DNA of 64,000 nt, from the IMG/VR virus record IMGVR_UViG_3300045988_180190. One strand, 5' to 3'. The position numbers and the translations under genes were made by a program. How positions within the stretch are numbered: position 1 is the stretch's first letter; every line of letters starts with the position of its first letter. The notes under the pieces were generated by a model. The model saw only the letters and a list, made by a program, of their open reading frames with translations. It was not told the DNA's origin and did no database searches. Origin of the DNA: a virus. Positions 1 to 64,000 of the stretch are shown here, one piece after another.

Positions 1-1603
1 TGGAAAGGTGTGAATCTAAAACTTTATTTTCTATTTCGTTAATAGCTCCTACAATAGTTTTGTCAGTAGTTTCAAGAGTATTATCCGTAATGTTTTGCTT
101 TAGGATTAACTGATTATTAACTGCTGCAGCTGTGGGAAATTGGGCATCTGTAGCCGAAGTGGATAGGTCTTTTGTAACGCCGGTGCCGGCTAATCCACGA
201 CCTGTGTTTAGAGTTAGGAGCACGCCATCCCGGGCATTTCCAATGGTAACGTTATTATTACTTCCACAATTTTTTGTACCGATATTTATATTTCGTGTAT
301 TTGAGCTACCTCCAATATTAATGGTTTGAATTCCATTACTAGTTTCGAATCCTAAGTTTAAAGTTGTTTGATAATCAGAACTTTTCAATATGGAAACCTG
401 CGCATTATTACTGCTGGGCTCTGTAGAAGAGTCTGACTCACTATAATATTTTAATGTGTTTTGTTTATCTGCTGATAATTCATTGATAGCACCCACTACA
501 GTTTTAGCAGTCGTGGCAAGTGTATCATCTGACTTGGTTTGATATCCACTAAGGTCTACCGATCCACCAAGTGCGTCCCAAGCGCTTCCAGTCCACGCAT
601 AGTTTGTACCTGCGGGGTATGTTTGATATGCTTGCGCAACATTCCATGTGTCGCCTACCGCAGCTTCTTCTGGGAGTTGATCATAGGTATCAACACTGCC
701 TTTGTAAGTTAGTGCTGATCCTAAGTCAGTTTTTATTTGGTTAACCGCAACACGCACGGCGCTTGCAGTAGGTAATGCATTTTCCCCACCACTTTGCAAG
801 TTTATGCTATCAACAATTGCAGTAACGTTAGGTGTAGAGTTATTTATTTTGAATCCACCAGGAGCTGTAATATCGACGCGTCCCGTTGTTACAGTGAGTC
901 CCTGGGTCACTGTGTCCTCGCGGAAAACACCAAGCTTCACTGCTGCTGAGGTACCCGAGGAATCACGCCCCATTTCTAAACCAGTAATACCGGCTTTGAT
1001 GGATATATTGTTATTTGGCTGCTCTGCTGTCTCAATTGTTACAGTATTATCTCCTTCAGAATAATACTTAAGAGTATTTTGCTTTGCTGCTAAGCTGTCA
1101 GCAACAGCTTTTTCTGAAGCAACCTTGGTGTTAACCGCGCCTGCGCTTGGAATTGTTGTGGATATGTCAGTCTTTAATACTACGTCAGCAGTATTTGCTT
1201 TTGTAGCTAATTCGCCATCAATAGAAGTTTCTAAACCGGAAATAGCACTAACCAAGGTATCTTCTACTAATTTAGATGTCGGAACATGCGTATCGTCATC
1301 TGTAAGTTTAATGGTGTCGATACCTTCTATAGTAACATCGTCTACAGTAATATCCGCTACTGTAATGGTTCCTGTATTAAAGGTCTTAGCTCCGGTAATT
1401 GTTTGAACGCCATTGGTTGTTAAGAAACTACTGGTATCGACATTATTTATAGCTTCCCATATTCCGGTACTATTATAGTATCTTAATACAGGAGTCGTTT
1501 CAGAAATATCTAACCATAAATATCTTAATTGTTCCAAAGATGTTGGAGCAGTGGGAGAAACAATTACAGGTCGTTTATCGTAAGTGATAATAGGAGTACT
1601 CAT
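1..1603 (-). CDS. tail fibre protein, N-terminal part (ORF runs off the left edge of the window)
   Basis: ATG at 1603 (MSTPIITYDKRPVIVSPTAPTS...). I translated both ends by hand and they are in the same frame, down to position 2 (...KTIVGAINEIENKVLDSHLS). Absent from the ORF track because no stop lies in the window. Shares the YPAGTNYAW-G--WDALGGSVDLS-YQTK and AKTVVGAINEL modules with the 1712..3865 fibre. Confidence 0.75.
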   Translation of the reverse strand, partial: MSTPIITYDKRPVIVSPTAPTSLEQLRYLWLDISETTPVLRYYNSTGIWEAINNVDTSSFLTTNGVQTITGAKTFNTGTITVADITVDDVTIEGIDTIKLTDDDTHVPTSKLVEDTLVSAISGLETSIDGELATKANTADVVLKTDISTTIPSAGAVNTKVASEKAVADSLAAKQNTLKYYSEGDNTVTIETAEQPNNNISIKAGITGLEMGRDSSGTSAAVKLGVFREDTVTQGLTVTTGRVDITAPGGFKINNSTPNVTAIVDSINLQSGGENALPTASAVRVAVNQIKTDLGSALTYKGSVDTYDQLPEEAAVGDTWNVAQAYQTYPAGTNYAWTGSAWDALGGSVDLSGYQTKSDDTLATTAKTVVGAINELSADKQNTLKYYSESDSSTEPSSNNAQVSILKSSDYQTTLNLGFETSNGIQTINIGGSSNTRNINIGTKNCGSNNNVTIGNARDGVLLTLNTGRGLAGTGVTKDLSTSATDAQFPTAAAVNNQLILKQNITDNTLETTDKTIVGAINEIENKVLDSHLS

Positions 1604-1654
1604 TTAGTTTTAATGGAATTTATTTTTAGCTTGTCATAGTCATAATCAGAATGC

Positions 1655-1690
1655 AACAAAAAAACTCCGAGAGAAATCTCTCGGAGTTGT
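1655..1690 (-). terminator. rho-independent terminator after the 1712..3865 fibre gene
   Basis: Perfect 9-bp stem ctccgagag/ctctcggag (1665-1673 / 1678-1686), followed on the minus strand by tttttttgttg. Confidence 0.7.
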
Positions 1691-1711
1691 AAGAAATAAT
1701 ATGATTTACGT

Positions 1712-3865
1712 TTAAAGCATTGAAACTGCAATATTAGCGCTGCTAACAGCAACACCTAAATCATAGTTTACAGTGTCACCGCTCATCGAAGTGATTGAAG
1801 CACCTGTTCCAAATATTACTTCGCGATACCAAACGTTATTAGTTGCATCATATTCAAAGACCGTACGGGACTTGGCGCCACCCTCTGACGCTATTGAGTC
1901 AAATACGACTTTATATCCAGCCAAGCTACTAACATTTGATGGTATGGTAATCGACCCTGTTTTACTCGTCGATTTAAAAGCAGTTTCACGATTTAATATG
2001 CCACCATTTGTGTTAATTGTATCTAACGTTGAGGTGGTTAGCTGTACGCTTATATTAGCATTAGCTACTGTTACAGCACTCGGAGGAGTACCAGCTTGTG
2101 TAGTAGCACCTAATTTTAGAGACCCACCACTAGCTGTACTTTCTTCATAATACGTAAGCGCATCTTGCTTTGCAGCTAAACCGTCATATACAGCTTTCGC
2201 TGATGGCAGTTGCTGATCGGTTGAAGAAGCGCTTAGCGTGGTCTGAATGGCAGAACCCGTTACTGATCCATTAACAGTTAACTGGTTAGCTACTGTAAAC
2301 GTTTGTCCGGTAAACGTGGGGGCTGAAAACGATCCAGCTCCAACTTCGCCAGTAAAGTAAGTCTCTCCAGACGAAACTGAGCCTATATTCTGCGTCTTAT
2401 TTTGCAATGCAGATATATCAGTATCAAGTTCAGTCAAAGCACCTTCAACAGTGTCAGCAGTTATACCATCTATAGAAATGCTGCTGTCTTGTTTTCCAGA
2501 ATTGCTGGTATTGATTTCATTAATGGCACCTACAATTGTCTTGTCCGTGGTATCCAGATTGTCATCATAGGTATTGGTTGTAACACCCGCAATGACAGCT
2601 GCACTTACATCACTGGCTGACTGATAACCTAAAACGCCTTTCCACGTAGCAGGTACGATATTGGACGCATCAACTTTAGCAGCACCATCGGCAGTAGTTT
2701 TAACTGCGGTAAGAGCTGTATCTAAGGAAGTTAAAGCATCAGGGATTGTAGTTTCTGTCTCACCTTGAATGTTAACCGATATTGTAGCATCTTGCTTGCC
2801 TGCAAGTGAAGTTTGCAAGGTTCCAATTGCCGCAGTATTATCAGCAACGTCTTTTACGAGACCGGATTCTGCATTACCGACAGTGGTTTGCAGTGTCCCT
2901 ATGTTTGTGGTGTTAGTTGCAACTTCACCGTCTAATTCGTTAATAGCGCCGACAACCGTTTTAGCGGCAGTAGTTAGCGAATTGTCATTTTTCGTTTGAT
3001 AAGCGCTTAAATCAACCGAACCTCCAAGAGCATCCCATTTGGTTCCATCCCAAGCATAGTTTGTACCTGCGGGATAATTGCCATAAGCTGCCTCGACGTT
3101 ATAAACGTCACCAACCTCTGCATCATCCGGAAGAGCATCATAAGTCGCAACGCTTCCTTTGTAGGTATAAACCCCTGAAATGCTGGACTTAACTTCGTTG
3201 ATAGCAGTTACAACCGCATTGGTGCTGGGTATGCGTCCCGTATTTCCCGTTGAAGATGGAAGTGTTTCATCAATGACGGAACCGGTAATACCGTTAGTAG
3301 TATCTAAGGTGACTGTTGCAGCACCTGTGCCATTCCCAATCGTCAGCGTAGTAAGTCTGGCGCTGGAACCTGTTTCAATGAAGTTTCCTATAGCATCCGC
3401 AACAGCTTTTTCAGACGCAACCTTTGTATCAACTGCGCCTTCCTCCGGAATGACTGTGGAAATGTCAGTCTTTAAAACTACATTGTCTGCAGTTGGAATA
3501 TTTTCCAGTTCAGACTGAATACTATCTATATCGCTTTCAATAGCATTAATGCGGGTGTCGGTTTGTGAAATGCGTACCCAGTTTGCACCAGAATTTGCAG
3601 TAGCATCTTTATTAGCATCATTAGCACCACTATTTTGCAGAACATATAAGCCATTGTTCTCTGGAGTGTCATTACCGACATATACCAGCATGCCATAGTA
3701 GCAGAACATTTTGCCCGCATTTGCTCCTGCAGCAGATGGGGCTTGCCAAGTGGAAGCTGTATATAGATCCGCCTTGGTGTCCACCAGCATCTTTGCATCT
3801 ACTGGCGCTCCTGAGGTTAATTCGATGGGTGCACCCGTTACATTTGTACCTTTAACTCTCGACAT
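1712..3865 (-). CDS. tail fibre protein
   Basis: 717 aa, Ser/Thr/Ala/Gly-rich. Contains YKGSVATYDALPDDAEVGDVYNVEAAYGNYPAGTNYAWDGTKWDALGGSVDLSAYQTK plus two KT[IV]VGAINE[LI] motifs. SD-like aagaggaa upstream. Confidence 0.75.
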   Translation of the reverse strand: MSRVKGTNVTGAPIELTSGAPVDAKMLVDTKADLYTASTWQAPSAAGANAGKMFCYYGMLVYVGNDTPENNGLYVLQNSGANDANKDATANSGANWVRISQTDTRINAIESDIDSIQSELENIPTADNVVLKTDISTVIPEEGAVDTKVASEKAVADAIGNFIETGSSARLTTLTIGNGTGAATVTLDTTNGITGSVIDETLPSSTGNTGRIPSTNAVVTAINEVKSSISGVYTYKGSVATYDALPDDAEVGDVYNVEAAYGNYPAGTNYAWDGTKWDALGGSVDLSAYQTKNDNSLTTAAKTVVGAINELDGEVATNTTNIGTLQTTVGNAESGLVKDVADNTAAIGTLQTSLAGKQDATISVNIQGETETTIPDALTSLDTALTAVKTTADGAAKVDASNIVPATWKGVLGYQSASDVSAAVIAGVTTNTYDDNLDTTDKTIVGAINEINTSNSGKQDSSISIDGITADTVEGALTELDTDISALQNKTQNIGSVSSGETYFTGEVGAGSFSAPTFTGQTFTVANQLTVNGSVTGSAIQTTLSASSTDQQLPSAKAVYDGLAAKQDALTYYEESTASGGSLKLGATTQAGTPPSAVTVANANISVQLTTSTLDTINTNGGILNRETAFKSTSKTGSITIPSNVSSLAGYKVVFDSIASEGGAKSRTVFEYDATNNVWYREVIFGTGASITSMSGDTVNYDLGVAVSSANIAVSML

Positions 3866-3884
3866 ATAAAATTCCTCTTAACGA

Positions 3885-5180
3885 TTAATTAAATTGAACT
3901 CTTAATTGTGATACACCTTGCAGAGCTCCGTTAAACGTATATTTTTTATACGCAACTTGCGTAGCTGTGCTATTAACATCTTTATTAATGTCCGAAGTCG
4001 TCCACTGTAAAAGCGACTCGGCTTTACCGCCGCCCATATAGTTCCAATTGCTAGCGCCAACGTCTGCAACTTGGAAACCAGTGATAGCATTCCATGTAGC
4101 GGGCACTTCCACGCTCCATTTTTCTGTAGCGGTTTCACCAGCCATAGTGTAAGTTAGCGTGGAATTATTTGAAGCTAATGATTGCTTTGTCATTGTTGAT
4201 ATATCGCCGTTTTGCGTATTGGCATAAACCGGATATACGCCATTTATAGTGAGCGATTTAGCTCCAATGGAACCCGATGCTAACGGTGTTTGATAATTGT
4301 TACCCTTATTGGATTTCGGCTGAACACCGGCGTCATAAGACACATTCATCGTCCAACTTTGTGCACCGGCAAGCACCGTATAAGATTCTACAGTTTGCGT
4401 ATCGGTAAGGTTAGTAGACGAAACCGCTTCCCCTGGCAACCCTGTGCCTGTATAAGTGTACGAGTTCGGCAGACCAGAACGATACTGCGAGTCAGACTGA
4501 TATTGCGGGTTAATCGAACCGCGATTAAATTTTGCCGTAAAAGTTAAGGGCGCAATGGTGCTGCCAATTTCTTTTAATACATTATTTGATCCGGTGTTAA
4601 ATGTAAAGCTAGACGATGGATTGGTAAGCGTTGGGAATAATTCTTTTACTAAAAGCAGTTCCCAAAGTTCTTGGTTGGTCATATCCGTTACGGACGTACC
4701 TGCGTTAATACCACCTACCGTAATCGATGCCGCTGCGCTTAGGGTAATCTTTTCCTGCGTGGAGACCCAAGCCGAACCACTGTAGTAATAGAGGATATTG
4801 GTATCTGTGGTGATGGCAATATTGCCTGCTTCTGCGTCTTCCGGAAGATTTTCTTCAGAAGCTACTAGCGTGATACTACCGCCTCCGCCTCCGCCTATTT
4901 CTATCCAGGATGATCCAGTATAAGCATAAAGGATGACATCGCCGCTGCTGTTAACGACACCTAAGCTACCGGTTGAAGCTGTGGTAGGAAGGGATTCAAA
5001 CGAAGTAGCGTAAAATACATTAGCTACTATCGGTTGCATCGCCGATCCATTCCAGCGCGCTAAAACATTCGTAGCAGGGTCAAGGTATAATCTATCCGTT
5101 GTTTTTAGTGCTTCGGGCAAAGAAGCAAAAGAGTAGATAAACACCGGAGTTTTACTAATTGATATAGAACCAGTTGCCAT
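3885..5180 (-). CDS. tail fibre / receptor-binding-like protein
   Basis: 431 aa. Three N-terminal ~35-aa repeats of the fibre LP...G...Y.Y.G..W motif (SFASLPEAL..RWNGSAMQPI / SFESLPTTA..YAYTGSSWIEI / SEENLPEDAEAGN..YYYSGSAWVST). G6 linker. Lies between fibre genes. Confidence 0.5.
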   Translation of the reverse strand: MATGSISISKTPVFIYSFASLPEALKTTDRLYLDPATNVLARWNGSAMQPIVANVFYATSFESLPTTASTGSLGVVNSSGDVILYAYTGSSWIEIGGGGGGSITLVASEENLPEDAEAGNIAITTDTNILYYYSGSAWVSTQEKITLSAAASITVGGINAGTSVTDMTNQELWELLLVKELFPTLTNPSSSFTFNTGSNNVLKEIGSTIAPLTFTAKFNRGSINPQYQSDSQYRSGLPNSYTYTGTGLPGEAVSSTNLTDTQTVESYTVLAGAQSWTMNVSYDAGVQPKSNKGNNYQTPLASGSIGAKSLTINGVYPVYANTQNGDISTMTKQSLASNNSTLTYTMAGETATEKWSVEVPATWNAITGFQVADVGASNWNYMGGGKAESLLQWTTSDINKDVNSTATQVAYKKYTFNGALQGVSQLRVQFN

Positions 5181-5254
5181 AATGTTATAATGTTATTATA
5201 TTGAAAAGTTTTTATTTTAAAGATACATATTTTCCGATAAAACAAAAGCAAAAA

Positions 5255-6076
5255 TTATCCATTAGAGGCAAATTTCTGCAAATATGTTGTAGATAGCAAC
5301 GTATAATTTCTATCATCCTCATTTACAACCTGCAATTGCACGGATTGATCGGAAGATAATAAATTAAACGTAATATGCGTAGCTTCACCATAAGACAGTA
5401 ATCTTTCGATAACTTTTTCGGATACAATATGGTTATCTCCTAATAAACCTATATTAAATGTATATGAATATTTATTTAATATATTTATATTATCTGTAAC
5501 CAATAATGTAACCGTAATATCCGTTAAAGTGCCTGCTTCAAAGAAAATTTCTGAGGAGTTGGACATTAAGGGTAACACGACTTCTCCATTTGCGGATACG
5601 TTTGTTTTGCCTTCAAAAATTGAAATTTTTGCCGATTGATTATCTAATAAAGCCTTTAGTTCATTAATTGCGCCGACAATTGTTTTAGCCTCAGTCTCCA
5701 AACTATCGTCAGTAATATTTTGCTTTAAATCTAAAGCTTCCTGCGTCGCCGTTGAAATCGGTTTATCAATATCGGCAGTATTGTCTACATTAGATAAATC
5801 AATAAAGTTTTTATCTACAGTTACATCGCCTTTATGGTTGTCACCTTTATAATCAATTATAGAAGTAACGACATCCGTGGTAGGAACTAAAGCAGCAATC
5901 TTTTCTATATAATCGCGAAAAGGCAAGTCCTCAGGCACATCTTGACCTTTGGAAATTAACATTTTACGCATTAAATCTTTAGTCTGCATCAGGTATGCAA
6001 ACTTTTCAGACACGCTTCCGCATTTTGTTACTAAAGACTTTGCTTTACAATTTGTTGGAGTTAAACATTCGGACAT
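5255..6076 (-). CDS. tail fibre-associated protein
   Basis: 273 aa. Contains SLETEAKTIVGAINELKALL, the same motif as the fibres. 1-nt overlap with the upstream ORF. Confidence 0.45.
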   Translation of the reverse strand: MSECLTPTNCKAKSLVTKCGSVSEKFAYLMQTKDLMRKMLISKGQDVPEDLPFRDYIEKIAALVPTTDVVTSIIDYKGDNHKGDVTVDKNFIDLSNVDNTADIDKPISTATQEALDLKQNITDDSLETEAKTIVGAINELKALLDNQSAKISIFEGKTNVSANGEVVLPLMSNSSEIFFEAGTLTDITVTLLVTDNINILNKYSYTFNIGLLGDNHIVSEKVIERLLSYGEATHITFNLLSSDQSVQLQVVNEDDRNYTLLSTTYLQKFASNG

Positions 6077-6780
6077 TAAGGATTGGTCTCCTGATCGTTA
6101 GGTTGCTCACCATTTATTTTATCCAATTCTTGGCTTACTTTACAATATCCTAAAGCCATCAACTGTTTAGAAATATCTGTACTGCTACATCCACATGATT
6201 TATTTGATCCACAACCATTTCCCTTTGCTATAAGATTCCCACCTTGAAATGCTGTTGATAGGTATTTATTATTTATACAATATCCTTGGATAGGATTGGA
6301 TTTAACGGTTAGGGTAAATACACGAATTTGCTCATAACCATCCGTAGTATCGTCTTCTTCATTAGCATCTTCTATGACCTTCTTAAATACCCTTACAACA
6401 TACGTACCTCTTGCCAACATTAATTGGTGGTGTTTTATTCTTAAATATAAATTTTCGTAGGCATCGTTATTGTCATCGGTTTCGTAGTAGATAATTACTT
6501 CTGTAGGATCTATGGAATCATCATCCATAGAAGCTGCCGCAGAAGTTTTATCTAGCACCACACATTTATTTCGGGCATCCTCTTTAGAAATAAATACCTT
6601 AAATCTCAAAGCATCAAAATCAGTCGTCGCAGCGTCATATGGTCCATCAATAAATATATTTAAATCCCCATTAGGGTCAGTATACTCTTTGTCATCGGAA
6701 TTTTTTGTGGATTCTCCGTTTTCCGATGGATCCATAATTCCGGGCAAAGCGGTAACATAGCAAATTTCTTTGTTGCTCAT
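6076..6780 (-). CDS. hypothetical protein (acidic, C-terminal Cys cluster)
   Basis: 234-aa ORF packed in the operon. C-terminal GNGCGSNKSCGCSS. Confidence 0.6.
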   Translation of the reverse strand: MSNKEICYVTALPGIMDPSENGESTKNSDDKEYTDPNGDLNIFIDGPYDAATTDFDALRFKVFISKEDARNKCVVLDKTSAAASMDDDSIDPTEVIIYYETDDNNDAYENLYLRIKHHQLMLARGTYVVRVFKKVIEDANEEDDTTDGYEQIRVFTLTVKSNPIQGYCINNKYLSTAFQGGNLIAKGNGCGSNKSCGCSSTDISKQLMALGYCKVSQELDKINGEQPNDQETNP

Positions 6781-6782
6781 AC

Positions 6783-7232
6783 TTATGAAATAGTTACTGT
6801 TTCGGAGGGTTGTACTTCATCCATTAATTTTAGATTATCTACAAGTAATTGTGCATCAGATTTAATTATTTGCCAACCTCTTTCTGCTAAATCCGGGGTT
6901 TCAAAAAATAATTCTATCTGATTTGTGCGGTAAAATGGGGATATTAACCCTTGAATGTCAGCCTCATTCATTTGGTCAATAGTTTCAATTGTAGGTAAAT
7001 CTGTAATATCTTGAACCGAAGCAATACGGTTAAACATATCTCCCTGATTAGGGTCTAGTCCGGTACCTGTAAGCTGCATTACAAAAATGTACCCTCCATC
7101 TAGCAATCCTGTGCCAGAGGCATTTACTTTTACTGGAAATCCGCTGATATTAGCTAACCAAGATAAATCTGTCTTGTTTGTGTCAAATTTAGTTAAAGTT
7201 ATGCTTGTGTTATCTGAACTTGCACTGCTCAT
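6783..7232 (-). CDS. hypothetical structural protein
   Basis: The ORF-track start at 7274 overlaps the upstream gene. The ATG at 7232 (MSSASSDNT...) lies just after the upstream stop at 7238. Confidence 0.6.
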   Translation of the reverse strand: MSSASSDNTSITLTKFDTNKTDLSWLANISGFPVKVNASGTGLLDGGYIFVMQLTGTGLDPNQGDMFNRIASVQDITDLPTIETIDQMNEADIQGLISPFYRTNQIELFFETPDLAERGWQIIKSDAQLLVDNLKLMDEVQPSETVTIS

Positions 7233-7237
7233 AATGA

Positions 7238-8959
7238 TTAACTTTCTGGTGTATAAAATTGGGGATCCACCCACTGGTAATTTCCTTTATTAATTTTAAA
7301 AATCGGAAGCATACTAATTGGGCAAATCGAAATTGCTGCCTGCTGTATTGCATTTAAAATTTTTGAGATATTATCATATAACGTACTTAAAACCTCAACA
7401 TTAATTTCTATAATTACTGCATTTGGAATGATATATTTAAAAAACCAATCGATTTGAGGCAAATTTTCATAATCATTCATTATATATTGTAATTTAGAAT
7501 CGCTCCAATCAACGCCATTCCTAAAACTTATCCCGTAACTCGCATACCCTTGACCTCCGTCCCGAGCGCCAGGCAATAAAAAAGCTTTATATCTTTCACC
7601 TACGGTGGTAAGTTGATAACCCTTCTCAGGTGTAATATAGGCGGTAGCATTTTGCTGGACCACAGAGTGCCAATAACCATTATTCTTCCATACGATGTCC
7701 CAAGAGGAGCTTATGCTTTTAAATGGCAATCCTCTAGACCTGCTTGAGTCCCCCATATTAGGTGTTGTCCAGCAGGCACCAGGAACATTTGCCTCAGTAC
7801 GACTTGGGTCCCACCAAGCTTCCTTCCCATTATTATAATACACATTAATTGGATTTACTAGGTAGTCCCCTGGGTATAGTGTTGTGGATTGGGTTAGGTT
7901 TGTTTTCCCTTTTGTTATAATGGTAAATTGTTTTATTTTATTGGATGTGTCACCTTGATATGAAGGTTGTGCAACATTAGTTAATTTATAGGCATAAAAT
8001 CCATTTCCCAGTTCATTTACTCCTTCAATATTTTCTTTCGTAATGTCGCACTGGACACTCACAGCAGTTCCGCCAAACATAGCATTTAGCGTCTTTCCAA
8101 AATTTTCAACACTCTGATCAGATCCCTTAACGTAATTACTTGCCTGCTGTGCTTCAATACCTACTGGTATATTATTTAATCCAAGTATAGCATTATAAAT
8201 AGACTTACGCTTTTTATTCTGACCCCTGACTTTTGCATTAAAAATAAATGATCCGGTTATACCGTCATATTGAAAATGTGTAACAAAAAAATTCCATAAT
8301 GAGTCAATACGCGCTGACTCGTCTAGAGATTCATCAGTAAAATGACTCAAGTTTAGCCCCATGGAGAAAGGCAATAAGAACCCAACATACTTCTCAGATT
8401 GTCTGAAGTGTACTCCAGAGGTAAATTGCTTTATGTCGGAACTACTTTGGTTAAGAGAATTCCAAGTCTGAATAGTAAATATCTCAAGGTCCTTTAGGTC
8501 TGAATCCTCTGTTGAGGTATCAAAAGGTAATAGTAATAGGATAGATTGTGATGAGACAAACTGGTCTGGTTTACCTAGATATTTCTTTAAAGAATCTCTT
8601 GTAAAGGAAGTAAAGGTAGAAGTATCTAGATTAATTGCTGTATTTAAATCCAAAGAATCGGTAGAATCGGTGGAATCGGTATTTTCGCAAATAAGCAATT
8701 TAGCATCTTCCAGTAAAAATGTATGTTCCCTATTTGTAATATATAAGTTGTTATCTTTATTATAAATGTTATCCCATATATTGTTTAAGCTAGTAAACAC
8801 GGAGGACAAGATGGGCATTTTAGACATAGCTTTTGCCGCCTGCCTTGTTTTACCTTTAAGTAATTGATACCAGAATGAACCACATTCCGCAAAGTTCGTA
8901 TCGGAATTAACCGCTAAATTTCTTGCAAAATATGATTGTAAAGTGTTGTCTTTTTCCAT
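7238..8959 (-). CDS. hypothetical tail/baseplate protein (by position only)
   Basis: 573-aa ORF. Contains TDSTDSTDS, encoded by a 9-nt x3 tandem repeat. Confidence 0.6.
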   Translation of the reverse strand: MEKDNTLQSYFARNLAVNSDTNFAECGSFWYQLLKGKTRQAAKAMSKMPILSSVFTSLNNIWDNIYNKDNNLYITNREHTFLLEDAKLLICENTDSTDSTDSLDLNTAINLDTSTFTSFTRDSLKKYLGKPDQFVSSQSILLLLPFDTSTEDSDLKDLEIFTIQTWNSLNQSSSDIKQFTSGVHFRQSEKYVGFLLPFSMGLNLSHFTDESLDESARIDSLWNFFVTHFQYDGITGSFIFNAKVRGQNKKRKSIYNAILGLNNIPVGIEAQQASNYVKGSDQSVENFGKTLNAMFGGTAVSVQCDITKENIEGVNELGNGFYAYKLTNVAQPSYQGDTSNKIKQFTIITKGKTNLTQSTTLYPGDYLVNPINVYYNNGKEAWWDPSRTEANVPGACWTTPNMGDSSRSRGLPFKSISSSWDIVWKNNGYWHSVVQQNATAYITPEKGYQLTTVGERYKAFLLPGARDGGQGYASYGISFRNGVDWSDSKLQYIMNDYENLPQIDWFFKYIIPNAVIIEINVEVLSTLYDNISKILNAIQQAAISICPISMLPIFKINKGNYQWVDPQFYTPES

Positions 8960-8961
8960 TG

Positions 8962-10893
8962 TTATGATAATTTTTCTACAAGATTTATATTCTCCTTAGG
9001 AAGTATTACAGACAATGATCGAGCCCCAGCGCCATATAGTTGTAATTTATAATCTATCTCTTGTGGATCGAACGTAGTTAATTGCTGCTTTGTAGTAGTG
9101 CCTGTAAGCTGTACGCCCTTTGCATCCAAGTATGTTCCAGCACTGCCCAACATTAATGTAGACTGCATGCTTATATTTTGTACGCCAGTCGCTCCCATAG
9201 AAATCATTATATCAGAAATATATGCGTCTGAATAGCTAAGAGGGAATACTAAACTATTCATTAACTCATAAATCTTCTCAATTGCCGCCTGACGATCAAA
9301 AAATTTATTTGTTTCCTTCGTGTAGTTAACTGTAAAGTTTTGCACAAAGTAATAGTAACAGGATTTCACCTCTGTAGATATCGCTGGGTCACAGGCTGGA
9401 CTTGCCACAAAAGTAGCTAAAGATTCTACTATTGGATCATACTGATAGTCATACCGCATCCAGATGTAGCTGTCTACTGTACCATCTTCGTTTTGCTCCT
9501 CAGTGACATAATCAGTAAGATCCATTTGTTTAAAGCTACTCGGGAACGTAAACTGTGTCCCTCCTTGCGTTGGAGAGAAATTAAATGCGGTATAAAAATT
9601 TTTATCTGAGAAATTATAGAATTGATAAGGTATGTCATCGGAAAGTGGAGGTGCAGAGCTACCTTCCGAGTAATCGGCTGTGGGTGGGAATGTAGAATTA
9701 TAGCTTTTACGCACAATCGCTGGATTAAGTTGCACACTAAGAGTGGCTGCGTCTATTTCTGTAGAAGTGGAGAAAGCATCCTCCCCCTCTCCGGCAATAT
9801 TTAAGTTTAAACTACATACAGGATAGTGATTTAATCGAATAAAGGTTAAATCAGAAAGCGAAGGTGATTTATTTAATATACTCGGTTTTGTAGTGCCATA
9901 AAATCGATTAAATCCTGCATTGGGTGATACATAGCATTTAAAATACTCTGAGCACGTAGGTAGAGTTGACATCCCTCTCGCCCAGATATCAATAGCTGGA
10001 GAAAATGCGTATAAAGGATTATTTTCTGTCCTTACCATTTCAGCATCTCCCACTTTTGTAGGAGACACACCCGTAATCCCGGGGTATTTTTGCTCCACAA
10101 ACGATATAATATTATTTCTAGTAGCAAAATTTGCAGATGGCTGTATTTTTTGCGCAATTGTAATTAATTCAGCAAGAGTGGTGGGTGTTGTATAAGGGGC
10201 TATATCATAAGTCGCCACTACAGATTCTACGTCATCAAAAAAAGATAAATGCTCATTAATCCCAGCTTCATCACCTGCATTAACTTCTGCATTCGAAGGT
10301 CCGACTATCGGTATATCGACAAAATATAAATTTGGTTGAAAGTTATTTGAGGACTCCCCAACATTTACAGTATTGGATACAGACAAAAAGAAATAATTAC
10401 TGCTTGTATCAACGTATCCAGTATACCCATAAGGATAAATTTTAATGCTTGCATTTTTAGGAGTTGCATAATTAAAGATATAATTGTCGTTAAACTGCAA
10501 TAATTCACCTTTGTCCATTACATAGGGTTCCCTGCCAGTATTTCCAGGTCCATTGTAAATAAAGGATAAACGCGCAACACCCGTGGTATTTGCATCTACA
10601 AGGCTATCAACACCCAGTCCCCTTAGAAATTCAGTGACAAAACCACAGTCACAAACTACGCCATTAATAACATTTAATAAATCCATATCGGACAAAACAC
10701 ATTCTAGTGCTGTCTCGATCTGAGCCACAATCTTACCAAATCTTTCTATCAAGAATTTGCCCACTACGGAATTAGGGGAAAATCCGGTATCTGGAAATGA
10801 TTGAATTAATAAGATGCGCATTCTATCTTCACATTCTTGTAGCTTCGTGGGAGATAGAGTATCTGAGGAGGATATATAGTCGGTTAAATTCAT
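8962..10893 (-). CDS. hypothetical baseplate-position protein
   Basis: 643 aa counted from the ATG at 10893 (MNLTDYISS). The ORF-track start at 10926 overlaps the upstream gene. Confidence 0.6.
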   Translation of the reverse strand: MNLTDYISSSDTLSPTKLQECEDRMRILLIQSFPDTGFSPNSVVGKFLIERFGKIVAQIETALECVLSDMDLLNVINGVVCDCGFVTEFLRGLGVDSLVDANTTGVARLSFIYNGPGNTGREPYVMDKGELLQFNDNYIFNYATPKNASIKIYPYGYTGYVDTSSNYFFLSVSNTVNVGESSNNFQPNLYFVDIPIVGPSNAEVNAGDEAGINEHLSFFDDVESVVATYDIAPYTTPTTLAELITIAQKIQPSANFATRNNIISFVEQKYPGITGVSPTKVGDAEMVRTENNPLYAFSPAIDIWARGMSTLPTCSEYFKCYVSPNAGFNRFYGTTKPSILNKSPSLSDLTFIRLNHYPVCSLNLNIAGEGEDAFSTSTEIDAATLSVQLNPAIVRKSYNSTFPPTADYSEGSSAPPLSDDIPYQFYNFSDKNFYTAFNFSPTQGGTQFTFPSSFKQMDLTDYVTEEQNEDGTVDSYIWMRYDYQYDPIVESLATFVASPACDPAISTEVKSCYYYFVQNFTVNYTKETNKFFDRQAAIEKIYELMNSLVFPLSYSDAYISDIMISMGATGVQNISMQSTLMLGSAGTYLDAKGVQLTGTTTKQQLTTFDPQEIDYKLQLYGAGARSLSVILPKENINLVEKLS

Positions 10894-10897
10894 AAAT

Positions 10898-11458
10898 TTA
10901 AAATTCTGTTGATAGTTCAATTTCACCTATTACCGTTTGGTCGTCAAACGTGAATTGCAAAGTTAATATAGCTTTATCGTAGGAAAATTTATAAGGTGTT
11001 ACAACGATATTACTAATAGTATTTACGTAAGTAGTATTAGGTGTTACCGTTGAATCTATTGTATCTTGTTGTGAGGAAAAGTAGTTAGCAAGAGCATTAT
11101 TTAATGCTCCAATAGCTTGATTCTCAAAAAATTTAGTATCTGAACCTGCAAAATTACAAGTATGCGTAAGATAACTGGAATTCACTAATGCATAATTTAA
11201 GGTATCTTCCTGTAGGGTTGTGCCCTCATCCTCATTTAGAGGATTACTTCCCTGTCTCGTACCTATGTTTACCATGGAATCCTGAATAGTCGAGTCTTTT
11301 CCAGAATTTAAATTGTCGAAATCAAATGTTATATCTTCTGTCTTACCTGGTTCTACCGCACTAGCAAAATTTAATTTAACTCCCCTATTATATATTGGGG
11401 AGCTTGATTCTGCAGGGTTGGAAACATTACAAAGATACTTAAATTGTTGAGTTATCAT
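10898..11458 (-). CDS. hypothetical protein
   Basis: 186-aa ORF, tightly packed in the operon. Confidence 0.55.
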   Translation of the reverse strand: MITQQFKYLCNVSNPAESSSPIYNRGVKLNFASAVEPGKTEDITFDFDNLNSGKDSTIQDSMVNIGTRQGSNPLNEDEGTTLQEDTLNYALVNSSYLTHTCNFAGSDTKFFENQAIGALNNALANYFSSQQDTIDSTVTPNTTYVNTISNIVVTPYKFSYDKAILTLQFTFDDQTVIGEIELSTEF

Positions 11459-11463
11459 TACTG

Positions 11464-11790
11464 TCAGCTCTGGTTCATTTGGTTATTTAACATAGAAGTT
11501 GCTTGAAGTAAGTTGCTATTGTACAGTTTTTTATCAAGAGCAGAAGCATATAGCAATTTTCTTGAAGCATATCTGCTGATCGCATCTCGTTTTAGTGCAA
11601 AAGCAAATTGGTACTCTATCGCGTCTTTCGATTGTTCTGCCTCAGAGGCTTGGGACCTTAAGCTTCCCAATGTACTCATTATATTTCCATTATTTCCGGA
11701 TACGAGTTCACTGAATGACTTATAAGATTTTCCTTGTATAAAATCCGTTACATTGCTTATGGTTTTCGAAGCTAAGTCATTAATTGTCAT
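11464..11790 (-). CDS. hypothetical helical protein translationally coupled to the sigma factor gene
   Basis: 108 aa. 4-nt ATGA-type overlap with the 11787..12725 gene. Confidence 0.55.
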   Translation of the reverse strand: MTINDLASKTISNVTDFIQGKSYKSFSELVSGNNGNIMSTLGSLRSQASEAEQSKDAIEYQFAFALKRDAISRYASRKLLYASALDKKLYNSNLLQATSMLNNQMNQS

Positions 11791-12725
11791 GAGGCATATA
11801 CCTCCTCTAAAGTTTGTGACATTTGATTTAAATCCTTGGCAAAACGATTAGCTAATCGAGAAATTGTAGGCAGGGAAACGTTATATTTCTGAGAAATTTG
11901 TTGAGGGGATAATACTTTAGCACCCCCAAATCCAGTCAAGTGTTCGAATACTTTTTTTTGCTTATGGTCTAGGTCATTATAGACATATAACTGAGCTTCA
12001 TTTACAAAATCAGGTGCTTGTGCTGCGGTTTCATCCACAGCACCCTGAGATTCATCTTCAGCGTCTGCGGAAGTAAACATCTGATTTTCACTCACTTGTT
12101 TTACAGACTTATTGCGTATATCTACCAACTTTTTCAAAGATACCCCTGCGGCATCGGAAAGTTCAGTTAAGTCTGGATCTCTGCCATGCTTATCTATAAA
12201 TTCTTGCTCTGCCTGATTTATAGCTTGAGCTTCGTAAATGTATCTCTCTGGTATTTTTATAGGATTACGTAGGTCACGAGCAACTCGTGTCATTTTTCTT
12301 AATTGCGATGACACATATGTAGGAAGATTAACATTGTATCCGGGATCAAACTCTTTTATTGCCTTTGCGGCTATAAGTTTAGCTTTTGATTCAAGCAGGG
12401 GATCCCCTATAGCATTGTTAGACGCAAGTGAATAATTAATAGTATCTTTCAGGCTGTGTAAAACTTGAGATAACGCTTTTTTGTTTGGATTGGATTTATA
12501 AATCCGGTAAGCTTCCCCATAAGTTAATTTTGAATTATCGTTAACAAACGACTCAGGATCTTTATCCATGTAAGAAATAAAATCCATATTATCATTTAGG
12601 TCCTCATCGACCACTTTTATAGAGTCAAATGAGTCATTCTCTTTAGATTTTTTAGAATCCAAAGTAGGAAATGGTGATAATATGGACATGGTAGATTGCG
12701 GAGTATCTGTTGATAATTTAGTCAT
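11787..12725 (-). CDS. sigma-70 family RNA polymerase sigma factor
   Basis: 312 aa. Region 2-like FDPGYNVNLPTYVSSQLRKMTRVARDLRNPIKIPER. Region 3-like GRDPDLTELSDAAGVSLKKLVDI. Region 4 HTH-like KQKKVFEHLTGFGGAKVLSPQQISQKYNVSLPTISRLANRFAKDL. Confidence 0.75.
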   Translation of the reverse strand: MTKLSTDTPQSTMSILSPFPTLDSKKSKENDSFDSIKVVDEDLNDNMDFISYMDKDPESFVNDNSKLTYGEAYRIYKSNPNKKALSQVLHSLKDTINYSLASNNAIGDPLLESKAKLIAAKAIKEFDPGYNVNLPTYVSSQLRKMTRVARDLRNPIKIPERYIYEAQAINQAEQEFIDKHGRDPDLTELSDAAGVSLKKLVDIRNKSVKQVSENQMFTSADAEDESQGAVDETAAQAPDFVNEAQLYVYNDLDHKQKKVFEHLTGFGGAKVLSPQQISQKYNVSLPTISRLANRFAKDLNQMSQTLEEVYAS

Positions 12726-12786
12726 GAGTAATTTAACTGTATACTACACAATGCTACTAAATAGAAGTCAAGAAAAATATCAAGCC

Positions 12787-13017
12787 TTATCCCCCACAGC
12801 ACTTACGGGAAGAAGAAGACCATTTTCTACGATGAGTAACTGCGGGTTTTGATTTAAACGCCGCAGGAGACTTGGGCTTAGACATTAATGTTTTAGCTTC
12901 CACTGGGGTTGTTGTAGTGCCATTGTATATAGCTTCTCTTAAATCGAAAGGTACAAACGCACCGGTGGGAACATTAAAAACTACTTTTGGTGCATATTTT
13001 TGGTTTTTATTAGACAT
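12787..13017 (-). CDS. small basic hypothetical protein
   Basis: 76 aa. Lys/Ser/Arg-rich C-terminus ending in RKCCGG. 8-nt overlap with the upstream gene. Confidence 0.45.
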   Translation of the reverse strand: MSNKNQKYAPKVVFNVPTGAFVPFDLREAIYNGTTTTPVEAKTLMSKPKSPAAFKSKPAVTHRRKWSSSSRKCCGG

Positions 13018-13684
13018 GACTAGGATGTTTTAAAATTTCTTGAAGCTTTGCAACTATAATATTATTATATTTTCTTCTTATAGTAAACTTAGAACAAGAT
13101 TTACAAACTTTATCATTGCGGATTTCTGAAAAATATTTGGATAAAATATCAGACGCCTCTTTGGTTTTAATATTTATTTCAGGCGGGTAGTTTATTAGTC
13201 CAAGATTAATACAATTTACTAATATATTAAGTAAGTCTATAAATAGGTCTACCCTGTCTTTAGGATAAAAGTATGGTAACATTTTAAACAAAATCTTACG
13301 ATTTACATTACCCAAAACACAACTCGGACATACTCCTTGATCTGGATGAGTATTCAACCACTCTTTTTGCTCTTTGACTTTTAGTTCAGGTAGATCTTTT
13401 AAGATAATATGCCGCAATCCTTCTGAATAATTAACAAGTTCCTGCTCTGAAGATATCATTAACTTGAACATATCCTTATAAACAAGAGGCACTAACTCAG
13501 GGGGAATTGAATCTATTGGTTTGAGTACTACGGGATTACTTGAATCGATACGTAATCCCTTGCTAGATATAATTTTTTCCTTTAGAGCCTCATCGTCTAC
13601 CAAGATATTAAGTTCACCATTTACTATAACTACAGAAAAGTTTAAATCTTCTTTTGTTGATTTTAACTTAACACTTAGTTGCAT
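13010..13684 (-). CDS. hypothetical CxxC protein (paralog of 14149..14769)
   Basis: 224 aa. Motifs GVCPSCVLGNVNRKILF and KVCKSCSKFTIRRKYNNII. N-terminus is similar in pattern to the paralog. Confidence 0.6.
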   Translation of the reverse strand: MQLSVKLKSTKEDLNFSVVIVNGELNILVDDEALKEKIISSKGLRIDSSNPVVLKPIDSIPPELVPLVYKDMFKLMISSEQELVNYSEGLRHIILKDLPELKVKEQKEWLNTHPDQGVCPSCVLGNVNRKILFKMLPYFYPKDRVDLFIDLLNILVNCINLGLINYPPEINIKTKEASDILSKYFSEIRNDKVCKSCSKFTIRRKYNNIIVAKLQEILKHPSHV

Positions 13685-13685
13685 A

Positions 13686-14147
13686 CTATTCCCCTTGCCT
13701 TTGAATCCGTTCTACTATGTTAAAAATCAAGTGTACCAGAATTGGTTGAGAGGCCACAAATGCTATCAATACAGGAATATAAAGTATGTACCCAGTTAGT
13801 ATAAAGGCACATAGATTGACCCAAAAAACAATATGATAACATAAACAAAATCTACATGTTACCAATTCACCCCAAAAATTACCTAGCCTAGCCTGTGCCC
13901 AACCCTGAGTTGTGTCGCTCCCTTCCCAATCTTCCACACTCCAGGTTAATGGAGATCTCGCGGGATGAGATTCCCCCAAAAGCTCTACATCAGAGGGTGG
14001 CATCCAGAAAGTATTATCCATTTGCTTTATACCGATCCATTTTGCAAATGCACAAATTAATGTTGGCAAACTACTTTTAAACCAAGTAAATAATAATGAA
14101 GCAGATGCTAACAATGTTATAGCATAAAGAAATATTATATCCTTCAT
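13686..14147 (-). CDS. integral membrane protein (DUF1360-like pattern)
   Basis: 153 aa with several hydrophobic spans. The GELVTCRFCLCYHIVFW motif resembles the CxxC-in-membrane motif I recall for DUF1360. Confidence 0.5.
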   Translation of the reverse strand: MKDIIFLYAITLLASASLLFTWFKSSLPTLICAFAKWIGIKQMDNTFWMPPSDVELLGESHPARSPLTWSVEDWEGSDTTQGWAQARLGNFWGELVTCRFCLCYHIVFWVNLCAFILTGYILYIPVLIAFVASQPILVHLIFNIVERIQRQGE

Positions 14148-14148
14148 T

Positions 14149-14769
14149 TTAGACCTCCAATTTTTCTATTAAACTTAAATATTTACGTTTTATGCTATTT
14201 AAAGCACACGTTGTGCAACCCTTGCCACGCTTTGCATTTGCCTGTTCATCCAGCATCATTTTTGCTAAAGTTTTTGATTTCTCATAAAATAAATTATTAG
14301 ATATTTCTTCTGCACTTTCAATTTTTGCAAAATTTAAAATATCGAGAATTTTCCGTGCATAAGGCTCACCGTCTTTTGAGTTTAAAATAAATTCCCTGCA
14401 AATATCCGAGTAAATACGGTCTATTGCGAACTTTCTATCCAAGTTTAAAGTTTTTAATTCTTGTTTGGTTTTTAAGATTTCCGACAAATCAATTTTTTTT
14501 AATAAATCCGGAAGACAGCTTAAATTCGAATTATCAAATAACCATTCTGTTACTGTTAAAATAGCATTATTTAAGAGTTTGGGTAATATGGTATCAAACT
14601 TAAAATTAAATAACAGGTTGTTTTTTGATAAGTCTTCTAGCGTATACCATTTAGAATCTAAAGGCTTTTGGCTTTCGTTATCAAAAAGATAAATATTTAA
14701 TGTGTCTCCTTTAAATACAACCTCTGATGGATTTATTTCTTTGTTGTTTAAATATATTTGCAATTTCAT
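14149..14769 (-). CDS. hypothetical CxxC protein (paralog of 13010..13684)
   Basis: 206 aa counted from the ATG at 14769, which forms an ATGA overlap with the upstream stop. C-terminal KGCTTCALNSIKRKYLSLI. Confidence 0.6.
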   Translation of the reverse strand: MKLQIYLNNKEINPSEVVFKGDTLNIYLFDNESQKPLDSKWYTLEDLSKNNLLFNFKFDTILPKLLNNAILTVTEWLFDNSNLSCLPDLLKKIDLSEILKTKQELKTLNLDRKFAIDRIYSDICREFILNSKDGEPYARKILDILNFAKIESAEEISNNLFYEKSKTLAKMMLDEQANAKRGKGCTTCALNSIKRKYLSLIEKLEV

Positions 14770-15515
14770 TTTACAAACGGGGGTTCCGAGCAATAAGCTA
14801 TCCGTGATTGTAAATCCGACAGCAATTTACTCCTTTGTTCTATTTTAAGGTTAATTAAAAATAATAAAGTAAACAAAAGCAAGATTTTTTCCGACTTAGG
14901 AGCTTGTTTACTATTATTCAAAATCGGTATAAATGACAATAAGTCTAAAATTGTAGTATTTAACAAACACTGATGTATATCCCCGAACGCAAGTGCTATT
15001 TCCGCTATATCATTTGGGGAAATCTCCTGCCAATCCGTTGCAAGATTTCCAATGACATTCGATGTATCGTATACATACTTCAATTCTTTATCTTTTAACA
15101 AATCAGCCGTGTTTGATGCAATTGCAGATAACTGGCTGGTAAAGGTTAAAAGTTTTAACTGAGATATAAACTTTTTATATTTATTTTGAAAATATTCTGC
15201 AGTTTCCCTTGATATGGGTAACTTAATACATTGAAACGTATATGGAAGCAAAAGCTTTAGGGTAAAACATGAAAAATTTATTTTTCTCTTATTGTTGTCA
15301 AACAATATATTGATTATATTGTCCGGAAACAATGTCGTGACCAATTCTCTTTCAGTTTTTATATATGTGGGATATCCATCTGTAACAGCTTGAAATTTTT
15401 TCCAAATCTCTTCGATGTTTGTATTAGGAAAACTAATCATCAAAGACTCCGGTAAATTAACAGGTCGTAATTTTGCAATATAAGAAATAGGTGTAGGTAT
15501 TTTAAAGCTAAACAT
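14766..15515 (-). CDS. hypothetical protein
   Basis: 249 aa counted from the ATG at 15515 (MFSFKIPTP), directly after the upstream stop at 15517. The ORF-track start at 15581 overlaps the upstream gene. Confidence 0.55.
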   Translation of the reverse strand: MFSFKIPTPISYIAKLRPVNLPESLMISFPNTNIEEIWKKFQAVTDGYPTYIKTERELVTTLFPDNIINILFDNNKRKINFSCFTLKLLLPYTFQCIKLPISRETAEYFQNKYKKFISQLKLLTFTSQLSAIASNTADLLKDKELKYVYDTSNVIGNLATDWQEISPNDIAEIALAFGDIHQCLLNTTILDLLSFIPILNNSKQAPKSEKILLLFTLLFLINLKIEQRSKLLSDLQSRIAYCSEPPFVK

Positions 15516-15516
15516 T

Positions 15517-18333
15517 TTAAGAGTAATCTCCAGATATTTGATATTGTACATCGCACTGTCCCCCGCCATAATCCACACCACATTCTCCGGGCATGGTGGA
15601 GCCGTCGGGGAATGTTACTGTCATACCCCTAGTAATGGTTTTTGTAGTACTAAAGGTCAGACTTGGAATATTATTTTGAGCGGGCAATGTCCATGTTGAA
15701 GTATCACCTGCCGATCCGGTCTCCGCTCCGGACCAATTCGGTTCCAGGTCTTCGTTCAACACAGGGGTGGTTGTTTGTCCGTGATTATAAGTTAACGCAC
15801 GTTGGCTTTGTCCATTTAAGGTTATCATGGAATTTGAGTAATACACTGAACCTCCTGAAGTTGTACATCTTATGTATATTTGGGTGGTGTCGGGATTATA
15901 CCCAATTCCTGATAATCCCTGCTCGCAATAATCCGAACATGGCCTACTTCCCGTAAGAGTCCGTAAATTGTACGACTTAATGGGAAGACGCGTACCGGCG
16001 TCAACCCATTCCACCTGGGCGCAGGGGGTGTAACGAAAATCATATTCATTTTCCCACGTAATACGAATACCATCTTGAACAGGTCTTTTACCACTTACAA
16101 TAACGGTTTTGTAACTTAAGCCATATGGAACCGATTGGCCTCCGCCGCCTCCGCCGCCTCCTGGCTTATTGTTATTGCTTCCACCGGAACCTGTAAGATC
16201 GGTTATTTTATCATCTTCAAGATTAGGGTTACCCGTAATCGTACCGTCGTACCATTCGCTGGATGACAAAGCTTGCTGTAATTCTTCTTTCCATTTTCCA
16301 AGCAGAAACGGCACTCGTTTAGTCGCACCATAATCCCCGCCGGTATTTTCCGTATAACCTACACATTCTTCCGAATCTTGAAAAAACTCTTTAGCAGGTT
16401 CATAAAAAGAGTCTTGCTGAATTTGCAGTCGGCAATAATTGGAAGGCGTTACAGTCGTAACTGTGCAGGGCGTATAGGAATAAGATGGCTCACCCGCACC
16501 ACAAACACACCCTGCAATAGGATCATAGACGCACCCACGCGCCGGAATGGAAATTTCCCCGCAACAATCCGCTAACTCCGATGACGCTACGGTCGGTTGA
16601 CAGGTCTGTCCATTTGGGGCGTTGCACTGCGCTTGAATATCTAGAGTGGCTAAGTTTCTGGCGAAAACGATGCCCGCAAAATCATCATTATACATGCCTC
16701 CCGGATAAGAATATCCATTGCAAACGCTGACATTTGCTGACTCACAATTCATTAAAGCGTTTTTTACGGCAGGCTGTTTGATAAATTCGTCCGGAATATC
16801 CGTGTTAGGAAAAGTAGTGGGATCATCCATATCCACAACGCAAAAATATGCGGTTGATGAATCTTCATAATAAACATTACAGCCTGCAAAGTTTGGATCG
16901 TCGGGCACTTCGCTTTCCGGAAGTTCTTCCTTCAAAGCCTCCCAGCACTCTTGAATAGCGTCAAATAAAGCACCGCTAACGATTAGATTGTCACGCATTA
17001 CGGGAGAATTTAATAAAAACTGTGCATAAGAAGGGCGTATTACAACTAAAGTTTTTAAATCTCCCGAAGGATCAGTCCAATTAGGTATAGAAAACATGCT
17101 ATGCTTGGACCAGAGTTCGTCATCCTTCCAAATGACATCTCCTGATGGTGATGTATATGTATTGATATCCTCGCAACATATATCCGTTGCTTCCGCACTC
17201 TCCTGCCACAAGGAACACAAAGCCGGTTCCACAACTTTGTAAACGTCGCTATCAGAGTCGGGAGACAACGTAGCTAAAACATTATAGTGCCATTGAAACA
17301 CTTCGTTAAACGCCGCCAAGTCACGTTGAGACGGACCGAACGTTACCGTCATCGAGGTGTCAAATCTGTAAACGCAACAATCAAATACAATAGGACCGCT
17401 ATCAGGATCATCTGGATTAACGGCGGTTGTACAAAAAATATCTGATACGCAAGGTTGTCCATTAGTCTGGTTAATATTATTTTCTATTGAAGTTATATCT
17501 TTAAAAGCTTCCGCCAATTTTTTTTGGGCTTCATCAGTGGATCTTCCAAGCCGTGCAAATGCTGCAGCCGTAATAGCCGAAAGCGCGTTGCCAGAAGGTC
17601 TGCCGTTTGAATCTTTATCACGACTGAGACTAATTGAGTTGCCTCTCATTGGGAAGTTTTGATCATGCGTAGTTCCGGGCATTTTTACGGGAAACCAATA
17701 AGCAGGCAAATCATTGTAAAACGGCATATTACTAAAACTATTACCTGGATGAGATACTTCTGTCCAACTTCCTTGATCGTTTTCCTCCGTCAGCATCCAA
17801 AAACAATTTAAATCGGCATTACTTCTTATGGTCCGTCGCAAAACCTCATCCTTAGTATATGTTGTAAATGTTGTTTCGCCCGTTTCGCTATCTATGACCG
17901 CTTCCGGTTGTTGAATTGTGATCGTTGCGCATTGACACCCAGTATCCCCTGGAGTAAATGTGATTCCATTACAATAATATAAGATATTTTGTAAAGTCTC
18001 TCCCAAGGTGCCGCTTATTCGTACTGGTACAGTTCCCTCCCATGTGCTCCCCGGTGTGAATTGTAACGAAGATAAAGCCTCATCGGAAATGCCCAGAAAA
18101 GTTTCACCGGTGTCCACCTGACTTAACACATAAACCCTTCCCACACTGTCGGAAGCCATGGGGATGGTGATGGGATTAATTATCGTTTTCTTCCTGATAA
18201 CCTGAAACGCAGGGGAACGGTTTAAGACAGTAACTTGAGAAATCTCCCCTTCTTCTGGCAAGTTAACATCAGAGTTAAACAGCCCAATGTCCGTAATTCT
18301 TTGAATATAATCTTCCCAACTTATGCAAGCCAT
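15517..18333 (-). CDS. very large Cys-rich structural protein (tail/baseplate position)
   Basis: 938 aa counted from the ATG at 18333 (MACISWEDY), 8 nt after the upstream stop. Many Cys pairs, for example CCGEISIPARGCVYDPIAGCVCGAG. G8 run. Confidence 0.65.
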   Translation of the reverse strand: MACISWEDYIQRITDIGLFNSDVNLPEEGEISQVTVLNRSPAFQVIRKKTIINPITIPMASDSVGRVYVLSQVDTGETFLGISDEALSSLQFTPGSTWEGTVPVRISGTLGETLQNILYYCNGITFTPGDTGCQCATITIQQPEAVIDSETGETTFTTYTKDEVLRRTIRSNADLNCFWMLTEENDQGSWTEVSHPGNSFSNMPFYNDLPAYWFPVKMPGTTHDQNFPMRGNSISLSRDKDSNGRPSGNALSAITAAAFARLGRSTDEAQKKLAEAFKDITSIENNINQTNGQPCVSDIFCTTAVNPDDPDSGPIVFDCCVYRFDTSMTVTFGPSQRDLAAFNEVFQWHYNVLATLSPDSDSDVYKVVEPALCSLWQESAEATDICCEDINTYTSPSGDVIWKDDELWSKHSMFSIPNWTDPSGDLKTLVVIRPSYAQFLLNSPVMRDNLIVSGALFDAIQECWEALKEELPESEVPDDPNFAGCNVYYEDSSTAYFCVVDMDDPTTFPNTDIPDEFIKQPAVKNALMNCESANVSVCNGYSYPGGMYNDDFAGIVFARNLATLDIQAQCNAPNGQTCQPTVASSELADCCGEISIPARGCVYDPIAGCVCGAGEPSYSYTPCTVTTVTPSNYCRLQIQQDSFYEPAKEFFQDSEECVGYTENTGGDYGATKRVPFLLGKWKEELQQALSSSEWYDGTITGNPNLEDDKITDLTGSGGSNNNKPGGGGGGGGQSVPYGLSYKTVIVSGKRPVQDGIRITWENEYDFRYTPCAQVEWVDAGTRLPIKSYNLRTLTGSRPCSDYCEQGLSGIGYNPDTTQIYIRCTTSGGSVYYSNSMITLNGQSQRALTYNHGQTTTPVLNEDLEPNWSGAETGSAGDTSTWTLPAQNNIPSLTFSTTKTITRGMTVTFPDGSTMPGECGVDYGGGQCDVQYQISGDYS

Positions 18334-18340
18334 ATTCCAA

Positions 18341-20746
18341 CTACAAATTATCGGGGATAAAAACGCAATATTGATTTTCACACTGGCTTGAGCATTCGCC
18401 ATCAAGAGTTATAGATAAAGACGAACCTCCGCCTCCACCCATCCAGTCTGCACACATACAAACCGCCATAGCATTATGAGCAATGACCGCCTGCCTATCT
18501 GCATTTGTTGGTGTATCCGCAAAATACGTATTAGCTGGTATTTCAGGTGGATTTATATTATTAGAAAAAGGTACACAGCTTCCAATTTTTACAGAACAGT
18601 CCTCCTCGTAAATTGTAATATTTCCATACAAGCAACTAATGCTAGATCTGGCTTGAGCTAGAGCCTGCTCGTTTACAAGTCCTTGAATATCCGAGGGAGT
18701 CATCACGGAACCTTCATCTATTGTATCCTGGTAAAGTTCTATAAAAGATTTTGCCGCAACTGACGCAGAAACAATACCTACACTTTCATCTGCAAGACGC
18801 TCGGTAATTTGAGAGTAACCGCCTGTGTTCTGTTGGGAGTTAAACGGATATCCTTCTGACTCAACGGAAGTTATGGAACACTGATCTGAACTTGAAGTAA
18901 AGTTATACTTGGCAGATATTGGACTATCCGCATTGTGAACACATGCGGAGGAAGAATAGCTATTAGCTCCTTCTCCGGTGGGATAATTCGCTATGCCCAT
19001 TGGATAACATTGCCATGGGTCATATGTAACGGATACGTTCTCAGTGGGACCTTTAACTTTCTGATCCTGCGGATAATCATGCTCCCAAAGAAATACGCCG
19101 TCCGGATAAAATGATCTGCGATACTGCAATCCCGCATCGGAGAGATAATCCTGAACGCTCATTGCTAGCTTAAGTTGGCTGTCTGGAACGTCGGTATTCA
19201 CTGCTTTTGCTATAATAAGATTATTAGCATTATTAGTGATATAAAATCTAAAGTAGTTTGTGGTGTCCCCTATGTTCTCGGTATCCCTAAATATTATAAC
19301 GTCACCAGAATTCTCTGCGGCTGTCTGTGCTGTTAATTTATCGCAATATAGGTTAATCGTATTATTATAAATTCCGCAATTATATGAGGTATAAGCACTC
19401 TTTCTTTGGTCAATCTGTTCGTATATATTATTATAAATAGTCCGAGCACTACTGTTGGATAACTCAAAATTTAATATATATGAATGTTTTCCAGAAGAAA
19501 CCGGACTAGAAGGTGTCAGTGTCATGTCAGATGTATTTTCGGATATGACAAAGATATTTGAATCTATTGTAGAATTTATATCATCATCTATCATAGACTC
19601 ATAACCCGTAGGGCAACTTATAGATAACGCAGTATTTCCGTAGTTACAAGTAGAAGCACTTTGTAGTGCTGTCTTGGCTTGCTGATTTACCGAAGTTAAT
19701 AAGTCGTAGGCAAGCTCTTTTAATTTTGTCTCAATTTCAGAGGTATCCCCATATAATTTTAAATTCCAGTTTTGATTCACAAAAAAAGCACTATAGAAAG
19801 TCGATAGGTTCTTAACAAAACTTCCTATAGGCATTATTTGGGGATCTCCTAAAACATTTTGAACTAAATTACCTTGATTTATTGAATCAGGCAAAGAACC
19901 ACAGGAAACTTCATATCTTTCATTACCATAAGTACAAGATAGCCCACTTACGGCTCTTGCAAATAATTGAGATTTTAATGATTTATCGTAGGAATTAAAA
20001 TTATTATTAGCTGTCCTTATATTTCCTTGGGCAGTTACTTCAAGATCATCTGAGTTAAAATTAACTGTAATATCTCCTTCAGGAATAATGGATTTCCTGG
20101 AACCTATGGTCAAAGATTCTAGATCAATCGAAGTCTGATCTTCTTCTGACTGCGCCTCAGAGGGACACTCTAACTCGTATGGGTTGTTCTCATAACCGCA
20201 GACTATCTGAGATAGAGCAAGTTCTTTAGCAAGAATATTCATTTCCAGCTGGGTTGATTCCTGGCGGGAACTGGTTGGATTTCTAAGCGTAGTAATAAAT
20301 GTTCCCTTCCCTATGGTTACGCTATCATTCAAAAATCCATAATATTTCGTGTCCGCTTGGCTAAAATAATCATCATAAGCTTCTTTGCATGTTATAGTTA
20401 TTTCATCATTCCCTACTGGAACTATAACATCTGGTTTAATATTAACCTCCGGTGTGGCATCCGGTACAACTAACCCTGTATCATCCAATACACAAGGATT
20501 ATATGGATTTGGATCACAAGAATTATTCTTTCTTAATGCGCGAAATTCTTCTATAATCTTTTTCACCTTAGACCTTGGATAATTACCTGAAGGTGAAATA
20601 GCTGAGTCTATACCACAATCATTTAAAGCTTCTGTCTTTTCAGACAGAGTGGTGAGGTATTTTAAATGCTTATTAGATTCAGATTTTAAGGTGTTATCTG
20701 AATCATTAAGATTTCCGTTTTGATTTACATTAAAACTCTTTGCCAT
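18341..20746 (-). CDS. large structural protein with five C-x-Y-G-N..C repeats
   Basis: 801 aa. Repeats: IVCGYENNPYELEC, LSCTYGNERYEVSC, STCNYGNTALSISC, YNCGIYNNTINLYC, ISCLYGNITIYEEDC. Confidence 0.65.
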   Translation of the reverse strand: MAKSFNVNQNGNLNDSDNTLKSESNKHLKYLTTLSEKTEALNDCGIDSAISPSGNYPRSKVKKIIEEFRALRKNNSCDPNPYNPCVLDDTGLVVPDATPEVNIKPDVIVPVGNDEITITCKEAYDDYFSQADTKYYGFLNDSVTIGKGTFITTLRNPTSSRQESTQLEMNILAKELALSQIVCGYENNPYELECPSEAQSEEDQTSIDLESLTIGSRKSIIPEGDITVNFNSDDLEVTAQGNIRTANNNFNSYDKSLKSQLFARAVSGLSCTYGNERYEVSCGSLPDSINQGNLVQNVLGDPQIMPIGSFVKNLSTFYSAFFVNQNWNLKLYGDTSEIETKLKELAYDLLTSVNQQAKTALQSASTCNYGNTALSISCPTGYESMIDDDINSTIDSNIFVISENTSDMTLTPSSPVSSGKHSYILNFELSNSSARTIYNNIYEQIDQRKSAYTSYNCGIYNNTINLYCDKLTAQTAAENSGDVIIFRDTENIGDTTNYFRFYITNNANNLIIAKAVNTDVPDSQLKLAMSVQDYLSDAGLQYRRSFYPDGVFLWEHDYPQDQKVKGPTENVSVTYDPWQCYPMGIANYPTGEGANSYSSSACVHNADSPISAKYNFTSSSDQCSITSVESEGYPFNSQQNTGGYSQITERLADESVGIVSASVAAKSFIELYQDTIDEGSVMTPSDIQGLVNEQALAQARSSISCLYGNITIYEEDCSVKIGSCVPFSNNINPPEIPANTYFADTPTNADRQAVIAHNAMAVCMCADWMGGGGGSSLSITLDGECSSQCENQYCVFIPDNL

Positions 20747-20817
20747 GTAACAAAAAAATAAAGGTGGTATTATATCTCATACACTACCCAAAAACTCAAT
20801 CGCCCACTTGTCAACTC

Positions 20818-22269
20818 TTAAATTTCTACTCGTGTAAATCCAAGTTCTGTACTTAAATTTCCAGCCGACAAATTATGGCTTACAGTAGATAATATACCTT
20901 TAAACAATTTTCCTCCTCCCCGAGCACTGACTTGCACGAAATCTCCAATATCTGCATCTATATTTGACATAAATGGGCACACAAGCCCCGCAACCGAGGT
21001 GGAATACTTATGCTTAAAAAATTCCTGTCTAGCTAAATACGATAAAGTTTCATTGCTGGATTTTATATTTTTCTCTGCTTGTTTTATTGCTTTATTAGCT
21101 GTCTCGATTGTTTGACTAGGGTTCCTTGCTGCATCTGGATCTGTGGTAGTATTGCTATCTACTCCTACAGTATACCCCACAGAAAACCATCCCGGAGCCT
21201 CTAAGTTATATACCCTTCCTAATTTTTCTTCTGCCTTTTCCGGATAGCTGGCTGAAATCCAAGTAGTATAACCGTTTGTAATTTTATTTTGTTCAACAAT
21301 AACAGGTGACTCAGCTACGACAATGGTTGGAGGAAGATCATTACCCAAAGCACGCCCAACGGATAATTTTGCGGTAGTAACTGGTAATGACAATTCAGTT
21401 TGGTCACTTCCTTCATAGTCCCAACTCTTAAATATTCCCATATCCCCTGTTTTATGATTTGGAATATACCACAATAAGAATTCAGAGGATAGTTGATTTA
21501 ATAATTTCGAAAAAATTCCTCCACCCCTATCAAATATACAACTTGCTATCGTATTATCTATTGCGCGACTAACAGTATCATTTATATTAGCATTTCCGTT
21601 TAATATTGCAGTAGTGTCGTCGCTTTGGGTTAAAAATTGTCTAGCATATCTAAAAAAAGAATCATTAATACCCTTCTGGGATTCTAATGCAGCTAAAGTT
21701 CCGTTAGATAATCCCACTGAGGATATTTGATATTGATTCTTCGCGTTTGACACCAGATCCAAGACACGCTTCGCCACGGAAGCATTATTCCCTCCTGTAT
21801 TTTTTAGCTGCCACACCCAAAAGTGATCTTGAGACTTAGAACCTTTATAGTCTGAAGCTATATTGTACATTTCTTGATTCAAATCTATAAATTTCATGTA
21901 CAGAGAAGGGTCCACTAAGTCTACTAGAATATCCGGGCTGGTTGCAGATATCGAAGCTATTAAGCCTCCTGAAGTTGAAGCTACAATATCACAAGAGGTG
22001 ACTACAAGTTTTGAATAAGAAATTTCACTTGACTCCCCATCGTACATACTCAATTGCAAATCACCCACTGAAGGATCCTCAAAAATCTTAGACTGCATCG
22101 TTTTACCTAAGTCCATAATATCCTTAGTAGTGAGTATGCTACCGTCAGTGTCCCCGGAACACACTGTTGCAGTCACTGCAATTGGGCGGTTAAGAATGCA
22201 ACTTACACTTGCGGATACACACTTATATCCGTTTACTGTTACAGTAGGCTTACGTAAAATCTCTTCCAT
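20818..22269 (-). CDS. hypothetical tail protein (hub position downstream of tape-measure candidate)
   Basis: 483 aa counted from the ATG at 22269 (MEEILRKPTVTVNGYKC), 5 nt after the upstream stop. Function assigned by position only. Confidence 0.5.
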   Translation of the reverse strand: MEEILRKPTVTVNGYKCVSASVSCILNRPIAVTATVCSGDTDGSILTTKDIMDLGKTMQSKIFEDPSVGDLQLSMYDGESSEISYSKLVVTSCDIVASTSGGLIASISATSPDILVDLVDPSLYMKFIDLNQEMYNIASDYKGSKSQDHFWVWQLKNTGGNNASVAKRVLDLVSNAKNQYQISSVGLSNGTLAALESQKGINDSFFRYARQFLTQSDDTTAILNGNANINDTVSRAIDNTIASCIFDRGGGIFSKLLNQLSSEFLLWYIPNHKTGDMGIFKSWDYEGSDQTELSLPVTTAKLSVGRALGNDLPPTIVVAESPVIVEQNKITNGYTTWISASYPEKAEEKLGRVYNLEAPGWFSVGYTVGVDSNTTTDPDAARNPSQTIETANKAIKQAEKNIKSSNETLSYLARQEFFKHKYSTSVAGLVCPFMSNIDADIGDFVQVSARGGGKLFKGILSTVSHNLSAGNLSTELGFTRVEI

Positions 22270-22274
22270 GAAAT

Positions 22275-22715
22275 CTAATCTTCGGTATAAAATTTTGTCT
22301 GTAATGCCACCGATAGAAGGACCCAGCACAACTTTTCTTCAAATGTATCAGCAGCTATATAATCTGAAAAATATCCGGCTTCCGATAATACCTCGCGTAG
22401 TGCCTTAGCGTCAATCCCTTCGAGAATTTGTCTTGGTGTTTTAATGGTATCCAACTGTCCATTAGAAGCAAAAGGGATCAAAGCTGGGATATAAGTTTTA
22501 TTTTGCCAGTTAATTGGATCTAATTTTTCCTCTATCCACGGAAATGCGTTCATATAGGATATATACATTCTATTGTATATATCGTTATTAGTATTTAATT
22601 CCTTAAAAACAATACCTAAGCTAGAACCTTCTTCGGGCAACTGCGTGTTATTAAGTACGACATTGTCCCCCATGAAATCCTTTGTGGATATATTATGAAA
22701 AAATACGTTAATCAT
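22275..22715 (-). CDS. hypothetical protein
   Basis: 146-aa ORF in the operon. Confidence 0.55.
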   Translation of the reverse strand: MINVFFHNISTKDFMGDNVVLNNTQLPEEGSSLGIVFKELNTNNDIYNRMYISYMNAFPWIEEKLDPINWQNKTYIPALIPFASNGQLDTIKTPRQILEGIDAKALREVLSEAGYFSDYIAADTFEEKLCWVLLSVALQTKFYTED

Positions 22716-22719
22716 AGAA

Positions 22720-23160
22720 TTAATCTAAACTTATACCGGATAAAGAGAAAGTCAAAATATTAAATTTATCGTCTACGCCAGTTATGCCATAACCAGTTAA
22801 TAAAAATTTATGTGTACCATCCCCTCTTGTGGATAAAGTAATTGGTTTACCCAGTTGAGAAAATCTATTTTCGTTAAAGTAACTCTGTATAGTACCTTCG
22901 GTTTTGGCAGGGGAAGTTACCGGACCTAATAATGCAAGTCCATCTACGTGCGTTTGCCCAAATGCCTTTCCAGTTGCCGAGGCTATTCTGATATCGTTAA
23001 AGCATAAATTGGTAGCAACATTATCCGTACCCTGGGTATTTGCACCTACAATAAACAATCCTTTTCCAGATATCGATGGATTTAATTGATAATACGCGCT
23101 ACCACCGGATTTATAAATCAAGTAGTAGCATCCTTTTGTTCCAAAAAAACTTCTTGCCAT
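22720..23160 (-). CDS. hypothetical protein
   Basis: 146-aa ORF immediately downstream of the tape-measure candidate. Confidence 0.55.
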   Translation of the reverse strand: MARSFFGTKGCYYLIYKSGGSAYYQLNPSISGKGLFIVGANTQGTDNVATNLCFNDIRIASATGKAFGQTHVDGLALLGPVTSPAKTEGTIQSYFNENRFSQLGKPITLSTRGDGTHKFLLTGYGITGVDDKFNILTFSLSGISLD

Positions 23161-23179
23161 AAATATAAGTCTTTAAATA

Positions 23180-25120
23180 TTACTTTCCTGCATTCTGATT
23201 TTGTTCTTTGTTCGAAAGAGTAGCATTGCCGTTGTTATTAGTGAAATAATTATATATTTTATCAATTAAATTCACAAGTTTTTGCAATACATCCACCAAA
23301 CCAGGCTGTTCTTCCTTTTTCTCCGTCTCTTGGGATTTATTATAGTTTTCTACTGCTTTTTGATCCATAGAATGGGTGATTCCATAGCGGTCAAGGAAGT
23401 AATCTCTGCCATCCTCTCCAGATATCTTTATTTGATCAACATCTTTAAATGCTTCAGATTCAAATAATTTATACATCTTTTGCTCGTCATACCCCATTTT
23501 CTTAAGAGCCTCAGGGATATAATCTTTTTCTTCTTGCATTAAACCAGTACCTGCTTCTACATTATAGTCATATAGATTTTTAAAGTCTTCCGCTGACATG
23601 ATATCAAGTTTTGATACCTGTTTTGCACCTAGCACATTCATAATCGCGGCATTTTCTCGCGTTTTACGCTCACGTTGCTGCGATGATTTACTAAGTGTTC
23701 TTAATTGAGAGGCAATACCTGGGTCCACCATTTCCAGAAACTTATACTCGTCTTCCGAAGCTGTTCCCGCATAAACCTTTTCAGCTATACCCACTATTTC
23801 TTTACCTTGCTTTTCCCCATAATCTTGAATGGCATTAATCGCTAAACCTTCCATTAATTGATTCTTAATGGCTTGATCTTTTGTTCTGTTAACGACATCA
23901 CCGAATCGGGTAGAGGCAGCCTGGCTCGCAAGTTTGGAGGGATCCTGGGAACCTCTTGCCATCAATCCTCGTTGTATTCTTGCAAAATCCTCATAGTTGT
24001 TCCCCAATATATCTCTTAAATTATTTTCTGTGAGATTACCATTAACCATTAACTGGTTAATTTCAGCAAGTTGTTCATCACTCACAGCTCCCTTTGCAGC
24101 CATAGCTTCTAATGCAACTGCTCTAGCATTTAAAGCTATACCTCCTTGTTGCGTATCCACAACGCGTTTCATTGCCACATATTTATTTGACTCAGTAGCC
24201 GCGTTGTAGTCTACTCCCTTCGAAGACATCTCCTTGGATACGGAGAACGCAGCAGCCGTGGCATCCCTGGCATACATAGACGCAACATTAGCATCGTAAC
24301 CGGCAGCCATTAAATTTTGTATCTGCCCATTGGCATGTGATACAGCACTTTGAATATCTGCCATCTCAAGACCATCAGCCACTAGCTTAGATATGTATGA
24401 CTTAAATGTTTTCGCAGCTTCCTCAAAGTTTTTGCCTTTGCCACCTCCCAGTATGGATACCTGATTGAGAATTGCGTAAACATCATCACCCATTCCAAGT
24501 ATATTCTTCCCTATGGACAAAGTCTCCATAGCGGCTTCCATAACCTGCCCGCTTTTATCTTTTATGCCTTCTACATTTGTTACTTCTTCGCTGCTAATAG
24601 CCCCAGACTGATTTAGCCAGTTAGCAGCTAGAAACACATGAGATTGATTTAGACCTTTTTTAAACGGAGAGGTTCCATCGGCAAAATTTTTCCAATATTC
24701 TTGCAAGTTTGTGCCCACCATAAGAGCATCTAACTCTGCTTTAGGCGTGCGAAGCATTCCATAGTCTCTGCGACCTATAATCTTTGCAGCTTCCTGCGCT
24801 ATTCTGACATCACTTCCCCCCATAAGCGACGCTATAAGTGGATTCATTGAAGCTAAATTTCCAATGGCTGACAAAGTTGGGGAATTAGATAGTCCTGATA
24901 TAGAAGCTAGAATTCCCGGACCTCCACGGCTGGAATTATCTGCCACAACTCCATTAATAGCATCTCGTATGGCTTCAGAAGCTACCGAAGACACACCAGT
25001 TGTAATAGAAGGGTCACGAAAAAAATTTGAAGCAGCCTCTAGAGCTCCCCTTATGAGTTCATCAAAATTAAAATTTTCGAATCCACCAGAACCCGAATTA
25101 CTTGTCGTTGTGTCATCCAT
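23180..25120 (-). CDS. tape measure protein candidate
   Basis: 646 aa. Ala/Gly/Ser-rich N-terminus, long helical-looking body. Located downstream of the tube and small ORFs. Composition and position only. Confidence 0.45.
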   Translation of the reverse strand: MDDTTTSNSGSGGFENFNFDELIRGALEAASNFFRDPSITTGVSSVASEAIRDAINGVVADNSSRGGPGILASISGLSNSPTLSAIGNLASMNPLIASLMGGSDVRIAQEAAKIIGRRDYGMLRTPKAELDALMVGTNLQEYWKNFADGTSPFKKGLNQSHVFLAANWLNQSGAISSEEVTNVEGIKDKSGQVMEAAMETLSIGKNILGMGDDVYAILNQVSILGGGKGKNFEEAAKTFKSYISKLVADGLEMADIQSAVSHANGQIQNLMAAGYDANVASMYARDATAAAFSVSKEMSSKGVDYNAATESNKYVAMKRVVDTQQGGIALNARAVALEAMAAKGAVSDEQLAEINQLMVNGNLTENNLRDILGNNYEDFARIQRGLMARGSQDPSKLASQAASTRFGDVVNRTKDQAIKNQLMEGLAINAIQDYGEKQGKEIVGIAEKVYAGTASEDEYKFLEMVDPGIASQLRTLSKSSQQRERKTRENAAIMNVLGAKQVSKLDIMSAEDFKNLYDYNVEAGTGLMQEEKDYIPEALKKMGYDEQKMYKLFESEAFKDVDQIKISGEDGRDYFLDRYGITHSMDQKAVENYNKSQETEKKEEQPGLVDVLQKLVNLIDKIYNYFTNNNGNATLSNKEQNQNAGK

Positions 25121-25385
25121 GCGGTACTTGTTGCGGTTTTTTCATTTTTACTAACCCTGCTTTATCTAAAGTATCAAACAGTTTAAGCATTTCATCGATC
25201 TCTGGAACTCCGGTAAGTCCTAGACGTTTGAAAATTTTATCCTTTATCTTATCATGTTTTAATGCCTCGACATTATGGGTCTTTAAATTAAAAATTGTAT
25301 CAATTTTTTTGTTAATATTAAGAATATTCTGCTGTACTTGCAAGTCTCCTGTGCTATTAGCTAAACTATTAACACCTATATCCAC
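25113..25385 (-). CDS. small hypothetical protein (tail-chaperone position)
   Basis: 90 aa. 8-nt overlap with the tape-measure candidate start. Confidence 0.45.
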   Translation of the reverse strand: MDIGVNSLANSTGDLQVQQNILNINKKIDTIFNLKTHNVEALKHDKIKDKIFKRLGLTGVPEIDEMLKLFDTLDKAGLVKMKKPQQVPHG

Positions 25386-25531
25386 GCTAACTTGATTTCC
25401 TAAAATATTAAATTGGCGTGTAAGTGCTTTAAATATAACTAAATTCTTAACAAAAGAATGCCTACTTATAATATCTGGTTTAAAGTAACCCCCTAAATAA
25501 AGTGTAAGCCAAATTCGATATTTAGGGGTAC

Positions 25532-26335
25532 TTAAAAATCTTCATTAGCAACAAATTCAGCCAATAACTGCTGCTTTTTTTCAAAAATACAAGCAGCGTC
25601 TATAATTAGAGACCAAAGTTGTTGATTAATCGAGCTTAAAGCTGCTATTCTTTGGTTGAGTACATCCACATAATCCATATAAGAGATATAATGAGAATCT
25701 ACGTCATAGAGTGGAAAATCAACTTTAAAGAACGGTTTGTAATTTAATGAAGTAAGCATAACAGCTACGTTTGACTTAAATACAAAAATACACAGCTCAT
25801 CAGGTGTCATTTCCTTACCCCTATCGGATAAAATAACTTGTTTTATATAACGAGAAATAAATTCTTGTTCGTATACATATTTTGACCTAAATGTCAGTAC
25901 AAAGTTAAGTTTTGGATAATTAATATCTAATTCAAATGGAGAATCACTCAGTAGCTTAGATATATAAATATCTTTTTCCGTATCCGATATAGTTACACGC
26001 TCCAATTTCTTAGATAATCTATCTGAATTTAAATACTGCACATTTGAAAATGCGGCATCCTTATCCATATGAAAACGATTAGCTTTTTCCCCCGCCTTTT
26101 CCGAAGCTTCTTCATTTTTTATAAGATCCTCCGCTGCGTCTCTATTCAGCTTCAGCGTATCGATATAATCCTTAGCTAGCTCCTTATCTATATTGATTTG
26201 GGTAGTATTCTCGTCTATCTGAGTAACAGTAGCCTTATCTTTCGATTGATTTTGAGTAATATAATTTACTATCTCATCTGCTGTTATATTCAGATTATCG
26301 TTTGTATCTTGTTGTATTTTAATGTTGTTTTCCAT
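25532..26335 (-). CDS. hypothetical protein
   Basis: 267-aa ORF, followed by a 9-bp hairpin (25490-25498 / 25520-25528). Confidence 0.55.
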   Translation of the reverse strand: MENNIKIQQDTNDNLNITADEIVNYITQNQSKDKATVTQIDENTTQINIDKELAKDYIDTLKLNRDAAEDLIKNEEASEKAGEKANRFHMDKDAAFSNVQYLNSDRLSKKLERVTISDTEKDIYISKLLSDSPFELDINYPKLNFVLTFRSKYVYEQEFISRYIKQVILSDRGKEMTPDELCIFVFKSNVAVMLTSLNYKPFFKVDFPLYDVDSHYISYMDYVDVLNQRIAALSSINQQLWSLIIDAACIFEKKQQLLAEFVANEDF

Positions 26336-26337
26336 AA

Positions 26338-28755
26338 TTAATTAATAAACGTGTCTGGGTTATATTGTTTTAATGAATACATTGTTTTTTCAATTTCATT
26401 GTTGTTTGTCAACAATTCTTTACCCTTATACTTTGTAGGAGAGTTTAAATCTTTATTAGTAGGTACATATGTATTTATTTTTACATTCTTACCAGGATAA
26501 GGGGTATTTCTTTCGTTTACTGAAAAATCATCTGTTAATTCTGACATGTCAAATGACTGGTATCCTTCTGCCGGAGAATCTATATATTGGTAAGTTAAAG
26601 GATTAAACAACTTATTTTCACCAGAGTCCAGCTGAGTATTATAATACATTGTGTCTCTATATACAAATTGTGCATTATATGTATTAAACCATCCGCTCTC
26701 TTGATTGGAATAAGCATATTTCTCCATTTGATCTACATCGCTAGCGTCTGAGTTACTTGTTTTCTCAAATCCTGTACCACTTGGATAATTTGCAGCATTT
26801 GGATCATAATTTACCAAGGTCTCCTGTTCAGAACCCATAACTACAGCTGGCTTACGCTGTTGTGTGTAAATTGACTTAGCATAAAATACGTTAGCCATGG
26901 ATTTAATAGCGTTTAATTTTAAAGTATATCCAATTACGCTTAATGCTTTTCCAACAACAAACTGCCCTATTCCAGAAACTAGGTCAAATAAAACATACCG
27001 ACATCTATTAGCGTAGTAATAAGCGTCAGAAAATATTGTTCCATTTGTACGCAAACTAATATCAGAACCTGTATCTTTAGTAGCACCACCGTGGGAAGTG
27101 GTTAAGATGATGCCGCTGCCATTAGCATTTTTCAAACGTTTTTCATATTCTTCATCTTCCCCTCCCGATTGATCTTTTTCCATTGCAGATTCTATTACTA
27201 TTGCCCCTTTGGAGCAAAAAGCCTCTAGCCATGTTCTAGCTTTTAATAAAATTCCCTTAAACATAGCAGATAATTCTATATTATTTCCAGCATTAGCCGT
27301 AATATCTCTTCCTGCTGACAAATTTATATTCTCTGCGGCACATAAGTTAATAGATTTTGAGGAGCTAATATTTACACTTCCCCCTGACATATGTATGGCA
27401 CTTCCGTAAGCATCATACAAAACAATAGAACCATCCTTAAATATACGAATTGTAGCATAGGACTCAAGCATCTGGTTAAATTGAGTAGTATAATTTCCAC
27501 CGGTATTACTTTTTTGGAAATTTCTGTCTTTGCAATAGGGGTCTGGAGGTGGAGATTCAGACTCACGAGGAACATCAAATACATTCGCAGCATAGAATCC
27601 GGCTAATGCGTAGTAATTGCTAAGCCATTTTGCATAGTCTGCTAATTTGTATGAAGTTTCGTATAATTCTTCACCGTCAAGAGGTGTCCAAACCTCGTAG
27701 GCATCCAGGTGGTCTTCTGTGGCAGCCTGTATAGACTCCAACCTATCCTTTGCTACAGGAACTGGTATTCTAACAGTCTTTTCAAATACAATATCACTTA
27801 TAGACTGCATTATGACGGATCCATCTTGATTTACATGAAAATTATAACGTCCTGCTTTATATTTCTCGGAGTCGGATTCCGTAACTAAATTCTTACCTGG
27901 ATCTGTAATATAAGTATGAATAAAATTACCTATCTTACCGATAAACTTAGTAAATCTCCATCTAGCATCCCACAAGAAATTACTTTCGTCTTCAGTATCT
28001 ATTTTAATATTATCTTTAGAAGTAATCTGAATTCCATCGATAGGCTCCCCCTCTTGGGAGTTTCCCAAAGCCTCATATTCATTAGAGGTCCCTTGCCATA
28101 AAACATTTAACCCACCTCCAGAATTTATTATTTTAAAGTCACCAAAAGAAGTTAGATGCTCATAATTTCGACTTAATATTCTAACTAGGTCATCAAGAAT
28201 ATAAGTTTCTATCATAGCTAATTCGGAGCCTTTCATACGACATAAATTATATAAAAATTCTACACCAGCTCCAGTTTTAGTTACATAAGATGACTCACCA
28301 TCCACTAGATTAATAGGATAAGTTCCTGTGGTGCGCAAAACGCCACGTTTATCATTTTCTTCTCTCTGTTCTAAAGCAATTCCTCCAAAATTACTTTTAT
28401 CTGAACCTGTATAGTTAGTGAATGCAAGTTTACTATCTATTTTCTGTGTAGCAGAAGGAAGAAATCCTATAACATAATTTGCCTGAGAATTATTTTTGGT
28501 GGTACAAGAAAGTACCAACACTTCTGAACCCTTTTCAGGAAAGGTCATACTGGATAACCCGAGCATTTGCGTAAACATATTAACCACAATAATAGCGGTT
28601 GTAGGTATCATTCTCTCATCTTTTACAATGACAGAATTTTGATTTGGGTTAACACTTTGAACCTTTGCGGTAAATAAGTGCGTGTTGGGGATATTGCTAT
28701 CAGAAATGCTATGATTCTGATTTGCACGTAATGGTGAATCTATAATATTTGACAT
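26338..28755 (-). CDS. central spike / baseplate V-like protein candidate
   Basis: N-terminal OB-like pattern AKVQSVNPNQNSVIVKD...FPEKGSEVLVLS...NYVIGFLPS, typical of gpV/gp5-type spikes. Repetitive SINLCAAENINLSAGRDITANAGNNIELSA beta-helix-like segment. The ATG at 28755 is preferred over the TTG at 28776. Confidence 0.5.
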   Translation of the reverse strand: MSNIIDSPLRANQNHSISDSNIPNTHLFTAKVQSVNPNQNSVIVKDERMIPTTAIIVVNMFTQMLGLSSMTFPEKGSEVLVLSCTTKNNSQANYVIGFLPSATQKIDSKLAFTNYTGSDKSNFGGIALEQREENDKRGVLRTTGTYPINLVDGESSYVTKTGAGVEFLYNLCRMKGSELAMIETYILDDLVRILSRNYEHLTSFGDFKIINSGGGLNVLWQGTSNEYEALGNSQEGEPIDGIQITSKDNIKIDTEDESNFLWDARWRFTKFIGKIGNFIHTYITDPGKNLVTESDSEKYKAGRYNFHVNQDGSVIMQSISDIVFEKTVRIPVPVAKDRLESIQAATEDHLDAYEVWTPLDGEELYETSYKLADYAKWLSNYYALAGFYAANVFDVPRESESPPPDPYCKDRNFQKSNTGGNYTTQFNQMLESYATIRIFKDGSIVLYDAYGSAIHMSGGSVNISSSKSINLCAAENINLSAGRDITANAGNNIELSAMFKGILLKARTWLEAFCSKGAIVIESAMEKDQSGGEDEEYEKRLKNANGSGIILTTSHGGATKDTGSDISLRTNGTIFSDAYYYANRCRYVLFDLVSGIGQFVVGKALSVIGYTLKLNAIKSMANVFYAKSIYTQQRKPAVVMGSEQETLVNYDPNAANYPSGTGFEKTSNSDASDVDQMEKYAYSNQESGWFNTYNAQFVYRDTMYYNTQLDSGENKLFNPLTYQYIDSPAEGYQSFDMSELTDDFSVNERNTPYPGKNVKINTYVPTNKDLNSPTKYKGKELLTNNNEIEKTMYSLKQYNPDTFIN

Positions 28756-28799
28756 ATCCGATAATCTATATAGCAATTATTATATTGCTTTAATCAATA

Positions 28800-28834
28800 T
28801 ACAAAACAACCTTGAGAAAAAAATCTCAAGGTTG
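28800..28834 (-). terminator. rho-independent terminator after the tube-candidate gene
   Basis: Stem aaccttgaga/tctcaaggtt with an A7 loop, followed by a T-rich tail on the minus strand. A second hairpin aacctt/aaggtt lies at 28836-28853. Confidence 0.6.
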
Positions 28835-28922
28835 CAACCTTTTTATCAAGGTTAATGGGGGAAAAGTGCGGTAAACAACCGGGAGAAATGGAGAAACACC
28901 CTCAAAACCCGCACTAATCCCT

Positions 28923-29387
28923 TTAAATAACGTCTAAACTACCTGCCACAAACTCTGCACTCTGTGTAATATACAGCTGACCCGCTTGCATACTGAAGGA
29001 GAGAGATTGTAATATTGCACCAGTGAACTTGGCCGTTGCACGACTAATTATTTTTGGGTCGCACTCAAGTTCAGAACCTAAATTTACATTAATAGAACGT
29101 AATTCACCGCAGGCGGCTCCGGCTGCTATGTTAGCAAACGGTGCAAAGAATCCCTCCTTGCTAACTAAAGCTGTACAATTAAAGCCAGCTTGAGGATTAC
29201 CCATTACCAAATAAACCGCCGATGAACCTATTTCATACATAGGTGTAACTTGGTGAGCAGTATTCCCTTGAAAACTTTGCACCATTGCAATATGTCCCTG
29301 ACCAAGGTCTACAGCAGCATTTCTAGCTGCAATTACCTCACCAGTTTTAACGTTCGTGTTATATCCTAAAACATTTGTTACTGCCAT
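28923..29387 (-). CDS. tail tube protein candidate
   Basis: 154 aa, directly downstream of the 508-aa gene. Strong SD (aaggag). Followed by a terminator. Size and position fit a tube protein. Confidence 0.5.
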   Translation of the reverse strand: MAVTNVLGYNTNVKTGEVIAARNAAVDLGQGHIAMVQSFQGNTAHQVTPMYEIGSSAVYLVMGNPQAGFNCTALVSKEGFFAPFANIAAGAACGELRSINVNLGSELECDPKIISRATAKFTGAILQSLSFSMQAGQLYITQSAEFVAGSLDVI

Positions 29388-29403
29388 TATAAAATCTCCT
29401 TAA

Positions 29404-30930
29404 TTAAAGTCCGAGATATGTGTTAAGAGATATCTTTAGCACATTCAATGAAATTGCAACATAGTAATCTCCAGATAGGTTAATTCTATCCGCAAATTGA
29501 GTATCCCTCACAGCTTTAATAGATTCTAAATCTACATCTACTAACATTGGACCTATTTTGCGTTCTTCTATTGATGATCCCTCCTGGGTTTGCTCCAATA
29601 AGTAATCACCTAACCTATTTTCTAACTCTTGTAGCAGACTTCTAGTAACATTGCGTCTCCCGGGATACTCTTTAAATAAATCTTTAACGCCGTAGTTAAT
29701 ATTGTATACAATGTCACGTATATTGTCTTCGTAATAAAGCACTCCATGAGAAGAGTCTGTAGTTAGCTGATGTCTTACGTAAGGAACTGTGTGATCATCA
29801 TCTTGAGCAATTATCCATACGCCATTTGCAGCCACGTCATTAAGCTGATTGTCTGTCCAAGAGGCGTATGCAGCAGGTACTGAGGATATCCAGGAAAGTT
29901 CCATTCTTGACATTCCTTGTTGAGGTAGAAGATTAGAGCGCATACAAGCTATACCTGCAGCTATATACTTATTTGCAAGTTCTACTTCTTTTGTGCTTCC
30001 ATCTTCTGCGCTCATTAGGTAATATGCTCCTGGGGACCAAACATTTACCACGCCATTATATGCCCAAGTATTACTACGCTTTTTTGCATCTTCTCCAGAG
30101 TCATCTGTTTTAGCCGTAGAAGCATAGAGCCCTCTCCATCTTTGGATATCCGGCTGTGAAGCTTCCAGTACATATGACTTCGCGGTATTTAACACGGAAA
30201 GCGTATCGGTATCACACCACAAATTCATAAATAAATCCGTTCGTGATAATTTCTTAAAGGAAGCTGTATAAGCTGCAAGTTCTAACTGTGCTTGTTCATC
30301 ACTTTGGCTTGTAAAAGAACTGTCAATAGCATCTACGTAGAAACCTTTCCCTTCTCCTGCCACATATCCTATAGAAGCTGCAAACGCTAAACTATTAAAA
30401 TTACTATCGGATGGATCTGTGTCAACAAGTCCTAGATATGTTGTGATATCAGAAGTCGAAGTAATTGGCTGTATAGAAATTGGATTACTTGGATCATTAA
30501 AGTTTACATTAAAAGCTTCTTTTGGAACATTAATATAAACGTCTTGGCGAGTTTCCTCTTCTCCAAGTTTATTTATAGTTAGTCTTATAATTTTATCTGC
30601 TCCTTTAGACGCTGTAATCCAATTCTGCACAACTGGCGTACCAGTTGCATCAACGAATGCTAATTTACTTTCAGTAACAAACTGTTGTAGGAAATCTGAT
30701 ACTGGTGTGAAATTTGACAACGGTAATATAATAGATTCCTCTTCCCCGATGTCTGCTACCGTCAGCATTGTCACGGGAGACATCTGTGAAAAGAAATTCT
30801 TTGTAGTAAACGAAGGCTTACACACTCCCACAAGACAGGCTGCATTGCGGTCTGTAGTACCATCTGATACGACCTCTCTGTTGTTATAAATCAACATTTG
30901 AGGTTTATGTTCTGAATAATTGCTAATCAT
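29404..30930 (-). CDS. tail sheath protein candidate
   Basis: 508 aa, immediately upstream of the tube-sized gene. Assignment by gene order and size only. Confidence 0.4.
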   Translation of the reverse strand: MISNYSEHKPQMLIYNNREVVSDGTTDRNAACLVGVCKPSFTTKNFFSQMSPVTMLTVADIGEEESIILPLSNFTPVSDFLQQFVTESKLAFVDATGTPVVQNWITASKGADKIIRLTINKLGEEETRQDVYINVPKEAFNVNFNDPSNPISIQPITSTSDITTYLGLVDTDPSDSNFNSLAFAASIGYVAGEGKGFYVDAIDSSFTSQSDEQAQLELAAYTASFKKLSRTDLFMNLWCDTDTLSVLNTAKSYVLEASQPDIQRWRGLYASTAKTDDSGEDAKKRSNTWAYNGVVNVWSPGAYYLMSAEDGSTKEVELANKYIAAGIACMRSNLLPQQGMSRMELSWISSVPAAYASWTDNQLNDVAANGVWIIAQDDDHTVPYVRHQLTTDSSHGVLYYEDNIRDIVYNINYGVKDLFKEYPGRRNVTRSLLQELENRLGDYLLEQTQEGSSIEERKIGPMLVDVDLESIKAVRDTQFADRINLSGDYYVAISLNVLKISLNTYLGL

Positions 30931-31004
30931 AAATCAAAATAAACGTTTATTTTAAAGAATATAATTATATTCAAACTTTTTTTACAAAAAATGCAATACA
31001 TAAA

Positions 31005-31715
31005 TCAATGAGGCATAAGCTCAATAGCAAGTTTCCTAAGCCTTGCAGATTCAATTCTTGTTCTCCAAGCTGCCTCCCAATTTATTTGAATAATAAAATC
31101 TGATCTAAATAGCTTTTTATTTTCAGTTGGATTAATTGCTCTAGGAGTGGATATCTTCAATGGAGAATATTTTTTTAATCTTAGCAGGTAGCACAACTGT
31201 TCCGTTAAACCTGTAAAATGTGCGGCACATAACTGTGACATCATGGCACAATCTCCTAGGGTTTGCGCATAAGAAGAAAATGTGATTGTAGTGGATGCAT
31301 TTAACCCCATCATAAACCCAGAATTATCTTCCAGCATTCTAGTCTTATTAGCTATAGTACCTATATCAGACAAGCTAATATCTCCAACAGAAATAATAAT
31401 CTTTGGATTTTGTGTACTTCCCAAATATTCTAATTTAGCTGCGTCATCTAAATAATTATAATCAGCTGTTATGTCGATAATTGATTTATTTTTACCCTCT
31501 GGGTCTAAAATATAATCACTATAGGTATAATCAAATTTGTGAGCAGTATCTTCTAAGTATGTTTTAAAATTTTCTTTGTCCGAAAAAAATATTTTAGTAA
31601 TCATTAAGAAGATACGTCTTAAATTTAAAATATCCAAATTAGGAAAACAACCTAATTCATTATTTAATAATTCAAGCTCAAATGCTGATGTTGTTTTATC
31701 TTTTGGAGTTCCCAT
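31005..31715 (-). CDS. hypothetical protein (first gene downstream of the IS element)
   Basis: 236 aa counted from the ATG at 31715 (MGTPKDKTT). The ORF-track GTG start at 31739 would run into the IS left-end hairpin. Confidence 0.55.
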   Translation of the reverse strand: MGTPKDKTTSAFELELLNNELGCFPNLDILNLRRIFLMITKIFFSDKENFKTYLEDTAHKFDYTYSDYILDPEGKNKSIIDITADYNYLDDAAKLEYLGSTQNPKIIISVGDISLSDIGTIANKTRMLEDNSGFMMGLNASTTITFSSYAQTLGDCAMMSQLCAAHFTGLTEQLCYLLRLKKYSPLKISTPRAINPTENKKLFRSDFIIQINWEAAWRTRIESARLRKLAIELMPH

Positions 31716-31734
31716 AATTACCTTTCTCCGAAAG

Positions 31735-31755
31735 CCCACAAGCTTTAGCTGTGGG
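31735..31755 (+). repeat. IS left-end subterminal hairpin
   Basis: cccaca-agctttagc-tgtggg. Preceded by TTAC at 31718-31721. Confidence 0.6.
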
Positions 31756-32197
31756 ATGATTTTTGATTAAAATATTTTGATTCATTTTTTTGCTGCTCAA
31801 TATAAGTTTTTATTGTAGCTTCTCTTAAACACCCGACTGTATCTACATAATATGATCTAGACCAAAGTGTTGGAAGCTTACGTTTTAATTCTGGAAATTC
31901 TGATCTTAAAAATCTTGAGGTGTATCCTTTTATTTGACCGATTATAAATTGTGGTGCAGACGATGGCTCAGCAGATATAAAGAGATGTACATGATCTGGC
32001 ATTATTTCTAATGCTTTAATTGTCCAATTCATGGCTTCACATTTTTCTTCAATTAATATTTGCAATCTCGTAGAGATTTTATCCGTCAACACAGGTCTTC
32101 TAAATTTGGGAGACCATATGAAGTGATAGCTACAATTGAAAACAGCTGTGTTTGAAGTTTTCCATCTAATTTTTGAAATTTTATTATTGACACTCAT
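31745..32197 (-). CDS. tnpA: IS200/IS605 Y1 (HUH) transposase TnpA
   Basis: 150 aa. HUH motif PDHVHLFIS. Catalytic-Tyr region LWSRSYYVDTVG. N-terminal YHFIWSPKFRRPVL, typical of the family. Confidence 0.85.
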   Translation of the reverse strand: MSVNNKISKIRWKTSNTAVFNCSYHFIWSPKFRRPVLTDKISTRLQILIEEKCEAMNWTIKALEIMPDHVHLFISAEPSSAPQFIIGQIKGYTSRFLRSEFPELKRKLPTLWSRSYYVDTVGCLREATIKTYIEQQKNESKYFNQKSSHS

Positions 32198-32232
32198 AGT
32201 ATTATTTTAATAACTTAATATATAAAATATAA

Positions 32233-33291
32233 ATGATAAAAACTTTTAAAGTCAAACATAATCGTGACTTGTCTGTAGAGCTCCGAAAAGCACTGCAAGT
32301 CTCAATATTTGCTTTAAAACACAAGTGTACATCTTCAGCCCAAGTTAAACAATTTGGATTAAAATCGATAATTTCTAACCAGATAATCAGAAAGATTATT
32401 CGTAATAAACGAATAAAGTCTATACATAATGCGAATCTTATCATACCTCAGCAAGGCATTACATACAAAAACAACATTGTTAGAATTCCCTGTTTGGACC
32501 TAAGTATAGACTTTTTTATTTCTGGCTTTTTAAAAATAAACCAAATCGAACTTAACTCTGAATATGCTTTTATTAGCTGTGATTTTCCGAGCGAACCTAC
32601 GAGAGATAGCACTAATTATATAGGTGTGGATTTGAATACAACTGGACATATGGCTGTTGCTGCAAACCCTCTAACAGGCAAAGTTTGGAAGTTAAATAAG
32701 AAATCTAGTTTCACTCGGTCTAAATATAGACAAATAAGAAAAAAATTGTCCAGACAAAAGAAATTTAAAGTTATTAAAAGATTAAAAAATCGTGAACAAC
32801 GTATTTGCAAAGACTTAGACCATAAAGTATCCACTTTTTTAGTCACGCTCGCTAAAACACAAAATTGTGGTTTGCGTTTAGAAAATTTAACTAATATTCG
32901 TAAAACATCAAAAAATAAATCTAAAGCATTTAAAGCTTCTTTGAACAATTGGTCATTCTATCAATTTAGAACGATGATAGATTATAAAGCCAAGTTGCTT
33001 GGAGTTAAAGTAGAATATATTGATCCGCGTTATACATCTCAAGCTGATAGTAGGACCGGACATATAGGAATACGCAATGCAAAGACATTCAAATCTGTTG
33101 ATACCTCAACAGTTGAGCATGCTGATGTTAATGCTGCTTTTAATATTGCATTAAATCAATTAAACATAGCTCAATTGCGTGCAGAAAGAGATGCACGCAA
33201 AAGCCATAAGGAAAATACTCCTTTAACTGACTTGGCTTTAAAGGCTCCTTCTAATAAAAGCAAGAAGACCTTAGAACCCAACGCGCTTTAG
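32233..33291 (+). CDS. tnpB: TnpB-like RuvC nuclease (OrfB_IS605 family), lacking zinc-finger cysteines
   Basis: 352 aa. RuvC-I YIGVDLN (D133). RuvC-II GLRLENL (E217). RuvC-III EHADVNAAFNIA (D298). The segment between YTSQ and HAD has no Cys. Confidence 0.8.
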   Translation: MIKTFKVKHNRDLSVELRKALQVSIFALKHKCTSSAQVKQFGLKSIISNQIIRKIIRNKRIKSIHNANLIIPQQGITYKNNIVRIPCLDLSIDFFISGFLKINQIELNSEYAFISCDFPSEPTRDSTNYIGVDLNTTGHMAVAANPLTGKVWKLNKKSSFTRSKYRQIRKKLSRQKKFKVIKRLKNREQRICKDLDHKVSTFLVTLAKTQNCGLRLENLTNIRKTSKNKSKAFKASLNNWSFYQFRTMIDYKAKLLGVKVEYIDPRYTSQADSRTGHIGIRNAKTFKSVDTSTVEHADVNAAFNIALNQLNIAQLRAERDARKSHKENTPLTDLALKAPSNKSKKTLEPNAL

Positions 33292-33300
33292 CCGTTGGAG
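33175..33300 (+). ncRNA. candidate omega-RNA (reRNA) scaffold overlapping the tnpB 3' end and the IS right end
   Basis: Three consecutive hairpins: ttgcgtgca/tgcacgcaa (33175-33200); aaagcca/tggcttt (33200-33239) enclosing aagga/tcctt; ccaacg/cgttgg (33278-33298). Confidence 0.4.
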
Positions 33301-33304
33301 TATG

Positions 33305-34240
33305 TCAGTGGTCTAAGCAAGGTTTAATATTGGATATATCAAATTTATATTCGGGCTGATTCCTAGGAACAAGTCTCATTATCCCATTAAACTTGTACGG
33401 AACCTTGCCCATAAAATAAAATTCTTCACTATATCCCTCAAACAAATAACGATCATCCGTAGTTTTGTTCACAATCAGGTCACCAACTATAAGCTTAGGA
33501 TAAGAAATACCTGTGATACTTACAATTACTGGATCAGTAGTTCCCTGTCCAGACTGGTCGTCGATATGCTCATGCTTTATACTGTTTATAACGAGTTTTG
33601 TTTTAATAGGGTTACTATACCCTCCCTCATAAAGCTTGCCCAAGGCTACTTCATCTGTAACAAATCCAAGCTGGTCTCCCCCGAGAATATCAATATTTAA
33701 AGATATGTCCTCTTCATTCGGATTTACAACCATACCTCTATTCCCCTTTGGTCTACATATATAAAAATCATTGTAGTCTGCGGACAATAAATCCGACTTA
33801 ATCATCTGCCTTAGTGTAGCGAATTGCTCGGCACTTAAGGTATTATATATACCAACAGAAGGAGAAGTATCTATCTCAGTATTTTTACGCCTATCAAATA
33901 AAGCACACTTATAATGCCATCTAAAAGTCTGGTTGCGATTTTTAAAATTTATGTCAACAGAGGTATGCGAAGAATTGATATTAACGACAGCACTATTTGC
34001 GTCTCTATTTAGATAAACTTCTTTGCCGGTGGAAATGTCAGTTATCATTCCTGTTTCTGGATCTACAGAAACCTCTGTTAGCTTAAACCAATCTGTATAT
34101 CCATCACGGGATTTGTAAACATTTATACCAAATCTAGTAAAATCATAGTATTCTGGACATAATGTCCATATGATACGGCAAATATTTTTACCGTAAGCTG
34201 GTAAAACTTGAATGGACTTAAATGCACATTTACAAGACAT
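33305..34240 (-). CDS. hypothetical protein (head-tail joining position)
   Basis: 311-aa ORF. Its stop abuts the IS right end. Confidence 0.6.
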   Translation of the reverse strand: MSCKCAFKSIQVLPAYGKNICRIIWTLCPEYYDFTRFGINVYKSRDGYTDWFKLTEVSVDPETGMITDISTGKEVYLNRDANSAVVNINSSHTSVDINFKNRNQTFRWHYKCALFDRRKNTEIDTSPSVGIYNTLSAEQFATLRQMIKSDLLSADYNDFYICRPKGNRGMVVNPNEEDISLNIDILGGDQLGFVTDEVALGKLYEGGYSNPIKTKLVINSIKHEHIDDQSGQGTTDPVIVSITGISYPKLIVGDLIVNKTTDDRYLFEGYSEEFYFMGKVPYKFNGIMRLVPRNQPEYKFDISNIKPCLDH

Positions 34241-34241
34241 A

Positions 34242-34745
34242 CTAACCTATAGCTCCCCAAGCCCTAGAAACATTAGCGGCACGCTTATAGTTTTTTACCA
34301 TCTCGATAAACTCTATCTTAAATTCATTAGCCGCGTTTTTTGAAAATTCTATTAACGGCTGATAAATATCAGTCTGTACGCCACCAGCACTTGACTTTAC
34401 ATATTTACGCTCTAAGAGTAATCTCTTGCTGAGCAATGCTTGCCAACAAGCTCCTACCTTAAACATATAAGAAGTACCCATTGTTCTATAGTCCACTCTA
34501 ATAGTTTGAGGAGGATATGCATTGAATGCTTCCACTGCTCTTCGCATAGCATCCATAAGTTCAAAGTCTGAAAACCAAAAGTCATCCGTCGTTAACACGG
34601 TCTCAGCAGGTTCTGCGTCGGCTAGCATTAGGCGTATGTCCTCAAGCTGAACTTCGTTAGTGGAAGTAATTGGAGGTGTAGTTAACCCATCGGATTTACT
34701 GCAAGGTGAGGAGCAGCAATTAGAATTGTTAGAAGGTGTAGACAT
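34242..34745 (-). CDS. hypothetical protein (head completion position)
   Basis: 167-aa ORF, the first gene after the MCP terminator. Confidence 0.6.
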   Translation of the reverse strand: MSTPSNNSNCCSSPCSKSDGLTTPPITSTNEVQLEDIRLMLADAEPAETVLTTDDFWFSDFELMDAMRRAVEAFNAYPPQTIRVDYRTMGTSYMFKVGACWQALLSKRLLLERKYVKSSAGGVQTDIYQPLIEFSKNAANEFKIEFIEMVKNYKRAANVSRAWGAIG

Positions 34746-34760
34746 GAAACAGATTATATT

Positions 34761-34789
34761 ATTATAGTTTTATATTGATTACATTCTAA
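34761..34789 (-). promoter_or_regulatory. possible sigma-70-type promoter (TTAGAA-N17-TATAAT)
   Basis: On the minus strand, TATAAT lies at 34766-34761 and TTAGAA at 34789-34784, with a 17-nt spacer, about 15 nt upstream of the ATG at 34745. An overlapping TTGACA lies at 34800-34795. Confidence 0.3.
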
Positions 34790-34794
34790 CGAAT

Positions 34795-34836
34795 TGTCAA
34801 AAATAAAATACGCCCAAGGGTATCCCTGGGCGTATT
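34795..34836 (-). terminator. rho-independent terminator after the MCP gene
   Basis: GC-rich hairpin atacgcccaaggg/ccctgggcgtat (34808-34835), followed on the minus strand by tttattttt. Confidence 0.7.
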
Positions 34837-34855
34837 ATTAAGAGTTGGAGTCTGA

Positions 34856-35887
34856 CTAGCCCCCAGCCTTTGTGCCCTCCGCGAGAGCAATCTGAGGCTT
34901 GATTTGTGGGTAAGCATTCATCGCAGCCTCTCCACCACGGAGAACAACCTTGGCAACGCCTGCGGTGTTAGCAATGAGCATACCTATAACTTCCTCAGCG
35001 CAGCAGGATATGCGATCCTTTTCACGCTTTACGTACATTACCGGCTTATAGAGCTCGGCGCATTTTCCGAGGTAATCTTCTTCCGTAAAGGCCATTATAA
35101 CATTATCTGGAACAATGTCGGTCTTGAAAGTGGATATCCACTTCATACCGTAAACATTTGTACCGTCAAATGCCTTTGCACCTTCTTGGAACACCTTGCT
35201 AGTTAGGTCAACACCAAATTGGAGGAAGTTGTTATACTTTCCGTTTGTAAGTTGGCTGAATGTGACCTTGTTGACAAGGTTTACGCCATGGTTAATGCTA
35301 TGCTTTGTGAAGATATTAACAATCTCGTTCATCACCACTGGTTCCATACCACCAGAGAAGGTATAGACACCGTTGTTCTGAGCAGCCACGCTATCAGCGA
35401 GGTTGTACCATACGAGGTCTTCTGTCTTAACCATGTTCTTTAGACCGGTATCCATTATTACCTTGCGGAGGTCGAATGGATAAGTATCAAGTGTAACACG
35501 ATTCTTTTGGAATTCTGGTGTCGCGATCTTGAAGAAGGTCATTGGAGCCTTGTCTGCTCTGTAGTACTGTGTATGTGTTCCTTGGTCAAAGGGAAGAACA
35601 GCTGCAGGATAGTTTGTGGGCTCAATGTAGAACATAGCTACTGGGTAGTCTGTGTTGAACATTGGGACAAGTCTTTTATCACCCGAACCATTAAAGGTTT
35701 CAAAATGACATATTTGGCGTGTCCATCCTTTTTCGAATACTTGTTTGCGGATAAATGAAGTACCTGCGGACGAAGCCATCTTGCAAATACCCTCTCCACA
35801 GCTACCTAATTCTTGAACAAGCCTGTCGTTAAGTGCTTCACCTGAAACACCATTTAAGCTTAAATCTATATCTTTATATTCGTCCAT
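34856..35887 (-). CDS. major capsid protein candidate
   Basis: 343 aa. Visibly more G+C-rich codon usage than neighbouring genes. Preceded by scaffold-like genes and followed by a strong terminator. Size fits an HK97-fold MCP. No motif-level proof. Confidence 0.55.
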   Translation of the reverse strand: MDEYKDIDLSLNGVSGEALNDRLVQELGSCGEGICKMASSAGTSFIRKQVFEKGWTRQICHFETFNGSGDKRLVPMFNTDYPVAMFYIEPTNYPAAVLPFDQGTHTQYYRADKAPMTFFKIATPEFQKNRVTLDTYPFDLRKVIMDTGLKNMVKTEDLVWYNLADSVAAQNNGVYTFSGGMEPVVMNEIVNIFTKHSINHGVNLVNKVTFSQLTNGKYNNFLQFGVDLTSKVFQEGAKAFDGTNVYGMKWISTFKTDIVPDNVIMAFTEEDYLGKCAELYKPVMYVKREKDRISCCAEEVIGMLIANTAGVAKVVLRGGEAAMNAYPQIKPQIALAEGTKAGG

Positions 35888-35924
35888 AAAATTTAAATCC
35901 TTATTTTAAGTTTACAGGCTAAGA

Positions 35925-36683
35925 CTATGCTACTTGATGATTCCAAGCAGTTTCAAACTGCAGCACAGTGCGTGTATCTGACGATTCTGTCCATACGACA
36001 GGACCACCAACTACAACGTCATAAGAGCTATCGACCTTACCCATACTGACATTAGCATCTCCTGACACATTTACAACACCTGCTGTAACGTAACCTATGA
36101 TGTCGTCTCCAGCTTCAGCAGGACACACGAGTACAGCGGTAATTGTTGGAGTCTGTGGATCTGGTGTAACAATGGTAGCATTTCTAGGACAGTTACCTAT
36201 AGGCAATGTCACGCTAGGTACCGATTTGGCAGTAAGGGGCATACCTGCAGTATATACTTTGGTTGCATCGTAGAAAGGAGTCTGAAGCTCGAATTTGTCA
36301 AGCGTAGATACCGCCATATTCTTGCCAGATCCATCCCATTCGTCGGAATCCTGGAAAGCGAAATACACAGGAGTTCCTGTGACGGGAGTTGTGGTCCAAC
36401 GCCATTCTGCATCTACTAATGTGCCTCCATTTGCAGGAGCAACTTTGCCTTCGTCAATAGTGTTGAGAGCGGGAGGTGTAGCACTATATGTGACTTGTAC
36501 AGGAGCACCGTCAACTGTTAATTTAGCACTCGAAGTCACCCAAAGAGGCTGCCCACTGTAATATGAAACACCCTCTGCATTAGGTAAAGCACGGGTAAGC
36601 TTGCTTACGTCTGTAAGACGGCTACCAGTGTTTACATTAAGTTTGCGTGTAGTACGCTTATAAAAGCCGATGTTACCAGCCAT
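35925..36683 (-). CDS. capsid decoration / auxiliary capsid protein candidate
   Basis: 252 aa, beta-rich and G+C-richer, immediately upstream of the MCP candidate. Confidence 0.35.
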   Translation of the reverse strand: MAGNIGFYKRTTRKLNVNTGSRLTDVSKLTRALPNAEGVSYYSGQPLWVTSSAKLTVDGAPVQVTYSATPPALNTIDEGKVAPANGGTLVDAEWRWTTTPVTGTPVYFAFQDSDEWDGSGKNMAVSTLDKFELQTPFYDATKVYTAGMPLTAKSVPSVTLPIGNCPRNATIVTPDPQTPTITAVLVCPAEAGDDIIGYVTAGVVNVSGDANVSMGKVDSSYDVVVGGPVVWTESSDTRTVLQFETAWNHQVA

Positions 36684-36706
36684 GTTATTTATTCCTTTTG
36701 TTAGTA

Positions 36707-37225
36707 TTAACTAAAATTTTGTCTTTCAAATTCCTCTAGTTCAGCAAGCACTGACTCAGGAATTTTAGCTTTATTAAAATTCGTGGAAGCGGTTTTTGTA
36801 GCAGGCACAAATGATCCACTCATTATATGGTCATTTGAAATTAATGTGTCTGTTACCTTATCCAATACAGTAAATGCAAGTTTTGGAGAATTTTTTAAAG
36901 CCTCTATATTGTATTCTATATCCGAAGAATCAATAAAATTTGACCTCGCTAGTTTTTTAACTATACCAGTAAGTAGATCCTCATCAACAGATATACTTGC
37001 TTGCTTTTCTAAGTTAGACATATTAGAAATCTCAGCCTTTAGCTGCATATTTTCTGCAACAGCTTTAGACAAAGCAGAAGAAGCATGCTTAACTGAAGAC
37101 TCTAATTCTGCAATCTTTGCCTTTTGCTCAGCAATAAATTGCATTGCTTCTTGTACCATTGATTGGCATTCAGTAGCAAATTTTTGTAACTCGGAATTAT
37201 TTATAGTTTGGATGTTTTTTTCCAT
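36707..37225 (-). CDS. scaffolding protein candidate
   Basis: 172 aa, coiled-coil-like (QKAKIAELESSVKHASSALSKAVAENMQLKAEISN), upstream of the capsid genes. Confidence 0.45.
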   Translation of the reverse strand: MEKNIQTINNSELQKFATECQSMVQEAMQFIAEQKAKIAELESSVKHASSALSKAVAENMQLKAEISNMSNLEKQASISVDEDLLTGIVKKLARSNFIDSSDIEYNIEALKNSPKLAFTVLDKVTDTLISNDHIMSGSFVPATKTASTNFNKAKIPESVLAELEEFERQNFS

Positions 37226-37265
37226 CGAATTTTAAATTATTAATTATAATAAGATAATTTTATAA

Positions 37266-37301
37266 TTATCCGCAAGATAAAAATAACATTCTTGCGGATA
37301 A
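37266..37301 (-). terminator. intergenic hairpin (possible bidirectional terminator)
   Basis: 11-bp stem ttatccgcaag/cttgcggataa. The T-run is strong on the plus side and weaker on the minus side. Confidence 0.4.
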
Positions 37302-37313
37302 TTTTTATTTTTT

Positions 37314-38834
37314 CTATCTAGCTATTTCAGCAGCCTCCTTAATGGATTCTTCGAGAATAGCGTCGTCGTCAAAATCATCATCCTCGTCATCGTCTTCGTC
37401 GTCCTCATCATCTTCATCTTCTGATTCAGAAACTTCTACAACGTGACCATCAGGATCATCATTTGCCACAGCGTCTAAAATCAATGCAAGCTTTGCGGAA
37501 TCATCATCGGTCAACTCTCCGGATTCCACCGCTTCTTCAATCTCTCTTACTATATCATCAAGAGACAGCTCTACATCTGCAGTATTCTCCTCTGCAACTT
37601 TTGTTGCATATGCTAACTTAATATATTTCTGTGCTAAATCTGCATATTTAGCTGCTGCTTGTTTAGAGAGCGGTTCGACCACGGTCTGATCTGCTATAGC
37701 GTTTGCTTGTGGCTCAGGCACACCTGCTTGTGGGGCTATCGGAGCGGGTGGGACTGCTGCGGCTTCAGGTGCTGCTGCGCCTTCCTCACTCATAAGGTTC
37801 ATTACTAATTCCTCCGCAACACGTGGGTCTATTAATCCCTGTTGCACAGCTTGCTCCAAGAACATTTGTGCCTCTTCGGGTGATAAGAGACTATCATTAT
37901 CCGTCTGCGCTGCTTCAACTGCCATCTGAGCTAAAATCTGCGCCTGTTCTTGTGTGATCTCATTGCTAGCAACCATCTCATCAAGTGCTGTTCCGAATGC
38001 GTCTAATCCCTCTATTGTCGGATCCCCTTCTTCTACTGCTGCAGAATCATTAATGTCCTGAGCATCTAAAGCTCCTTGGGCATAGGCATGTTTTAAAAAT
38101 TCTTGGTCTCCAAACTGTTCCATATTCTGCCTATGTATCTCAGATGCTCTAAAGTACTGTGACGCAAGTTTAAATTGTTGCTTTTGTTCTTTCTTTGGGA
38201 GTCTGCTTATTGCAGTTAACATTGCAAGACTAGCTAATTTAAGCTGCTGTTCCTCAAGTTCTGAAGCATACTGTAACTCTTCGAATTGTTGAACTTGTTC
38301 GGCGGCATATTTAATTTCATTGAGAGTTGCTAGCTGCATCTGTTTTCCCTTTTCTGAGTCAATAGCTCTTTGCAGGGCAATCCTTCCTTCCTCTGTGTCA
38401 GTAAGAACGCTAGCTACTTTAGCAATAACGTCATAGCTTAAAACTATATCATTTGCAATATTGTCGGGGGTAGCAGCAGTTTTTTCTGTTGTAGCTTTCT
38501 CCGAAGGTTGAGTATTAATGTTTGCGAACTCTAAAAGTTTCTTTGTAGTATTGGCAGCTTTCTCGACAATTTTCTTTTCTTTTTCTTCCAATCCACTCCC
38601 ACCAGATTTAGGGGACATATCAGAAGGCTGAGCTGCGTTTGTTTGGTCGTTCTGCAGTTGTTCCTTAGGATTTTGTCCAGGGGTGGGATCCACCGTTGAC
38701 TTTGTGCAAGTAGGTTGAGGGGCTTCTTCGTTCGGGTCTGCAGGTTCCGCAGATTCAGAAGCGTATTTAGAAGCCTGATTTAATTTATCCATAAGCGCCT
38801 TTAAGTTAGCTCTCTTAATAGAATTTTGTTTCAT
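37314..38834 (-). CDS. highly acidic head-module protein (scaffold/internal protein candidate)
   Basis: 506 aa. Gln/Glu/Ala-rich. C-terminal SESEDEDDEDDEDDDEDDDFDDD. Confidence 0.6.
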   Translation of the reverse strand: MKQNSIKRANLKALMDKLNQASKYASESAEPADPNEEAPQPTCTKSTVDPTPGQNPKEQLQNDQTNAAQPSDMSPKSGGSGLEEKEKKIVEKAANTTKKLLEFANINTQPSEKATTEKTAATPDNIANDIVLSYDVIAKVASVLTDTEEGRIALQRAIDSEKGKQMQLATLNEIKYAAEQVQQFEELQYASELEEQQLKLASLAMLTAISRLPKKEQKQQFKLASQYFRASEIHRQNMEQFGDQEFLKHAYAQGALDAQDINDSAAVEEGDPTIEGLDAFGTALDEMVASNEITQEQAQILAQMAVEAAQTDNDSLLSPEEAQMFLEQAVQQGLIDPRVAEELVMNLMSEEGAAAPEAAAVPPAPIAPQAGVPEPQANAIADQTVVEPLSKQAAAKYADLAQKYIKLAYATKVAEENTADVELSLDDIVREIEEAVESGELTDDDSAKLALILDAVANDDPDGHVVEVSESEDEDDEDDEDDDEDDDFDDDAILEESIKEAAEIAR

Positions 38835-39041
38835 GATTTTAATATATGAATTAATGACATTAATTTATTTTTGACAAAATATTCGTTGGGACGAATACTC
38901 ATTTAGGTTTTTCCTAAACGATTCCCGCTTCCATAAGGGTGTCTATAAAATTTTTAGTTTTATAAACCTCACTCCCTCTCCACGAGCGATCACGGCATGT
39001 CTTACCGCTAAAATATGTGTTTGATTGTTGAAGATTATAAT

Positions 39042-40682
39042 TTAAATTGCAATACAATTTTGAGAAATTGCATCAATTAATACAACTTCTGGCAAGTTTC
39101 CGTCATAATGATAGCTTGATATATCTTGTAAAGCAGCTAATTTATAGAAAGCATAAGTAAATGCCAATTGTTCTGCAATACGCTTATCCTCCTTGCTCAA
39201 TTCTATTTCTGGATTTAAAGATGCGGTCTTTAATTTAAAAAACTTACCGCAATCCTCTTTGCGCTCTACGTCAGAAGGCACTCCACCATGAATAATTGTA
39301 ATTTGTATTATCCTCGGTTGCTTTTTTTCTTCTTTATAAGATAATTTATCTTCTATCTCATCCATAATTTTTTGGACGGGATCCGTGTTGTTCAGATCGT
39401 ACATAGCCTCGATAGGATCTCCTGCCTGAAATAAGTCTTCAATACCATCTCCGCAAGGCATACAACCCCCGGACTCTATAATATCTTTTACTTCTGAAAA
39501 AACAGTTGGTATAATAGCTATTTCCGCGTATTTAACTATGTTATCCTTCTGAATCTCACTGGCAAATTTTGGGTTGCCATCAAATATTAAATCTACAAAT
39601 GGTCGGAAAGACAATATGCTAGCTCTCTTCTGAAGCTCGTAAAACAAAGTTTCAGGTCTCAAATTTTTTAACTCGCTTATATTCTGCTTTGACAAGGTAT
39701 AATCCTTTTCAAAATTTATATACTTTGCGTTTTTAATATAGATTGACCTTGGGTCTGTTACTTTATCTGATGAGGCATTGATATCAATAAATTCTTTTTC
39801 CAAAGAAGCTAACTTTTTTAGAATATCCGATTTTTGTGAATCGTTAAAATAACTATCAATATCACCCCTCTGACGTTCAATACTGGAACCAAACTTTAAT
39901 AAATCATAACCTAATATCTCAGGGAGTAAGACTGATGGAATGCAGGAGTCATTCTCCCTAGCAGATTTTAATATAGCGTCCTTATTGGCGTCATTAAATC
40001 TATATTCCAGATAATCGGCTATTCTATCTGCAGGTTTCGCTACGATAGATAAGTCAAAAAAGGTAGGTGTATCATTATGGACATATGCCCATTTATTCAC
40101 AGGCTTTCCATCCCATTCTTTTATATATTTTCCAGCGAATCTCTTCATCCATGGTTCATATTCAGAAGAATTTTTGCAAAGTTTACCAGATATGTTATCT
40201 CTATCATGGGGCACACTGCATCCCATACTGCTACTCAATGGCTTTCCACTCAGTGCAGTTTCATATTCTTGCGCAGCCTTTTTAATGTTTGCCCATGCTA
40301 CCACCTCTATCCTGTGCATGTCATTATTATAAGCTGCAGCTTTTATGATGCCGATTCTATTCTTGGGTGAAGAGGAATTATGTTCTCTAAATAAATTAGC
40401 ATTGGTTTCAAAAGTCTTATAGTATTTCTCATTAGCTTTCTTTGGGAAACCATCTGCGTTTTTATTAAATCCATAAGTTTCATCATCACCAATAGCTGTA
40501 ATGTGTATAAGAAAATGATCTTTGTCAGGTTTGCAATCCTCTAATAGTTGTCTAGATATTGCACTAGAAGAAGCCTTCTTAATATTCGTATAGAAGTTAG
40601 TGTCTCGAATTACCGAGACCATAACTCCGTCAAGCGATGAAAAAAGCTCAGAATTTGAGTCAGGGTATACTAACTTTTTCAT
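39042..40682 (-). CDS. prohead protease-like protein (N-terminal domain) with long C-terminal extension
   Basis: 546 aa. NKNADGFP...LFREHNSSSPKNRIGII and LSSSMGCSV resemble the His and Ser blocks I recall for HK97-type prohead proteases. Position is upstream of the scaffold and MCP genes. Confidence 0.4.
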   Translation of the reverse strand: MKKLVYPDSNSELFSSLDGVMVSVIRDTNFYTNIKKASSSAISRQLLEDCKPDKDHFLIHITAIGDDETYGFNKNADGFPKKANEKYYKTFETNANLFREHNSSSPKNRIGIIKAAAYNNDMHRIEVVAWANIKKAAQEYETALSGKPLSSSMGCSVPHDRDNISGKLCKNSSEYEPWMKRFAGKYIKEWDGKPVNKWAYVHNDTPTFFDLSIVAKPADRIADYLEYRFNDANKDAILKSARENDSCIPSVLLPEILGYDLLKFGSSIERQRGDIDSYFNDSQKSDILKKLASLEKEFIDINASSDKVTDPRSIYIKNAKYINFEKDYTLSKQNISELKNLRPETLFYELQKRASILSFRPFVDLIFDGNPKFASEIQKDNIVKYAEIAIIPTVFSEVKDIIESGGCMPCGDGIEDLFQAGDPIEAMYDLNNTDPVQKIMDEIEDKLSYKEEKKQPRIIQITIIHGGVPSDVERKEDCGKFFKLKTASLNPEIELSKEDKRIAEQLAFTYAFYKLAALQDISSYHYDGNLPEVVLIDAISQNCIAI

Positions 40683-40684
40683 AA

Positions 40685-41413
40685 CTAATCTATATTTAAT
40701 TCCTGCTTTAAGTTATCCCATAACCTCATTCCAGTTAGTCCACCTAGACCAGCAACTGCTAGACTTGGACTTCTGCGCACAAGCCCATTAATCACTTTAT
40801 CCGTAGACTTTGGGGCATAAGCCTTGACTTTTGTAAGCAAGTTAGTTAGTTTCTCTGCAGCTTTGGGTGACTTAGCTTCTATAAAAGATGGTACTTTGAG
40901 CTTAGCTAAAACATTAGGGGAACTCTTTTCAAAGGGATTTTTTAGATTAAATCTATTTGATACATAAGCACCTACACGCTCTCCTGCAAGTGCTCCGCCT
41001 CCTCCGGATAGAACCGTACCCCAAGTTGGTATAACTGCATCCAACATTCCGGGATCATTCATATCCTTTACAGTGTCTGCTACGTCATCATAATTAACTG
41101 GTTTATTATCTTCTAATAATTTTTCAGTTGCAGTAAATGACTCTGGAGAAGTATTCCAAAGGGTTGAAGCCCCTATTAAACCTGCGGAACCAAGAGCCGC
41201 AGCTAATGTAGGCAATAGTGTAGATCTAATTATGCGTTTGCGCCTTGCGGAAGGACTTTCACCTACACGGCGCTTATTGCTTGCAATATATGCCGCTATA
41301 CCTCCAGTTCCAATAGTTGCGACTAGAGCGGGTATTAAGTATCTAGATAATGCTTGCTTACCGTTAGCTCTGAACTCCGGATTATTAACTATAGTTTCTA
41401 ATAAATTTGGCAT
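40685..41413 (-). CDS. glycine-zipper membrane protein
   Basis: 242 aa. Segments ALVATIGTGGIAAYIAS, LAAALGSAGLIGAS, LSGGGGALAGERVGAY, LAVAGLGGLTGM. Confidence 0.6.
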   Translation of the reverse strand: MPNLLETIVNNPEFRANGKQALSRYLIPALVATIGTGGIAAYIASNKRRVGESPSARRKRIIRSTLLPTLAAALGSAGLIGASTLWNTSPESFTATEKLLEDNKPVNYDDVADTVKDMNDPGMLDAVIPTWGTVLSGGGGALAGERVGAYVSNRFNLKNPFEKSSPNVLAKLKVPSFIEAKSPKAAEKLTNLLTKVKAYAPKSTDKVINGLVRRSPSLAVAGLGGLTGMRLWDNLKQELNID

Positions 41414-41417
41414 AAAA

Positions 41418-43526
41418 TTATCCTTGTTTATTCTTACTTATACTATCTAGTAGTTTTACAGTATTAAGATCCATTCCACCAAGTTCTGCGCCTTGACGTA
41501 AAAATGTTTTTAAAACTGTCTTATTCTTAGTGATATCAGGCATAAAGTCTTTTGCAGCTTGAAGCATATCAGCCAATTCACGTTTCTGATTAAAGTTTAA
41601 TTTTGATAACACTGGGTCTGTAATCATTAAGTCGTTGAAGAACTCAGAGGATTTCACTTTGTTTATCTCATCTATAAGCTTCCCCTCAGTAGGATTAACT
41701 GTAGGTTTACTTGAGCTCCATTCCTTATATAGGAACTTATATGGATTTTTGGCCATACTAACCGCCACTCCTAGTGCTTTTTCTGCATCAAATGGTGGAA
41801 GTTTAGGAAGTGGTGACCCCATAGGTGTCCTTCTAGGAGACGGTTTTTTTGGGGGGTGTTTTTTTGGGGAAGGATTTGGGTTTTTCTTAGGATCTCCTGG
41901 AGAACCGGTATCGGGAGTTGGGGGTAGGGGTGGTGTTGGCGGAGGTGGTGTTGTAAACCCGTCTACTGTCCAGGTGTCGGCAGAAGGTAGCATCTGTGGT
42001 TGATCTACTTTGGCAAGATCAGTGGAGTGTGGCTCATGGACTAAGCTTCTTGAGTCGTCCGAAACCGCTGGGAGGTAAAATTCCTCTGGAGAATTTTCTG
42101 TATTCTCTGAATTCTCATCTGAGGTGTTTGTATCATCAGAATCACCATTGTGAATATTTGGGTCTACGTCGTCGTCTGGAATGTTGGGATCGTTTGACTC
42201 AATGCCCTGTGATCCAGAAGTATTCGTATTTTTTTCTAGATCTTTTTTTGTCTGATAAAATTCATTTATGTAATATTTAGGATTACTTTCTTGTAGATAG
42301 TCAACCACATAGTCTGGAGCTTCTTTTACAAACTCATTCCAATTACTATCTCCTACTTCTGGAAGATTCCGCTTGTATTCACCATCCTCAAGTGTTAAAT
42401 AACCATGCAGTATTAGCCATAAATCCGCTAGATTATCTCGAGTTAAGCCATCTGGAGTTAAGTCATATGGGTCATTCGAGTCGGTTAGCTTATCGTCTTT
42501 GTGGTTTGCATCATCTTCCGAGCCTCCTGACGAACTTGCCGAAGCAAATTTTTGCTGTAGGGCTGAAGCTACAACACCTAAGTTCGAAAAATTAGTAAAA
42601 TAGTCTAACAACGAGTTAGCCAAGTCATAAGGCTCATCGGGAGCTAAAAAACTTGCTATCTTATGCCTCTCACCCCAAGTATTAGGAAGTTGCTCAGTGA
42701 GTATATACTCCCCTAATCCATAAGAATCCGAAAGTACTGACGCTAATTTTACTGCTGCGTCGTCGAATGTTGTAGATTGAATGTCAAATAAATCTCTTGT
42801 ATCTTGAACAATCTCAAAGAATTCTTTGTCCCTCAACAGGTTTTGCGGGTTAAAAAATTTAGCAAATTTCTTTTCTATGGAACTTAAATTATACCTAAGC
42901 TCCTCTTCCAAATCCAGGTAGTCTTGTGTGTCAAATTCCCAATCAGCTACTGTGCTAGAAGCTATTTTTTGGGTGTATTCTCCATCTACAAGATTATTGT
43001 ATTGTATAATCTCTGCCTCTGATATTGGATTTGGCTTATACTCATCTTCATATAATTCGGTAAAGTCGCCTTCAGCCATATGAGAAGACTTGTCGCTCGC
43101 AGCCTTACGCATATCTTCTACGTCAAATTCAAAAAATTGGTCATCGCCATTATGTATGGAATCCTCTAAGAATTTATGCATCGATAAGACATTGGGCATT
43201 GAAACCTCAGCATATTTCTTCAAAAGAGATTCTGTGTCTATGGTGCTAAAACTTCTACCTCTATCGGACGCAGTTTTAGAAGACGCATAAATACTTTGAG
43301 TTTTAAGCGTATTAATAGCTTTTGCTACTGCCCCCAACATTTCAGGAGACATATCATGTTCTCTTGCAAAATGCAAAAGCTCTTCCTCTGGATGAGAAGC
43401 TTTCTTCATTAAAGGAACAAGCTGTTTAACATGTTCGATAACAATTTGTCTATCTAATATTTTTGGATCCATGTCTAAATAACTATACTTTTTATTGGCA
43501 TTTTGGAAATAATATCCAAAGTCCAA
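41418..43526 (-). CDS. hypothetical head-module protein with acidic and Pro/Lys-rich low-complexity regions
   Basis: 702 aa (TTG start in the ORF track; the first in-frame ATG is at residue 19). Contains TPPPPTPPLPPTPDTGSPGDPKKNPNPSPKKHPPKKPSPRR. Confidence 0.55.
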   Translation of the reverse strand: MDFGYYFQNANKKYSYLDMDPKILDRQIVIEHVKQLVPLMKKASHPEEELLHFAREHDMSPEMLGAVAKAINTLKTQSIYASSKTASDRGRSFSTIDTESLLKKYAEVSMPNVLSMHKFLEDSIHNGDDQFFEFDVEDMRKAASDKSSHMAEGDFTELYEDEYKPNPISEAEIIQYNNLVDGEYTQKIASSTVADWEFDTQDYLDLEEELRYNLSSIEKKFAKFFNPQNLLRDKEFFEIVQDTRDLFDIQSTTFDDAAVKLASVLSDSYGLGEYILTEQLPNTWGERHKIASFLAPDEPYDLANSLLDYFTNFSNLGVVASALQQKFASASSSGGSEDDANHKDDKLTDSNDPYDLTPDGLTRDNLADLWLILHGYLTLEDGEYKRNLPEVGDSNWNEFVKEAPDYVVDYLQESNPKYYINEFYQTKKDLEKNTNTSGSQGIESNDPNIPDDDVDPNIHNGDSDDTNTSDENSENTENSPEEFYLPAVSDDSRSLVHEPHSTDLAKVDQPQMLPSADTWTVDGFTTPPPPTPPLPPTPDTGSPGDPKKNPNPSPKKHPPKKPSPRRTPMGSPLPKLPPFDAEKALGVAVSMAKNPYKFLYKEWSSSKPTVNPTEGKLIDEINKVKSSEFFNDLMITDPVLSKLNFNQKRELADMLQAAKDFMPDITKNKTVLKTFLRQGAELGGMDLNTVKLLDSISKNKQG

Positions 43527-43604
43527 GCAAATTAATTTACTTCTTTTGATACCCTCTCAAAAAAACATTTAAATTGCAATAAAATTTAACAAACAAAAAT
43601 CAAT

Positions 43605-44507
43605 TTAACTTTTAGAACTTTCATATTTGGACATCTCAAGTTCCGTTATCGCGTCCAATTTCTCTTGTATCTCTGGTCCTTTTATATCATGTATAGCATC
43701 CCATATTGACTCCCCAAGAGATCCAAGTCCTTCTGTGTCTGCATTTGCAGTGTCGGTTCCTCCTTGTTTTGCAGCAATTAATAGCCCCTTTGCGGAAGAA
43801 ATGCTGTTGTGTCTTTGGTTTATATATCCATTGCGTACTAAGAAATGGGCATTAGCCATTATTGCAGCCTCGAGCTGAGAAGCAGATACAGCTGCGAACT
43901 TTTCGTTTAATACATTATTAGCCATTTTTAACCCAGCAAAATAAGCAGCGTCCTCTAATCCATTATTATACGCGGACCTTAAGATTAATGTACCAAATGA
44001 TTCTGTTTTAGCGTAGTTATCATCCATTTCCACAAGTCTAGTTTGCGGATACACATGGTTAGCTATGAACAAAGACTCATTTTTTCTATCTCTAATATTG
44101 TAAAATATTTGTTCATAACATCTTAATGAATCCTCACTAATACCTGTAATGGAAGATAGCTTAGAGAATGGCGTATCCGTAATAAGAAATGCCCTAATTG
44201 TTTCCTCCATTGTATGACTGGAAGGATGATGTAACCCTAATGCAAAAATTAAATAGTCATTCGTTGCGTCACCAAACTTTTCAAAATTATATAAATCTCT
44301 TAAATAAGTTTCATGCACTGCAGAAGGTAACCTAATGTTATCCCTAATTAAAGCTTTTATAAACCTATACCCAAATGATAAATCTTTATACGCGCACATA
44401 AACTTATTCACAGCGGTAACTTGCCGCGTGAAATTAAGCACCTCTCTAAAATAAGACGAGGTATCGGGTAAATAATCTATTAATTCTCGTATGCGCTCAA
44501 AAGTCAT
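43605..44507 (-). CDS. hypothetical protein
   Basis: 300 aa counted from the ATG at 44507 (MTFERIRELIDYL). The ORF-track TTG start at 44528 overlaps the intergenic hairpin. Confidence 0.55.
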   Translation of the reverse strand: MTFERIRELIDYLPDTSSYFREVLNFTRQVTAVNKFMCAYKDLSFGYRFIKALIRDNIRLPSAVHETYLRDLYNFEKFGDATNDYLIFALGLHHPSSHTMEETIRAFLITDTPFSKLSSITGISEDSLRCYEQIFYNIRDRKNESLFIANHVYPQTRLVEMDDNYAKTESFGTLILRSAYNNGLEDAAYFAGLKMANNVLNEKFAAVSASQLEAAIMANAHFLVRNGYINQRHNSISSAKGLLIAAKQGGTDTANADTEGLGSLGESIWDAIHDIKGPEIQEKLDAITELEMSKYESSKS

Positions 44508-44520
44508 AATTATTACAATT

Positions 44521-44542
44521 ACGCCCAAGTTGTCTTGGGCGT
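44521..44542 (-). promoter_or_regulatory. GC-rich intergenic hairpin sharing its stem sequence with the MCP terminator
   Basis: acgcccaag-ttgt-cttgggcgt. No strong T-run follows on the minus strand. Confidence 0.4.
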
Positions 44543-44556
44543 AAAGAGGATAACTT

Positions 44557-46989
44557 TTATATCTTATTTGTTGTATTGGTAGATATCCCCGAGGTTTTTT
44601 GGATTAAGTCCAGCGTTAATTCGGATAGCTGTCTAAAGCAAGCCAGCACTGAATTCTCTAACCCTTTGATATCGTCACTTCCATAGTATTTTACGAAGTT
44701 TTGAGGACTTATTATTATTAGGAATAACAGTCTTGCCAACTTATCCATTCCATCTCTAAGAGAAGGAAGGAAATCGTTTATATACATCTGGGCGTCAGAC
44801 ACCTGAGATAATACGCTTACAATACCATGTTCAAATACACTACGCTGTCCACTTCTCTGGGCAAACTCCGCAAGCATATTTGGAGTAGCTGTCTGTAAGA
44901 AGTCGCTTGGGTCTTCTCTTGATACACCTTCGGTATTAGAAGCCGCTTCCATAAGAGTTGGAGTCATCATATCACCGTATCTTGGAGCTGGAGGTGCGTA
45001 GGACGTTTCATCCGTCATCAGTGCCCTTGTTTCTGGTATTTCATATGGTATATTTAAGTCTGAGTCAAAACCCTCAAAGAAATCTGGATCTGGATTTAAA
45101 ATAATTCTATCCGCAAATTTCTTAAATAGGAATTTATAATCCTCACCGCGTTTTTGGCTATCATTTGCATGCTTAATTATATAATCGGCAGTTTCTTCGG
45201 AAATATTTACATTCCCCATAAGCAACGCCATAGCACCCATTACATTTACGTTTGCAAATTTAAATCCTGCTATGTTTAAGTTATAACTGCCATCACCATT
45301 GTAATTGACATATCCATGTCCTACGCTGGAATGCTTGACCAAAGTATTGGCATATAAAGTTGACCAGTTACCGGGAACCCAATCTGCCTGAACTATTCCG
45401 ATATTATAATCACTTTTCTTAAAGGAATACAGATTATTTATATCAAAATGTTTCTTCATATCTCCAGCGAGATCTTTGTATTCAATTGGAAGTTCTATCC
45501 AACGCACACTGGGTAAAAATACCTTTAAATCATAAATCGGATATTGAGCAGACGGATTTACTTGTATAATCTCATCTGTTCCAAACACTTGTGTTCTCCA
45601 AGGCGAGAAATCATCATATCCATATGCTGGATATGCCTTTACGGTATATCCACCTGGTGAGTCTGCGTTATCTTTTACTTCTCCAATATAAAATGCTTCA
45701 TCTGATATATAGCAATATTCCGGATCCCATATGCCATAGATCTTACCTGCTTCTGGCTTGACTTTTAGAACTTTTGATAAGTCTTCCTCCTTTTTATCAT
45801 TATCTTTTTCCTCTATCGCTAAAATATTCCTAAAGTTACCAATAACAGGATCATGAAACCCTGGAGCTTTAACATTTTCATCCTCTTGATTATATAATTC
45901 TTTAGGACTGTTAATATCATGATACTGAATTATTCCTTTACGTTCCGGATCTATCGAAACTAAAAGGGCTGGAGTTTTCCCATAATCTGAGTTTCCCACA
46001 ATAGCAACACACCTAACCGTAGACCCGTCAGTAGTTAAAATATCGTAAACAGACGGAGCGTTGGTAGAAATGCCTGCCCAATTCTGATCTGGATCTGCAT
46101 CATAGATCATATTAAGCTGGTCTTCATCTCGATTATCTTCAAAAGAATATCCCTTCGTAATTTGCTCGGCTGCTGTCTTAACGGCATTCTTATTAAAAAT
46201 ACCTTTATGTAAGACTAATAAATTTTTCGGCTTTGCTGCTTCAGATGCCTTTTTCACTTGGAGAGCCCTTGCTTCTTCAAGCACGTCCATTGGAATATAA
46301 TCAGATTCGTCACAAAGCCCCACTACGTTATTTGCAAATTCTTTATCAGATTTTAAAGCCTCTGCAAGTTTGTTCCATGCGTCTATTCCAGCGGATTTTA
46401 AAAATTTGTGTAATGGGCTATAATCTACATCCTTTGACTCCACAAATGTGTTAAATACAGAATCATACATTGAAGTAAACGAAGAAAAATCGTCTTGATC
46501 CGTATCTGATAGATTTAGTTCTGAAGCAAACTTCTTAAGTGAAGAGGTTTTATAAAGCGGTGTGGCAATACGCATCATTTCAATGTCCTGCTTCCCTTGA
46601 TTTGCTAGAGACATGTCCACAGCAGTACCATCTCCACTTTCTTCATAGAGTCCTATAAAATAATTACACCAATCAGGATTAAGGTACACGAACTTCTTTT
46701 CGTCTACATTATATAAAAATTCTGTTCCCTTTACTTGCCCGTTTACATAGAATACTGGGGCATATAGAATATGTTTATTTACTCTAAATACGTAAATTCC
46801 CACCATCTTTGTGAAAGCGTCATTTGTCTTGACAATCTCAAAACCAAGATAGTAGTCATTTGTAAAAAATGGAGAAGCCTTATCTTCCATTACGGTTGAT
46901 GAAGCTCTATAAAAAGCTATTTCAGCATCTGTTTCTTTAAGAGCAGAAGACGCAGCCTTCTTGAAATCATAGTCTTTTAAGGATATCAT
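44557..46989 (-). CDS. portal protein candidate (by size and position only)
   Basis: 810-aa ORF at the upstream end of the protease/scaffold/MCP block. N-terminus MISLKDYDFKKAASSA weakly resembles the NF-x-KFA tag. Confidence 0.3.
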   Translation of the reverse strand: MISLKDYDFKKAASSALKETDAEIAFYRASSTVMEDKASPFFTNDYYLGFEIVKTNDAFTKMVGIYVFRVNKHILYAPVFYVNGQVKGTEFLYNVDEKKFVYLNPDWCNYFIGLYEESGDGTAVDMSLANQGKQDIEMMRIATPLYKTSSLKKFASELNLSDTDQDDFSSFTSMYDSVFNTFVESKDVDYSPLHKFLKSAGIDAWNKLAEALKSDKEFANNVVGLCDESDYIPMDVLEEARALQVKKASEAAKPKNLLVLHKGIFNKNAVKTAAEQITKGYSFEDNRDEDQLNMIYDADPDQNWAGISTNAPSVYDILTTDGSTVRCVAIVGNSDYGKTPALLVSIDPERKGIIQYHDINSPKELYNQEDENVKAPGFHDPVIGNFRNILAIEEKDNDKKEEDLSKVLKVKPEAGKIYGIWDPEYCYISDEAFYIGEVKDNADSPGGYTVKAYPAYGYDDFSPWRTQVFGTDEIIQVNPSAQYPIYDLKVFLPSVRWIELPIEYKDLAGDMKKHFDINNLYSFKKSDYNIGIVQADWVPGNWSTLYANTLVKHSSVGHGYVNYNGDGSYNLNIAGFKFANVNVMGAMALLMGNVNISEETADYIIKHANDSQKRGEDYKFLFKKFADRIILNPDPDFFEGFDSDLNIPYEIPETRALMTDETSYAPPAPRYGDMMTPTLMEAASNTEGVSREDPSDFLQTATPNMLAEFAQRSGQRSVFEHGIVSVLSQVSDAQMYINDFLPSLRDGMDKLARLLFLIIISPQNFVKYYGSDDIKGLENSVLACFRQLSELTLDLIQKTSGISTNTTNKI

Positions 46990-47058
46990 GTGTGTATTTA
47001 AAATTTAATGTAAAGCAAGTTTACGAGATTTTATAGTAAAAACGCAATCTTAATTTAT

Positions 47059-47463
47059 CTAACTTCTAGCTATATCTTTAGAAAAATCGTCTAGATTAGA
47101 TGTGAAATTAGGATCACCCGATCGCGAAATGGCATTGCGAAGAGCTTTAGCTTTTCCTCCCTGTCCTTGTGATTCAAGAATACTAACTTTCTTTCCCAAA
47201 TCCGCGAGTGCATCACTCTTCTTGCCATAATCGCTTAAAATATTTTTAAATAGATCATTATTATTGTCCAATAAGGTATCGTACTTACCAGACTCTCTGT
47301 CCTCCGAAGTTAAATTTGCCCCATAATTACTAGAGTCAAGAGTAGAATCCTTCTCATCCATATCCCCTCTGTCTGCTTGATTAAGCACAGATTCCGTAAT
47401 CTGATTCTTAATCCAGTCTGGGCTCGCTGCGAATTTTTTAAAATTTAAAATTTTAAATGACAT
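47059..47463 (-). CDS. NF-x-KFA-tagged hypothetical protein
   Basis: 134 aa. N-terminus MSFKILNFKKFAASPDW. Confidence 0.6.
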   Translation of the reverse strand: MSFKILNFKKFAASPDWIKNQITESVLNQADRGDMDEKDSTLDSSNYGANLTSEDRESGKYDTLLDNNNDLFKNILSDYGKKSDALADLGKKVSILESQGQGGKAKALRNAISRSGDPNFTSNLDDFSKDIARS

Positions 47464-47485
47464 AATAATTAGTAATTAATATTTT

Positions 47486-48541
47486 TTAGCCTGCAGCAGT
47501 TGTGCCATTATTGGGGGTTTGCATAGCTACCTGTGGAGCAGTTCCCCATTGCTGAATTCCCTTAGCAACCTCCTCATTAACCGGAGCACCTTGATATGCC
47601 TGATATACCTTATCAACATCCTTGGGAGTAAAGTTAAATGTGGAGGCTAAGGTGCCATAATTATTCAGATTTTTTCCACGTATATTTCTAGCCATCAACT
47701 CATTATATGTTCTATTCATATTATTTTGATTTTGTAGATATGGCATCGCCTCAGCTCTTTGCTTTTGCATAAAATTATTATATGCCCAATTCTTTGGAAT
47801 AATTACTCCCATACCACTCAAGAATTTTTGAATACCTACTTTTATTTGATTCCAGAAATCTAAATTACGGAAATCTTGGTTTGCCTTATTTGTAAGTTGT
47901 TCAGAAGCCATAGCCTGAAAATTTCTAGATTGTGCCAAATTTTTCTGAACAGATTGCTGATAATTATTAGCATTATCTTGTAACGCCTTTGTGTAAGCGT
48001 TTACGTCATTAATATTCTTATTGTTTAATGTACCAGCGGCTAAATTATATCCTACAGACTTATAAGCTTCGTTAGTATCTCCTAATGCGGATCCAGTTCT
48101 GTCAGCCTCATTTACTTGGTTCTGAAAATTACGTGCAGAATTCATAGACCTTCTACCCAATTCCTGCTGTAAAGATTGGCGAGAGTTAGTCTTGCCCCCA
48201 AACAGAGTAGTACCCTTTATGACACGATCAGCACGTGCCTTCCCCATTGAATTTTTAAATCCATTTCCGCTTAACCATCCTATTCCTCCTTTTGCCGCGT
48301 CTACAGCCCAGGTAAGAGGACTATTCCACCCATAGTTTTCATTATAAACCTGGTTCACAGCGTCTCCAATTCCTTGGGTTAAATCCTCTCTAGGGGTTAA
48401 TGGCGCACTATTGTTTGCAAACTTTGCAAAATTAGACATATTCAGTCTGTTACTTATGCGCTGATGAGTTGTGGTAGAAGCAATCTTTAAGTGATCATTG
48501 TAATGCTTCGCAAATTTATTAAAATTTTGTATATTTAACAT
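47486..48541 (-). CDS. NF-x-KFA-tagged hypothetical protein (tag present twice)
   Basis: 351 aa. MLNIQNFNKFAKHY...(residue 35)MSNFAKFANNSAP. Asn/Gln-rich. Confidence 0.6.
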   Translation of the reverse strand: MLNIQNFNKFAKHYNDHLKIASTTTHQRISNRLNMSNFAKFANNSAPLTPREDLTQGIGDAVNQVYNENYGWNSPLTWAVDAAKGGIGWLSGNGFKNSMGKARADRVIKGTTLFGGKTNSRQSLQQELGRRSMNSARNFQNQVNEADRTGSALGDTNEAYKSVGYNLAAGTLNNKNINDVNAYTKALQDNANNYQQSVQKNLAQSRNFQAMASEQLTNKANQDFRNLDFWNQIKVGIQKFLSGMGVIIPKNWAYNNFMQKQRAEAMPYLQNQNNMNRTYNELMARNIRGKNLNNYGTLASTFNFTPKDVDKVYQAYQGAPVNEEVAKGIQQWGTAPQVAMQTPNNGTTAAG

Positions 48542-48543
48542 AA

Positions 48544-50820
48544 CTAAAATCTACCTGTTTTATCTACGTTTTCCGCAAAATCTGGCATAGACATTCTAAC
48601 GAACGGGTCTATATTGTCTTTAATATTTGTCTTATAACCTCTTACCGCAGATTCTACATAATTTTTAGCCTGGTAAGGAGCATTTGCTCTTTCCAAGAAA
48701 TCTGTATTTCCCTTATTGGGAACCTCTCTAAGTCTAACATACACAGGAGAAAAACCTGGTTCATTATCCGAAACATAAAGCTCATCTGTAATACCCGTGC
48801 GCTTAATATGGTCCAGCATCTTATTTGTAAGTTTTGTTCCTATTGTGTAATGTAATACTGGGGCTTGCAAGTATTTGCCTTTTAAATTAACATTTTTATC
48901 ATTGAGCTTTACTTTTTTTGCATCTTTGTCCGGTACATAAGAAGCCTCTAAAGCATTATAAGATACTATATCGCCAGGTAAGTAATCTCCTAATCCATCT
49001 GGATCGGTAATTTCTACCTTATCTACGATACCTCTAGCTAGGACTTCTAAATTTCTTTTATGCGCCGGTGCGTTACTATCGTCCAGTAGCTGTTTTCCCG
49101 TTTCCACGAAAACTCTCCTACCTTCCCCGAGTCCTCTTAGGCGTACAACGTCCTCTAAGTCTACTAAACCATCTGCTAGCTGGTCTCCCTGCTCGACTTC
49201 TTGACCTTCTTTAACTTCTATGTGAGAATCCGGGTCAGCATAATGCTCTATTCCATTAACAACTATATAAGTTCCACCTTGAGGAGCTGGTGTTATTCTT
49301 TCCACTCTCCCATCTGATTCTGCTAGAGGGGCACGAGATTTATAGTGCTCTGGAGATTCAAAAAACTGGTTAATATAATTAAATCCCGAAAAGGTTCTCT
49401 TCTTTCCTTTGAATCCCCCAGCTTCGTGTTTTGAAGAATTATGTGACAAGAGACCATTTTTTAATACGAATAAATGTGTATCTCCACTAATTTCTATGTC
49501 AAAACAATGCTGCAATCCTACATAGCGAATCTGTGTAATCTTCGCAGGGTCACCCCTTACGTCTAAACATAAATTTGAGTCAAATATTTCTTGCACTGGA
49601 AGGTCTTTTAATTCTCCGTATATTTTAAATCTATGTTGTCTAGTACAAACAACAGAATACTCTATATCATCAACAGAAAATATAACCTCATATACATTGC
49701 GAATATTCTGGTCTATAACAGAAATGATTTCCTCAGGAACTAGTGACTTACCATCTTTAGAGATACTTATTACCTTCTCCCCTGGTTTTAAATCCTTAAT
49801 TTTTTTAAACTGCTGTGACCATAGCATAACTTCTGTATCTTGATGCAAGCATAGTCCGCCCTGAATAGCAGGCTCACTAACAGAAGTTGCCGCTGCAATT
49901 CCTGCATGGAACTCTCCAATTCTAGGCAATCTTTTATTGTAATCCAATCCAAAAGCTTCTGCAGAAATACCTTCGGGAGAAACTGTGGCAATTGGAGAAT
50001 GCACTATCACAGTTTTTACACCTTTATTTTTAAGAGAATTTAGTACGTCACGATCAACTATGGTTCCCTCAGCAAATCCTCCCGCCGGACGCGCAAGCAC
50101 TCGTCCGTAAAGTGATGAGTCGTCTATGTCTAAGTCTATACCATTATTGGAAAGATCTTTTTTAGACGTAATCATCATATTTGCCACTGGGCGAAATAAA
50201 CTTTTACCCCAACCTCCAAATTTAGCTGTACTTTTTTTGATAGCGATAGTTGAAGCTCTTGTACCATAAGTGCTAGCTAAATATTCTGGAATGGATAATC
50301 CTTCTCCAAAACTTTTCTTAACAAAGAAAGGAATCGTTCTACCCTTATAATCTGTATAGAGTGCTGGAGTTGTAATTAAAGCTTTTAACTGAAAGGGAGA
50401 ACCTCTTGCTCCAGAGGATACAGAGTTATAAAGATTATTATGCTTTTCTTTAGCAGCATTCAGTGTATCTTTCTCAAGCTTTGTAGCATAACGTTCGTAT
50501 ACCTCCATTATAGCTTTGTTCTTTTTGTTTTCATCTTTTATATTCCTCCTTAAAAACTGCACCTCTTTATGCATTTCTTCCAGTGCAGCTTCCTTATCAA
50601 ATGGAGGTTTAAAATCCGAAAGTTTCAAAGTCTGTCCAGAGTAGTATACTGATTTACGAGCAATATCCATTAATTTATCCATTATATCCCTGTATCTGTC
50701 TGGATATTTTTCAGCAATAAGAGACTGCAACTCGTTTATTGACTTCGTGTCATATGTGCGAGTGTAGTCCCTTATATCCTCGGGTAAAACGGAATTAATT
50801 AAATATTGAATAGCTTTCAC
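48544..50820 (-). CDS. multisubunit RNA polymerase beta-prime subunit, C-terminal fragment, interrupted by a mini-intein
   Basis: 758 aa. SSGARGSPFQLKALIT, bridge-helix-like YLASTYGTRASTIAIKKSTAKFGGWGKSLFRPV, and trigger-loop-like SVSEPAIQGGL[intein]SSKHEAGGF match beta-prime motifs as I recall them (SGARG; GEPGTQLTMRTFH.GG). Confidence 0.8.
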   Translation of the reverse strand: MKAIQYLINSVLPEDIRDYTRTYDTKSINELQSLIAEKYPDRYRDIMDKLMDIARKSVYYSGQTLKLSDFKPPFDKEAALEEMHKEVQFLRRNIKDENKKNKAIMEVYERYATKLEKDTLNAAKEKHNNLYNSVSSGARGSPFQLKALITTPALYTDYKGRTIPFFVKKSFGEGLSIPEYLASTYGTRASTIAIKKSTAKFGGWGKSLFRPVANMMITSKKDLSNNGIDLDIDDSSLYGRVLARPAGGFAEGTIVDRDVLNSLKNKGVKTVIVHSPIATVSPEGISAEAFGLDYNKRLPRIGEFHAGIAAATSVSEPAIQGGLCLHQDTEVMLWSQQFKKIKDLKPGEKVISISKDGKSLVPEEIISVIDQNIRNVYEVIFSVDDIEYSVVCTRQHRFKIYGELKDLPVQEIFDSNLCLDVRGDPAKITQIRYVGLQHCFDIEISGDTHLFVLKNGLLSHNSSKHEAGGFKGKKRTFSGFNYINQFFESPEHYKSRAPLAESDGRVERITPAPQGGTYIVVNGIEHYADPDSHIEVKEGQEVEQGDQLADGLVDLEDVVRLRGLGEGRRVFVETGKQLLDDSNAPAHKRNLEVLARGIVDKVEITDPDGLGDYLPGDIVSYNALEASYVPDKDAKKVKLNDKNVNLKGKYLQAPVLHYTIGTKLTNKMLDHIKRTGITDELYVSDNEPGFSPVYVRLREVPNKGNTDFLERANAPYQAKNYVESAVRGYKTNIKDNIDPFVRMSMPDFAENVDKTGRF
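49438..49851 (-). other. mini-intein (residues 324-461 of the beta-prime fragment)
   Basis: Starts with Cys (CLHQDTEVML). Block B VVCTRQHRF. Blocks F/G CFDIEISGDTHLFVLKNGLLSHN, followed by Ser+1. About 138 aa, with no endonuclease-sized insert. Confidence 0.8.
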
Positions 50821-50827
50821 TTTAAAC

Positions 50828-51433
50828 TTACACGTTTGGAGCTAGATCGATAGTGTTTCCATTAGTACTATCAATCGCCTTTGTGTTGTAATCTCCTATA
50901 TTATTAATAGAATTTGACTGTATATCATAATTTGGTTCAGCATAATACCTTTGAGGATCAGTATACTTGATCTTGTTGTCCCATACAACCTTCATTGGCT
51001 CATACTGATATGACACATTCACGGCATATCCTTCTGCAGAACCCGTAACGCATAAAGCATATACAGCCGCACGCAAATGTTCTATTTTAAATAATGACCC
51101 TGGAGTTATGCTGATAGGCTCTCCTACCTGTATCCAAGTATTTACAGAAGACAATGAGCCTGATTCATTTGGCTGCTCTAGGGTCGCGAGCATATACAAT
51201 GTAGCATTTAAACCAGTAGCATCGGATGAAGAATCATAGACCTCATTCTGCGCAGTTAGTGGATGAGTTACTAGACCATAAATTGTATTATCGTCTCCCG
51301 AAACGTTAACAGACATATCTATAAAATTTTCCGCCCCTAAAGCGTCGGTTGTTGATGCGTATACTGGAGAATAATAGGAAAACTCAGTAAATAATTTAGC
51401 AGTTGTTCTGCAGTAAGTGTTAGAACCTGGCAT
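50828..51433 (-). CDS. hypothetical protein (coupled upstream of the beta-prime fragment)
   Basis: 201-aa ORF. 7-nt gap to the RNAP gene. Confidence 0.55.
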   Translation of the reverse strand: MPGSNTYCRTTAKLFTEFSYYSPVYASTTDALGAENFIDMSVNVSGDDNTIYGLVTHPLTAQNEVYDSSSDATGLNATLYMLATLEQPNESGSLSSVNTWIQVGEPISITPGSLFKIEHLRAAVYALCVTGSAEGYAVNVSYQYEPMKVVWDNKIKYTDPQRYYAEPNYDIQSNSINNIGDYNTKAIDSTNGNTIDLAPNV

Positions 51434-51484
51434 AATAAATAATTGGTTTAATGTTTAATATTCATAACTATCTCAATATTCCCG

Positions 51485-51531
51485 TAAAAAAGCAATAAAA
51501 AATATGGTAGTGAAATATATTTCACTACCAT
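51485..51531 (-). terminator. strong rho-independent terminator ending the secreted-protein island
   Basis: Perfect 28-nt palindrome at 51504-51531 (atggtagtgaaatatatttcactaccat), followed on the minus strand by attttttattgctttttt. Confidence 0.8.
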
Positions 51532-51556
51532 ACCTAAGATTATTTATAAATATGTG

Positions 51557-52228
51557 CTATTTAATAAGTTTTGCGTCAAGAATTCTTGCGGTTAAAGCCT
51601 TCTGCAGTGCTTGTATCTGCGTAAGAGCCTTAGCGTTTTTCTCTTGAAGCAATAGCACGCCTTCTATCTTATTGCATATGGACTTAGCGTCACTCGGGTT
51701 TTCCAAAGCTAGCAAGTTACTTGCAAAGAATTTAAATACTTCACCATCTTTCCAATACAAATCCGAAAAAGCTTCTGCAGGTGCTGTTAGGAAATAGGAA
51801 AAATCTTTCATTGCATATGCAATGTTCCCCTGCTGAGATATTTTCAGCTTATTTCCTTCTAGAATCCATCCGCCACTCTTTAAGTTGGCATAGAATGTTG
51901 GGTCTTGTGCGTCTTTTTCCCTAATAAATGTCTCGGGATGCAAGCAGCACAAAGTCCAGTCTGAACCCGTTAGCTTTAAGCCTGCACAATATGTGATGCA
52001 AAACATTTCACGTGAAGCATCATATACTTGTTTCTTTGCTTCATCCGAACTCTTGTAAGATTCCCAAGCAGCTTTTAGGTCGTCACCATTTGATTGGGTA
52101 AACTTAACTGTGTCTTCCCAACTTGTTGAGAATGCCGATTTAAACTCAGCCTTTAGTTCTTCTAATGATTTAGCATTTGCAGCTAAACAAACGAAGCAAG
52201 CGGTAATAGCTATAATAATTTTTTTCAT
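51557..52228 (-). CDS. secreted hypothetical protein
   Basis: 223 aa. Signal peptide MKKIIIAITACFVCLAANA/KS. Confidence 0.6.
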   Translation of the reverse strand: MKKIIIAITACFVCLAANAKSLEELKAEFKSAFSTSWEDTVKFTQSNGDDLKAAWESYKSSDEAKKQVYDASREMFCITYCAGLKLTGSDWTLCCLHPETFIREKDAQDPTFYANLKSGGWILEGNKLKISQQGNIAYAMKDFSYFLTAPAEAFSDLYWKDGEVFKFFASNLLALENPSDAKSICNKIEGVLLLQEKNAKALTQIQALQKALTARILDAKLIK

Positions 52229-52229
52229 G

Positions 52230-52514
52230 TTAGTTCCTATCTGTTATTAATGATTTAATTTCTTCTAAAATATAAATTTTTTTAAAGCCTATAGCTTTAT
52301 CATAATCCTGCCATTTGTACCAGATAAAAGTATTTGGGTACACATCAAATCGCTTCTTCCAAAACTCTAGTGGTAGCGATTGCTCGTACTTAAAAGTGAG
52401 CATATCATCTGCATAATCTATGAGATCGTTTAACTTATAAATATCATAATCAGGCGTTGAACCTAACAAGTATGCAAATGGCATACATAATATGCATAGT
52501 AATTTCTTTATCAT
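52230..52514 (-). CDS. small secreted/membrane hypothetical protein
   Basis: 94 aa. Hydrophobic N-terminus MIKKLLCILCMPFAYLLG. Confidence 0.5.
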   Translation of the reverse strand: MIKKLLCILCMPFAYLLGSTPDYDIYKLNDLIDYADDMLTFKYEQSLPLEFWKKRFDVYPNTFIWYKWQDYDKAIGFKKIYILEEIKSLITDRN

Positions 52515-53197
52515 AATTTAACCTTTGAATCTCCGTAGTATGTTGGAAGTATAGAAATCCATCTCTTTACACCACTCGGTAGTAGCTCAGCTTTAGACAT
52601 ATTTTGTCTCCATACTATTATAGTGTTATTAGGATCTGTAAAGATTTCTCTTATATAATCTCCTCTTTTTAATCTTCTTGTTGTAGAGTAGCGCCCAAAA
52701 CCTGTGTAAACCGGGACATTAACAATGTCGGTAGCATCCACTGAAGGATAAAACCAAACTCCTGTTGCAGTGTTGGAACCTAGAGAAGCTCCAATAGAAC
52801 CGGTTGCGTAATTCGAAAATTGTACCCGTTGCCCAAAACACCTGTTGTAATCCCCGCTACCTGAAGTAGAGAAATAGTATATTGTAGGACTTGAGTCTGT
52901 AATATTGGAGTGTCCATTTATATAGGTAGAGTATTGAAGTGAGAATGTTGCGGAGAAATACAAAGTATTTCTATACTGGTCTATGACTTTAATCTCAAAA
53001 TCCGAACAATATTTAGAGTCCGAATAAGGTGAAGGACTCATATCCACATATATGTAGAAATCCCTATATATTTTATTAACACTTGGTGACTTACCAGTTG
53101 TTGTATCATATACAAAGGGTTTAGTAGCCGAGTGCAGAGCTAGACTACAAAAGGCCATTAAACCTAGAAAATATAATTTTTTAATACTTAAAAACAT
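52511..53197 (-). CDS. secreted hypothetical protein
   Basis: 228 aa. Signal-like MFLSIKKLYFLGLMAFCSLALHSA. Beta-rich, Tyr/Ser/Thr-rich. Confidence 0.55.
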   Translation of the reverse strand: MFLSIKKLYFLGLMAFCSLALHSATKPFVYDTTTGKSPSVNKIYRDFYIYVDMSPSPYSDSKYCSDFEIKVIDQYRNTLYFSATFSLQYSTYINGHSNITDSSPTIYYFSTSGSGDYNRCFGQRVQFSNYATGSIGASLGSNTATGVWFYPSVDATDIVNVPVYTGFGRYSTTRRLKRGDYIREIFTDPNNTIIVWRQNMSKAELLPSGVKRWISILPTYYGDSKVKL

Positions 53198-53220
53198 AAT
53201 AATTCCTATTATCTAAACAT

Positions 53221-53550
53221 TTATTGGGAATTAAGCTCATTCCATTCCTCCTCAGTCAGATAAGATGGGCTAATGCCCCCTTCATCCTGATTAAATACTA
53301 AATATACAAACTTGTCAGGAATCTCCTGATTGCCGTTAAATACTTTCATTTTAATGTAAGACAAAGCTCCTTCCAATGCTATAGCATTAGAAACAATCTT
53401 TATATTTGTTAGTGGAACACCATTAGCGTCTGTATCTATAGACAGTTCACCAGAAGACTCTCCGGACGATTTTATATAACCGGAAGGATAAACAATCCTG
53501 TCATTTTGACAGGACGCTAAAGAAGTGGTATCTGTTCCAGAAGAAGACAT
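53221..53550 (-). CDS. hypothetical protein
   Basis: 109-aa ORF. Confidence 0.5.
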   Translation of the reverse strand: MSSSGTDTTSLASCQNDRIVYPSGYIKSSGESSGELSIDTDANGVPLTNIKIVSNAIALEGALSYIKMKVFNGNQEIPDKFVYLVFNQDEGGISPSYLTEEEWNELNSQ

Positions 53551-53551
53551 A

Positions 53552-54055
53552 TCAATTCTTTATTAGACTAAAAAATTCTGATGCTATTGTTATTGTTCCA
53601 CTTATACCGCCAAGTATACCTATTAAAAAAATCAATGCATTTTTAAAAAATGATTTTAATATATCTCCCTTTTCTAATTCTGCCTTATGTTTTCTCGCAA
53701 AGCTTATCGACTCATTAATACCATCTTCTACGCTATGCCTCCAAGTTTTTAACTGAATACAAGTACCATTGGTCTTACGTACTTCTCTAGAAATATTTTT
53801 TAATCTAGGGAGCATCCAGTCCATCTTCTGGCGAATTAGGTCAAGAGTAGTTAGCACGTACCTGTCCTTGGCAGAAATATCTCCCATTTGTGCCATCATA
53901 GCCTCGGCCTCAGTACTTATGTCAAACTCCGGAACTCTTAATTCTTCAATAGAGGATAGTTTTAATGCAATTTGATCATCAGTCGCATATAACTCTTCTC
54001 TAAGGTTATCTGAGTCTGACTGTACTGAGTCATTTATTTCCACTGGACGGTTCAT
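53552..54055 (-). CDS. tail-anchored membrane protein
   Basis: 167 aa. C-terminal hydrophobic span ALIFLIGILGGISGTITIASEFF. Confidence 0.5.
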   Translation of the reverse strand: MNRPVEINDSVQSDSDNLREELYATDDQIALKLSSIEELRVPEFDISTEAEAMMAQMGDISAKDRYVLTTLDLIRQKMDWMLPRLKNISREVRKTNGTCIQLKTWRHSVEDGINESISFARKHKAELEKGDILKSFFKNALIFLIGILGGISGTITIASEFFSLIKN

Positions 54056-54099
54056 CTACTTACCTAAATAATAACATAAAAATATTCTAAAAGTCTACA

Positions 54100-54366
54100 T
54101 CAGTTTTTAGATATTTTTACGTTGAACAAAAACTTACGCTTTGGGTTATTCGACCCGGGATTGCAATTTTTATCTATATTGCTTATGGTTTTTTCCACTA
54201 CAGTTAATTCCTGCTCTGCAGAAGGATTAACGAAATTATGAAACATTGTACCAATACCACTCATCTGCATCCACTCAGAAAGTGATGGCCCAAATGCTGA
54301 CATCCCCGCAGGGAGCGTGATACCTTTTGTCTTATATAGCTTATCTTTTTCTTCGTCAGTTAACAT
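54100..54366 (-). CDS. hypothetical protein
   Basis: 88-aa ORF. Confidence 0.45.
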   Translation of the reverse strand: MLTDEEKDKLYKTKGITLPAGMSAFGPSLSEWMQMSGIGTMFHNFVNPSAEQELTVVEKTISNIDKNCNPGSNNPKRKFLFNVKISKN

Positions 54367-54367
54367 A

Positions 54368-54733
54368 TTATTTATTATTTATTATTTCCATTCTGTAGGC
54401 ATCCGCCATATCCATGAAATAACGCATGTACTTTGGGGAAATTTTGTAATTACCGCCTGTGTCACACTTTGTAATGCCGTCATTTTTCTTTAATGGTGGA
54501 ATAATCCTATCCCCATATTTATCAATTAAAGCATTATAAAGATCAACTGTTTTTTTCGTTATTATGAAATATTTTCCATCTTCAATATCAACTAACCCAC
54601 CGGTCTGACCACCATACTCATCGTAGGATATACTGTCGCCATCTATGATGTCAGGAGTTTTATTCGTAGTGGAAAGGCAACCAGAAACACCTATAAGAAG
54701 AAAACTACAAAGAAATATTCTTGCGTATCTCAT
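54368..54733 (-). CDS. lipoprotein
   Basis: 121 aa. Signal plus lipobox MRYARIFLCSFLLIGVSG/C. 29-nt overlap with the upstream small ORF. Confidence 0.6.
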   Translation of the reverse strand: MRYARIFLCSFLLIGVSGCLSTTNKTPDIIDGDSISYDEYGGQTGGLVDIEDGKYFIITKKTVDLYNALIDKYGDRIIPPLKKNDGITKCDTGGNYKISPKYMRYFMDMADAYRMEIINNK

Positions 54734-54911
54734 CTAGAGCCTCCTTATCTCCGTTTAAGGAATCATGAATTAGCTTATTATGCTTGTCGGATTCTTTGTT
54801 TATTTTTTTAGCCATTTCATTGTCTGTTATCGTAGAATCCTTTGACCTGTTGGCAAAAATAGAAGCTATATACTCTATTATTCTTAAAATTGAGGCTATT
54901 ATTACGTGCAT
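54705..54911 (-). CDS. small protein with N-terminal hydrophobic segment and charged helical tail
   Basis: 68 aa. MHVIIASILRIIEYIASIF, then a Lys/Asp/Glu-rich tail. Confidence 0.4.
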   Translation of the reverse strand: MHVIIASILRIIEYIASIFANRSKDSTITDNEMAKKINKESDKHNKLIHDSLNGDKEALDEIRKNISL

Positions 54912-54917
54912 AATATA

Positions 54918-55877
54918 TTAAAAATAAGATTTATCAAATGTCCACATATCCATTACATAATGTGGGTCAGCTAAGAAAGAAGCTGGTAAATATCCGTACC
55001 CAAAATCTCCTGTGGATGTTCCCCAGCTGTTTATAAACTCAAAATATGTCTCACCCTTATGCTGCCTAAACCCTGTTATGCAAATAGCATGTCCGCCAAT
55101 TAATTCGGCAGACTCTATGTCTTCGCAAGGTGTCAAATACCCATAATAGTCAAAATAATCCATTTGCTCTTCGTAAAGATAAATACCCGCTATAATTGGT
55201 AAATGCTCAGATACTAAAACATTTTTGCAAACGGTTATGGGGTCATTCTTAGGATCTATCCTTAAATATTCATGTATCTTAAAGTTTAAATCTGTAGTAA
55301 TGTCTGATGGTGGATTGCTGCTGGGATTAAATTTATAAAACGGCATATAAGACTCTGGTATAACACCGTATTTCTTTAAACCCTGCATCAGGCTGCGCAG
55401 AGTTGCCCCTTGGTCTGGAAGTGGAGAAGTTGTTTTACCATAAAACTGGTCTTTGAACATAAAGTCTATAAATCTGGCATTATAATAGATATATAATGGA
55501 GATAATAGGAATGCTTCATCCCCAGACTTACTATGTTCAGCCATTTTTTTAAGCAAAATAAACACGGAAGCTGCACCTGCAAATCCTGTGCAGGCAGAAG
55601 TGTCCTTTTGATTTTGTACAGGTGGAGCATATTTGCGGAGAGAAAACTCATTTATACCGGAAATAGTGTCATTATATACAGATGCGCATAGCTTAATATG
55701 GTCTCTGCTATCTGGTTTATCCGGTTTGCAACCTAGAAGCCTAGCATTTCTGGAGTTTCTAAATCTAGATTCCATGAGACATTCTAATCTGTCTTTAACT
55801 CCGAGTTGTACTTCGTTATCTTTCTTTTTTAAAAGATGTTTTTTTATCCAATGCGATATGGTTTTAAAAAATGCCAT
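54918..55877 (-). CDS. papain-like (C1 family) cysteine peptidase
   Basis: 319 aa. VQNQKDTSAC with Q-x5-C spacing as in papain, GGHAICITGF, and FINSWG...GYGYL. All four catalytic-site positions (Q, C, H, N) are present. No obvious signal peptide. Confidence 0.75.
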   Translation of the reverse strand: MAFFKTISHWIKKHLLKKKDNEVQLGVKDRLECLMESRFRNSRNARLLGCKPDKPDSRDHIKLCASVYNDTISGINEFSLRKYAPPVQNQKDTSACTGFAGAASVFILLKKMAEHSKSGDEAFLLSPLYIYYNARFIDFMFKDQFYGKTTSPLPDQGATLRSLMQGLKKYGVIPESYMPFYKFNPSSNPPSDITTDLNFKIHEYLRIDPKNDPITVCKNVLVSEHLPIIAGIYLYEEQMDYFDYYGYLTPCEDIESAELIGGHAICITGFRQHKGETYFEFINSWGTSTGDFGYGYLPASFLADPHYVMDMWTFDKSYF

Positions 55878-55879
55878 AA

Positions 55880-56176
55880 TTAATTCCCATCTTTATTTTT
55901 AATTAAATTCCTAGCTTGCTGCACGTAAATTAGGCGATCACTTTCTGGAAAATACTTGAAGTATATAATTCCAAGGTCTACATCTGGTTTTTCCAAAATA
56001 GCGGGGTTTTTTAGAGCATCAAAATACAAAATCTGAACACAATTATTTTTGTAAAGTTCAATTTGCTGCTCCTTTATTGCCTCTATGTCATCCCTCAAAG
56101 AGAATTGCATCCTGCTTGTGCAGGACGCAACAAAAAGAGTTAATACACATAATAGAATTCTTACCATATTACGCAA
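55880..56176 (-). CDS. lipoprotein
   Basis: 98 aa. MRNMVRILLCVLTLFVAS/C lipobox. Confidence 0.6.
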   Translation of the reverse strand: MRNMVRILLCVLTLFVASCTSRMQFSLRDDIEAIKEQQIELYKNNCVQILYFDALKNPAILEKPDVDLGIIYFKYFPESDRLIYVQQARNLIKNKDGN

Positions 56177-56438
56177 TTTCCAGTTTAGGGGTTAATTTGC
56201 TATTAATGTTTTTCAGACTTATATAAATCTTTCTGGGAACACCAGTGTTATCCTTTAGGGTATAAAAGTCTTGAGCATTTGTGGCATCATTTGTCTCTAT
56301 AAAAGAAAATTTAGCTACAATGTTTTTACCTAGATTGGTTAACGGAGAGACCACCATGTCATAATATTTATCCTCTCCGTCATACACCGTCCTAAATCGA
56401 AGATTATATATAGAATCATTATTTACTTCTGTATTCAT
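56169..56438 (-). CDS. hypothetical protein
   Basis: 89-aa ORF. 8-nt overlap with the downstream gene. Confidence 0.45.
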   Translation of the reverse strand: MNTEVNNDSIYNLRFRTVYDGEDKYYDMVVSPLTNLGKNIVAKFSFIETNDATNAQDFYTLKDNTGVPRKIYISLKNINSKLTPKLEIA

Positions 56439-56696
56439 CTATTTCTTTTGATCTGCTACATATTGCTCTGGGTCCACTACCCTCATATCCTTTAAAAACT
56501 CTACGTTAAAAAATGATTCATATCTACGGGTTGTGTCCGTATCTCTAAAATCAAATAAATCAAGAGTTCCTGTTAGTTTATTCTGTACAAGAACGGACAT
56601 TATTTTTCCTTCTTCGTTGCACAGCTCTACAAATGAGATATCCTTTGGAATATCTATTGTCTGCTTATCAATAGCTGATCTTAAACGAATAAGCAT
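56439..56696 (-). CDS. hypothetical protein
   Basis: 85-aa ORF, abutting the next gene. Confidence 0.45.
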   Translation of the reverse strand: MLIRLRSAIDKQTIDIPKDISFVELCNEEGKIMSVLVQNKLTGTLDLFDFRDTDTTRRYESFFNVEFLKDMRVVDPEQYVADQKK

Positions 56697-56699
56697 TTA

Positions 56700-57752
56700 T
56701 TATAACTTGGGGGCTTCTGGAAGATTGCCACCTTGCATTATACTAATAATAGTAGAATATTGCCCAGCTATCTGTGAATATTTACTTTGTAGATCAGTAA
56801 ATGCATTTCTGAGGTCGGTTATATCTTGACGCAAAGCGGCAATATCTTGCTCCTGCTTTTGCACCGTGGAACCAAATTCCTCAAGCATCGGGATTAGATC
56901 CCCCACTGGGTCTCCTTGTGGCGCTGGTGCTCCGCCAGCCATGGAAGGATCCATTGGGGGCATTCCTCCTGCCATAGCTGGATCCATAGGCGGCATTCCG
57001 CCTGCCATGGACGGGTCCATAGGTGGCATTCCACCTGCCATTGGAGGCATTCCTCCCGCCATAGATGGATCCATTGGCGGCATTCCGCCTTGTTGTGGAG
57101 GCATTCCTGCAGCTCCAGCTTTCTTCTCTGCGGGGACGAAAGCTCGTTTAGCAAATTCTAAGTATTCTTCAACTGTTGTAGGATTAGTTATATCTTTTGA
57201 CATATCTATAAAATTATTTAATTTATTTTTTAATATTAATCGTATACCTAAATTCTTCAAGTATTCATTTCCCTCAGTCAAGGATTTAAATAAAGATTGC
57301 GACTGAATATTATCTTCATGCGCTGTCCATACTGGATTTTTAAGTTTACCATATCCACTGGTTGATTCGTAATTTTTTATAGCCTCCGCTACCATTTTTT
57401 TAGCTATACCTTTACCCCTATATCCTTTAAGTAAAGCAACACTAATATATTCCCCAGGGATTCTCTCATATGAAGATAACTCTGGAACCTCTCTTCTTGG
57501 TGTGATACCAACGAACCCAATCACCTTATTTTTATACACCAAAGCATAGATCCTATCAAATGAGCCATTAAAATTTTCCAATAATAACCCATTCCACCAA
57601 TATTCTGGATGTTCCTTCTCTACGTCGTAAAAAAGCTTTCTTAAATCTAATTCAAGTTCATCCTCAGTTAAACCCACTCGATTCCTAGGTGAAGACGCCC
57701 CAAGGTGAAACCCGTAATTCTCTATATCTAAAGGCACTATTTTATTAATCAT
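56700..57752 (-). CDS. GNAT-family acetyltransferase fused to a Met/Pro-rich repeat and a C-terminal coiled coil
   Basis: 350 aa. GNAT motif A LLKGYRGKGIAKKMVAEAI. Residues ~213-277 are GGMPPMDPSMA-type repeats. C-terminal QDIAALRQDITDLRNAFTDLQSKY. Confidence 0.7.
   Translation of the reverse strand: MINKIVPLDIENYGFHLGASSPRNRVGLTEDELELDLRKLFYDVEKEHPEYWWNGLLLENFNGSFDRIYALVYKNKVIGFVGITPRREVPELSSYERIPGEYISVALLKGYRGKGIAKKMVAEAIKNYESTSGYGKLKNPVWTAHEDNIQSQSLFKSLTEGNEYLKNLGIRLILKNKLNNFIDMSKDITNPTTVEEYLEFAKRAFVPAEKKAGAAGMPPQQGGMPPMDPSMAGGMPPMAGGMPPMDPSMAGGMPPMDPAMAGGMPPMDPSMAGGAPAPQGDPVGDLIPMLEEFGSTVQKQEQDIAALRQDITDLRNAFTDLQSKYSQIAGQYSTIISIMQGGNLPEAPKL
56922..57116 (-). repeat. in-frame tandem repeat encoding (GGMPPM[DPSMA])n
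   Basis: Repeated ggcattcc(g/t/a)cc(t)gcc / atgga(t/c)ccat units are visible on the plus strand. The antisense ORFs in the track are artefacts of this repeat. Confidence 0.8.
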
Positions 57753-57762
57753 AAATCAATTG

Positions 57763-58590
57763 CTATCTCCTAATATTGTTTTTATACATATTCGCCCAAG
57801 GGTTACGTTCTTTAAGTTGACCCTTGTCATTAGGAATAGTTATTGGTGTAAAACCACTATCTGGTGTCACAATAGGATTATTAACATCAAATTCTCTATC
57901 TAGGTTTATTTGTGGTGCAGAAGGAGGTTGTTCTAGTTGTATTAAAGGTTTTCTATTCTGGCTGGTACTGGGAATTGGGGTGTTTGTTGGGGCTGTGCTA
58001 CTTCTAGAATTATTTGATGGTGTAAGCCCAAGATCTCGCTCTAGTGCATTAATTGTTGTAGTCCATCTTAAGGTAGGATTCTTTTTGGTCCTCATCCACT
58101 CCTGCTCTCTTCTCCAAACTGCAGAATCTCTAAGGTTGCGTATAATTCCGGCATAGTCTCCCTTTGCAAGTGACTCTCTAAACTTTGGCCAATTTGCAAG
58201 ATTTGCATTAAACCCTAGTGTTGCAAGTCGGTTTTGTGCACTTATGGGAAGCTTATTAAATCCTTTTAATTTACGTACACTTACATTATTCTTAAAATAC
58301 CAATCTTGTAATTGGCTTGATATATTCCTTGGTATATGTGCACCCACCTTTAGGTCACCAGTATACTTTAGTTTTTTACGTAGATACTCTTGAACCTCTG
58401 GGTATAATTTTACCCCTCCTGGTAAAGTTGGAATATCCTTATCGGCTAAATCTGCTGAGTCCATGTAAATTAAATCATTATTTTTTACCCCCCAGCCTTC
58501 AAACTTACGCAAATCATTTAATGATTGTGCGTAATCATACACTTTTGAAGATGTGGCAGCAAATTTTCTAAAGTTACTTATCTTTATCAT
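57763..58590 (-). CDS. NF-x-KFA-tagged lysozyme-like (GH24/T4-lambda lysozyme-type) protein
   Basis: 275 aa. N-terminus MIKISNFRKFAATS. LRKFEGWG...YMDSAD...PTLPGG fits the E..D..T catalytic pattern. LATLGFNANLANWPKFRESLAKGDYAGIIRNLRDSAVWRRE resembles the T4-lysozyme C-lobe. Confidence 0.5.
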   Translation of the reverse strand: MIKISNFRKFAATSSKVYDYAQSLNDLRKFEGWGVKNNDLIYMDSADLADKDIPTLPGGVKLYPEVQEYLRKKLKYTGDLKVGAHIPRNISSQLQDWYFKNNVSVRKLKGFNKLPISAQNRLATLGFNANLANWPKFRESLAKGDYAGIIRNLRDSAVWRREQEWMRTKKNPTLRWTTTINALERDLGLTPSNNSRSSTAPTNTPIPSTSQNRKPLIQLEQPPSAPQINLDREFDVNNPIVTPDSGFTPITIPNDKGQLKERNPWANMYKNNIRR

Positions 58591-59119
58591 TTTCTGTTTT
58601 AATCTTTATTGTACCTAAAGAATCTTTATTAAAAAGTAAACTCTCGTCAAAATCAAAATAAACTGATGTGGATTCTTCTTTTTTTATATTAAAGTAAACA
58701 GCAACCTTTTTTGCAATATTTCCATAGTTCTCCCTTACTATGTGTATTGACCCCTCTACTACATTACTTATTTTTGACCTTATTAAATCTTTAATTGCAG
58801 TATCGTCTTTATATACTTTCTGCAAATCTTGAATAAAGGTCTTGTCCTCGAGAATAGCTTTAGCCGTTATATTCTGCTCTGTTGAATCTACAGAATTCTC
58901 AGGATTATACACTTTTAATCCAGGTACAACCTTACAAAATATGCTATTCCAAATAAAAGTAAGTATGTATCTAGTTAATCTATATAAAGGTGTAGACTTT
59001 GATACACAAGGTAAGCTTATGTAAATTACACCTGCTACAAAGACTACAACAATTGCTATGCTAATTGCCATAGTAGAATCCGTAAAAAAATTAAAATCTG
59101 CAAGACTTTGTGTTTCCAT
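58574..59119 (-). CDS. membrane-anchored hypothetical protein
   Basis: 181 aa. N-terminal span MAISIAIVVVFVAGVIYISL. Confidence 0.55.
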   Translation of the reverse strand: METQSLADFNFFTDSTMAISIAIVVVFVAGVIYISLPCVSKSTPLYRLTRYILTFIWNSIFCKVVPGLKVYNPENSVDSTEQNITAKAILEDKTFIQDLQKVYKDDTAIKDLIRSKISNVVEGSIHIVRENYGNIAKKVAVYFNIKKEESTSVYFDFDESLLFNKDSLGTIKIKTENDKDK

Positions 59120-59207
59120 GGTGTAAAAGTCTTGCAGATTTTATAAATTAATCAATCCAAATGTTATACTATTTACATATCAACTAAGGTAAATATCCAT
59201 CTTTAAG

Positions 59208-60335
59208 TTAGGAATCTTTACCTGAATTATTATACCAATTTGAAATATTTTTACCAAATGACTTTAAAGGTTTCATCCAATCTGATAAAGTTCGAGAGGC
59301 AGCTTGAATACGCTTCTTAGCCGTATCTACTCCTGTCTCTACTGCTTTTCCGATAGGTTGTACAACTCTATTATCAAATTTCTCTCCTGGAGTTAAAACA
59401 GCAGCAGCGTGGGACCTCGCATCTCTAGGTGCTATGATATTTTTTCCAATTACATTCTTGCTATTTTTGGCATCATTTAGTCTATCCACAAAATTCGCAT
59501 TTGCCTGCATTTGGGAAGCCACGGCTTTACCTATTGTAGAACCCGTCATACCCGCTTTCTCCTTTATCTTATTAATTATTGATGGAGCCTTCCTCTTCAT
59601 CTCCTGCTTATAATTGCTTAAAGCAAGCCTGTACATTGCTGCTTCAGTAGTTAAGTTTTTGCGCTCAGTCGGGGATAAACTTGTGTCTTTCGCTCTACTG
59701 CTTAACTCTTTAATCTTAGCTTGGTAGCCTGCTACTGTGGAATTCCATTTGTCAGACTCAGCTTTCATAAGCTTGTTATATTTATCTTCCGCAGTATCTA
59801 TAGTTTTCTGCATCTCTGGATTAAGCACGGTGGATTTATCCATGCCTAATACTTTTGTAAGCATATTATATCTCTTGTTATAGGCATCATCAGAGGCACC
59901 AGTGAGCGGACTTGACCTATACGTGTTCAACTCCTCTGGAGATAAATTACGCGCTCCTTCTCTAAGAGAAGAAATATAATCAGCAAAATTTATTTTTTCT
60001 CTCTTCCCAGCGTCTATATGGTCTATGGATCTCTGTTCTGAAAGAGACAATGGAACTTGAGTTGTGCCTTTTGCAAGAAAATAAAGTTGGTTTAAAAACC
60101 CGTTACCTTGTAAATTTCCTTGTTTATCATATTTTAGAAGAGACCTCCATAAAGGATCACTCCAAGAATTATAACGATCAAAAATTCCTAAATACCTATC
60201 ACCTTTATTCCTCAAGCTGGGTATATTTTGCTTTGGATACAAAGAGTCGTAATCCTCCGCAAGCTCCGGAAAGTACTTGCGGAGGTAGTTATAATTTAAA
60301 GGTTCAGAATTACCCATATAATTTAGTTTATCCAA
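59208..60335 (-). CDS. hypothetical Lys-rich helical protein
   Basis: 375-aa ORF. 8-nt overlap with the upstream gene. Confidence 0.6.
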   Translation of the reverse strand: MDKLNYMGNSEPLNYNYLRKYFPELAEDYDSLYPKQNIPSLRNKGDRYLGIFDRYNSWSDPLWRSLLKYDKQGNLQGNGFLNQLYFLAKGTTQVPLSLSEQRSIDHIDAGKREKINFADYISSLREGARNLSPEELNTYRSSPLTGASDDAYNKRYNMLTKVLGMDKSTVLNPEMQKTIDTAEDKYNKLMKAESDKWNSTVAGYQAKIKELSSRAKDTSLSPTERKNLTTEAAMYRLALSNYKQEMKRKAPSIINKIKEKAGMTGSTIGKAVASQMQANANFVDRLNDAKNSKNVIGKNIIAPRDARSHAAAVLTPGEKFDNRVVQPIGKAVETGVDTAKKRIQAASRTLSDWMKPLKSFGKNISNWYNNSGKDS

Positions 60336-61279
60336 AATTTATTGGATTATCCTGTAAGTATTTAGCTAAAGCTCCAAGACCCAATCCTCCGATTCCTAAC
60401 CCTAAGGCTCCTTTCCAACCTCCGGCAAGTCCACCTATTCCAGATCCTAGGAGTGCCGGTATGGCATAATAAGATAATTCAGGGTTATCCTTAACAAATT
60501 TTTGAAGGTCTCCAATTGTCGAGCGTACAGTCCAGGGTGAATTTTTATCGGATAAACTACTCCCAGCATATCCCGCTAAACCTCCAGCTCCAAAACCACC
60601 AATGTAGGGCATTGCAGCTCTTACATAAGGATTTTTAACTTTAGATGCCGCACGTCCTATACCTTCAAGAACTTTGTTAGCTTTACCTGAAGATTTCGAT
60701 AATAATCTGCTTAATCTTTCATTTGGTTTACCATAAGCAGCGTAATATCTCTTTTTTAAACGTTCAGGATAATTTTCTGCAGTTTCCAAACGTTTTGCTT
60801 TAGCGTCTAACTCCTTATTTAAGATATTTAATGCTTTCTGACTTTCATCCACATATGCAGCATGTGTGGCTCTTTGGGCATCTAATTCTTTATTTACACG
60901 TCCCAAATTATTTTCTGCAGTTCCTAGGAGTTCGGTTTTAGCACCTAATTCTTTCTTTTAGCCTATTTAATTCTTTATTTGCACGCTCAAAATTATTTTG
61001 AGCAGCAGCCAACTCTTCTCTTGCCTTACGTAAAGCAGGACTTGTTCTCGGCTTAGTCGTAGTTGGCTTTTTAGATCGTAAGGGAGCTTTTTTATTTCTC
61101 ATTCTGTTTAATAATGCTGCGCCACCTATAGCCCCTGACATTCCACCTCCCACAACTAAAGATGTTAAAGGATCTATGGTTTCAGCACCATAATCAAAGG
61201 GATCTCCCTGTATGCCTGGTACTAAATTGGTTTCTGGAAGATTATCCGCAAATTTATTAAAATTAGAAGTGTTCATCAT
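60328..61279 (-). pseudogene. glycine-zipper paralog split by a +1 frame change (ORFs 60938..61279 and 60328..60906)
   Basis: The upstream ORF carries the tag MMNTSNFNKFA and a Gly-rich span. The downstream ORF has no ATG before residue 99 and carries the family C-terminus. Its frame is open from 60957, and the two frames overlap only across 60941-60957. Confidence 0.55.
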
Positions 61280-61339
61280 AATTAACTTATTATATTCAGT
61301 GTGCTAATTAACACAAATTTTTAAAAATCTGTCAATTGT
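61280..61339 (-). promoter_or_regulatory. conserved upstream block, copy 1 (TAATTA-centred imperfect palindrome)
   Basis: tattcagtgtgctaattaacacaaattttt. Palindrome tgtgctaattaacaca at 61300-61315. Confidence 0.45.
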
Positions 61340-62341
61340 TTATCCAAAATTTACTGGATTATCCTGTAAGTATTTAGCTAATGCACCGAGTCCCAATCCT
61401 CCTAATCCTAGTCCTAGTGCACCTTTCCATCCTCCGGCAAGCCCACCTATTCCAGATCCTAGGAGTGCCGGTGCAGCATAATAAGCTAATTCAGGATTTT
61501 CGTTAATAAATTTTTTAAGATTTTCAGCTGTTGTTCCAAGGAAATTTCCTGAGTCTTTAGCACCTAAAGCTTGGCTGCCAGCTGCGCCTAGTCCAAAACC
61601 CCCAATCCATGGCAGCGCTGCTTTCACATAAGGATTTTTAGCTTTAGATGCCGCACGTCCTATACCCTTAAATACTCTACTTGATGCACCGCCTAATCCT
61701 CTTTTAGCAGCAACTTCTTTAATGGTAGATGAAGAACCCGGTATGTTTCTTAATCCATTTATGCTTCTTCCTTGAGTTCTTGTTGAAAGATTTGCAGGTT
61801 CTGGGAGAGCCGTTAGTCTGGAAGAAGCATTTCCTTTACCAGGTCTTAAGCCTTCTTCCACAGGTAGTCCAAGAGCTTCTCTTAGTCTTGCTCTTTCCTT
61901 CGGGGATAGATTGCTAATCTTAGAGTATAAAGCGTTACCCATAAGACCTGCTGGGCTCCTATGGACTCCTTGGGTAGCTCCTGAATTTAATCTATCAAAA
62001 TACTCCTTACTTGATGCGCGGAATCTTTCTATAGCTTCTCGTTTTGCTTTTTCTCTAGCTTTTCTACTACGTATCCTAGCTAGTCTGGCATATGTTAAAC
62101 CTCCTGCGGCTCCCCCTATACCACCAACAACCTTTAGGCTATCACTTAGCGAACCATCCGAATCAGACTCTAAACTAGGGTCGTACGAAACAGCGGTGCC
62201 CTGTGTTGCAGAAGAAGGATCTGAAAAATTTTCTGCTTGCGCGGGATTTGCATTAGCTAAACCTGGAGACATTTTGTTCACAGCCTTTTGTTCTTGAGGA
62301 CCCAATCCTGCAAATTTATTAAAATTAGAAGTATTCATCAT
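61340..62341 (-). CDS. NF-x-KFA-tagged glycine-zipper protein (full-length paralog)
   Basis: 333 aa. MMNTSNFNKFAGLGPQ... C-terminus GSGIGGLAGGWKGALGLGLGGLGLGALAKYLQDNPVNFG. Confidence 0.7.
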   Translation of the reverse strand: MMNTSNFNKFAGLGPQEQKAVNKMSPGLANANPAQAENFSDPSSATQGTAVSYDPSLESDSDGSLSDSLKVVGGIGGAAGGLTYARLARIRSRKAREKAKREAIERFRASSKEYFDRLNSGATQGVHRSPAGLMGNALYSKISNLSPKERARLREALGLPVEEGLRPGKGNASSRLTALPEPANLSTRTQGRSINGLRNIPGSSSTIKEVAAKRGLGGASSRVFKGIGRAASKAKNPYVKAALPWIGGFGLGAAGSQALGAKDSGNFLGTTAENLKKFINENPELAYYAAPALLGSGIGGLAGGWKGALGLGLGGLGLGALAKYLQDNPVNFG

Positions 62342-62400
62342 AATTAAATTATTGTATTCAGTGTGCTAATTAACACAAATTTTTGAAAATATGTAAAGTA
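62342..62400 (-). promoter_or_regulatory. conserved upstream block, copy 2
   Basis: Nearly the same sequence as copy 1 (palindrome at 62362-62377), plus atgtaaagtatttatg, which is shared with copy 3. Confidence 0.45.
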
Positions 62401-62454
62401 TTTATGGAAAATTTAAATAAAAATAGTGCTGTTACATCACCATCGATATATACC

Positions 62455-62904
62455 TTATATCGGATTATCTTTTAAATATCTAGCTAATGCACCTAGGCCC
62501 AATCCTCCTAATCCTAGTCCAAGTGCACCTTTCTTACCCCAAGCATAACCACCTAATAAAGAACCCAAGAGTGTAGGTGCAATGTAGTAGGTTACCTCCG
62601 GGTTAGCATCCATGAATTGTTTAAGCTTTTTAGTCGTTGACTGATATACATTATCTGGAGTTCTTTGTGCATCAATATATTCTCCCAAGCCATAGAGCCC
62701 TATACCCCCTATTAGAGGCACTTGCTGTCTTCTTAAAGCTTTTCCTTTAGATACTGCGGAGGCAAGTAAAGCACCTCCTACTGTTCCACCACCTACAGCC
62801 TTAAGTAGAAGTGGTAAGCTCTCGTCACCTGCTTGCTGCAGCTCAGAACTCCGAGAATCAGGACCCGATCCCGCAAATTTATTAAAATTAGAAGTGTTTA
62901 TCAT
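62455..62904 (-). CDS. NF-x-KFA-tagged glycine-zipper protein (short paralog)
   Basis: 149 aa. MINTSNFNKFAGSGPD... C-terminus GALGLGLGGLGLGALARYLKDNPI. Confidence 0.7.
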   Translation of the reverse strand: MINTSNFNKFAGSGPDSRSSELQQAGDESLPLLLKAVGGGTVGGALLASAVSKGKALRRQQVPLIGGIGLYGLGEYIDAQRTPDNVYQSTTKKLKQFMDANPEVTYYIAPTLLGSLLGGYAWGKKGALGLGLGGLGLGALARYLKDNPI

Positions 62905-62970
62905 AGTTAAATTATTGCATTTGGTAGGTTAATTAACTCAGATTTTTGCAAGTATGTAAAGTATTTATGA
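62905..62970 (-). promoter_or_regulatory. conserved upstream block, copy 3 (diverged)
   Basis: ggttaattaac palindrome, gatttttgcaagtatgtaaagtatttatg. Confidence 0.4.
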
Positions 62971-62973
62971 CAT

Positions 62974-63948
62974 TTACTTTTTAGGCAATATGACGATCTC
63001 GTCAGAAAGTTTAATTTTCCCAGAGTTTAACCCATCCATTAATTCCTTCTCACTATTTAAAATCCATTTATTCTTTGCAGGTGTCGTAATTTGAGAGTTA
63101 GGTCCTAATATGTAATCTTGCTTTAATTTGTTAACCACCCTATAATCTCTTGCTGAGAATATTTGCTTAGAAGGTAAAAGGCGTTCTTTAATGTCTGCCT
63201 GTGCCTCGGGTAATGCGGGAACATGAACATTCATTGTATTCGAAAGTACAACGCCGCTATAATTAATAAAGGTTTCATACCCCGGAACTGTAAGGTCATA
63301 GCCGTCCAGATAAACTCCCGTATCCTCAATCAGATCAATAGTCGCAAACTCTAAACCTGGTTTATTAATCCAGTTAGCAAAATCATAGTTATCGTCAGTT
63401 TCTAAAACAAATTGTTTTAATTCTTTATCATAAGAAACTAAGGTAATAATTCCTACTCGATAAAATTCCTTTTGCACATCCCTTATTTCATTAAAATCAT
63501 CAAAGAATAAAGGAAATATAAATTCATCTTTGCTATATTTATGCTCTGCAAGCACTGAACATACAGGGATATTAATATCCAGTTCTTTAGCTTCCTCTGG
63601 TGTATGTCTTTCGTATTTTCCGGTATTTTTATTTAATCCATAGATTGCCCTTGGATCATCGTCCGTAAAAATCTGCAAGCCATTGGATAATGTAACAATA
63701 ACCAGTCGTCGTTTTGGATGTATTGAAAAACAACTTACATCAGCCCAGTCCCAACAGCCCTTATCTTCATTAAAAGCCAATGCTTTTAAATCCTGTGTTT
63801 CATAAAAATAAATGGGTCCGTTTTTACCTTCCGGATTTACATTAGTCAATTTACCATGAGGTATTTCAGACAAATCGGCCAAAAATACCGAATAACCCTC
63901 CGGAATATCTGGTAAATTTAAAAGCTCTGGATTTTTAATTGATTGCAT
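62974..63948 (-). CDS. RNA polymerase beta-prime fragment (segment just after the catalytic loop), preceded by a Hint/intein domain
   Basis: 324 aa. C-terminal 87 aa TMNVHVPALPEAQADIKERLL..KQDYILG match beta-prime QMAVHVPLS.EAQ......SQDVVLG as I recall it. Residues ~20-237 look like a mini-intein (..DLTVPGYETFINYSGVVLSN/T). Confidence 0.7.
   Translation of the reverse strand: MQSIKNPELLNLPDIPEGYSVFLADLSEIPHGKLTNVNPEGKNGPIYFYETQDLKALAFNEDKGCWDWADVSCFSIHPKRRLVIVTLSNGLQIFTDDDPRAIYGLNKNTGKYERHTPEEAKELDINIPVCSVLAEHKYSKDEFIFPLFFDDFNEIRDVQKEFYRVGIITLVSYDKELKQFVLETDDNYDFANWINKPGLEFATIDLIEDTGVYLDGYDLTVPGYETFINYSGVVLSNTMNVHVPALPEAQADIKERLLPSKQIFSARDYRVVNKLKQDYILGPNSQITTPAKNKWILNSEKELMDGLNSGKIKLSDEIVILPKK
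63238..63891 (-). other. Hint/mini-intein-like domain (N-terminal boundary uncertain)
   Basis: C-terminal blocks FATIDLIEDTGVYLDGYDLTVPGYETFINYSGVVLSN, then Thr+1. Internal LAFNEDKGCWDWADVSCFSIHPKRRLVIVTLSNGLQIFTDDDP follows the strand pattern of DnaB-type mini-inteins. Block-B His and the penultimate His are replaced (D, S). Confidence 0.6.
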
Positions 63949-64000
63949 TATTAGGATTTAATAATGCATAAACAAAAGCATATGTCAAAAAAAAAAAAAC

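Follow-up and report, generated by a model that had tools for sequence, protein, structure and literature searches.

The 64-kb stretch of virus DNA analysed here (the window) encodes a head module and, upstream of it, a set of accessory genes whose products start with a shared short peptide (Table 1). The head module includes the genes for the major capsid protein, two scaffold-like proteins, a predicted prohead protease, and two additional proteins of 684 and 810 amino acids (aa), the latter being the product of gene G; the tagged accessory genes are denoted A to F. The phage, whose multisubunit RNA polymerase is split by inteins, belongs to a clade with genomes of about 165-220 kb, for which no cultured or GenBank relative was found; a TnpB search gave no pointer to the host.

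Table 1. Head-module genes, tagged genes, and K-x-A sites in the window (the arrow marks the candidate scissile bond)
Feature	Coordinates	Strand	Details
Major capsid protein	34856-35887	-	PHROG major head protein
Major capsid protein, sole site K36-M-A38↓S	35774..35782	-	directly ahead of the conserved N-arm
Scaffold-like protein, 172 aa	36707-37225	-	3 K.A[SAG] sites vs 0.4 expected
Scaffold-like protein, 506 aa	37314-38834	-	8 K.A[SAG] sites vs 1.2 expected
Predicted prohead (capsid maturation) protease	39042..40682	-	546 aa; T4 gp21-type by model
K35-x-A37-S site in the protease	40572-40580	-	invariant
Head-core protein, 684 aa	41418..43472	-	7 K.A[SAG] sites vs 0.6 expected
Gene G	44557-46989	-	810 aa; conserved protein of the head module
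Gene G N-terminus	46951..46989	-	MISLKDYDFKKAA↓S; weak motif form MISLKDYDFKKAAS
Gene F	47059-47463	-	134 aa
Gene F tag	47428..47463	-	MSFKILNFKKFA↓A; N-terminal sequence MSFKILNFKKFAA
Gene E	47486-48541	-	351 aa; N-terminal sequence MLNIQNFNKFAK
Gene E N-terminal 42 residues	48416..48541	-	three candidate sites
Papain-family C1 peptidase	54918-55877		among the tagged genes
Gene D	57763-58590	-	275 aa
Gene D tag	58558..58590	-	MIKISNFRKFA↓A; N-terminal sequence MIKISNFRKFAA
Separate C-terminal half of gene C	60328-60906		part of a single gene in relatives
Gene C	60938-61279	-	113 aa
Gene C tag	61247..61279	-	MMNTSNFNKFA↓D; N-terminal sequence MMNTSNFNKFAD
Gene B	61340-62341	-	333 aa, paralogue of gene A
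Gene B tag	62309..62341	-	MMNTSNFNKFA↓G; N-terminal sequence MMNTSNFNKFAG
Gene A	62455-62904	-	149 aa, C-terminal glycine-zipper domain
Gene A tag	62872..62904	-	MINTSNFNKFA↓G; N-terminal sequence MINTSNFNKFAG

Six-frame translation of the window yielded eight matches to [ND]F.K[FA]A, all on the minus strand and in frame with real open reading frames (ORFs), and seven of the eight lie within the first 15 residues of the ORF. The motif is present in the first 20 residues of 7 of the 64 genes, against 0.067 expected from its internal rate (Poisson P about 1e-12) and 0.004 expected in shuffled proteins; because the regular expression was set after inspection of the data, these P values are optimistic. 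Thus, the N-terminal NF-x-KFA motif noticed in an earlier sequence-only reading is real. Every tagged ORF starts with the first ATG downstream of a stop codon and, therefore, none can extend further. However, the 'six or seven otherwise unrelated proteins' of that reading are an overcount: genes A, B, and C are paralogues that have in common about 70 nt of promoter-like upstream DNA and a C-terminal glycine-zipper domain, so that their three tags are trivially accounted for by gene duplication, and the number of independent occurrences is about 5 rather than 7.

The tag consensus, M-x-x-x-S-N-F-x-K-F-A, spans 11 residues and precedes otherwise different proteins. The products of genes A, B, D, and F (4 of the 6 tagged accessory proteins) contain exactly one K.A[SAG] each, at residue 9-10 (residue 9 in A); in genes C and E, the tag alanine is followed by D or K. 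The protein encoded by gene E has three candidate sites, NFNKFA (residues 6-11), LKIA↓S (residues 18-22), and NFAKFA (residues 37-42), the last within an internal copy of the motif, MSNFAKFAN (residues 35-43). No function could be recognised for any tagged protein and, therefore, to call them cargo is a guess. In particular, no lysozyme similarity is detectable in the 275-aa gene D product, once taken for a lysozyme-like enzyme, and the 810-aa protein, singled out as portal-sized, has no portal match by sequence profile or Foldseek.

To regard the motif as an N-terminal tag alone proved too narrow: a general K-x-A-[S/A/G] site is found also inside the head proteins. In the proteins encoded at 34856-46989, there are 34 K.A[SAG] sites where 5.3 are expected, a 6-fold enrichment (z=12) that persists under shuffling inside 20-aa windows (z=11.6), whereas the tail genes (8 vs 9.7 expected) and the region upstream of 47059 (7 vs 6.8) show no such excess. 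The protease contains eight sites in total and the 810-aa protein six, and the remaining three enriched proteins are similarly loaded (Table 1), with only 0.4-1.2 expected in each of the five. None of the control motifs (A.K, KA, AK, K..A, R.A, K.S, E.A) reaches an absolute z of 1.2; only the ordered K.A[SAG] is enriched. The alanine is followed by serine at 23 of the 34 sites; the residues in this position of the tags (G, G, D, A, K, and A in genes A to F) are less Ser-rich. The N-terminal tags, in turn, have features beyond K-x-A that are absent from the internal sites, namely, P6 is [N/D], P5 is aromatic or hydrophobic, and P2 is, in most cases, F. In addition to its N-terminal motif, which is conserved as [DN][FWY]-x-K-x-A in homologues down to 23-27 % identity, the 810-aa protein has K-x-A sites at residues 153, 198, 246, 271, and 624; those at 153 and 624 are in or beside low-confidence, probably disordered segments of the structural model.

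Sequence-profile searches with the 546-aa protein retrieved no match. Its AF2 model (pLDDT 85.7) consists of an N-terminal domain with the assemblin/T4-gp21 fold, a disordered linker, and a helical C-terminal domain. The top match of this model among PDB structures in a Foldseek search was T4 gp21 (5jbl_B; probability 1.00, TM 0.51 on the target, although with an E-value of only 1e-2), the next-best match having a probability of 0.06, and the search against BFVD produced dozens of matches to 'prohead protease' models. By these comparisons, the protein models as a gp21-fold prohead protease; it is present throughout the clade and located in the head module. In an alignment of 65 family members (about 30-80 % identity), neither K35 nor A37 varies, so that they are as conserved as the candidate catalytic residues, and K239-x-A241, within the disordered linker, is 97 % conserved. 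An invariant K-x-A at the N-terminus together with one in the interdomain linker is typical of autoprocessing. Some K-x-A columns, such as K197-W-A199, are inside the folded core and, therefore, at least some of the motifs cannot be sites.

The major capsid protein carries a single site. Its K-x-A is invariant in 7 aligned orthologues, down to 28 % identity, and three more distant orthologues have K-N-A-S or K-E-A-S in its place; in 6 of the 7 relatives with a complete capsid protein, it is the sole K.A[SAG], at residues 27-36 (in the relatives L016-L018, the capsid gene was identified by synteny, size, and N-terminal sequence). This site is located exactly where trimming of capsid proteins with the HK97 fold usually occurs. 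Given that the motif is also scattered through the protease, the 810-aa protein, and both scaffold-like proteins and occurs singly in the capsid protein, we read K-x-A in the head proteins primarily as a protease site and secondarily as a targeting signal; in the tag, a motif employed throughout the clade takes its N-terminal form.

We propose, with a probability of roughly 0.6, that the tag is a short N-terminal propeptide ending in the cleavage motif of the clade's own prohead protease. The enzyme would be the 546-aa protein, with its predicted T4 gp21/herpesvirus-assemblin domain; the statistics and conservation suggest that it recognizes K(P3)-x(P2)-A(P1), and, by analogy, the scissile bond most likely lies just after the alanine, before a small residue (Ser/Ala/Gly). 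Cutting at multiple sites would chop up the protease as well as the scaffold-like core proteins and the first third of the 810-aa protein, thereby emptying the prohead; the capsid protein would be cut once, losing about 38 N-terminal residues; and the accessory proteins A-F, with the site at residues 9-12, would be shortened by only about 11 residues and remain inside the capsid in mature form as cargo, perhaps for ejection. By analogy with phage T4, the additional P6, P5, and P2 residues of the tags may dock a protein to the scaffold/protease core before cleavage. In the best reading, the tags would mark capsid-internal proteins. The earlier proposal of a tag akin to the T4 capsid targeting sequence (CTS) or of a propeptide is, accordingly, partly and indirectly supported by the K-x-A enrichment in the head core, the conservation across the clade, and the motif-bearing protease of predicted gp21 fold, with targeting now in second place.

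The tag could also be a docking peptide only, which stays on the protein and binds to the inner capsid shell, to the scaffold, or to the portal, the K-x-A repeats then providing multivalent binding. Encapsulin cargo-loading peptides are of this kind, being short terminal peptides that dock on the inner face of the HK97-fold shell and remain uncleaved. The extra conserved residues of the tags ([ND]-aromatic) besides K-x-A would fit such a role, and enrichment statistics do not distinguish binding from cutting. We nevertheless consider docking alone unlikely: the N-terminal and linker motifs of the protease look like autoprocessing sites, the single capsid site falls where capsid proteins of this fold are usually trimmed, and many sites in the scaffold with one in each retained protein is the classical T4/phiKZ pattern of proteolysis.

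The motif is conserved well beyond the window. The N-terminus of the gene D product, MI[RQK][IL][NS]NF[RK]KFA, is kept in all 15 homologues (51-96 % identity), whereas the residues beyond it vary; a gene B homologue (P0191) retains MNTSNFNKFAG, the 274-aa homologue of gene C (P0194) begins with MNTKSFIKFAD, the orthologue of gene E in the relative L002 has three tandem tags, and the gene F orthologues carry VSFNLHNFVKFAN (L015) and ...NISNFKKFAAS (L002). Orthologues thus retain the tag. In nearly all of nine relatives with GC contents of 0.30-0.63 (L010-L018), the orthologues of the 810-aa protein and the protease are significantly enriched in K.A[SAG], as are, in most of these genomes, those of the two scaffold-like proteins and the 684-aa protein. 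The relatives also place their own versions of the tag on other proteins: YINKFA and YIQKFA in L012, FAQLEK[AQS]A three times in L013, MLYINKIAS and MLKLAA in L015, MDKIAS in L017, and MTKKYA[DE]W in glycine-zipper paralogues. Close relatives differ in the set of tagged genes and have additional ones just beyond the window bounds.

This conservation also bears on the possibility that there is no peptide signal at all, only a feature of AT-rich 5' coding ends that acts at the nucleotide level or in translation initiation, or common descent of duplicated 5' gene ends. The tag codons are nearly identical in most copies (mostly, AAT TTT AAT AAA TTT GCN), and, in three of the carriers, the duplication extends over the promoter region. 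The claim that synonymous codons reveal selection on the peptide, hence, draws little from the variation within this genome; it holds when relatives of very different GC content are compared. Indeed, the peptide motif is retained with other codons in relatives of 30-63 % GC, it recurs internally and at capsid residues 27-36, the order-specific K.A enrichment in the head proteins is a protein-level property, and, in a scan of IMG/VR, this phage group alone had DNA encoding SNFNKFA at the starts of genes. An origin at the nucleotide level is, thus, extremely improbable.

Two other proteases could be invoked. One is the papain-family C1 peptidase, whose domain is detected in a gene among the tagged genes and which is conserved in a relative at 43 % (L012), there also close to tagged genes. 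No such peptidase was seen in the loci of more distant relatives that show the full K-x-A pattern (each locus covering only about 20 kb), whereas the gp21-like protein occurs throughout the clade, is encoded in the head module, and itself bears the invariant motif, so that we regard the C1 enzyme as quite unlikely to be responsible. The other is Prp (C108), a cysteine protease that cuts capsid and scaffold proteins of staphylococcal phage 80alpha between F and A in the motif MLxx(D/N)LQ(F/L)F'A(S/H)KK (PMC9405229); mimicry of the propeptide of host ribosomal protein L27 would then have a host or phage Prp cut the tag between F and A. The tag is similar to this motif in its length and shares with it the D/N, the hydrophobic residue, and F-A, that is, (N/D)-F-N-K-F-A compared to (D/N)-L-Q-(F/L)-F-A, and, in both cases, a short N-terminal peptide is found on different head proteins. 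The invariance is, however, opposite: clade-wide, the residue before the alanine varies freely (F, A, H, L, T, I, Q, S, E, M, or K) and the lysine two positions before it is invariant, unlike the invariant phenylalanine ahead of the 80alpha F-A bond. Moreover, the phages described here have a predicted gp21-type protease of their own and a highly repeated, also internal motif; a Prp domain was found in none of the 63 window proteins examined; no Shine-Dalgarno enrichment precedes the genes, which speaks against a Firmicute-type host; and the motif is kept across GC contents that imply probably very different hosts. Processing by Prp is, accordingly, highly unlikely.

Cleavage by the clade's own protease has its closest parallel in phage T4. 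The T4 CTS, in which targeting depends on residues 4 and 7 and processing on residues 8 and 10, tags IPI, IPII, IPIII, Alt, and related internal proteins, which are processed by the prohead protease gp21. T4 targeting sequences are 10 residues long, and gp21 has its own N-terminal site (PMC9026906); the protease here has a candidate one. Further similarities are the peptide of about 10 residues at the extreme N-terminus of otherwise dissimilar proteins; its ending in a P3-x-P1 motif of a gp21-fold protease (here, by model and statistics); the motif occurring many times in scaffold and core proteins and once in the capsid protein; and the varying set of tagged genes in close relatives. The sequences, however, are unrelated: MKTYQEFIAE with L/I-x-E in T4 compared to M-x-x-x-S-N-F-x-K-F-A with K-x-A, so that P1 is Ala instead of Glu and P3 is basic Lys instead of an aliphatic residue. 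Furthermore, unlike T4, this phage has an intein-split RNA polymerase, and its head genes have no detectable sequence similarity to those of T4. By sequence, then, the tag is an analogue of the T4 CTS, not a homologue.

A phage-encoded multisubunit RNA polymerase is a feature shared with the large phages phiKZ, SPN3US, and 201phi2-1, whose head protease (gp175/gp245) recognizes A/S/G-x-E. Herpesvirus assemblin, which we take to be of the same fold class as the phage protease, cleaves its maturation and release sites at (V/L)-x-A↓S. The herpesvirus sites thus resemble those described here in P1 Ala, P1' Ser, and a specificity-determining P3 residue; the differences are Lys rather than Val/Leu at P3, the occurrence in a bacteriophage, and the N-terminal tags on accessory proteins, herpesviruses not being known to have decapeptides of this kind. 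In the phiKZ/SPN3US type, many head proteins have N-terminal propeptides, the long ones cut repeatedly, and the protease cleaves itself; in SPN3US, the sites are AXE and the propeptides include those of 20-24 residues and multiply cut ones (PMC10052503). Compared with these phages, the clade differs in P1 Ala instead of Glu, in its genome size, and in propeptides of only about 11 residues with a common consensus, and no homologues of phiKZ inner-body or ejection proteins are detectable. By analogy, K-x-A↓S appears to share the P3-x-P1 geometry with the T4 L/I-x-E, phiKZ/SPN3US A/S/G-x-E, and herpesvirus V/L-x-A↓S sites.

More tentatively, the tag might be portable and self-sufficient for capsid targeting, having arisen independently of that of T4 in this deep, so far uncultured clade, and, combined with a protease of unprecedented Lys-P3/Ala-P1 specificity, might serve the clade to shuffle a rapidly evolving set of ejected effectors, including glycine-zipper membrane proteins; we consider this possible but doubtful. 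Were it so, any protein fused to the tag would load into these capsids.

The tag system is not a new kind of biological system. If cleavage at the tags is correct, it would provide the rule K-x-A↓S and a substrate list for the head maturation protease of an uncultured clade, make mature protein boundaries and candidates for capsid-internal or ejected proteins predictable from sequence alone, and supply a candidate packaging tag with which such phages, once one is in culture, could be engineered. The basic-P3/Ala-P1 specificity would lie between the phage Glu-P1 and the herpesvirus Ala-P1 types. The T4-type targeting-plus-processing peptide on interchangeable cargo would then have a sequence-unrelated counterpart in a very different lineage, which would suggest a general design principle for gp21/assemblin-type proteases.

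A six-frame scan of the 64 kb window yields eight copies of the motif [ND]F.K[FA]A, each of them on the minus strand and in the frame of a long ORF. Seven are N-terminal, within residues 1-15 of the products of genes A–F and of the 810-aa head-module protein (see the table), and the eighth corresponds to residues 37-42 of gene E; every tagged ORF starts at the first ATG past a stop. The shared N-terminal motif reported in the sequence-only reading is thus confirmed, and it is enriched over shuffled proteins: 7 of the 64 genes carry it within the first 20 residues, where the internal rate predicts 0.067 and shuffling 0.004. The carriers were described in that reading as otherwise unrelated, which does not hold for genes A, B, and C; these are paralogues with a common C-terminal glycine-zipper domain and ~70 nt of common upstream DNA (ATAAATACTTTACATA...CAAAAATNTGNGTTAATTA...AATAATTTAANT) that may serve the phage RNA polymerase as a promoter. 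The codon variation from which selection on the peptide had been argued does exist among the tag copies of this genome but is slight and, taken alone, is no proof of such selection.

Features of the window, with K.A[SAG] counts for the enriched head proteins
Feature	Coordinates	Strand	K.A[SAG] sites	Expected
Tail-like genes	1-34 kb			
TnpA Y1 transposase, IS200/IS605-type element	31745-32197	minus		
TnpB/Cas12f-like, IS200/IS605-type element	32233-33291	plus (sole plus-strand gene)		
Head module	34.8-47 kb			
172-aa scaffold-like protein	36707-37225	minus	3	0.4
506-aa scaffold-like protein	37314-38834	minus	8	1.2
546-aa predicted prohead protease	39042-40682	minus	8	0.7
684-aa head-core protein	41418-43472	minus	7	0.6
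810-aa head-module protein, weak tag	44557-46989	minus	6	0.9
Variable region	47-63 kb			
Gene F	start 47463	minus		
Gene E	start 48541	minus		
RNA polymerase beta' fragment, Hint domain	48544-50820	minus		
Run of small lipoprotein-type ORFs	51557-56167	minus		
Papain-family C1 peptidase	54918-55877	minus		
GNAT acetyltransferase	56700-57752	minus		
Gene D	start 58590	minus		
Gene C, 192-aa ORF (TTG start)	60328-60906	minus		
Gene C, 113-aa ORF	60938-61279	minus		
Upstream element of gene C	61280-61350			
Gene B	start 62341	minus		
Upstream element of gene B	62342-62412			
Gene A	start 62904	minus		
Upstream element of gene A	62905-62975			

Apart from the multisubunit RNA polymerase beta' fragment, which alone finds distant GenBank phages (25-29 % identity), the window has no counterpart among GenBank phages: neither a megablast search with 24 kb nor tblastn searches with the 810-aa and 684-aa proteins produced a match. 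Its relatives are present only as metagenomic contigs of ~110-220 kb. An IS200/IS605-type element lies between the head and tail modules; in the relative L018, a TnpB is inside the head module (7383-8561). In GTDB, the window TnpB has best matches of at most 55 % identity, mostly from methanogenic archaea, which do not point to a host.

The tag is retained in the relatives, as the sequence-only reading would have it. All 15 homologues of protein D (275 aa), 14 of which are 51-63 % identical, start with MI[RQK][IL][NS]NF[RK]KFA, followed by six variable residues, and [DN]-[FWY]-x-K-x-A-[SA] persists at residues ~6-15 in homologues of the 810-aa protein with identities as low as 23-27 % (for example, YDFKKAAS, FNWKKIAS, YDWKKAAA, PDWRKLAA, and YNWKQAAS). 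Versions on other proteins include YINKFA (twice) and YIQKFA (once) in L012, FA[QT]LEK[AQS]A on three successive L013 proteins, MLKLAA, HNFVKFAN, and MLYINKIAS in L015, MDKIAS in L017, three tandem tags in the gene E orthologue of L002, and, in another lineage (P0195-P0204), MTKKYA[DE]W on four of nine glycine-zipper paralogues. The C-terminal glycine-zipper domain of that lineage (...LGLGLGGLLGGWKG...GLGALAKYL...) follows a wide variety of N-terminal and middle portions, and the family looks cassette-like and fast-diversifying. DNA encoding SNFNKFA was detected in 28 IMG/VR loci, and the peptide is at a gene start only in loci from this phage group; one candidate outside the group, L041, was rejected, the peptide lying in an alternative frame within a larger ORF. 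Just past the 3' end of the window, two close relatives carry, upstream of an RNA polymerase fragment, a 158-aa ORF (L009 3648-4124; L029 7188-7664) that starts with MKPSEYNSLIKQAGLG, a tag-like hydrophobic-x-K-x-A-G sequence; therefore, the tagged set probably continues beyond coordinate 64000.

Across the relatives, Lys-x-Ala is the invariant core of the tag; in the N-terminal versions, the second residue ahead of the Lys is usually hydrophobic or aromatic. The tag resembles the published Prp motif, (D/N)LQ(F/L)F'A (PMC9405229), and could thus mimic the propeptide of L27 that the host Prp recognizes; in this clade, however, it is the Lys that never varies, whereas any residue may stand ahead of the Ala, a pattern opposite to that of L27. 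In addition, no Prp domain was found among 63 window proteins. On these grounds, we rejected this very improbable explanation, against which the lack of Shine-Dalgarno enrichment upstream of the genes also counts.

The core motif is not confined to the N-terminal tags. In the proteins encoded at 34856-46989, K.A[SAG] occurs 34 times vs 5.3 expected (z=12); the tail region contains 8 copies (9.7 expected) and the region upstream of 47059 contains 7 (6.8 expected). None of the altered motifs A.K, KA, AK, K..A, K...A, R.A, K.S, and E.A departs from expectation, and shuffling inside 20-residue windows leaves the enrichment at z=11.6, so that it is not an effect of composition. The sites of the 810-aa protein are all within its first 271 residues; a KFAD is present in addition at residue 624. 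The residue after the Ala at the 34 internal sites is Ser in 23 and Ala in 10; ahead of the Lys, hardly any residue is preferred. Proteins A, B, D, and F contain exactly one K.A[SAG] each, at residue 9-10; in C and E, the K-F-A of the tag is followed by D or K.

We compared the head-module loci of nine relatives (L010-L018; GC 0.30-0.63), which share 26-60 % identity with the window in the 810-aa protein or the protease. Orthologues of these two proteins are significantly enriched for K.A[SAG] in nearly all of the nine, and those of the other three enriched head proteins in most. The major capsid protein has one site, K36-M-A38-S, and a single site at residues 27-36 is found in six of the seven relatives with a complete protein (L014 has K-R-A-L there); in the alignment, the K-x-A is invariant and directly precedes the conserved N-arm, the 35 residues ahead of it being poorly conserved. 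A signal at the nucleotide level, as opposed to the peptide, is hardly credible given this conservation across 30-63 % GC and an enrichment that is order-specific at the protein level.

The 546-aa protein has 167 homologues, none annotated. Sequence-profile searches with this family, including those against PDB, gave nothing meaningful, and its assignment as a T4 gp21-type prohead protease is therefore purely structural. The AlphaFold2 model (pLDDT 85.7) comprises a beta-rich N-terminal domain and an all-helical C-terminal domain; its sole credible Foldseek match in PDB is the T4 gp21 capsid assembly protease (5jbl_B; probability 1.00, E 1e-2, target-normalised TM 0.51), the second match having probability 0.06, and the matches in BFVD include dozens of models titled prohead (serine) protease or head maturation protease. 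In an alignment of 65 sequences, K35 and A37 are invariant, H56, H60, H101, S150, S152, and D160 are also conserved, and K239 and A241, which lie in the linker predicted to be disordered (residues 225-245), are 97 % conserved. The motif is thus present in the predicted protease itself, invariant at the N-terminus and again in the linker. If the tag were an uncleaved docking peptide, these sites within the protease itself would be poorly accounted for, which makes that alternative unlikely. As putative K-x-A test substrates for this protein, we propose MINTSNFNKFAGSGPD and GEGICKMASSAGTS. Inteins are common in the clade (for example, L014 3442-6498 and 16691-19297): LAGLIDADG/Hint inteins interrupt about one-quarter of the protease homologues, apparently at a recurrent site, and the RNA polymerase fragment of the window also contains one.

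None of the tagged proteins has a match in PHROGs or Pfam. The sequence-only reading had seen a portal candidate in the 810-aa protein and a lysozyme-like enzyme in protein D, and neither label was borne out: for the former, the model (pLDDT 69) finds no portal and nothing above probability 0.51 in PDB with Foldseek, and the PDB profile search with the family gave nothing meaningful; for the latter, phmmer against PDB finds no match, and hhalign against an approximate T4 lysozyme sequence gives probability 0.1. Sites 153 and 624 of the 810-aa protein are in or adjoin low-confidence segments of the model. The two ORFs of gene C in the window (60328-61279) correspond to one undivided gene of 274-323 aa in relatives at 95-99 % identity (L029 10238-11125; L009 7292-8263) and in P0194; the split could be due to a nonsense or frameshift mutation, to misassembly, or to recoding. 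Among the tagged genes are two enzymes, both kept in L012. The GNAT acetyltransferase has two fusion partners, a Pro/Met/Gly-rich repeat (MPPMDPSMAGG...) and a coiled coil; that it acetylates new N-termini or the motif lysine is pure speculation. The papain-type C1 peptidase could itself be the processing enzyme, which is improbable given that it is observed only in the AT-rich lineage, the loci compared from the more distant relatives covering about 20 kb each. The same part of the structural region contains the run of small ORFs with lipoprotein-type signal peptides (ITAC, VSGC, and VASC lipoboxes).

A protease of predicted gp21 fold with sites of its own, motif-rich scaffold-like proteins, and a capsid protein with one site ahead of its N-arm make up, in combination, the hallmark of prohead proteolysis that T4 (PMC9026906) and the phiKZ/SPN3US group (PMC10052503) display. 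The specificity in those phages lies at P3 and P1 (L/I-x-E and A/S/G-x-E; PMC9026906, PMC10052503), and, by analogy, K-x-A would be read as P3-x-P1, with the cut after the Ala. The N-terminal tags would then be 11-13-residue propeptides, and we infer a virion location for proteins A–F. Herpesvirus assemblin sites are V/L-x-A↓S, in agreement with cutting after the Ala. The tag would be a functional analogue, unrelated in sequence, of the T4 capsid targeting sequence, in which Asp at the processing position stops cleavage, not targeting. In that 10-residue sequence, targeting positions 4 and 7 are separable from processing positions 8 and 10 (PMC9026906); because of this and because the tags share residues without a counterpart at the internal sites (N/D at P6, F/W at P5, and F at P2), it is reasonable that the tag may also steer proteins into the prohead core. 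The earlier interpretation of the tag as a targeting or propeptide signal is thus partly supported, by the motif statistics, the conservation, and the predicted protease fold; cleavage, the scissile bond, and targeting are inferred. On this reading, the tag is probably an extended version, placed at the N-terminus, of the K-x-A↓S motif that the prohead protease would recognize throughout the clade.

Follow-up and report, generated by a model that had tools for sequence, protein, structure and literature searches.

The twelve small genes at positions 51557-56696 on the minus strand of an uncultured phage genome are best explained as a composite run, formed by the end of an upstream unit, a six-gene envelope core and a variable slot. 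The run itself is best explained as the downstream end of a single long transcription unit on the minus strand. The core is under strong purifying selection and may, with somewhat less than an even chance, be a late lysis or envelope-disruption module built on a papain-family (C1A) cysteine peptidase. The genome, analysed here in a stretch of 64,000 nucleotides (the window), is at least 164 kb long (the longest related contigs have 164-174 kb) and encodes a multisubunit RNA polymerase. In its host, Shine-Dalgarno sites are probably used sparingly, as in Bacteroidota.

All twelve minus-strand ORFs are present, and since each has orthologues and dN/dS values against a 98% identical relative are 0.00-0.51, all are real genes. 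As predicted originally from the sequence, the products comprise two lipoproteins, three signal-peptide proteins, two membrane proteins (one N-anchored, one tail-anchored) and a papain-like protease, here an intact C1A peptidase. Orthologues at 25-83% identity have kept the lipobox cysteines, the hydrophobic N-terminal regions and the tail anchor. The proposed envelope-directed content is borne out: membrane or exported proteins are encoded by 7 of 12 ORFs in the run and by 6 of 52 in the rest of the window (Fisher p=0.0013). Scans of ten run proteins with PHROG, Pfam, NCBIfam and PADLOC yielded nothing for the small proteins except one weak match to an unannotated PHROG; the 85- and 89-aa proteins, for which the scans covered PHROGs and Pfam, had no match. 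Judged by sequence, the small proteins other than the peptidase are orphans, and the two that were modelled, LP121 and SP228, are orphans in predicted fold as well.

The run had been considered an accessory island. However, no compositional signal for an island was observed, the GC content being equal to that of the neighbours, and there is no 5' boundary. The same-strand genes go on upstream, spaced by 3 and 10 nt or overlapping, and the first sizeable gap is 88 nt at 59120-59207. The upstream part is as follows (L numbers denote other contigs and lineages).

57763-58590, minus strand: muralytic protein of the GH24 (T4-lysozyme-like) type, N-terminal motif MIKISNFRKFA
56700-57752, minus strand: fused GNAT acetyltransferase (Pfam Acetyltransf_1, 9e-10), Pro/Met-rich repeat and coiled coil; upstream of the run, same unit
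56439-56696, minus strand: 85-aa cytoplasmic protein without TM segment, signal peptide, Pfam or PHROG match
56169-56438, minus strand: featureless 89-aa protein, 58% identical in L002/L004, dN = 0 against L001

In L006, L009, L010, L012 and L014, the gene next to the coiled-coil one on its 3' side is an orthologue of the 85-aa gene (phmmer E 1e-10 to 1e-26). The 85-aa gene follows the Pro/Met-rich coiled-coil gene in every case and belongs to the upstream GNAT/coiled-coil unit, not to the envelope genes. Counterparts of the 89-aa gene in L012 (74 aa) and L010 (165 aa) have other lengths and are positional equivalents only. Together, the 85- and 89-aa genes close a cytoplasmic unit that is conserved and comprises GNAT, the Pro/Met-rich coiled coil and the 85-aa gene. 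The fused gene is represented by two separate genes in L010, L012 and L014, and in L006 and L009 the GNAT domain forms a fusion with lysozyme-LysM. The GH24 family profile matches T4 lysozyme with E 3e-5 over residues 5-147, covering the E and D catalytic motifs; this protein is probably virion-internal. Its position is filled by a Tlde1-domain protein in L012. The protein at this position in L010 is SLT-like by eye only, with no tool match.

The envelope core consists of six genes.

55880-56176, minus strand: LP98, lipoprotein of 98 aa, lipobox VAS/C19, always directly 5' of the peptidase gene
54918-55877, minus strand: xylellain-type papain-family (C1A) cysteine peptidase, 319 aa, candidate endolysin
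54705-54911, minus strand: TM68, 68-aa bitopic membrane protein, candidate holin or alternatively i-spanin
54368-54733, minus strand: LP121, lipoprotein of 121 aa, lipobox VSG/C19
54100-54366, minus strand: protein of 88 aa, conserved motif KGIT-P-GM-A-GP...MSGIGT, C-terminal tail basic (KRKFLFNVKISK)
53552-54055, minus strand: TA167, tail-anchored membrane protein of 167 aa, whose only hydrophobic stretch (137-160) is followed by 8 residues

The whole set of twelve is syntenic even in a lineage where the peptidase is only 63% identical, and eight genes, from the 85-aa gene to the tail-anchored one, have the same order down to 43-46% peptidase identity. The eight-gene order is complete in L012 and L010; the L009 and L014 contigs extend only to the peptidase gene or slightly beyond it and contain the upstream part only. 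The core order is kept in the window and L001, in L002-4 and L018-23, in L012, and in L010 (LP98 through TA167), and with part-length contigs in at least five divergent lineages. The LP98-peptidase-TM68-LP121 genes are separated by spacers of 2-6 nt, with a conserved gene overlap. By sequence comparison, only the slot after the tail-anchored gene varies. Of the two features that were to speak against an island, conservation in related phages was found, and synteny with known structural genes was not.

The peptidase matches Pfam Peptidase_C1 (PF00112) with 28.4 bits (cut-off 20.7, E 2e-6), and among solved structures its best match is xylellain (3OIS, E 6e-11). The catalytic residues Q90, C96, H263 and N283 all lie within their motifs, so that the papain-like protease of the original prediction is upheld. 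No signal peptide was found in it, and the N-terminus forms an amphipathic helix (muH 0.56-0.82). Intact catalytic residues without an export signal are also characteristic of holin-dependent endolysins. There are 28 homologue clusters. A homologous C1 domain (pairwise E 1e-13, Cys/His/Asn aligned) forms the N-terminus of the 753-aa protein of Alicyclobacillus phage MMB025, automatically annotated as endolysin, which also contains Rv2525c_GlyHyd-like and PG_binding_1 domains. In the unrelated phage contig L016, a peptidase homologue (E 5e-22) is immediately 5' of a PHROG holin (4e-25). The next genes encode a PHROG endolysin match (8e-25), which looks like a signal-bearing SLT enzyme, and a candidate i-spanin, whose single TM helix is N-terminal; they are joined by a lipobox ORF in overlap (candidate o-spanin). 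Within the clade, the peptidase is accompanied by muralytic genes: a lysozyme in L014, and a lysozyme-LysM-GNAT fusion and a Peptidase_C92 in L006. The latter has kept the peptidase and the tail-anchored protein; TM68, LP98 and LP121 were not detected there. To our knowledge, no established class of endolysins consists of C1A peptidases, and a literature search found no paper describing one as an endolysin.

One could instead regard the peptidase as a host-takeover or anti-defence effector that cuts a cytoplasmic or inner-membrane protein of the host; its neighbours would be unrelated small membrane proteins, co-transcribed with it by chance. The missing export signal, the membrane-seeking helix and the heterogeneous contexts in distant phages are in line with this, as is the repeated acquisition of xylellain-type C1A genes by unrelated phages and giant viruses (PMC10380794). 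However, the tight and conserved LP98-peptidase-TM68-LP121 order with its gene overlap argues for a functional unit, three independent lines tie the peptidase to wall-acting or lysis genes, and no PADLOC or anti-defence similarity was found. We thus consider the effector role quite improbable.

Slightly less improbable, although still doubtful, is a role of the block in virion morphogenesis or ejection. The N-terminal motif N-F-x-K-F-A marks the products of genes on both flanks, which are presumably virion-internal; among them are the lysozyme-like protein and a family whose C-termini have Gly-zippers. The motif is similar to capsid-targeting or processing leaders. The peptidase would trim this leader (F-x-K-F-A) from head-internal proteins, or would itself be packaged and ejected, and the membrane proteins would anchor assembly to the inner membrane. 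Phe at P2 suits papain-like enzymes, and the N-terminus of the peptidase loosely resembles the motif (FFKTIS, FTKFF). The homologues in L011 and L016 have head-gene neighbourhoods: the former is surrounded by head and connector-like genes, and the latter, with its lysis cassette, is placed between the portal and MuF genes. Moreover, one gene of the slot in L012 matches a virion-structural PHROG, and the window showed no other recognisable maturation protease. The last point means little, because Pfam and PHROGs recognise almost nothing in this genome. On the other hand, the motif proper is present in 0 of 12 run proteins, which agrees with the initial impression that none looks like a virion part. 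A capsid assembled in the cytoplasm cannot take up proteins routed by Sec and lipoprotein signals, and the L016 homologue adjoins a holin, not a scaffold or capsid gene. The head-maturation proteases of tailed phages that we know of have folds other than C1A.

Returning to lysis, TM68 has the hallmarks of a holin: small size, a single TM helix and a charged C-terminus. The N-terminal helix (mean hydrophobicity 0.58, muH 0.52) has a polar stripe (S7, R10, E13/Y14, S17); as a caveat, R10 and E13 are inside the hydrophobic segment. The C-terminal domain of 47 aa is highly charged. There are no K/R residues ahead of the helix and two behind it, and thus the positive-inside rule predicts the N-out/C-in topology. 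TM68 is 78-82% identical in L002/L004, has orthologues in L010 and L012, and belongs to no PHROG, Pfam or NCBIfam family. The LP121 gene starts 29 nt inside the TM68 gene and is preceded by a strong AAGGAGG of its own, a type of site that is scarce in this genome. The overlap is also 29 nt in L012 and about 26-29 nt in L002/L004. LP121 and TM68 are the most conserved small proteins, at about the level of an RNA polymerase subunit; LP121 is 82-83% identical in L002/L004, with dN/dS of 0.14.

The layout had been described as unlike a canonical lysis cassette. It is closer than claimed, having the enzyme, a small TM protein, an overlapping lipoprotein gene and a lysozyme-like gene just upstream. 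TM68 and LP121 have 47 and 102 aa outside the membrane, and the sum of the two is inside the range reported for two-component spanins (62-300 aa; PMC6139136). However, the pair does not fit the i-spanin/o-spanin topology, as the positive-inside rule places the soluble domain of TM68 in the cytoplasm. Past the lipid anchor, LP121 is predicted to have a disordered tether of about 25 aa and a small beta-beta-alpha-beta-beta-alpha domain (AF2, pLDDT about 85 at residues 44-120 and <50 at 1-43), whereas Rz1 of lambda is proline-rich and unstructured. This domain has no fold match in PDB, and the five homologue clusters of LP121 are all from this phage group. LP121 is not a specific inhibitor of the neighbouring muralytic enzyme, because it stays unchanged when that enzyme is exchanged (lysozyme, Tlde1-domain, possibly SLT-like). 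No u-spanin, that is, a lipobox and a C-terminal TM helix in one protein, was found among the run proteins; reports of spanins in Bacteroidetes phages are confined to this type (PMC12596118).

LP98 starts at MVRILL in an independent gene call, giving 95 aa. Its lipobox is LTA/C in L002/L004, VS/C in L012 and L009, CS/C in L010 and TA/C in L014. The NCBIfam match to spanin2_2 (E 0.014, 15.5 bits with a cut-off of 100) covers the signal peptide only and is not significant. The 88-aa protein has orthologues in L002/L004, in L012 (99 aa) and, shorter, in L010 (59 aa), with no family match. The N-terminal domain of TA167 (about 135 aa) is predicted to be helical and cytoplasmic. Orthologues of TA167 were found in L002/L004 (68-71%), L012 (4e-49), L010 (9e-21) and L006 (1e-4), and only 16 representatives exist among 1.84 billion proteins. 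No credible Pfam domain was found in the ten homologues scanned; the many Pfam matches of one of 519 aa (P0114) are of low complexity and not credible.

The variable slot of the window and the terminator are as follows.

53221-53550, minus strand: 109-aa acidic protein, first gene of the slot
52511-53197, minus strand: SP228, beta-rich secreted protein of 228 aa with a Sec signal, first gene of a swapped trio
52230-52514, minus strand: SP94, 94 aa, N-terminal signal peptide or signal anchor, second gene of the trio
51557-52228, minus strand: SP223, helical protein of 223 aa with a Sec signal (ANA/K), third gene of the trio
51485-51535, minus strand: intrinsic terminator, a 16-bp hairpin and a U-run, end of the transcription unit

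The 109-aa protein is restricted to the window and L002 lineages (59-60% identical in L002/L004) and is absent from L010 and L012. After the tail-anchored gene, the slot is empty in L010 and contains five ORFs in L012 (63, 479, 422, 59 and 868 aa). It is best explained as a recombination hot spot. L018 and L022 are about 93% identical on each flank and have no detectable DNA similarity across the trio, with sharp edges; the trio is exchanged between genomes as one cassette. SP223 of L001 is 84% identical, with 97-100% for the core neighbours, and identity is 25% in L002/L004 but 44% in L022. SP94 has a 29-aa insertion in L001 and is 32-33% identical in L002/L004. It has no canonical AXA site in this genome, and its signal peptide could instead be a signal anchor; the cleavage site of the orthologue, AMA/D, is canonical. 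For SP228 there are 67 homologue clusters (38-95% identity). The protein has a mosaic insert of about 45 aa, and its predicted structure (AF2, pLDDT 77, pTM 0.74) is without a fold match in PDB or BFVD. The dN/dS values are 0.51 for SP228, 0.41 for SP223 and 0.18 for SP94, compared to 0.03-0.26 for the six core genes.

Such features would be expected under superinfection exclusion, where an arms race makes exchanged signal-peptide genes evolve fast. Phages encode proteins that block receptors or the entry of competitors, such as Llp of T5, Cor, and Sp and Imm of T4. The whole block could be an accessory cassette of this type, or one for remodelling the host envelope, given the seven exported or membrane products, the swapped and partly fast-evolving trio, and the many diverged SP228 alleles in metagenomes. 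As an account of the whole block this is unlikely, since the core is not accessory: its order and content are kept at the deepest peptidase divergence, under purifying selection, with LP121 constant beside exchanged muralytic enzymes. The cytoplasmic cysteine peptidase would have no place in exclusion systems known to us, and no run protein is homologous to known exclusion or defence proteins. For the trio alone, exclusion is viable. Among the functions initially proposed (lysis, exclusion or remodelling), lysis is best supported for the central genes, and exclusion or a host-interface role is plausible for the last three.

The perfect 28-nt palindrome noted earlier at 51504-51531 is confirmed as part of the terminator. 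The minus-strand stem of 16 bp (51535-51500) has dG -19.7 kcal/mol (z -5.75), and 0 of 200 shuffles fold as well. In L002/L004 another hairpin with a T-run takes its place.

A canonical lysis cassette could reside in the approximately 95 kb of the genome beyond the window. In the lysis module proposed here, the peptidase, having no signal peptide, would build up in the cytoplasm, perhaps bound to the membrane via its amphipathic helix. TM68, with its single oligomerising TM helix and charged tail, would act as the holin giving the enzyme access to the wall, where it would cleave the peptide stems of peptidoglycan or envelope tethers. The two lipoproteins, exported by Sec/Lol, the basic-tailed 88-aa protein and TA167 may stand in for recognisable spanins and perform or time the disruption of the outer and inner membranes. 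The signal-peptide trio and the 109-aa gene would most likely face the periplasm or the host surface, acting in superinfection exclusion or lysis timing, and the hairpin terminator would close the transcription unit.

All twelve minus-strand genes of the original prediction are present as it gave them. Both lipoboxes, VAS/C and VSG/C, are kept across the alignment of orthologues, as are the signal-type regions of three candidate exported proteins (SP228, SP94, SP223), the helix of the 68-aa N-anchored protein TM68 and the membrane anchor at the C-terminus of TA167 (167 aa). Membrane or exported products are enriched, with seven of the twelve in the run against six of 52 elsewhere in the window (p=0.0013). 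The dN/dS ratio is below one for every gene of the run, and therefore the genes are real. Contig L001, a 98% relative, served as the reference for dN/dS because synonymous sites are saturated in comparison with the more distant contig L002. The palindrome of the terminator is exact, as predicted. It is part of a hairpin with a 16-bp stem (dG -19.7, z -5.75) that lies 21 nt past the stop codon of SP223 and leads into a U-run on the coding strand; a positional equivalent exists in L002 and its relative L004. Scans for sigma-70 promoters stayed at chance level. A motif resembling TGAATATAATAA gave 42 matches against 26.5 expected, and was dropped as a shared promoter because many of the matches lie inside genes.

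Features of the run and its immediate neighbourhood.
51557-56696, minus strand: twelve-gene run, from the 85-aa gene (first) to SP223 (last)
54918-55877, minus strand: C1A peptidase gene of the run
56700-57752, minus strand: GNAT acetyltransferase with a Pro/Met-rich repeat and coiled coil
57763-58590, minus strand: lysozyme-like protein
59120-59207: 88-nt gap
48544-50820, just downstream of the run: part of the beta-prime subunit of a multisubunit RNA polymerase, broken by a Hint-type intein

The run has no 5' border. Upstream of it come further genes of the same strand, spaced by 3 and 10 nt or overlapping, which encode the GNAT protein, the lysozyme-like protein and a membrane protein and extend to the 88-nt gap. 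The GC content of the run (0.34-0.38) is the same as that of its neighbours and its composition is not deviant. No tRNA, integrase or repeats were seen at its borders.

Proteins on both sides of the run share an N-terminal motif N-F-x-K-F-A (for example MMNTSNFNKFA, MIKISNFRKFA, MLNIQNFNKFA), which is also found internally in 56700-57752, between the GNAT and coiled-coil halves. Similar leaders (KQFIKTAS, KKFSN, LLKFAVA) occur in relatives. At the C-terminus, several of them have membrane-like Gly-zipper segments. By analogy with the internal proteins of T4, the motif looks like a capsid-targeting or protease-processing leader of head-internal or ejected proteins. It is absent from all twelve proteins of the run, in agreement with the prediction that these are not virion parts.

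Genes whose products carry the N-F-x-K-F-A motif.
62455-62904: motif present
61340-62341: motif present
60938-61279: motif present
57763-58590: motif present, lysozyme-like protein
47486-48541: motif present twice
47059-47463: motif present
44557-46989: weaker motif
39042-40682: weaker motif
36707-37225: weaker motif

Four paralogous genes at 60328-62904 have a common C-terminal Gly-zipper segment (GGLAGGWKGALGLGIGGLGLGALAKYLQDNP), and the upstream regions of three of them are near-identical. This family is expanded differently in L001 and in L012, a more distant lineage, and was not detected in L002 and L004. The gene at 47486-48541, encoding a 351-aa protein with two F-x-K-F-A motifs, is the site of a second cassette-like replacement, besides that of the signal-peptide trio described below, between genomes otherwise 90-95% identical (in contig L018, 12990-14075, compared with contig L022). 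Between lineages, identity of its product is no more than 30-38%. The lysozyme-like protein, too, has had its C-terminal tail replaced.

The family profile of the lysozyme-like protein matches T4 lysozyme (3e-5) across the catalytic Glu and Asp. The muralytic protein at this position is exchanged among lineages, being a GH24-like lysozyme, a Tlde1-domain protein or, as judged by eye, an SLT-like protein. The GNAT domain, fused to the Pro/Met-rich coiled coil in the window, is encoded by a separate gene in the related contigs L010, L012 and L014, and is part of a lysozyme-LysM fusion in contigs L006 and L009.

Loci showing domain shuffling in the upstream unit.
Window: 56700-57752 and 57763-58590
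L006: 13780-15309
L009: 3860-5428
L010: 3830-4751
L012: 1798-2505 and 7152-8173

The run had been described as an accessory island. All twelve genes occur in the same order in the lineage of contigs L002-L004 and L018-L023, where the peptidase is only 63% identical to that of the window. More distant lineages were found via homologues of the peptidase and of the 121-aa lipoprotein LP121. In L012 and L010 the genes for GNAT and the Pro/Met coiled coil are followed by the 85-aa gene, a small ORF, a lipoprotein gene, the peptidase gene and a gene for a TM protein of about 68 aa, and then by genes for a lipoprotein of about 120 aa, a small basic-tailed protein and a tail-anchored protein. The short contigs L009 and L014 have the same gene order up to the peptidase. 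From the 85-aa gene through TA167, gene order is kept in at least five lineages, and this part is not an island; only the slot after the tail-anchored gene is variable.

In the window and in the L002 lineage, this slot contains a 109-aa gene, the three signal-peptide genes and the terminator. In L012 it contains five ORFs (63, 479, 422, 59 and 868 aa), with a match to a virion-structural PHROG for one of them; no significant link was found between the 109-aa protein and these products. In L010 the slot is empty, and the tail-anchored gene is directly followed by a conserved 201-aa gene preceding the polymerase subunit. The DNA of L018 and L022 is about 93% identical on either side of the signal-peptide trio, with no detectable similarity exactly across it, and the L022 alleles are nearer to those of the window (42-44% versus 25-33%). 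The highest dN/dS values of the run belong to SP223 and SP228 (0.41-0.51, against 0.03-0.26 in the core). Since the content of the slot varies among lineages and the trio has been swapped between L018 and L022, the accessory part is limited to 51557-53550, with the cassette proper at 51557-53197. The twelve-gene run is not one unit, and the original interpretation as a whole is partly supported, in the form of a conserved, strongly selected envelope module and a small, truly variable cassette.

The swapped secreted cassette is similar in behaviour, not in sequence, to hypervariable host-interface loci of other phages. T5 Llp and T4 Sp, Imm and RI are likewise small lipoproteins or signal-bearing periplasmic proteins from lytic phages, and the fast divergence of the trio fits a role at the interface with competing phages or the host. 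However, they have no sequence or fold similarity to the proteins of the run, and the two lipoproteins of the run belong to its core rather than to the accessory part. T5 llp adjoins the gene for a receptor-binding protein, whereas no such gene was recognised beside the lipoprotein genes of the window. Comparison with known superinfection-exclusion, defence and anti-defence families in PADLOC, PHROGs and NCBIfam produced no homologues. SP228 has many alleles, and a search of PDB and BFVD with its model (pLDDT 77) gave no match with E below 0.08.

The predicted papain-like protease of the run is a genuine papain-family enzyme. This 319-aa protein scores above the threshold of Pfam Peptidase_C1 (PF00112, 28.4 bits, cut-off 20.7), the same domain is found in all 28 clusters of its homologues, and its best solved relative is xylellain, the C1A cysteine protease of Xylella fastidiosa (PDB 3OIS, E 6e-11). 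The oxyanion-hole Gln and the catalytic Cys, His and Asn are intact and lie in papain-family motifs; Q90, C96 (NQKDTSAC), H263 (GGHAI) and N283 (INSWG) are kept by every orthologue and line up with homologues. These motifs and a C-terminal D-x-W-x-F/I motif match those of xylellain. In both proteins a short N-terminal extension takes the place of the long cathepsin-type propeptide, and neither has a signal peptide. However, the alignment is limited to query residues 88-314 and identity is low. The phage peptidase has its own amphipathic N-terminal helix (muH 0.56-0.82), which is kept in most lineages of the clade and absent in L010, and its gene resides in a fixed neighbourhood of lipoprotein and membrane-protein genes. 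To our knowledge, C1A peptidases are not an established endolysin class, and a literature search for a C1A endolysin did not find a description of one. Xylellain-type 'short bacterial C1A peptidases' have been acquired by Caudoviricetes, without an assigned function (PMC10380794).

Three independent associations link this type of peptidase, indirectly, to wall degradation and lysis. Firstly, its only match in a cultured phage is a domain at the N-terminus of CDS0095 of Alicyclobacillus phage MMB025 (PV686781.1), a 753-aa protein called an endolysin by automatic annotation; the second match in phage records comes from an unannotated, uncultured phage. The MMB025 domain is homologous (Peptidase_C1 / C39_2-like), with catalytic residues aligned to those of the window peptidase. 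However, it is fused to Rv2525c-type glycoside-hydrolase-like and peptidoglycan-binding (PG_binding_1) domains in a phage of a Gram-positive host, whereas the window peptidase is a single-domain protein without a wall-binding module. Secondly, in L016, an unrelated high-GC phage contig, a homologue of the peptidase (5e-22) is encoded immediately upstream of a bona fide lysis cassette consisting of a PHROG holin (4e-25), a signal-bearing, SLT-looking endolysin (8e-25), a candidate i-spanin and an overlapping lipobox ORF. Finally, members of the clade pair the peptidase gene with lysozyme genes (L014), or with both a Peptidase_C92 and a fusion of lysozyme, LysM and GNAT (L006). The peptidase resembles holin-dependent endolysins in having no N-terminal hydrophobic export signal. 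The TM68 gene begins 6 nt downstream.

TM68 has a TM helix at residues 1-21 (KD 1.77; Eisenberg H 0.58, muH 0.52), hydrophobic with a narrow polar stripe, and a 47-aa tail with about 10 basic and about 10 acidic residues. This agrees with the generic description of a holin, namely small size, one or more TM helices, a highly charged hydrophilic C-terminus and a gene beside that of a candidate lysin, features that are necessary and not specific. None of the described holin families in PHROG, Pfam and NCBIfam matched it.

Another possibility is that TM68 and LP121 form a two-component spanin. LP121 has two features of the lipoprotein subunit, namely a lipobox (VSG/C19, kept) and a gene overlapping that of its partner. 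The LP121 gene begins 29 nt inside the TM68 gene, behind a strong AAGGAGG; the 29-nt overlap is found in the window and L012, and a similar one in L002 and L004. The parts outside the membrane (47 aa in TM68 and 102 aa in LP121) fall within the combined periplasmic length of 62-300 aa reported for two-component pairs (PMC6139136). However, although TM68 has a helical charged domain, it has zero Lys or Arg before its TM helix and two after it, so that the positive-inside rule predicts a cytoplasmic soluble domain, opposite to the type II (N-in, C-out) orientation of an i-spanin with its largely helical periplasmic domain. In turn, LP121 is predicted to fold as a beta-beta-alpha-beta-beta-alpha domain, carried on a tether of about 25 residues, rather than to form a proline-rich thread. 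The spanin analogy for this pair is the weaker one. No unimolecular spanin, with an N-terminal lipobox and a C-terminal TM helix in one protein, was found: neither of the lipoproteins LP98 and LP121 has a C-terminal TM helix, and TA167 is without a signal. The unimolecular type is the only one reported so far in phages of Bacteroidetes (PMC12596118).

Of the small proteins in the region, LP121 is the most conserved. It has five clusters of homologues, apparently all in this phage group, and in a fold search with its model (domain pLDDT about 85) no match reached an E below 0.4. The idea of an inhibitor of chagasin, Ivy or MliC type is unsupported, and is also contradicted by the fact that LP121 stays while the neighbouring muralytic enzyme is exchanged.

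The LP98 gene is always immediately upstream of the peptidase gene. Its product's match to NCBIfam spanin2_2 was rejected, since it scores 15 bits against a cut-off of 100 and spans the signal peptide only. An exhaustive HMMER search of 1.84 billion proteins recovered 16 representatives of TA167, apparently all in this phage group, and Pfam scanning of ten of the 16 gave no credible domain. The small proteins matched nothing significantly in Pfam, PHROGs, NCBIfam and PADLOC, and no paralogues of the run proteins were found within the window. No analogues can be named for LP98, the basic-tailed 88-aa protein and TA167.

The minus strand carries almost all genes of the window, whose GC content stays at about 0.37 along its whole length. 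The region had no match in a nucleotide search against 50,697 phage records, and the closest cultured relatives of its RNA polymerase subunit, from Vibrio, Salmonella and Rhizobium jumbo phages, have only about 27% identity. Judged by these comparisons, the phage is distant from any cultured phage. Related and near-identical contigs of 90-174 kb are present in IMG/VR, Logan and ENA assemblies; about 95 kb of the phage genome lies outside the 64-kb window. The 'moraphage' lineage, described in a paper on jumbo phages of Bacteroidota, is a different one. Shine-Dalgarno-like sequences precede about one fifth of the window genes, barely over background (7-24% of genes against 8-11% in the window, L002, L006, L010 and L012), and a perfect AAGGAGG stands before few genes, that of LP121 among them. 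This scarcity suggests a Bacteroidota-like host with selective use of Shine-Dalgarno sites. A Gram-positive host of L006, considered as an explanation of its missing lipoproteins, was rejected, as this contig is equally poor in such sites.

Thirty further proteins of the window were scanned with Pfam in case a capsid gene, maturation protease or second lysin was among them, and almost nothing turned up; Rfam and tRNA scans found nothing. The 812-aa product of 26338-28776 has a DUF2345 (VgrG/spike-like) match just under the threshold (E 1e-5), which is the sole direct sequence hint of virion genes here besides the polymerase subunit and the lysozyme-like gene. The 312-aa product of 11787-12725, with a weak Sigma70_r3 match below the threshold (E 0.0016) and an HTH-like C-terminus, may be a phage sigma-like factor. 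The intein of the beta-prime fragment reads CLHQDTEV...SHNS; the 619-aa L012 orthologue (17532-19391) has no intein, and the L006 orthologue contains Hint and Hom_end_hint domains. An IS200/IS605-type element lies inside the phage region.

Genes of the IS200/IS605-type element.
31745-32197, minus strand: TnpA Y1 transposase, matching PDB 2EC2 and ISHp608 at 1e-29 to 1e-30
32233-33291, plus strand: TnpB/Cas12f-like protein (3e-16), the sole sizeable plus-strand gene in the window

In L006 and another related contig, L007, a TnpB gene is directly upstream of the peptidase gene.

There is slightly less than an even chance that the six-gene core (LP98, the peptidase, TM68, LP121, the 88-aa protein and TA167) is a lysis or envelope-disruption module. 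In the likeliest mechanism the C1A peptidase would be the endolysin and TM68 the holin. The order of enzyme, holin-like protein and lipoprotein is near that of a classical cassette. It shares several traits with the canonical cassettes of phages of Gram-negative bacteria (lambda S-R-Rz/Rz1 and the L016 cassette): the gene for an enzyme of muralytic type, lacking an export signal, directly precedes that for a small membrane protein whose C-terminus is charged, and the lipoprotein gene starts inside the gene before it. The conserved module likewise ends a long same-strand unit, with probable genes for virion proteins and RNA polymerase around it and a terminator to close it, and the L016 cassette has a homologue of the core peptidase at its head. 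However, the enzyme is a papain-family C1A peptidase rather than a glycosidase, amidase, CHAP/NlpC-P60 or M15/M23 peptidase. The core contains no protein predicted to be N-in/C-out with a long periplasmic coiled coil (i-spanin), its lipoprotein is a folded domain, its small proteins match no holin or spanin family, and it has additional conserved partners (the second lipoprotein, the tail-anchored protein and the 88-aa protein). The module would work most like a lysis cassette, with several features of spanins and of described holin families lacking or in doubt.

A more specific proposal, which we consider unlikely, is that the core is an undescribed lysis system of uncultured large phages infecting Shine-Dalgarno-poor hosts, probably Bacteroidota. 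The C1A peptidase would replace the glycosidase or amidase, a single-helix holin would free the peptidase, and the two lipoproteins, the tail-anchored protein and the basic-tailed 88-aa protein would constitute a new apparatus for disruption of the outer membrane in place of spanins.

The core is a good experimental lead with a plausible role in lysis, as far as function can be read from association alone. The lysis genes of phages on Bacteroidota-like hosts, chiefly of large uncultured phages, are poorly known, and equivalents of spanins can seldom be made out there. If the core does serve lysis, the papain family proper would join the phage wall-degrading enzymes, the xylellain-type C1A genes repeatedly acquired by phages would gain a biological role, and the small envelope proteins could show by what means a phage lacking classical spanins opens the outer membrane. 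Should it not serve lysis, the core is still a conserved, strongly selected, membrane-directed module without known relatives. The exchange of the three secreted-protein genes as a cassette amounts to a clean natural experiment on how a phage-host or phage-phage interface evolves.

Follow-up and report, generated by a model that had tools for sequence, protein, structure and literature searches.

The window analyzed here is a 64,000-nucleotide stretch of viral DNA. Near its end, the minus strand carries an ORF at 62974-63948 that agrees with a preliminary description of the sequence: it encodes 324 residues, begins with ATG and is preceded by an in-frame stop, a TAA at 63958-63960, three codons before the ATG. 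The start codon is conserved among homologs. The ORF consists of a large C-terminal intein fragment (IntC) fused to a C-extein, and the features of the locus are listed below (window position equals 73949 minus the L002 coordinate).

62974-63948, minus strand: whole ORF, 324 residues, ATG start, IntC fused to C-extein.
63238-63948, minus strand: IntC, residues 1-237, assigned from the fold model, structure matches and profile, with the split point placed by comparison with the relative P0169.
62974-63237, minus strand: C-extein, residues 238-324 plus stop codon, TMNVHVPALPEAQ...KQDYILG...PKK, assigned by profile alignment.
63235-63243, minus strand: C-terminal splice junction, Ser236-Asn237/Thr238, assigned from family conservation.
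63646-63675, minus strand: QIFTDDDPRA (residues 92-101), the equivalent of block B, with Thr95 retained and Asp98 at the canonical His position.
63718-63720, minus strand: His77, invariant among split-type homologs.
63238-63303, minus strand: blocks F and G (residues 216-237), GYDLTVPGYETFINYSGVVLSN, with Asp218 at F:4.
63961-63988, minus strand: promoter-like TTGACA-16 nt-CATTAT (L002 9961-9988), a consensus match only, just upstream of the ATG.
63985-64000, minus strand: run of 13 T, together with the final bases of a terminator-like hairpin (16 bp) whose stem lies mostly past the window end.

The terminator-like hairpin at the end of the window closes the upstream unit ahead of the ORF. The C-extein corresponds to the last 87 residues of the phage RNA polymerase β'N part, that is, a strand of the β' double-psi β-barrel and the segment after the catalytic loop; the preliminary description had likewise assigned these residues to the β' segment that follows NADFDGD. 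Positions 247-329 of the family profile aligned to T. thermophilus β' 745-829 with an E-value of 1.9e-6. With E. coli β', positions 247-297 aligned to residues 466-515 (E 0.076), and this alignment places Thr238 at the position of Gln465. The end of the C-extein coincides with the end of intein-less β'N proteins in related phages, 85-90 residues past DFDGD, and the sequence pattern preceding the end of those proteins matches that of the C-extein. The β'C subunit is encoded by a separate gene at 48544-50820, and the remaining polymerase subunit genes are intact.

The region upstream of Thr238 had been taken for a Hint/intein domain, and structural analysis bears this out. An AlphaFold2 model of the ORF had a mean pLDDT of 81, rising to about 90 across the greater part of the intein, and the model, Foldseek and profile searching all assign residues from about 17 to 237 to the Hint/intein fold. 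In a Foldseek search of the PDB, the top 44 matches were all inteins or an intein-like BIL domain; the best was the TFIIB mini-intein 5o9i (E 6e-7), and the KlbA structure 2jmz was present among the fold matches. TFIIB inteins were also matched by the family profile (E 3e-8). The Pfam Intein_splicing match to the ORF is weak taken alone (E 0.043), and PHROGs and Pfam searches with the ORF gave marginal matches only. Apart from the first strand(s), the Hint fold of IntC is complete: from residue ∼17 it aligns with the solved TFIIB mini-inteins from their residue 15 onward. It has no homing-endonuclease domain, and blocks B and F are still separated by a linker of about 100 residues. The profile alignment pairs the His of the family consensus ywsvH (FSIH in the ORF) with the “SRH” His of TFIIB inteins. 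A motif-NX histidine has been described for cysteine-independent inteins in a paper that does not name the TFIIB residue (Pasch et al. 2023); on the basis of the alignment, we read the TFIIB “SRH” His that pairs with His77 as the motif-NX histidine.

Two independent assemblies match the window at 100% identity across 11,027 nt. In both, a 1135-residue β-β' gene with Pfam Rpb2_6, Rpb1_1 and Rpb1_2 domains lies 540 nt upstream of the ORF ATG, outside the window. Its product ends in ...LVSTGLGADFDGD followed directly by CQWGHVFVCIRNS and a stop codon, comprising the catalytic loop GADFDGD and then a 13-residue stub. Extension past position 64000, suggested in the preliminary description as a way to find a β' N-fragment with or without an N-intein half, thus revealed such a fragment with the catalytic loop and a stub, and the postulated upstream exon or gene proved to be a separate gene. 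The two independent assemblies are identical across the region, and neither has the normal contiguous gene that had been named as a possible objection. Intein residue 1 is a Cys encoded by this upstream gene, and none of the first nucleophiles proposed earlier from within the ORF (S20, S27, C65 or C73) is conserved.

The same gene, ending in CQWGHVF plus 5-6 variable residues, was found in 9/9 close relatives with enough upstream flank, at a distance of 0.54 to 6.6 kb from IntC, and both ORFs were intact in every relative examined. In a split relative with 37% identity (P0018, on L032), ...ADNDGD is followed by DQIAFVYVAIKK and a stop codon, then by an IS605 tnpA/tnpB pair and then by IntC. 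Further stubs of 13-19 residues are present on the β' N-fragments P0046, P0047, P0089, P0152 and P0164. A contiguous mini-intein relative, P0169, reads DFDGD followed by CQNAFIYVKTQNE-GLPD...; the window stub equals its residues 1-13, so that the break falls after residue 13 of the intein. The N-fragment is 13 residues here and 12 residues in relatives, and the same split point is retained in homologs down to 32% identity. Excision of the intein would yield GADFDGD plus TMNVHVP, a spacing equal to that of intein-less DFDGD[A/T/Q/N]MNLHVP sequences and of E. coli DFDGDQMAVHVP.

The gap between the halves contains terminator hairpins after the partner gene, a decayed homing-endonuclease gene and the promoter-like site before the IntC ORF. 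In the window genome the endonuclease is reduced to a 63-residue LAGLIDADG remnant. A relative with 95% identity (L001) has, between its halves, an intact free-standing LAGLIDADG gene of 518 residues, a homolog of the endonuclease domain that contiguous members of the family carry internally. Among relatives of 93-98% identity, the gap reaches up to 6.6 kb and up to six genes; cargo found in the gaps of relatives includes an NAD-dependent DNA ligase, a methylase-like gene and, in L032, IS605 genes. The halves are separate genes, since they are divided by a stop codon, the terminator hairpins, the promoter-like site and an ATG, and in relatives also by other genes.

The ORF belongs to a large family of inteins (1161 profile matches; 239 cluster representatives at E ≤ 1e-30) inserted always directly after DFDGD. 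The C-terminal Asn and Thr+1 (Asn237 and Thr238 here) are invariant in 154/154 members, and the penultimate (G:6) residue is Ser in 151/154 (Ser236 here). The +1 residue of intein-less alleles is Ala (69), Thr (21), Gln (13) or Asn (1), so that Thr occupies this position in only 20% of them. Most inteins rely on the block-B His to activate their N-terminal scissile bond. Here, block B is of the TDDDPRA type, with no His at that position and no TxxH, in 98/98 scored members, and Asp96, Asp98, Arg100 and Ala101 are invariant among split-type homologs. The ORF has neither a block-F His nor a Cys at F:4. The earlier observations that the ORF has no DFDGD motif, that its block B (TDDDP) has no His and that Ser replaces the penultimate His are all upheld. 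Residue 1 is a non-nucleophile in 92% of members, with Cys or Ser there in just 8/98; in the window lineage it is Cys. Intein dN/dS values range from 0.04 to 0.29, indicating purifying selection. Genomes whose exteins share 63-80% identity have intein DNA that is 93-100% identical, with the identity breakpoint at the intein/extein junction, a mosaic pattern of transfer.

The element has a Hint fold, a conserved in-frame site at which excision restores the host sequence, and a C-terminal Asn followed by Thr+1, as expected of an intein. It is encoded by separate genes, with a short IntN ending after the first strand(s) and the rest of the fold in IntC, as in S1 splits. We therefore consider it likely that the ORF and the upstream gene are the two halves of an S1-type atypically split intein, most likely joined by trans-splicing. 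From these data, we infer the association of the halves and their ligation rather than cleavage alone; sequence comparison suggests that the stub would dock onto IntC. Under the proposed scheme, two proteins would be made from separate transcription units, and the 13-residue stub would supply the missing first Hint strand(s) to the 237-residue IntC. The reassembled intein would then transfer the acyl group of the N-extein from Asp(-1) to Thr238. This transfer could run via a Cys1 thioester, or Thr+1 could attack directly in a class-2-like manner, the route that most of the family has to take. Cyclization of Asn237 would release the intein, and an O-to-N acyl shift would generate a continuous ...GADFDGD-TMNVHVP... 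sequence with the spacing of the canonical NADFDGD-QMAVHVP. The predicted ligated junction peptide is GADFDGDTMNVHVPALPEAQADIK, and the product would be a complete β(C)-β'(N) subunit ending at the natural β'N end of this phage group. Split inteins with short N-fragments are known to trans-splice, with 15 residues for a natural and 11 residues for an engineered fragment.

The replacement of the block-B His by an invariant Asp, together with the penultimate Ser, would count against splicing, and the main alternative is that the halves associate via the split Hint fold but are not ligated, with Asn cyclization only or no chemistry at all, giving a non-covalent polymerase. Such an arrangement would be consistent with a family that has no canonical block-B or penultimate His and in which 92% of members have no N-terminal nucleophile, and with the fact that β' of this phage group already consists of separate N and C subunits. 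We nevertheless consider it unlikely. Cleavage or docking needs no +1 nucleophile, yet Thr+1 is present in 154/154 sequences with the intein and in 20% of those without it; by the same argument, the earlier proposal of a degenerate intein kept for C-terminal cleavage only is disfavored. Moreover, contiguous relatives would, if not spliced, keep an intein of 370-670 residues plus endonuclease on the third catalytic Asp, and such an attachment at the floor of the active-site cleft would, judging by established RNA polymerase structure, be sterically untenable. The combination of Ser at G:6 with a non-nucleophilic residue 1 is, in addition, the signature of class 2 inteins, which splice.

A second alternative, in which mobile DNA broke an intein-containing β' gene and left the ORF as the decaying remnant of a dead polymerase gene, is highly improbable. 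The mobile debris in the gap (the 63-residue endonuclease remnant here and IS605 in L032) would be compatible with it, but both ORFs are intact in every relative, the intein dN/dS is about 0.08, the split point is the same in homologs down to 32% identity, the conserved start codon has a promoter-like site upstream, and the other polymerase subunit genes are intact. The earlier notion of a gene-fission relic at an intein insertion site thus holds insofar as the break lies inside the intein; it fails as to the relic, given that the arrangement is conserved and under purifying selection.

Least probable of all is joining at the nucleic acid level, by a group I or II intron, cassette excision or translational bypass, followed by cis-splicing of a contiguous intein: the literature describes phages of such kind as rich in introns, and in another family member (L024/L025) the frames overlap at the break, which could be a frameshift, but no group I or II intron was detected in the gap by an E-value Rfam scan of L002 9000-10400 (which returned only an abiF RNA motif and chance miRNA-like matches on hairpins), no direct repeats were found flanking the gap and no recombinase in the gap of the window genome, terminators lie in the gap, as do, in relatives, as many as six ordinary genes, the NAD-dependent DNA ligase among them, and two relatives (L031 and L033) have no polymerase gene within 10 kb upstream of IntC. 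An intron spanning the gap was rejected on the intron scan, the terminators and promoter-like site, and the absence of flanking repeats, and programmed excision of the gap on the last of these.

The split intein proposed here has its closest counterparts in the S1-type inteins PolB16 OarG and VidaL, which likewise have a very short IntN (15 and 16 residues, respectively) ending after the first Hint strands and a large C-fragment with almost the whole fold, and are of phage or metagenomic origin. PolB16 also dispenses with the block-B His and relies on the motif-NX His, which His77 is taken to represent here. By contrast with these systems, the IntN of 13 residues (12 residues in relatives) falls below the range of 15-37 residues stated for natural split-intein N-fragments, Asp takes the place of the block-B His altogether, the family does not conserve a nucleophile at residue 1, and the element sits in a different host protein and site, RNA polymerase β' directly after DFDGD, with splicing predicted from sequence. 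Fractured genes with a free-standing homing-endonuclease gene between intein halves have been described (Dassa et al. 2009, PMC2677866), and L001 is exactly of this form. The abstract lists enzymes of DNA synthesis and repair, whereas RNA polymerase is affected here; the split falls at the S1 position, far toward the N terminus, and not at the endonuclease insertion point, the endonuclease of the window genome has decayed, and relatives have gained cargo (ligase, methylase-like gene and IS605).

The family residues fit none of the three accepted mechanistic classes. The best fold and sequence matches are cysteine-independent class 1 mini-inteins (Mja/Mvu TFIIB and Pho RadA), which have in common with the family the block-F YDLTVP, a Thr at +1 and a His that aligns with His77. 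These have Ser1, a block-B TxxH and a C-terminal His-Asn, whereas the family has none of the three. A class 1 nucleophile at residue 1 is found as Cys1 in the window lineage and as Cys or Ser in the 8/98 members noted above, a proportion too small for the canonical class-1 route to be the family mechanism; Cys1 of the window copy may be incidental. Class 2 inteins (Mja KlbA orthologs) share with most of the family a non-nucleophilic residue 1, and also Ser at G:6, Asp at F:4 and the C-terminal Asn. They differ in having Cys+1 and a required His at B:10 where the family has Thr+1 and Asp, and the window copy differs further in its Cys1. Given the different host protein, RNA polymerase, the DFDGD-site element is not a KlbA ortholog, and membership of class 2 was rejected on this ground together with Thr+1 and Asp B:10; the family may work like class 2 without belonging to it. 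Class 3, which is defined by a Cys at block F position 4, was rejected because F:4 is the invariant Asp218, and a BIL domain, defined by the lack of a +1 nucleophile, because Thr+1 is invariant.

These comparisons leave room for a more tentative proposal, to which we give somewhat less than even weight: the DFDGD-site elements could constitute a new mechanistic kind of intein in which the Thr+1 hydroxyl attacks the amide between Asp(-1) and residue 1 directly, even in trans and with an N-fragment of just 12-13 residues. The hallmarks of that kind would, with the same reservation, be the lack of a residue-1 nucleophile, Asp-x-Asp-Pro-Arg-Ala in place of the block-B His, Ser at G:6 and an obligate Thr+1, with the invariant catalytic Asp at -1 possibly serving as a helper of the attack. 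Direct attack of a Thr hydroxyl on the amide in this class-2-like manner has no precedent in the literature searched, the described class 2 inteins having Cys+1 and needing the block-B His. If this is correct, class-2-like splicing would have arisen independently a second time, here for the first time with an oxygen nucleophile, and with the shortest natural IntN. In any event, the family offers a test system for activation of the N-terminal scissile bond without Cys1/Ser1 or a block-B His, and relatives that combine Thr+1 with an Asp or Gln as residue 1 would need no cysteine.

If the subunit is trans-spliced, the bond beside the third catalytic aspartate is made post-translationally from two separately transcribed genes, and the active center therefore cannot exist until the halves meet. 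The preliminary remark that this would be an unusual way to build a polymerase active center still holds. With 12-13 residues against the natural record of 15, the IntN would be the shortest in nature, and N-fragments of this length are the kind needed for protein semisynthesis and labeling.

A tblastn search of GenBank phages with the ORF gave no match, and among deposited phage polymerases the nearest reach just some 27% identity. Of 20 other window ORFs searched against PHROGs, 19 had no match, the sole match being that of the β'C gene to an unannotated family. A scan of genome contigs identified two actinobacterial MAG contigs, which give no clue to the host of the phage. An intein exists in archaeal Mja rPol A'; the literature searched yielded no description of an intein located at NADFDGD or of one in multisubunit polymerases of phages, and the DFDGD-site family is, as far as found, unannotated and undescribed. 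Recognition of these ORFs completes the polymerase gene set of uncultured phages of roughly 100-210 kb. In public data, ORFs of this type are labeled “hypothetical.”

Residues 1-237 of the ORF had been described as an intein-like Hint fold and its C-terminal part as the beta' segment that follows NADFDGD. Both assignments were borne out by structural modeling and profile alignment.

62974-63948, minus strand: split-intein ORF, 324 aa, ATG start

The AlphaFold2 model had a mean pLDDT of 81 (about 90 over most of the Hint domain), and its best 44 Foldseek PDB matches were all inteins or an intein-like (BIL) domain, including TFIIB Mvu 5o9i (E 6e-7), Pho RadA, the Aes123 PolB1 split intein, DnaE and KlbA. 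A Pfam search of the ORF by itself returned a weak match only (E 0.043). At the sequence level, TFIIB mini-inteins were matched (E 3e-8) by a family profile, A1, built from 34 homologs of the ORF. Against solved RNA polymerases, the same profile aligned the C-terminal part to T. thermophilus beta' 745-829 (E 1.9e-6) and E. coli beta' 466-515 (E 0.076). Given that the alignment opens at the second residue past NADFDGD, Thr238 stands at the place of E. coli Q465. As the preliminary description stated, DFDGD is absent from the ORF, block B reads TDDDP, the C terminus of the intein is SN/T (slashes mark intein/extein junctions), and in-frame stop codons lie 5' of the ATG. A TAA stands three codons away.

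A gene outside the window had been one of the suggested explanations, and a beta-beta' gene bearing the catalytic loop was found beyond position 64000 in two independent assemblies, ENA ERZ27260674 k99_111689 (169.9 kb, locus L002) and Logan ERR1110353_546 (locus L003), from which the window differs by 0 mismatches across 11,027 nt (window coordinate = 73949 minus L002 coordinate). In both, a 1135-aa gene past the window edge (Pfam RNA_pol_Rpb2_6, Rpb1_1 and Rpb1_2) terminates ...LLPPLVSTGLGADFDGD/CQWGHVFVCIRNS and a stop codon. The 13-residue stub behind the catalytic loop resembles intein block A in having Cys1, Gly4 and a hydrophobic strand. The suggestion that an assembly error created the upstream stops does not stand: the stop codon and a 540-nt gap are common to L002 and L003, which across the 4 kb 5' of the ATG differ at two places only, a 12-nt indel within a repeat and a single substitution. 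Eight more loci, 93-98% identical, carry the same beta-beta' gene, ending in CQWGHVF plus VCIRNS, VCLRNS, VCLRDS, VCVRNS, LLTKS or LLIKS; a ninth, L010, has no upstream flank. The distance from the stub to the ATG of the C-terminal intein fragment (IntC) in close relatives is 0.54, 1.0, 1.26, 5.0, 5.4, 6.0 or 6.6 kb.

The split point was located with P0169, a contiguous mini-intein relative within a 1420-aa beta-beta' protein (GGDFDGD/CQNAFIYVKTQNE-GLPDDSVKIYITDMSSFP...). Stub and ORF together align with it end to end, placing the break after intein residue 13. The profile alignment to solved TFIIB inteins starts at their residue 15, and the break corresponds to the far N-terminal split site S1, where the natural inteins VidaL (16-aa IntN) and PolB16 OarG (15 aa, "record-short") are also split; the stated span of natural atypical IntN fragments is 15-37 aa. 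At L032, a distant split relative, the stub reads ADNDGD/DQIAFVYVAIKK and a stop, with an IS605 tnpA/tnpB pair between it and IntC. The remaining stubs of split relatives have D, C, S or Q as their first residue. A second break position, leaving N-fragments of 43-59 aa, was seen in P0109, P0154, P0161, P0156, P0162 and L024/L025 (9802-12052); in L024/L025 two ORFs overlap in different frames, which could reflect frameshifting or another natural split site.

Most relatives matched by the C-terminal 400 aa encoded upstream are intein-less beta'N subunits of ~375 aa. Since these stop 85-90 aa past DFDGD (DFDGD[A/T/Q/N]MNLHVPS...LKHEQVLGLY...), the 87-aa C-extein stops at the natural beta'N end of this phage group, in which beta'C is encoded by a gene of its own. 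P0045, the closest relative (57% identity), is intein-less and reads DFDGD/TMTVHVP. An exhaustive profile search yielded 1161 representatives at E<=0.001, of which 239 reached E<=1e-30. The majority of the family are giant contiguous beta-beta' proteins (1000-3500 aa) in which an element of 370-670 aa, usually with a LAGLIDADG domain, directly follows DFDGD.

Residue counts in the family, with the scored positions left unconstrained
Residue 1 (n=98): Q 36, A 14, D 12, E 11, C 4, S 4, L 4, Y 4, G 3, N 2, F 2, K 2
Block B (n=98): always TDDDPRA-like, without His
Penultimate residue (G:6): Ser 151/154
C-terminal residue: Asn 154/154
+1 residue: Thr 154/154
Residue after DFDGD in intein-less alleles (n=104): A 69, T 21, Q 13, N 1

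Cys occupies intein position 2 in 14 of 98 members (e.g. DFDGD/QCINQILACIP), among them P0180, P0186, P0190, P0194, P0195, P0197, P0207, P0209 and P0211.

The stub would associate with IntC and the halves would then be ligated. Among comparative data, the best case for ligation rather than mere cleavage is made by Thr+1, which is invariant, as against Ala in 66% of intein-less alleles. A second argument comes from established polymerase structures, by which an unexcised domain of 240-670 aa on the third catalytic Asp would be expected to lie at the floor of the active-site cleft.

With regard to mechanistic class, a BIL domain was ruled out by Thr+1 and class 3 by the invariant Asp218 at F:4. 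The family shares with class 2 (KlbA) its stated signature, Ser at G:6 and a non-nucleophilic residue 1, the latter in most members; in class 2, by contrast, the +1 residue is Cys, His at B:10 is required, and every member is a KlbA ortholog. In the profile alignment, the invariant His77 is level with the His of "SRH" in TFIIB inteins, which we take to be the motif-NX His of Pasch et al., a residue specific to cysteine-independent inteins and, in PolB16, essential where the block-B His is dispensable. The family therefore appears to derive from oxyester (Ser1/Thr+1) inteins, with both the residue-1 nucleophile position and the block-B His abandoned. A class-1 route via Cys1 is chemically possible in the window lineage. 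For the majority of the family, class-2-like direct attack by Thr+1 would be the simplest reading of the residue pattern; no precedent for such attack with an oxygen nucleophile was found in the literature searched. The data demonstrate the partner gene, anatomy, fold, site, selection and mosaicism, and there is a substantial chance that the chemistry of the family is new. Split inteins, S1 splits and fractured genes are already known; the literature search found no description of an intein at the DFDGD site or in phage multisubunit polymerases, and the element was not found in GenBank phages.

Other inteins were observed in the same genome.

48544-50820, minus strand: beta'C subunit gene, 758 aa, Pfam Rpb1_4 and Rpb1_5

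This gene is interrupted by a canonical class-1 mini-intein (GGL/CLHQDT...CTRQHRF...LLSHN/SSKH), and the beta part of the upstream gene holds a further one (GDKM/CYHPDT...TSNHR...FSGN/S). The polymerase genes of this phage thus carry at least three inteins, and the odd residue set is specific to the DFDGD-site element, not to the phage.

Sequence comparison supports an element that is functional and mobile. Among close relatives, dN/dS in the intein part of the ORF is 0.04-0.29; the CQWGHVF codons show synonymous changes only, and the stub tail is variable. Compared with locus L001, the DNA of the window genome is 93-100% identical from ~35 nt 5' of the ATG through the intein/extein junction, falls to 63-80% in the C-extein and N-extein, and is unalignable farther out; identity climbs again over ~150 nt at the 3' end of the N-extein gene. 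dS is saturated in the exteins and about 0.1 in the intein. Such a mosaic is as expected from lateral movement of an intein cassette into diverged polymerase alleles, and implies that the transfer was recent. The mosaic boundary at the intein/extein junction is sharp in L002 against both L001 and L009 (window about 62974-63985). P0002 presents the converse case: its extein is near-identical and its intein has diverged much further (71% identity overall).

The gap between the two genes is intergenic and not an intron; within it, group I/II intron models gave no match, and no flanking direct repeats were found. In order after the stop, it holds two hairpins, a 63-aa ORF, an abiF RNA motif, a 16-bp hairpin with T13, a promoter-like site and the ATG.

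L002 9478-9607, outside the window: two tandem perfect 20-21 bp hairpins, directly 3' of the beta-beta' stop
L002 9844-9881, ~70 nt past position 64000: abiF RNA motif (Rfam RF03085; 43.4 bits, gathering score 37, E 2.6e-6)
63988-63961, minus strand: promoter-like site TTGACA-16-CATTAT, 5' of the IntC ATG

The tandem hairpins are related 52-nt units, 71% identical and terminator-like on both strands. The L001 gap contains six genes, including a methylase-like gene, a NAD-dependent DNA ligase and a free-standing 518-aa LAGLIDADG endonuclease, which is homologous to the endonuclease domain that family members, both contiguous and split, carry within them (26% identity over 206 aa, E 1e-13). The 63-aa ORF is the decayed N terminus of an L001-type endonuclease (79% identity over 33 aa), and the abiF motif sits between this remnant and the terminator ahead of the IntC ORF. 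An endonuclease between the halves is also the arrangement of the "fractured gene" (Dassa et al. 2009, PMC2677866), although there the break is at the endonuclease insertion point and here at S1. Mobile DNA seems to settle in the gap between the halves. Two distant split relatives have an IS200/IS605-type tnpA (Y1 transposase) and tnpB directly 5' of the IntC ORF (L031 8380-9894; L032 8353-9873).

When 20 window ORFs were tested against PHROGs, one matched, the beta'C gene, and the family it matched is unannotated. Among deposited phage polymerases, the nearest are those of Vibrio phage D181 and Salmonella phage Arash, at about 27% identity. The phage would thus belong to a lineage that is uncultured and poorly sampled; its genome measures about 170 kb. 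ORFs of >=100 aa are nearly all on the minus strand throughout the window.

57763-62904, minus strand: series of small ORFs immediately 3' of the split-intein ORF

These small ORFs had no PHROG match and look like a paralog family with a common targeting or processing signal, as judged from two shared motifs. The N-terminal motif M[MI]NTSNFNKFA[GD] is common to 62455-62904, 61340-62341 and 60938-61279 and weaker in 57763-58590, and a Gly-rich C-terminal motif, ...GGLGLGALAKYLQDNP[IV]NFG, occurs in 62455-62904, 61340-62341 and 60328-60906.
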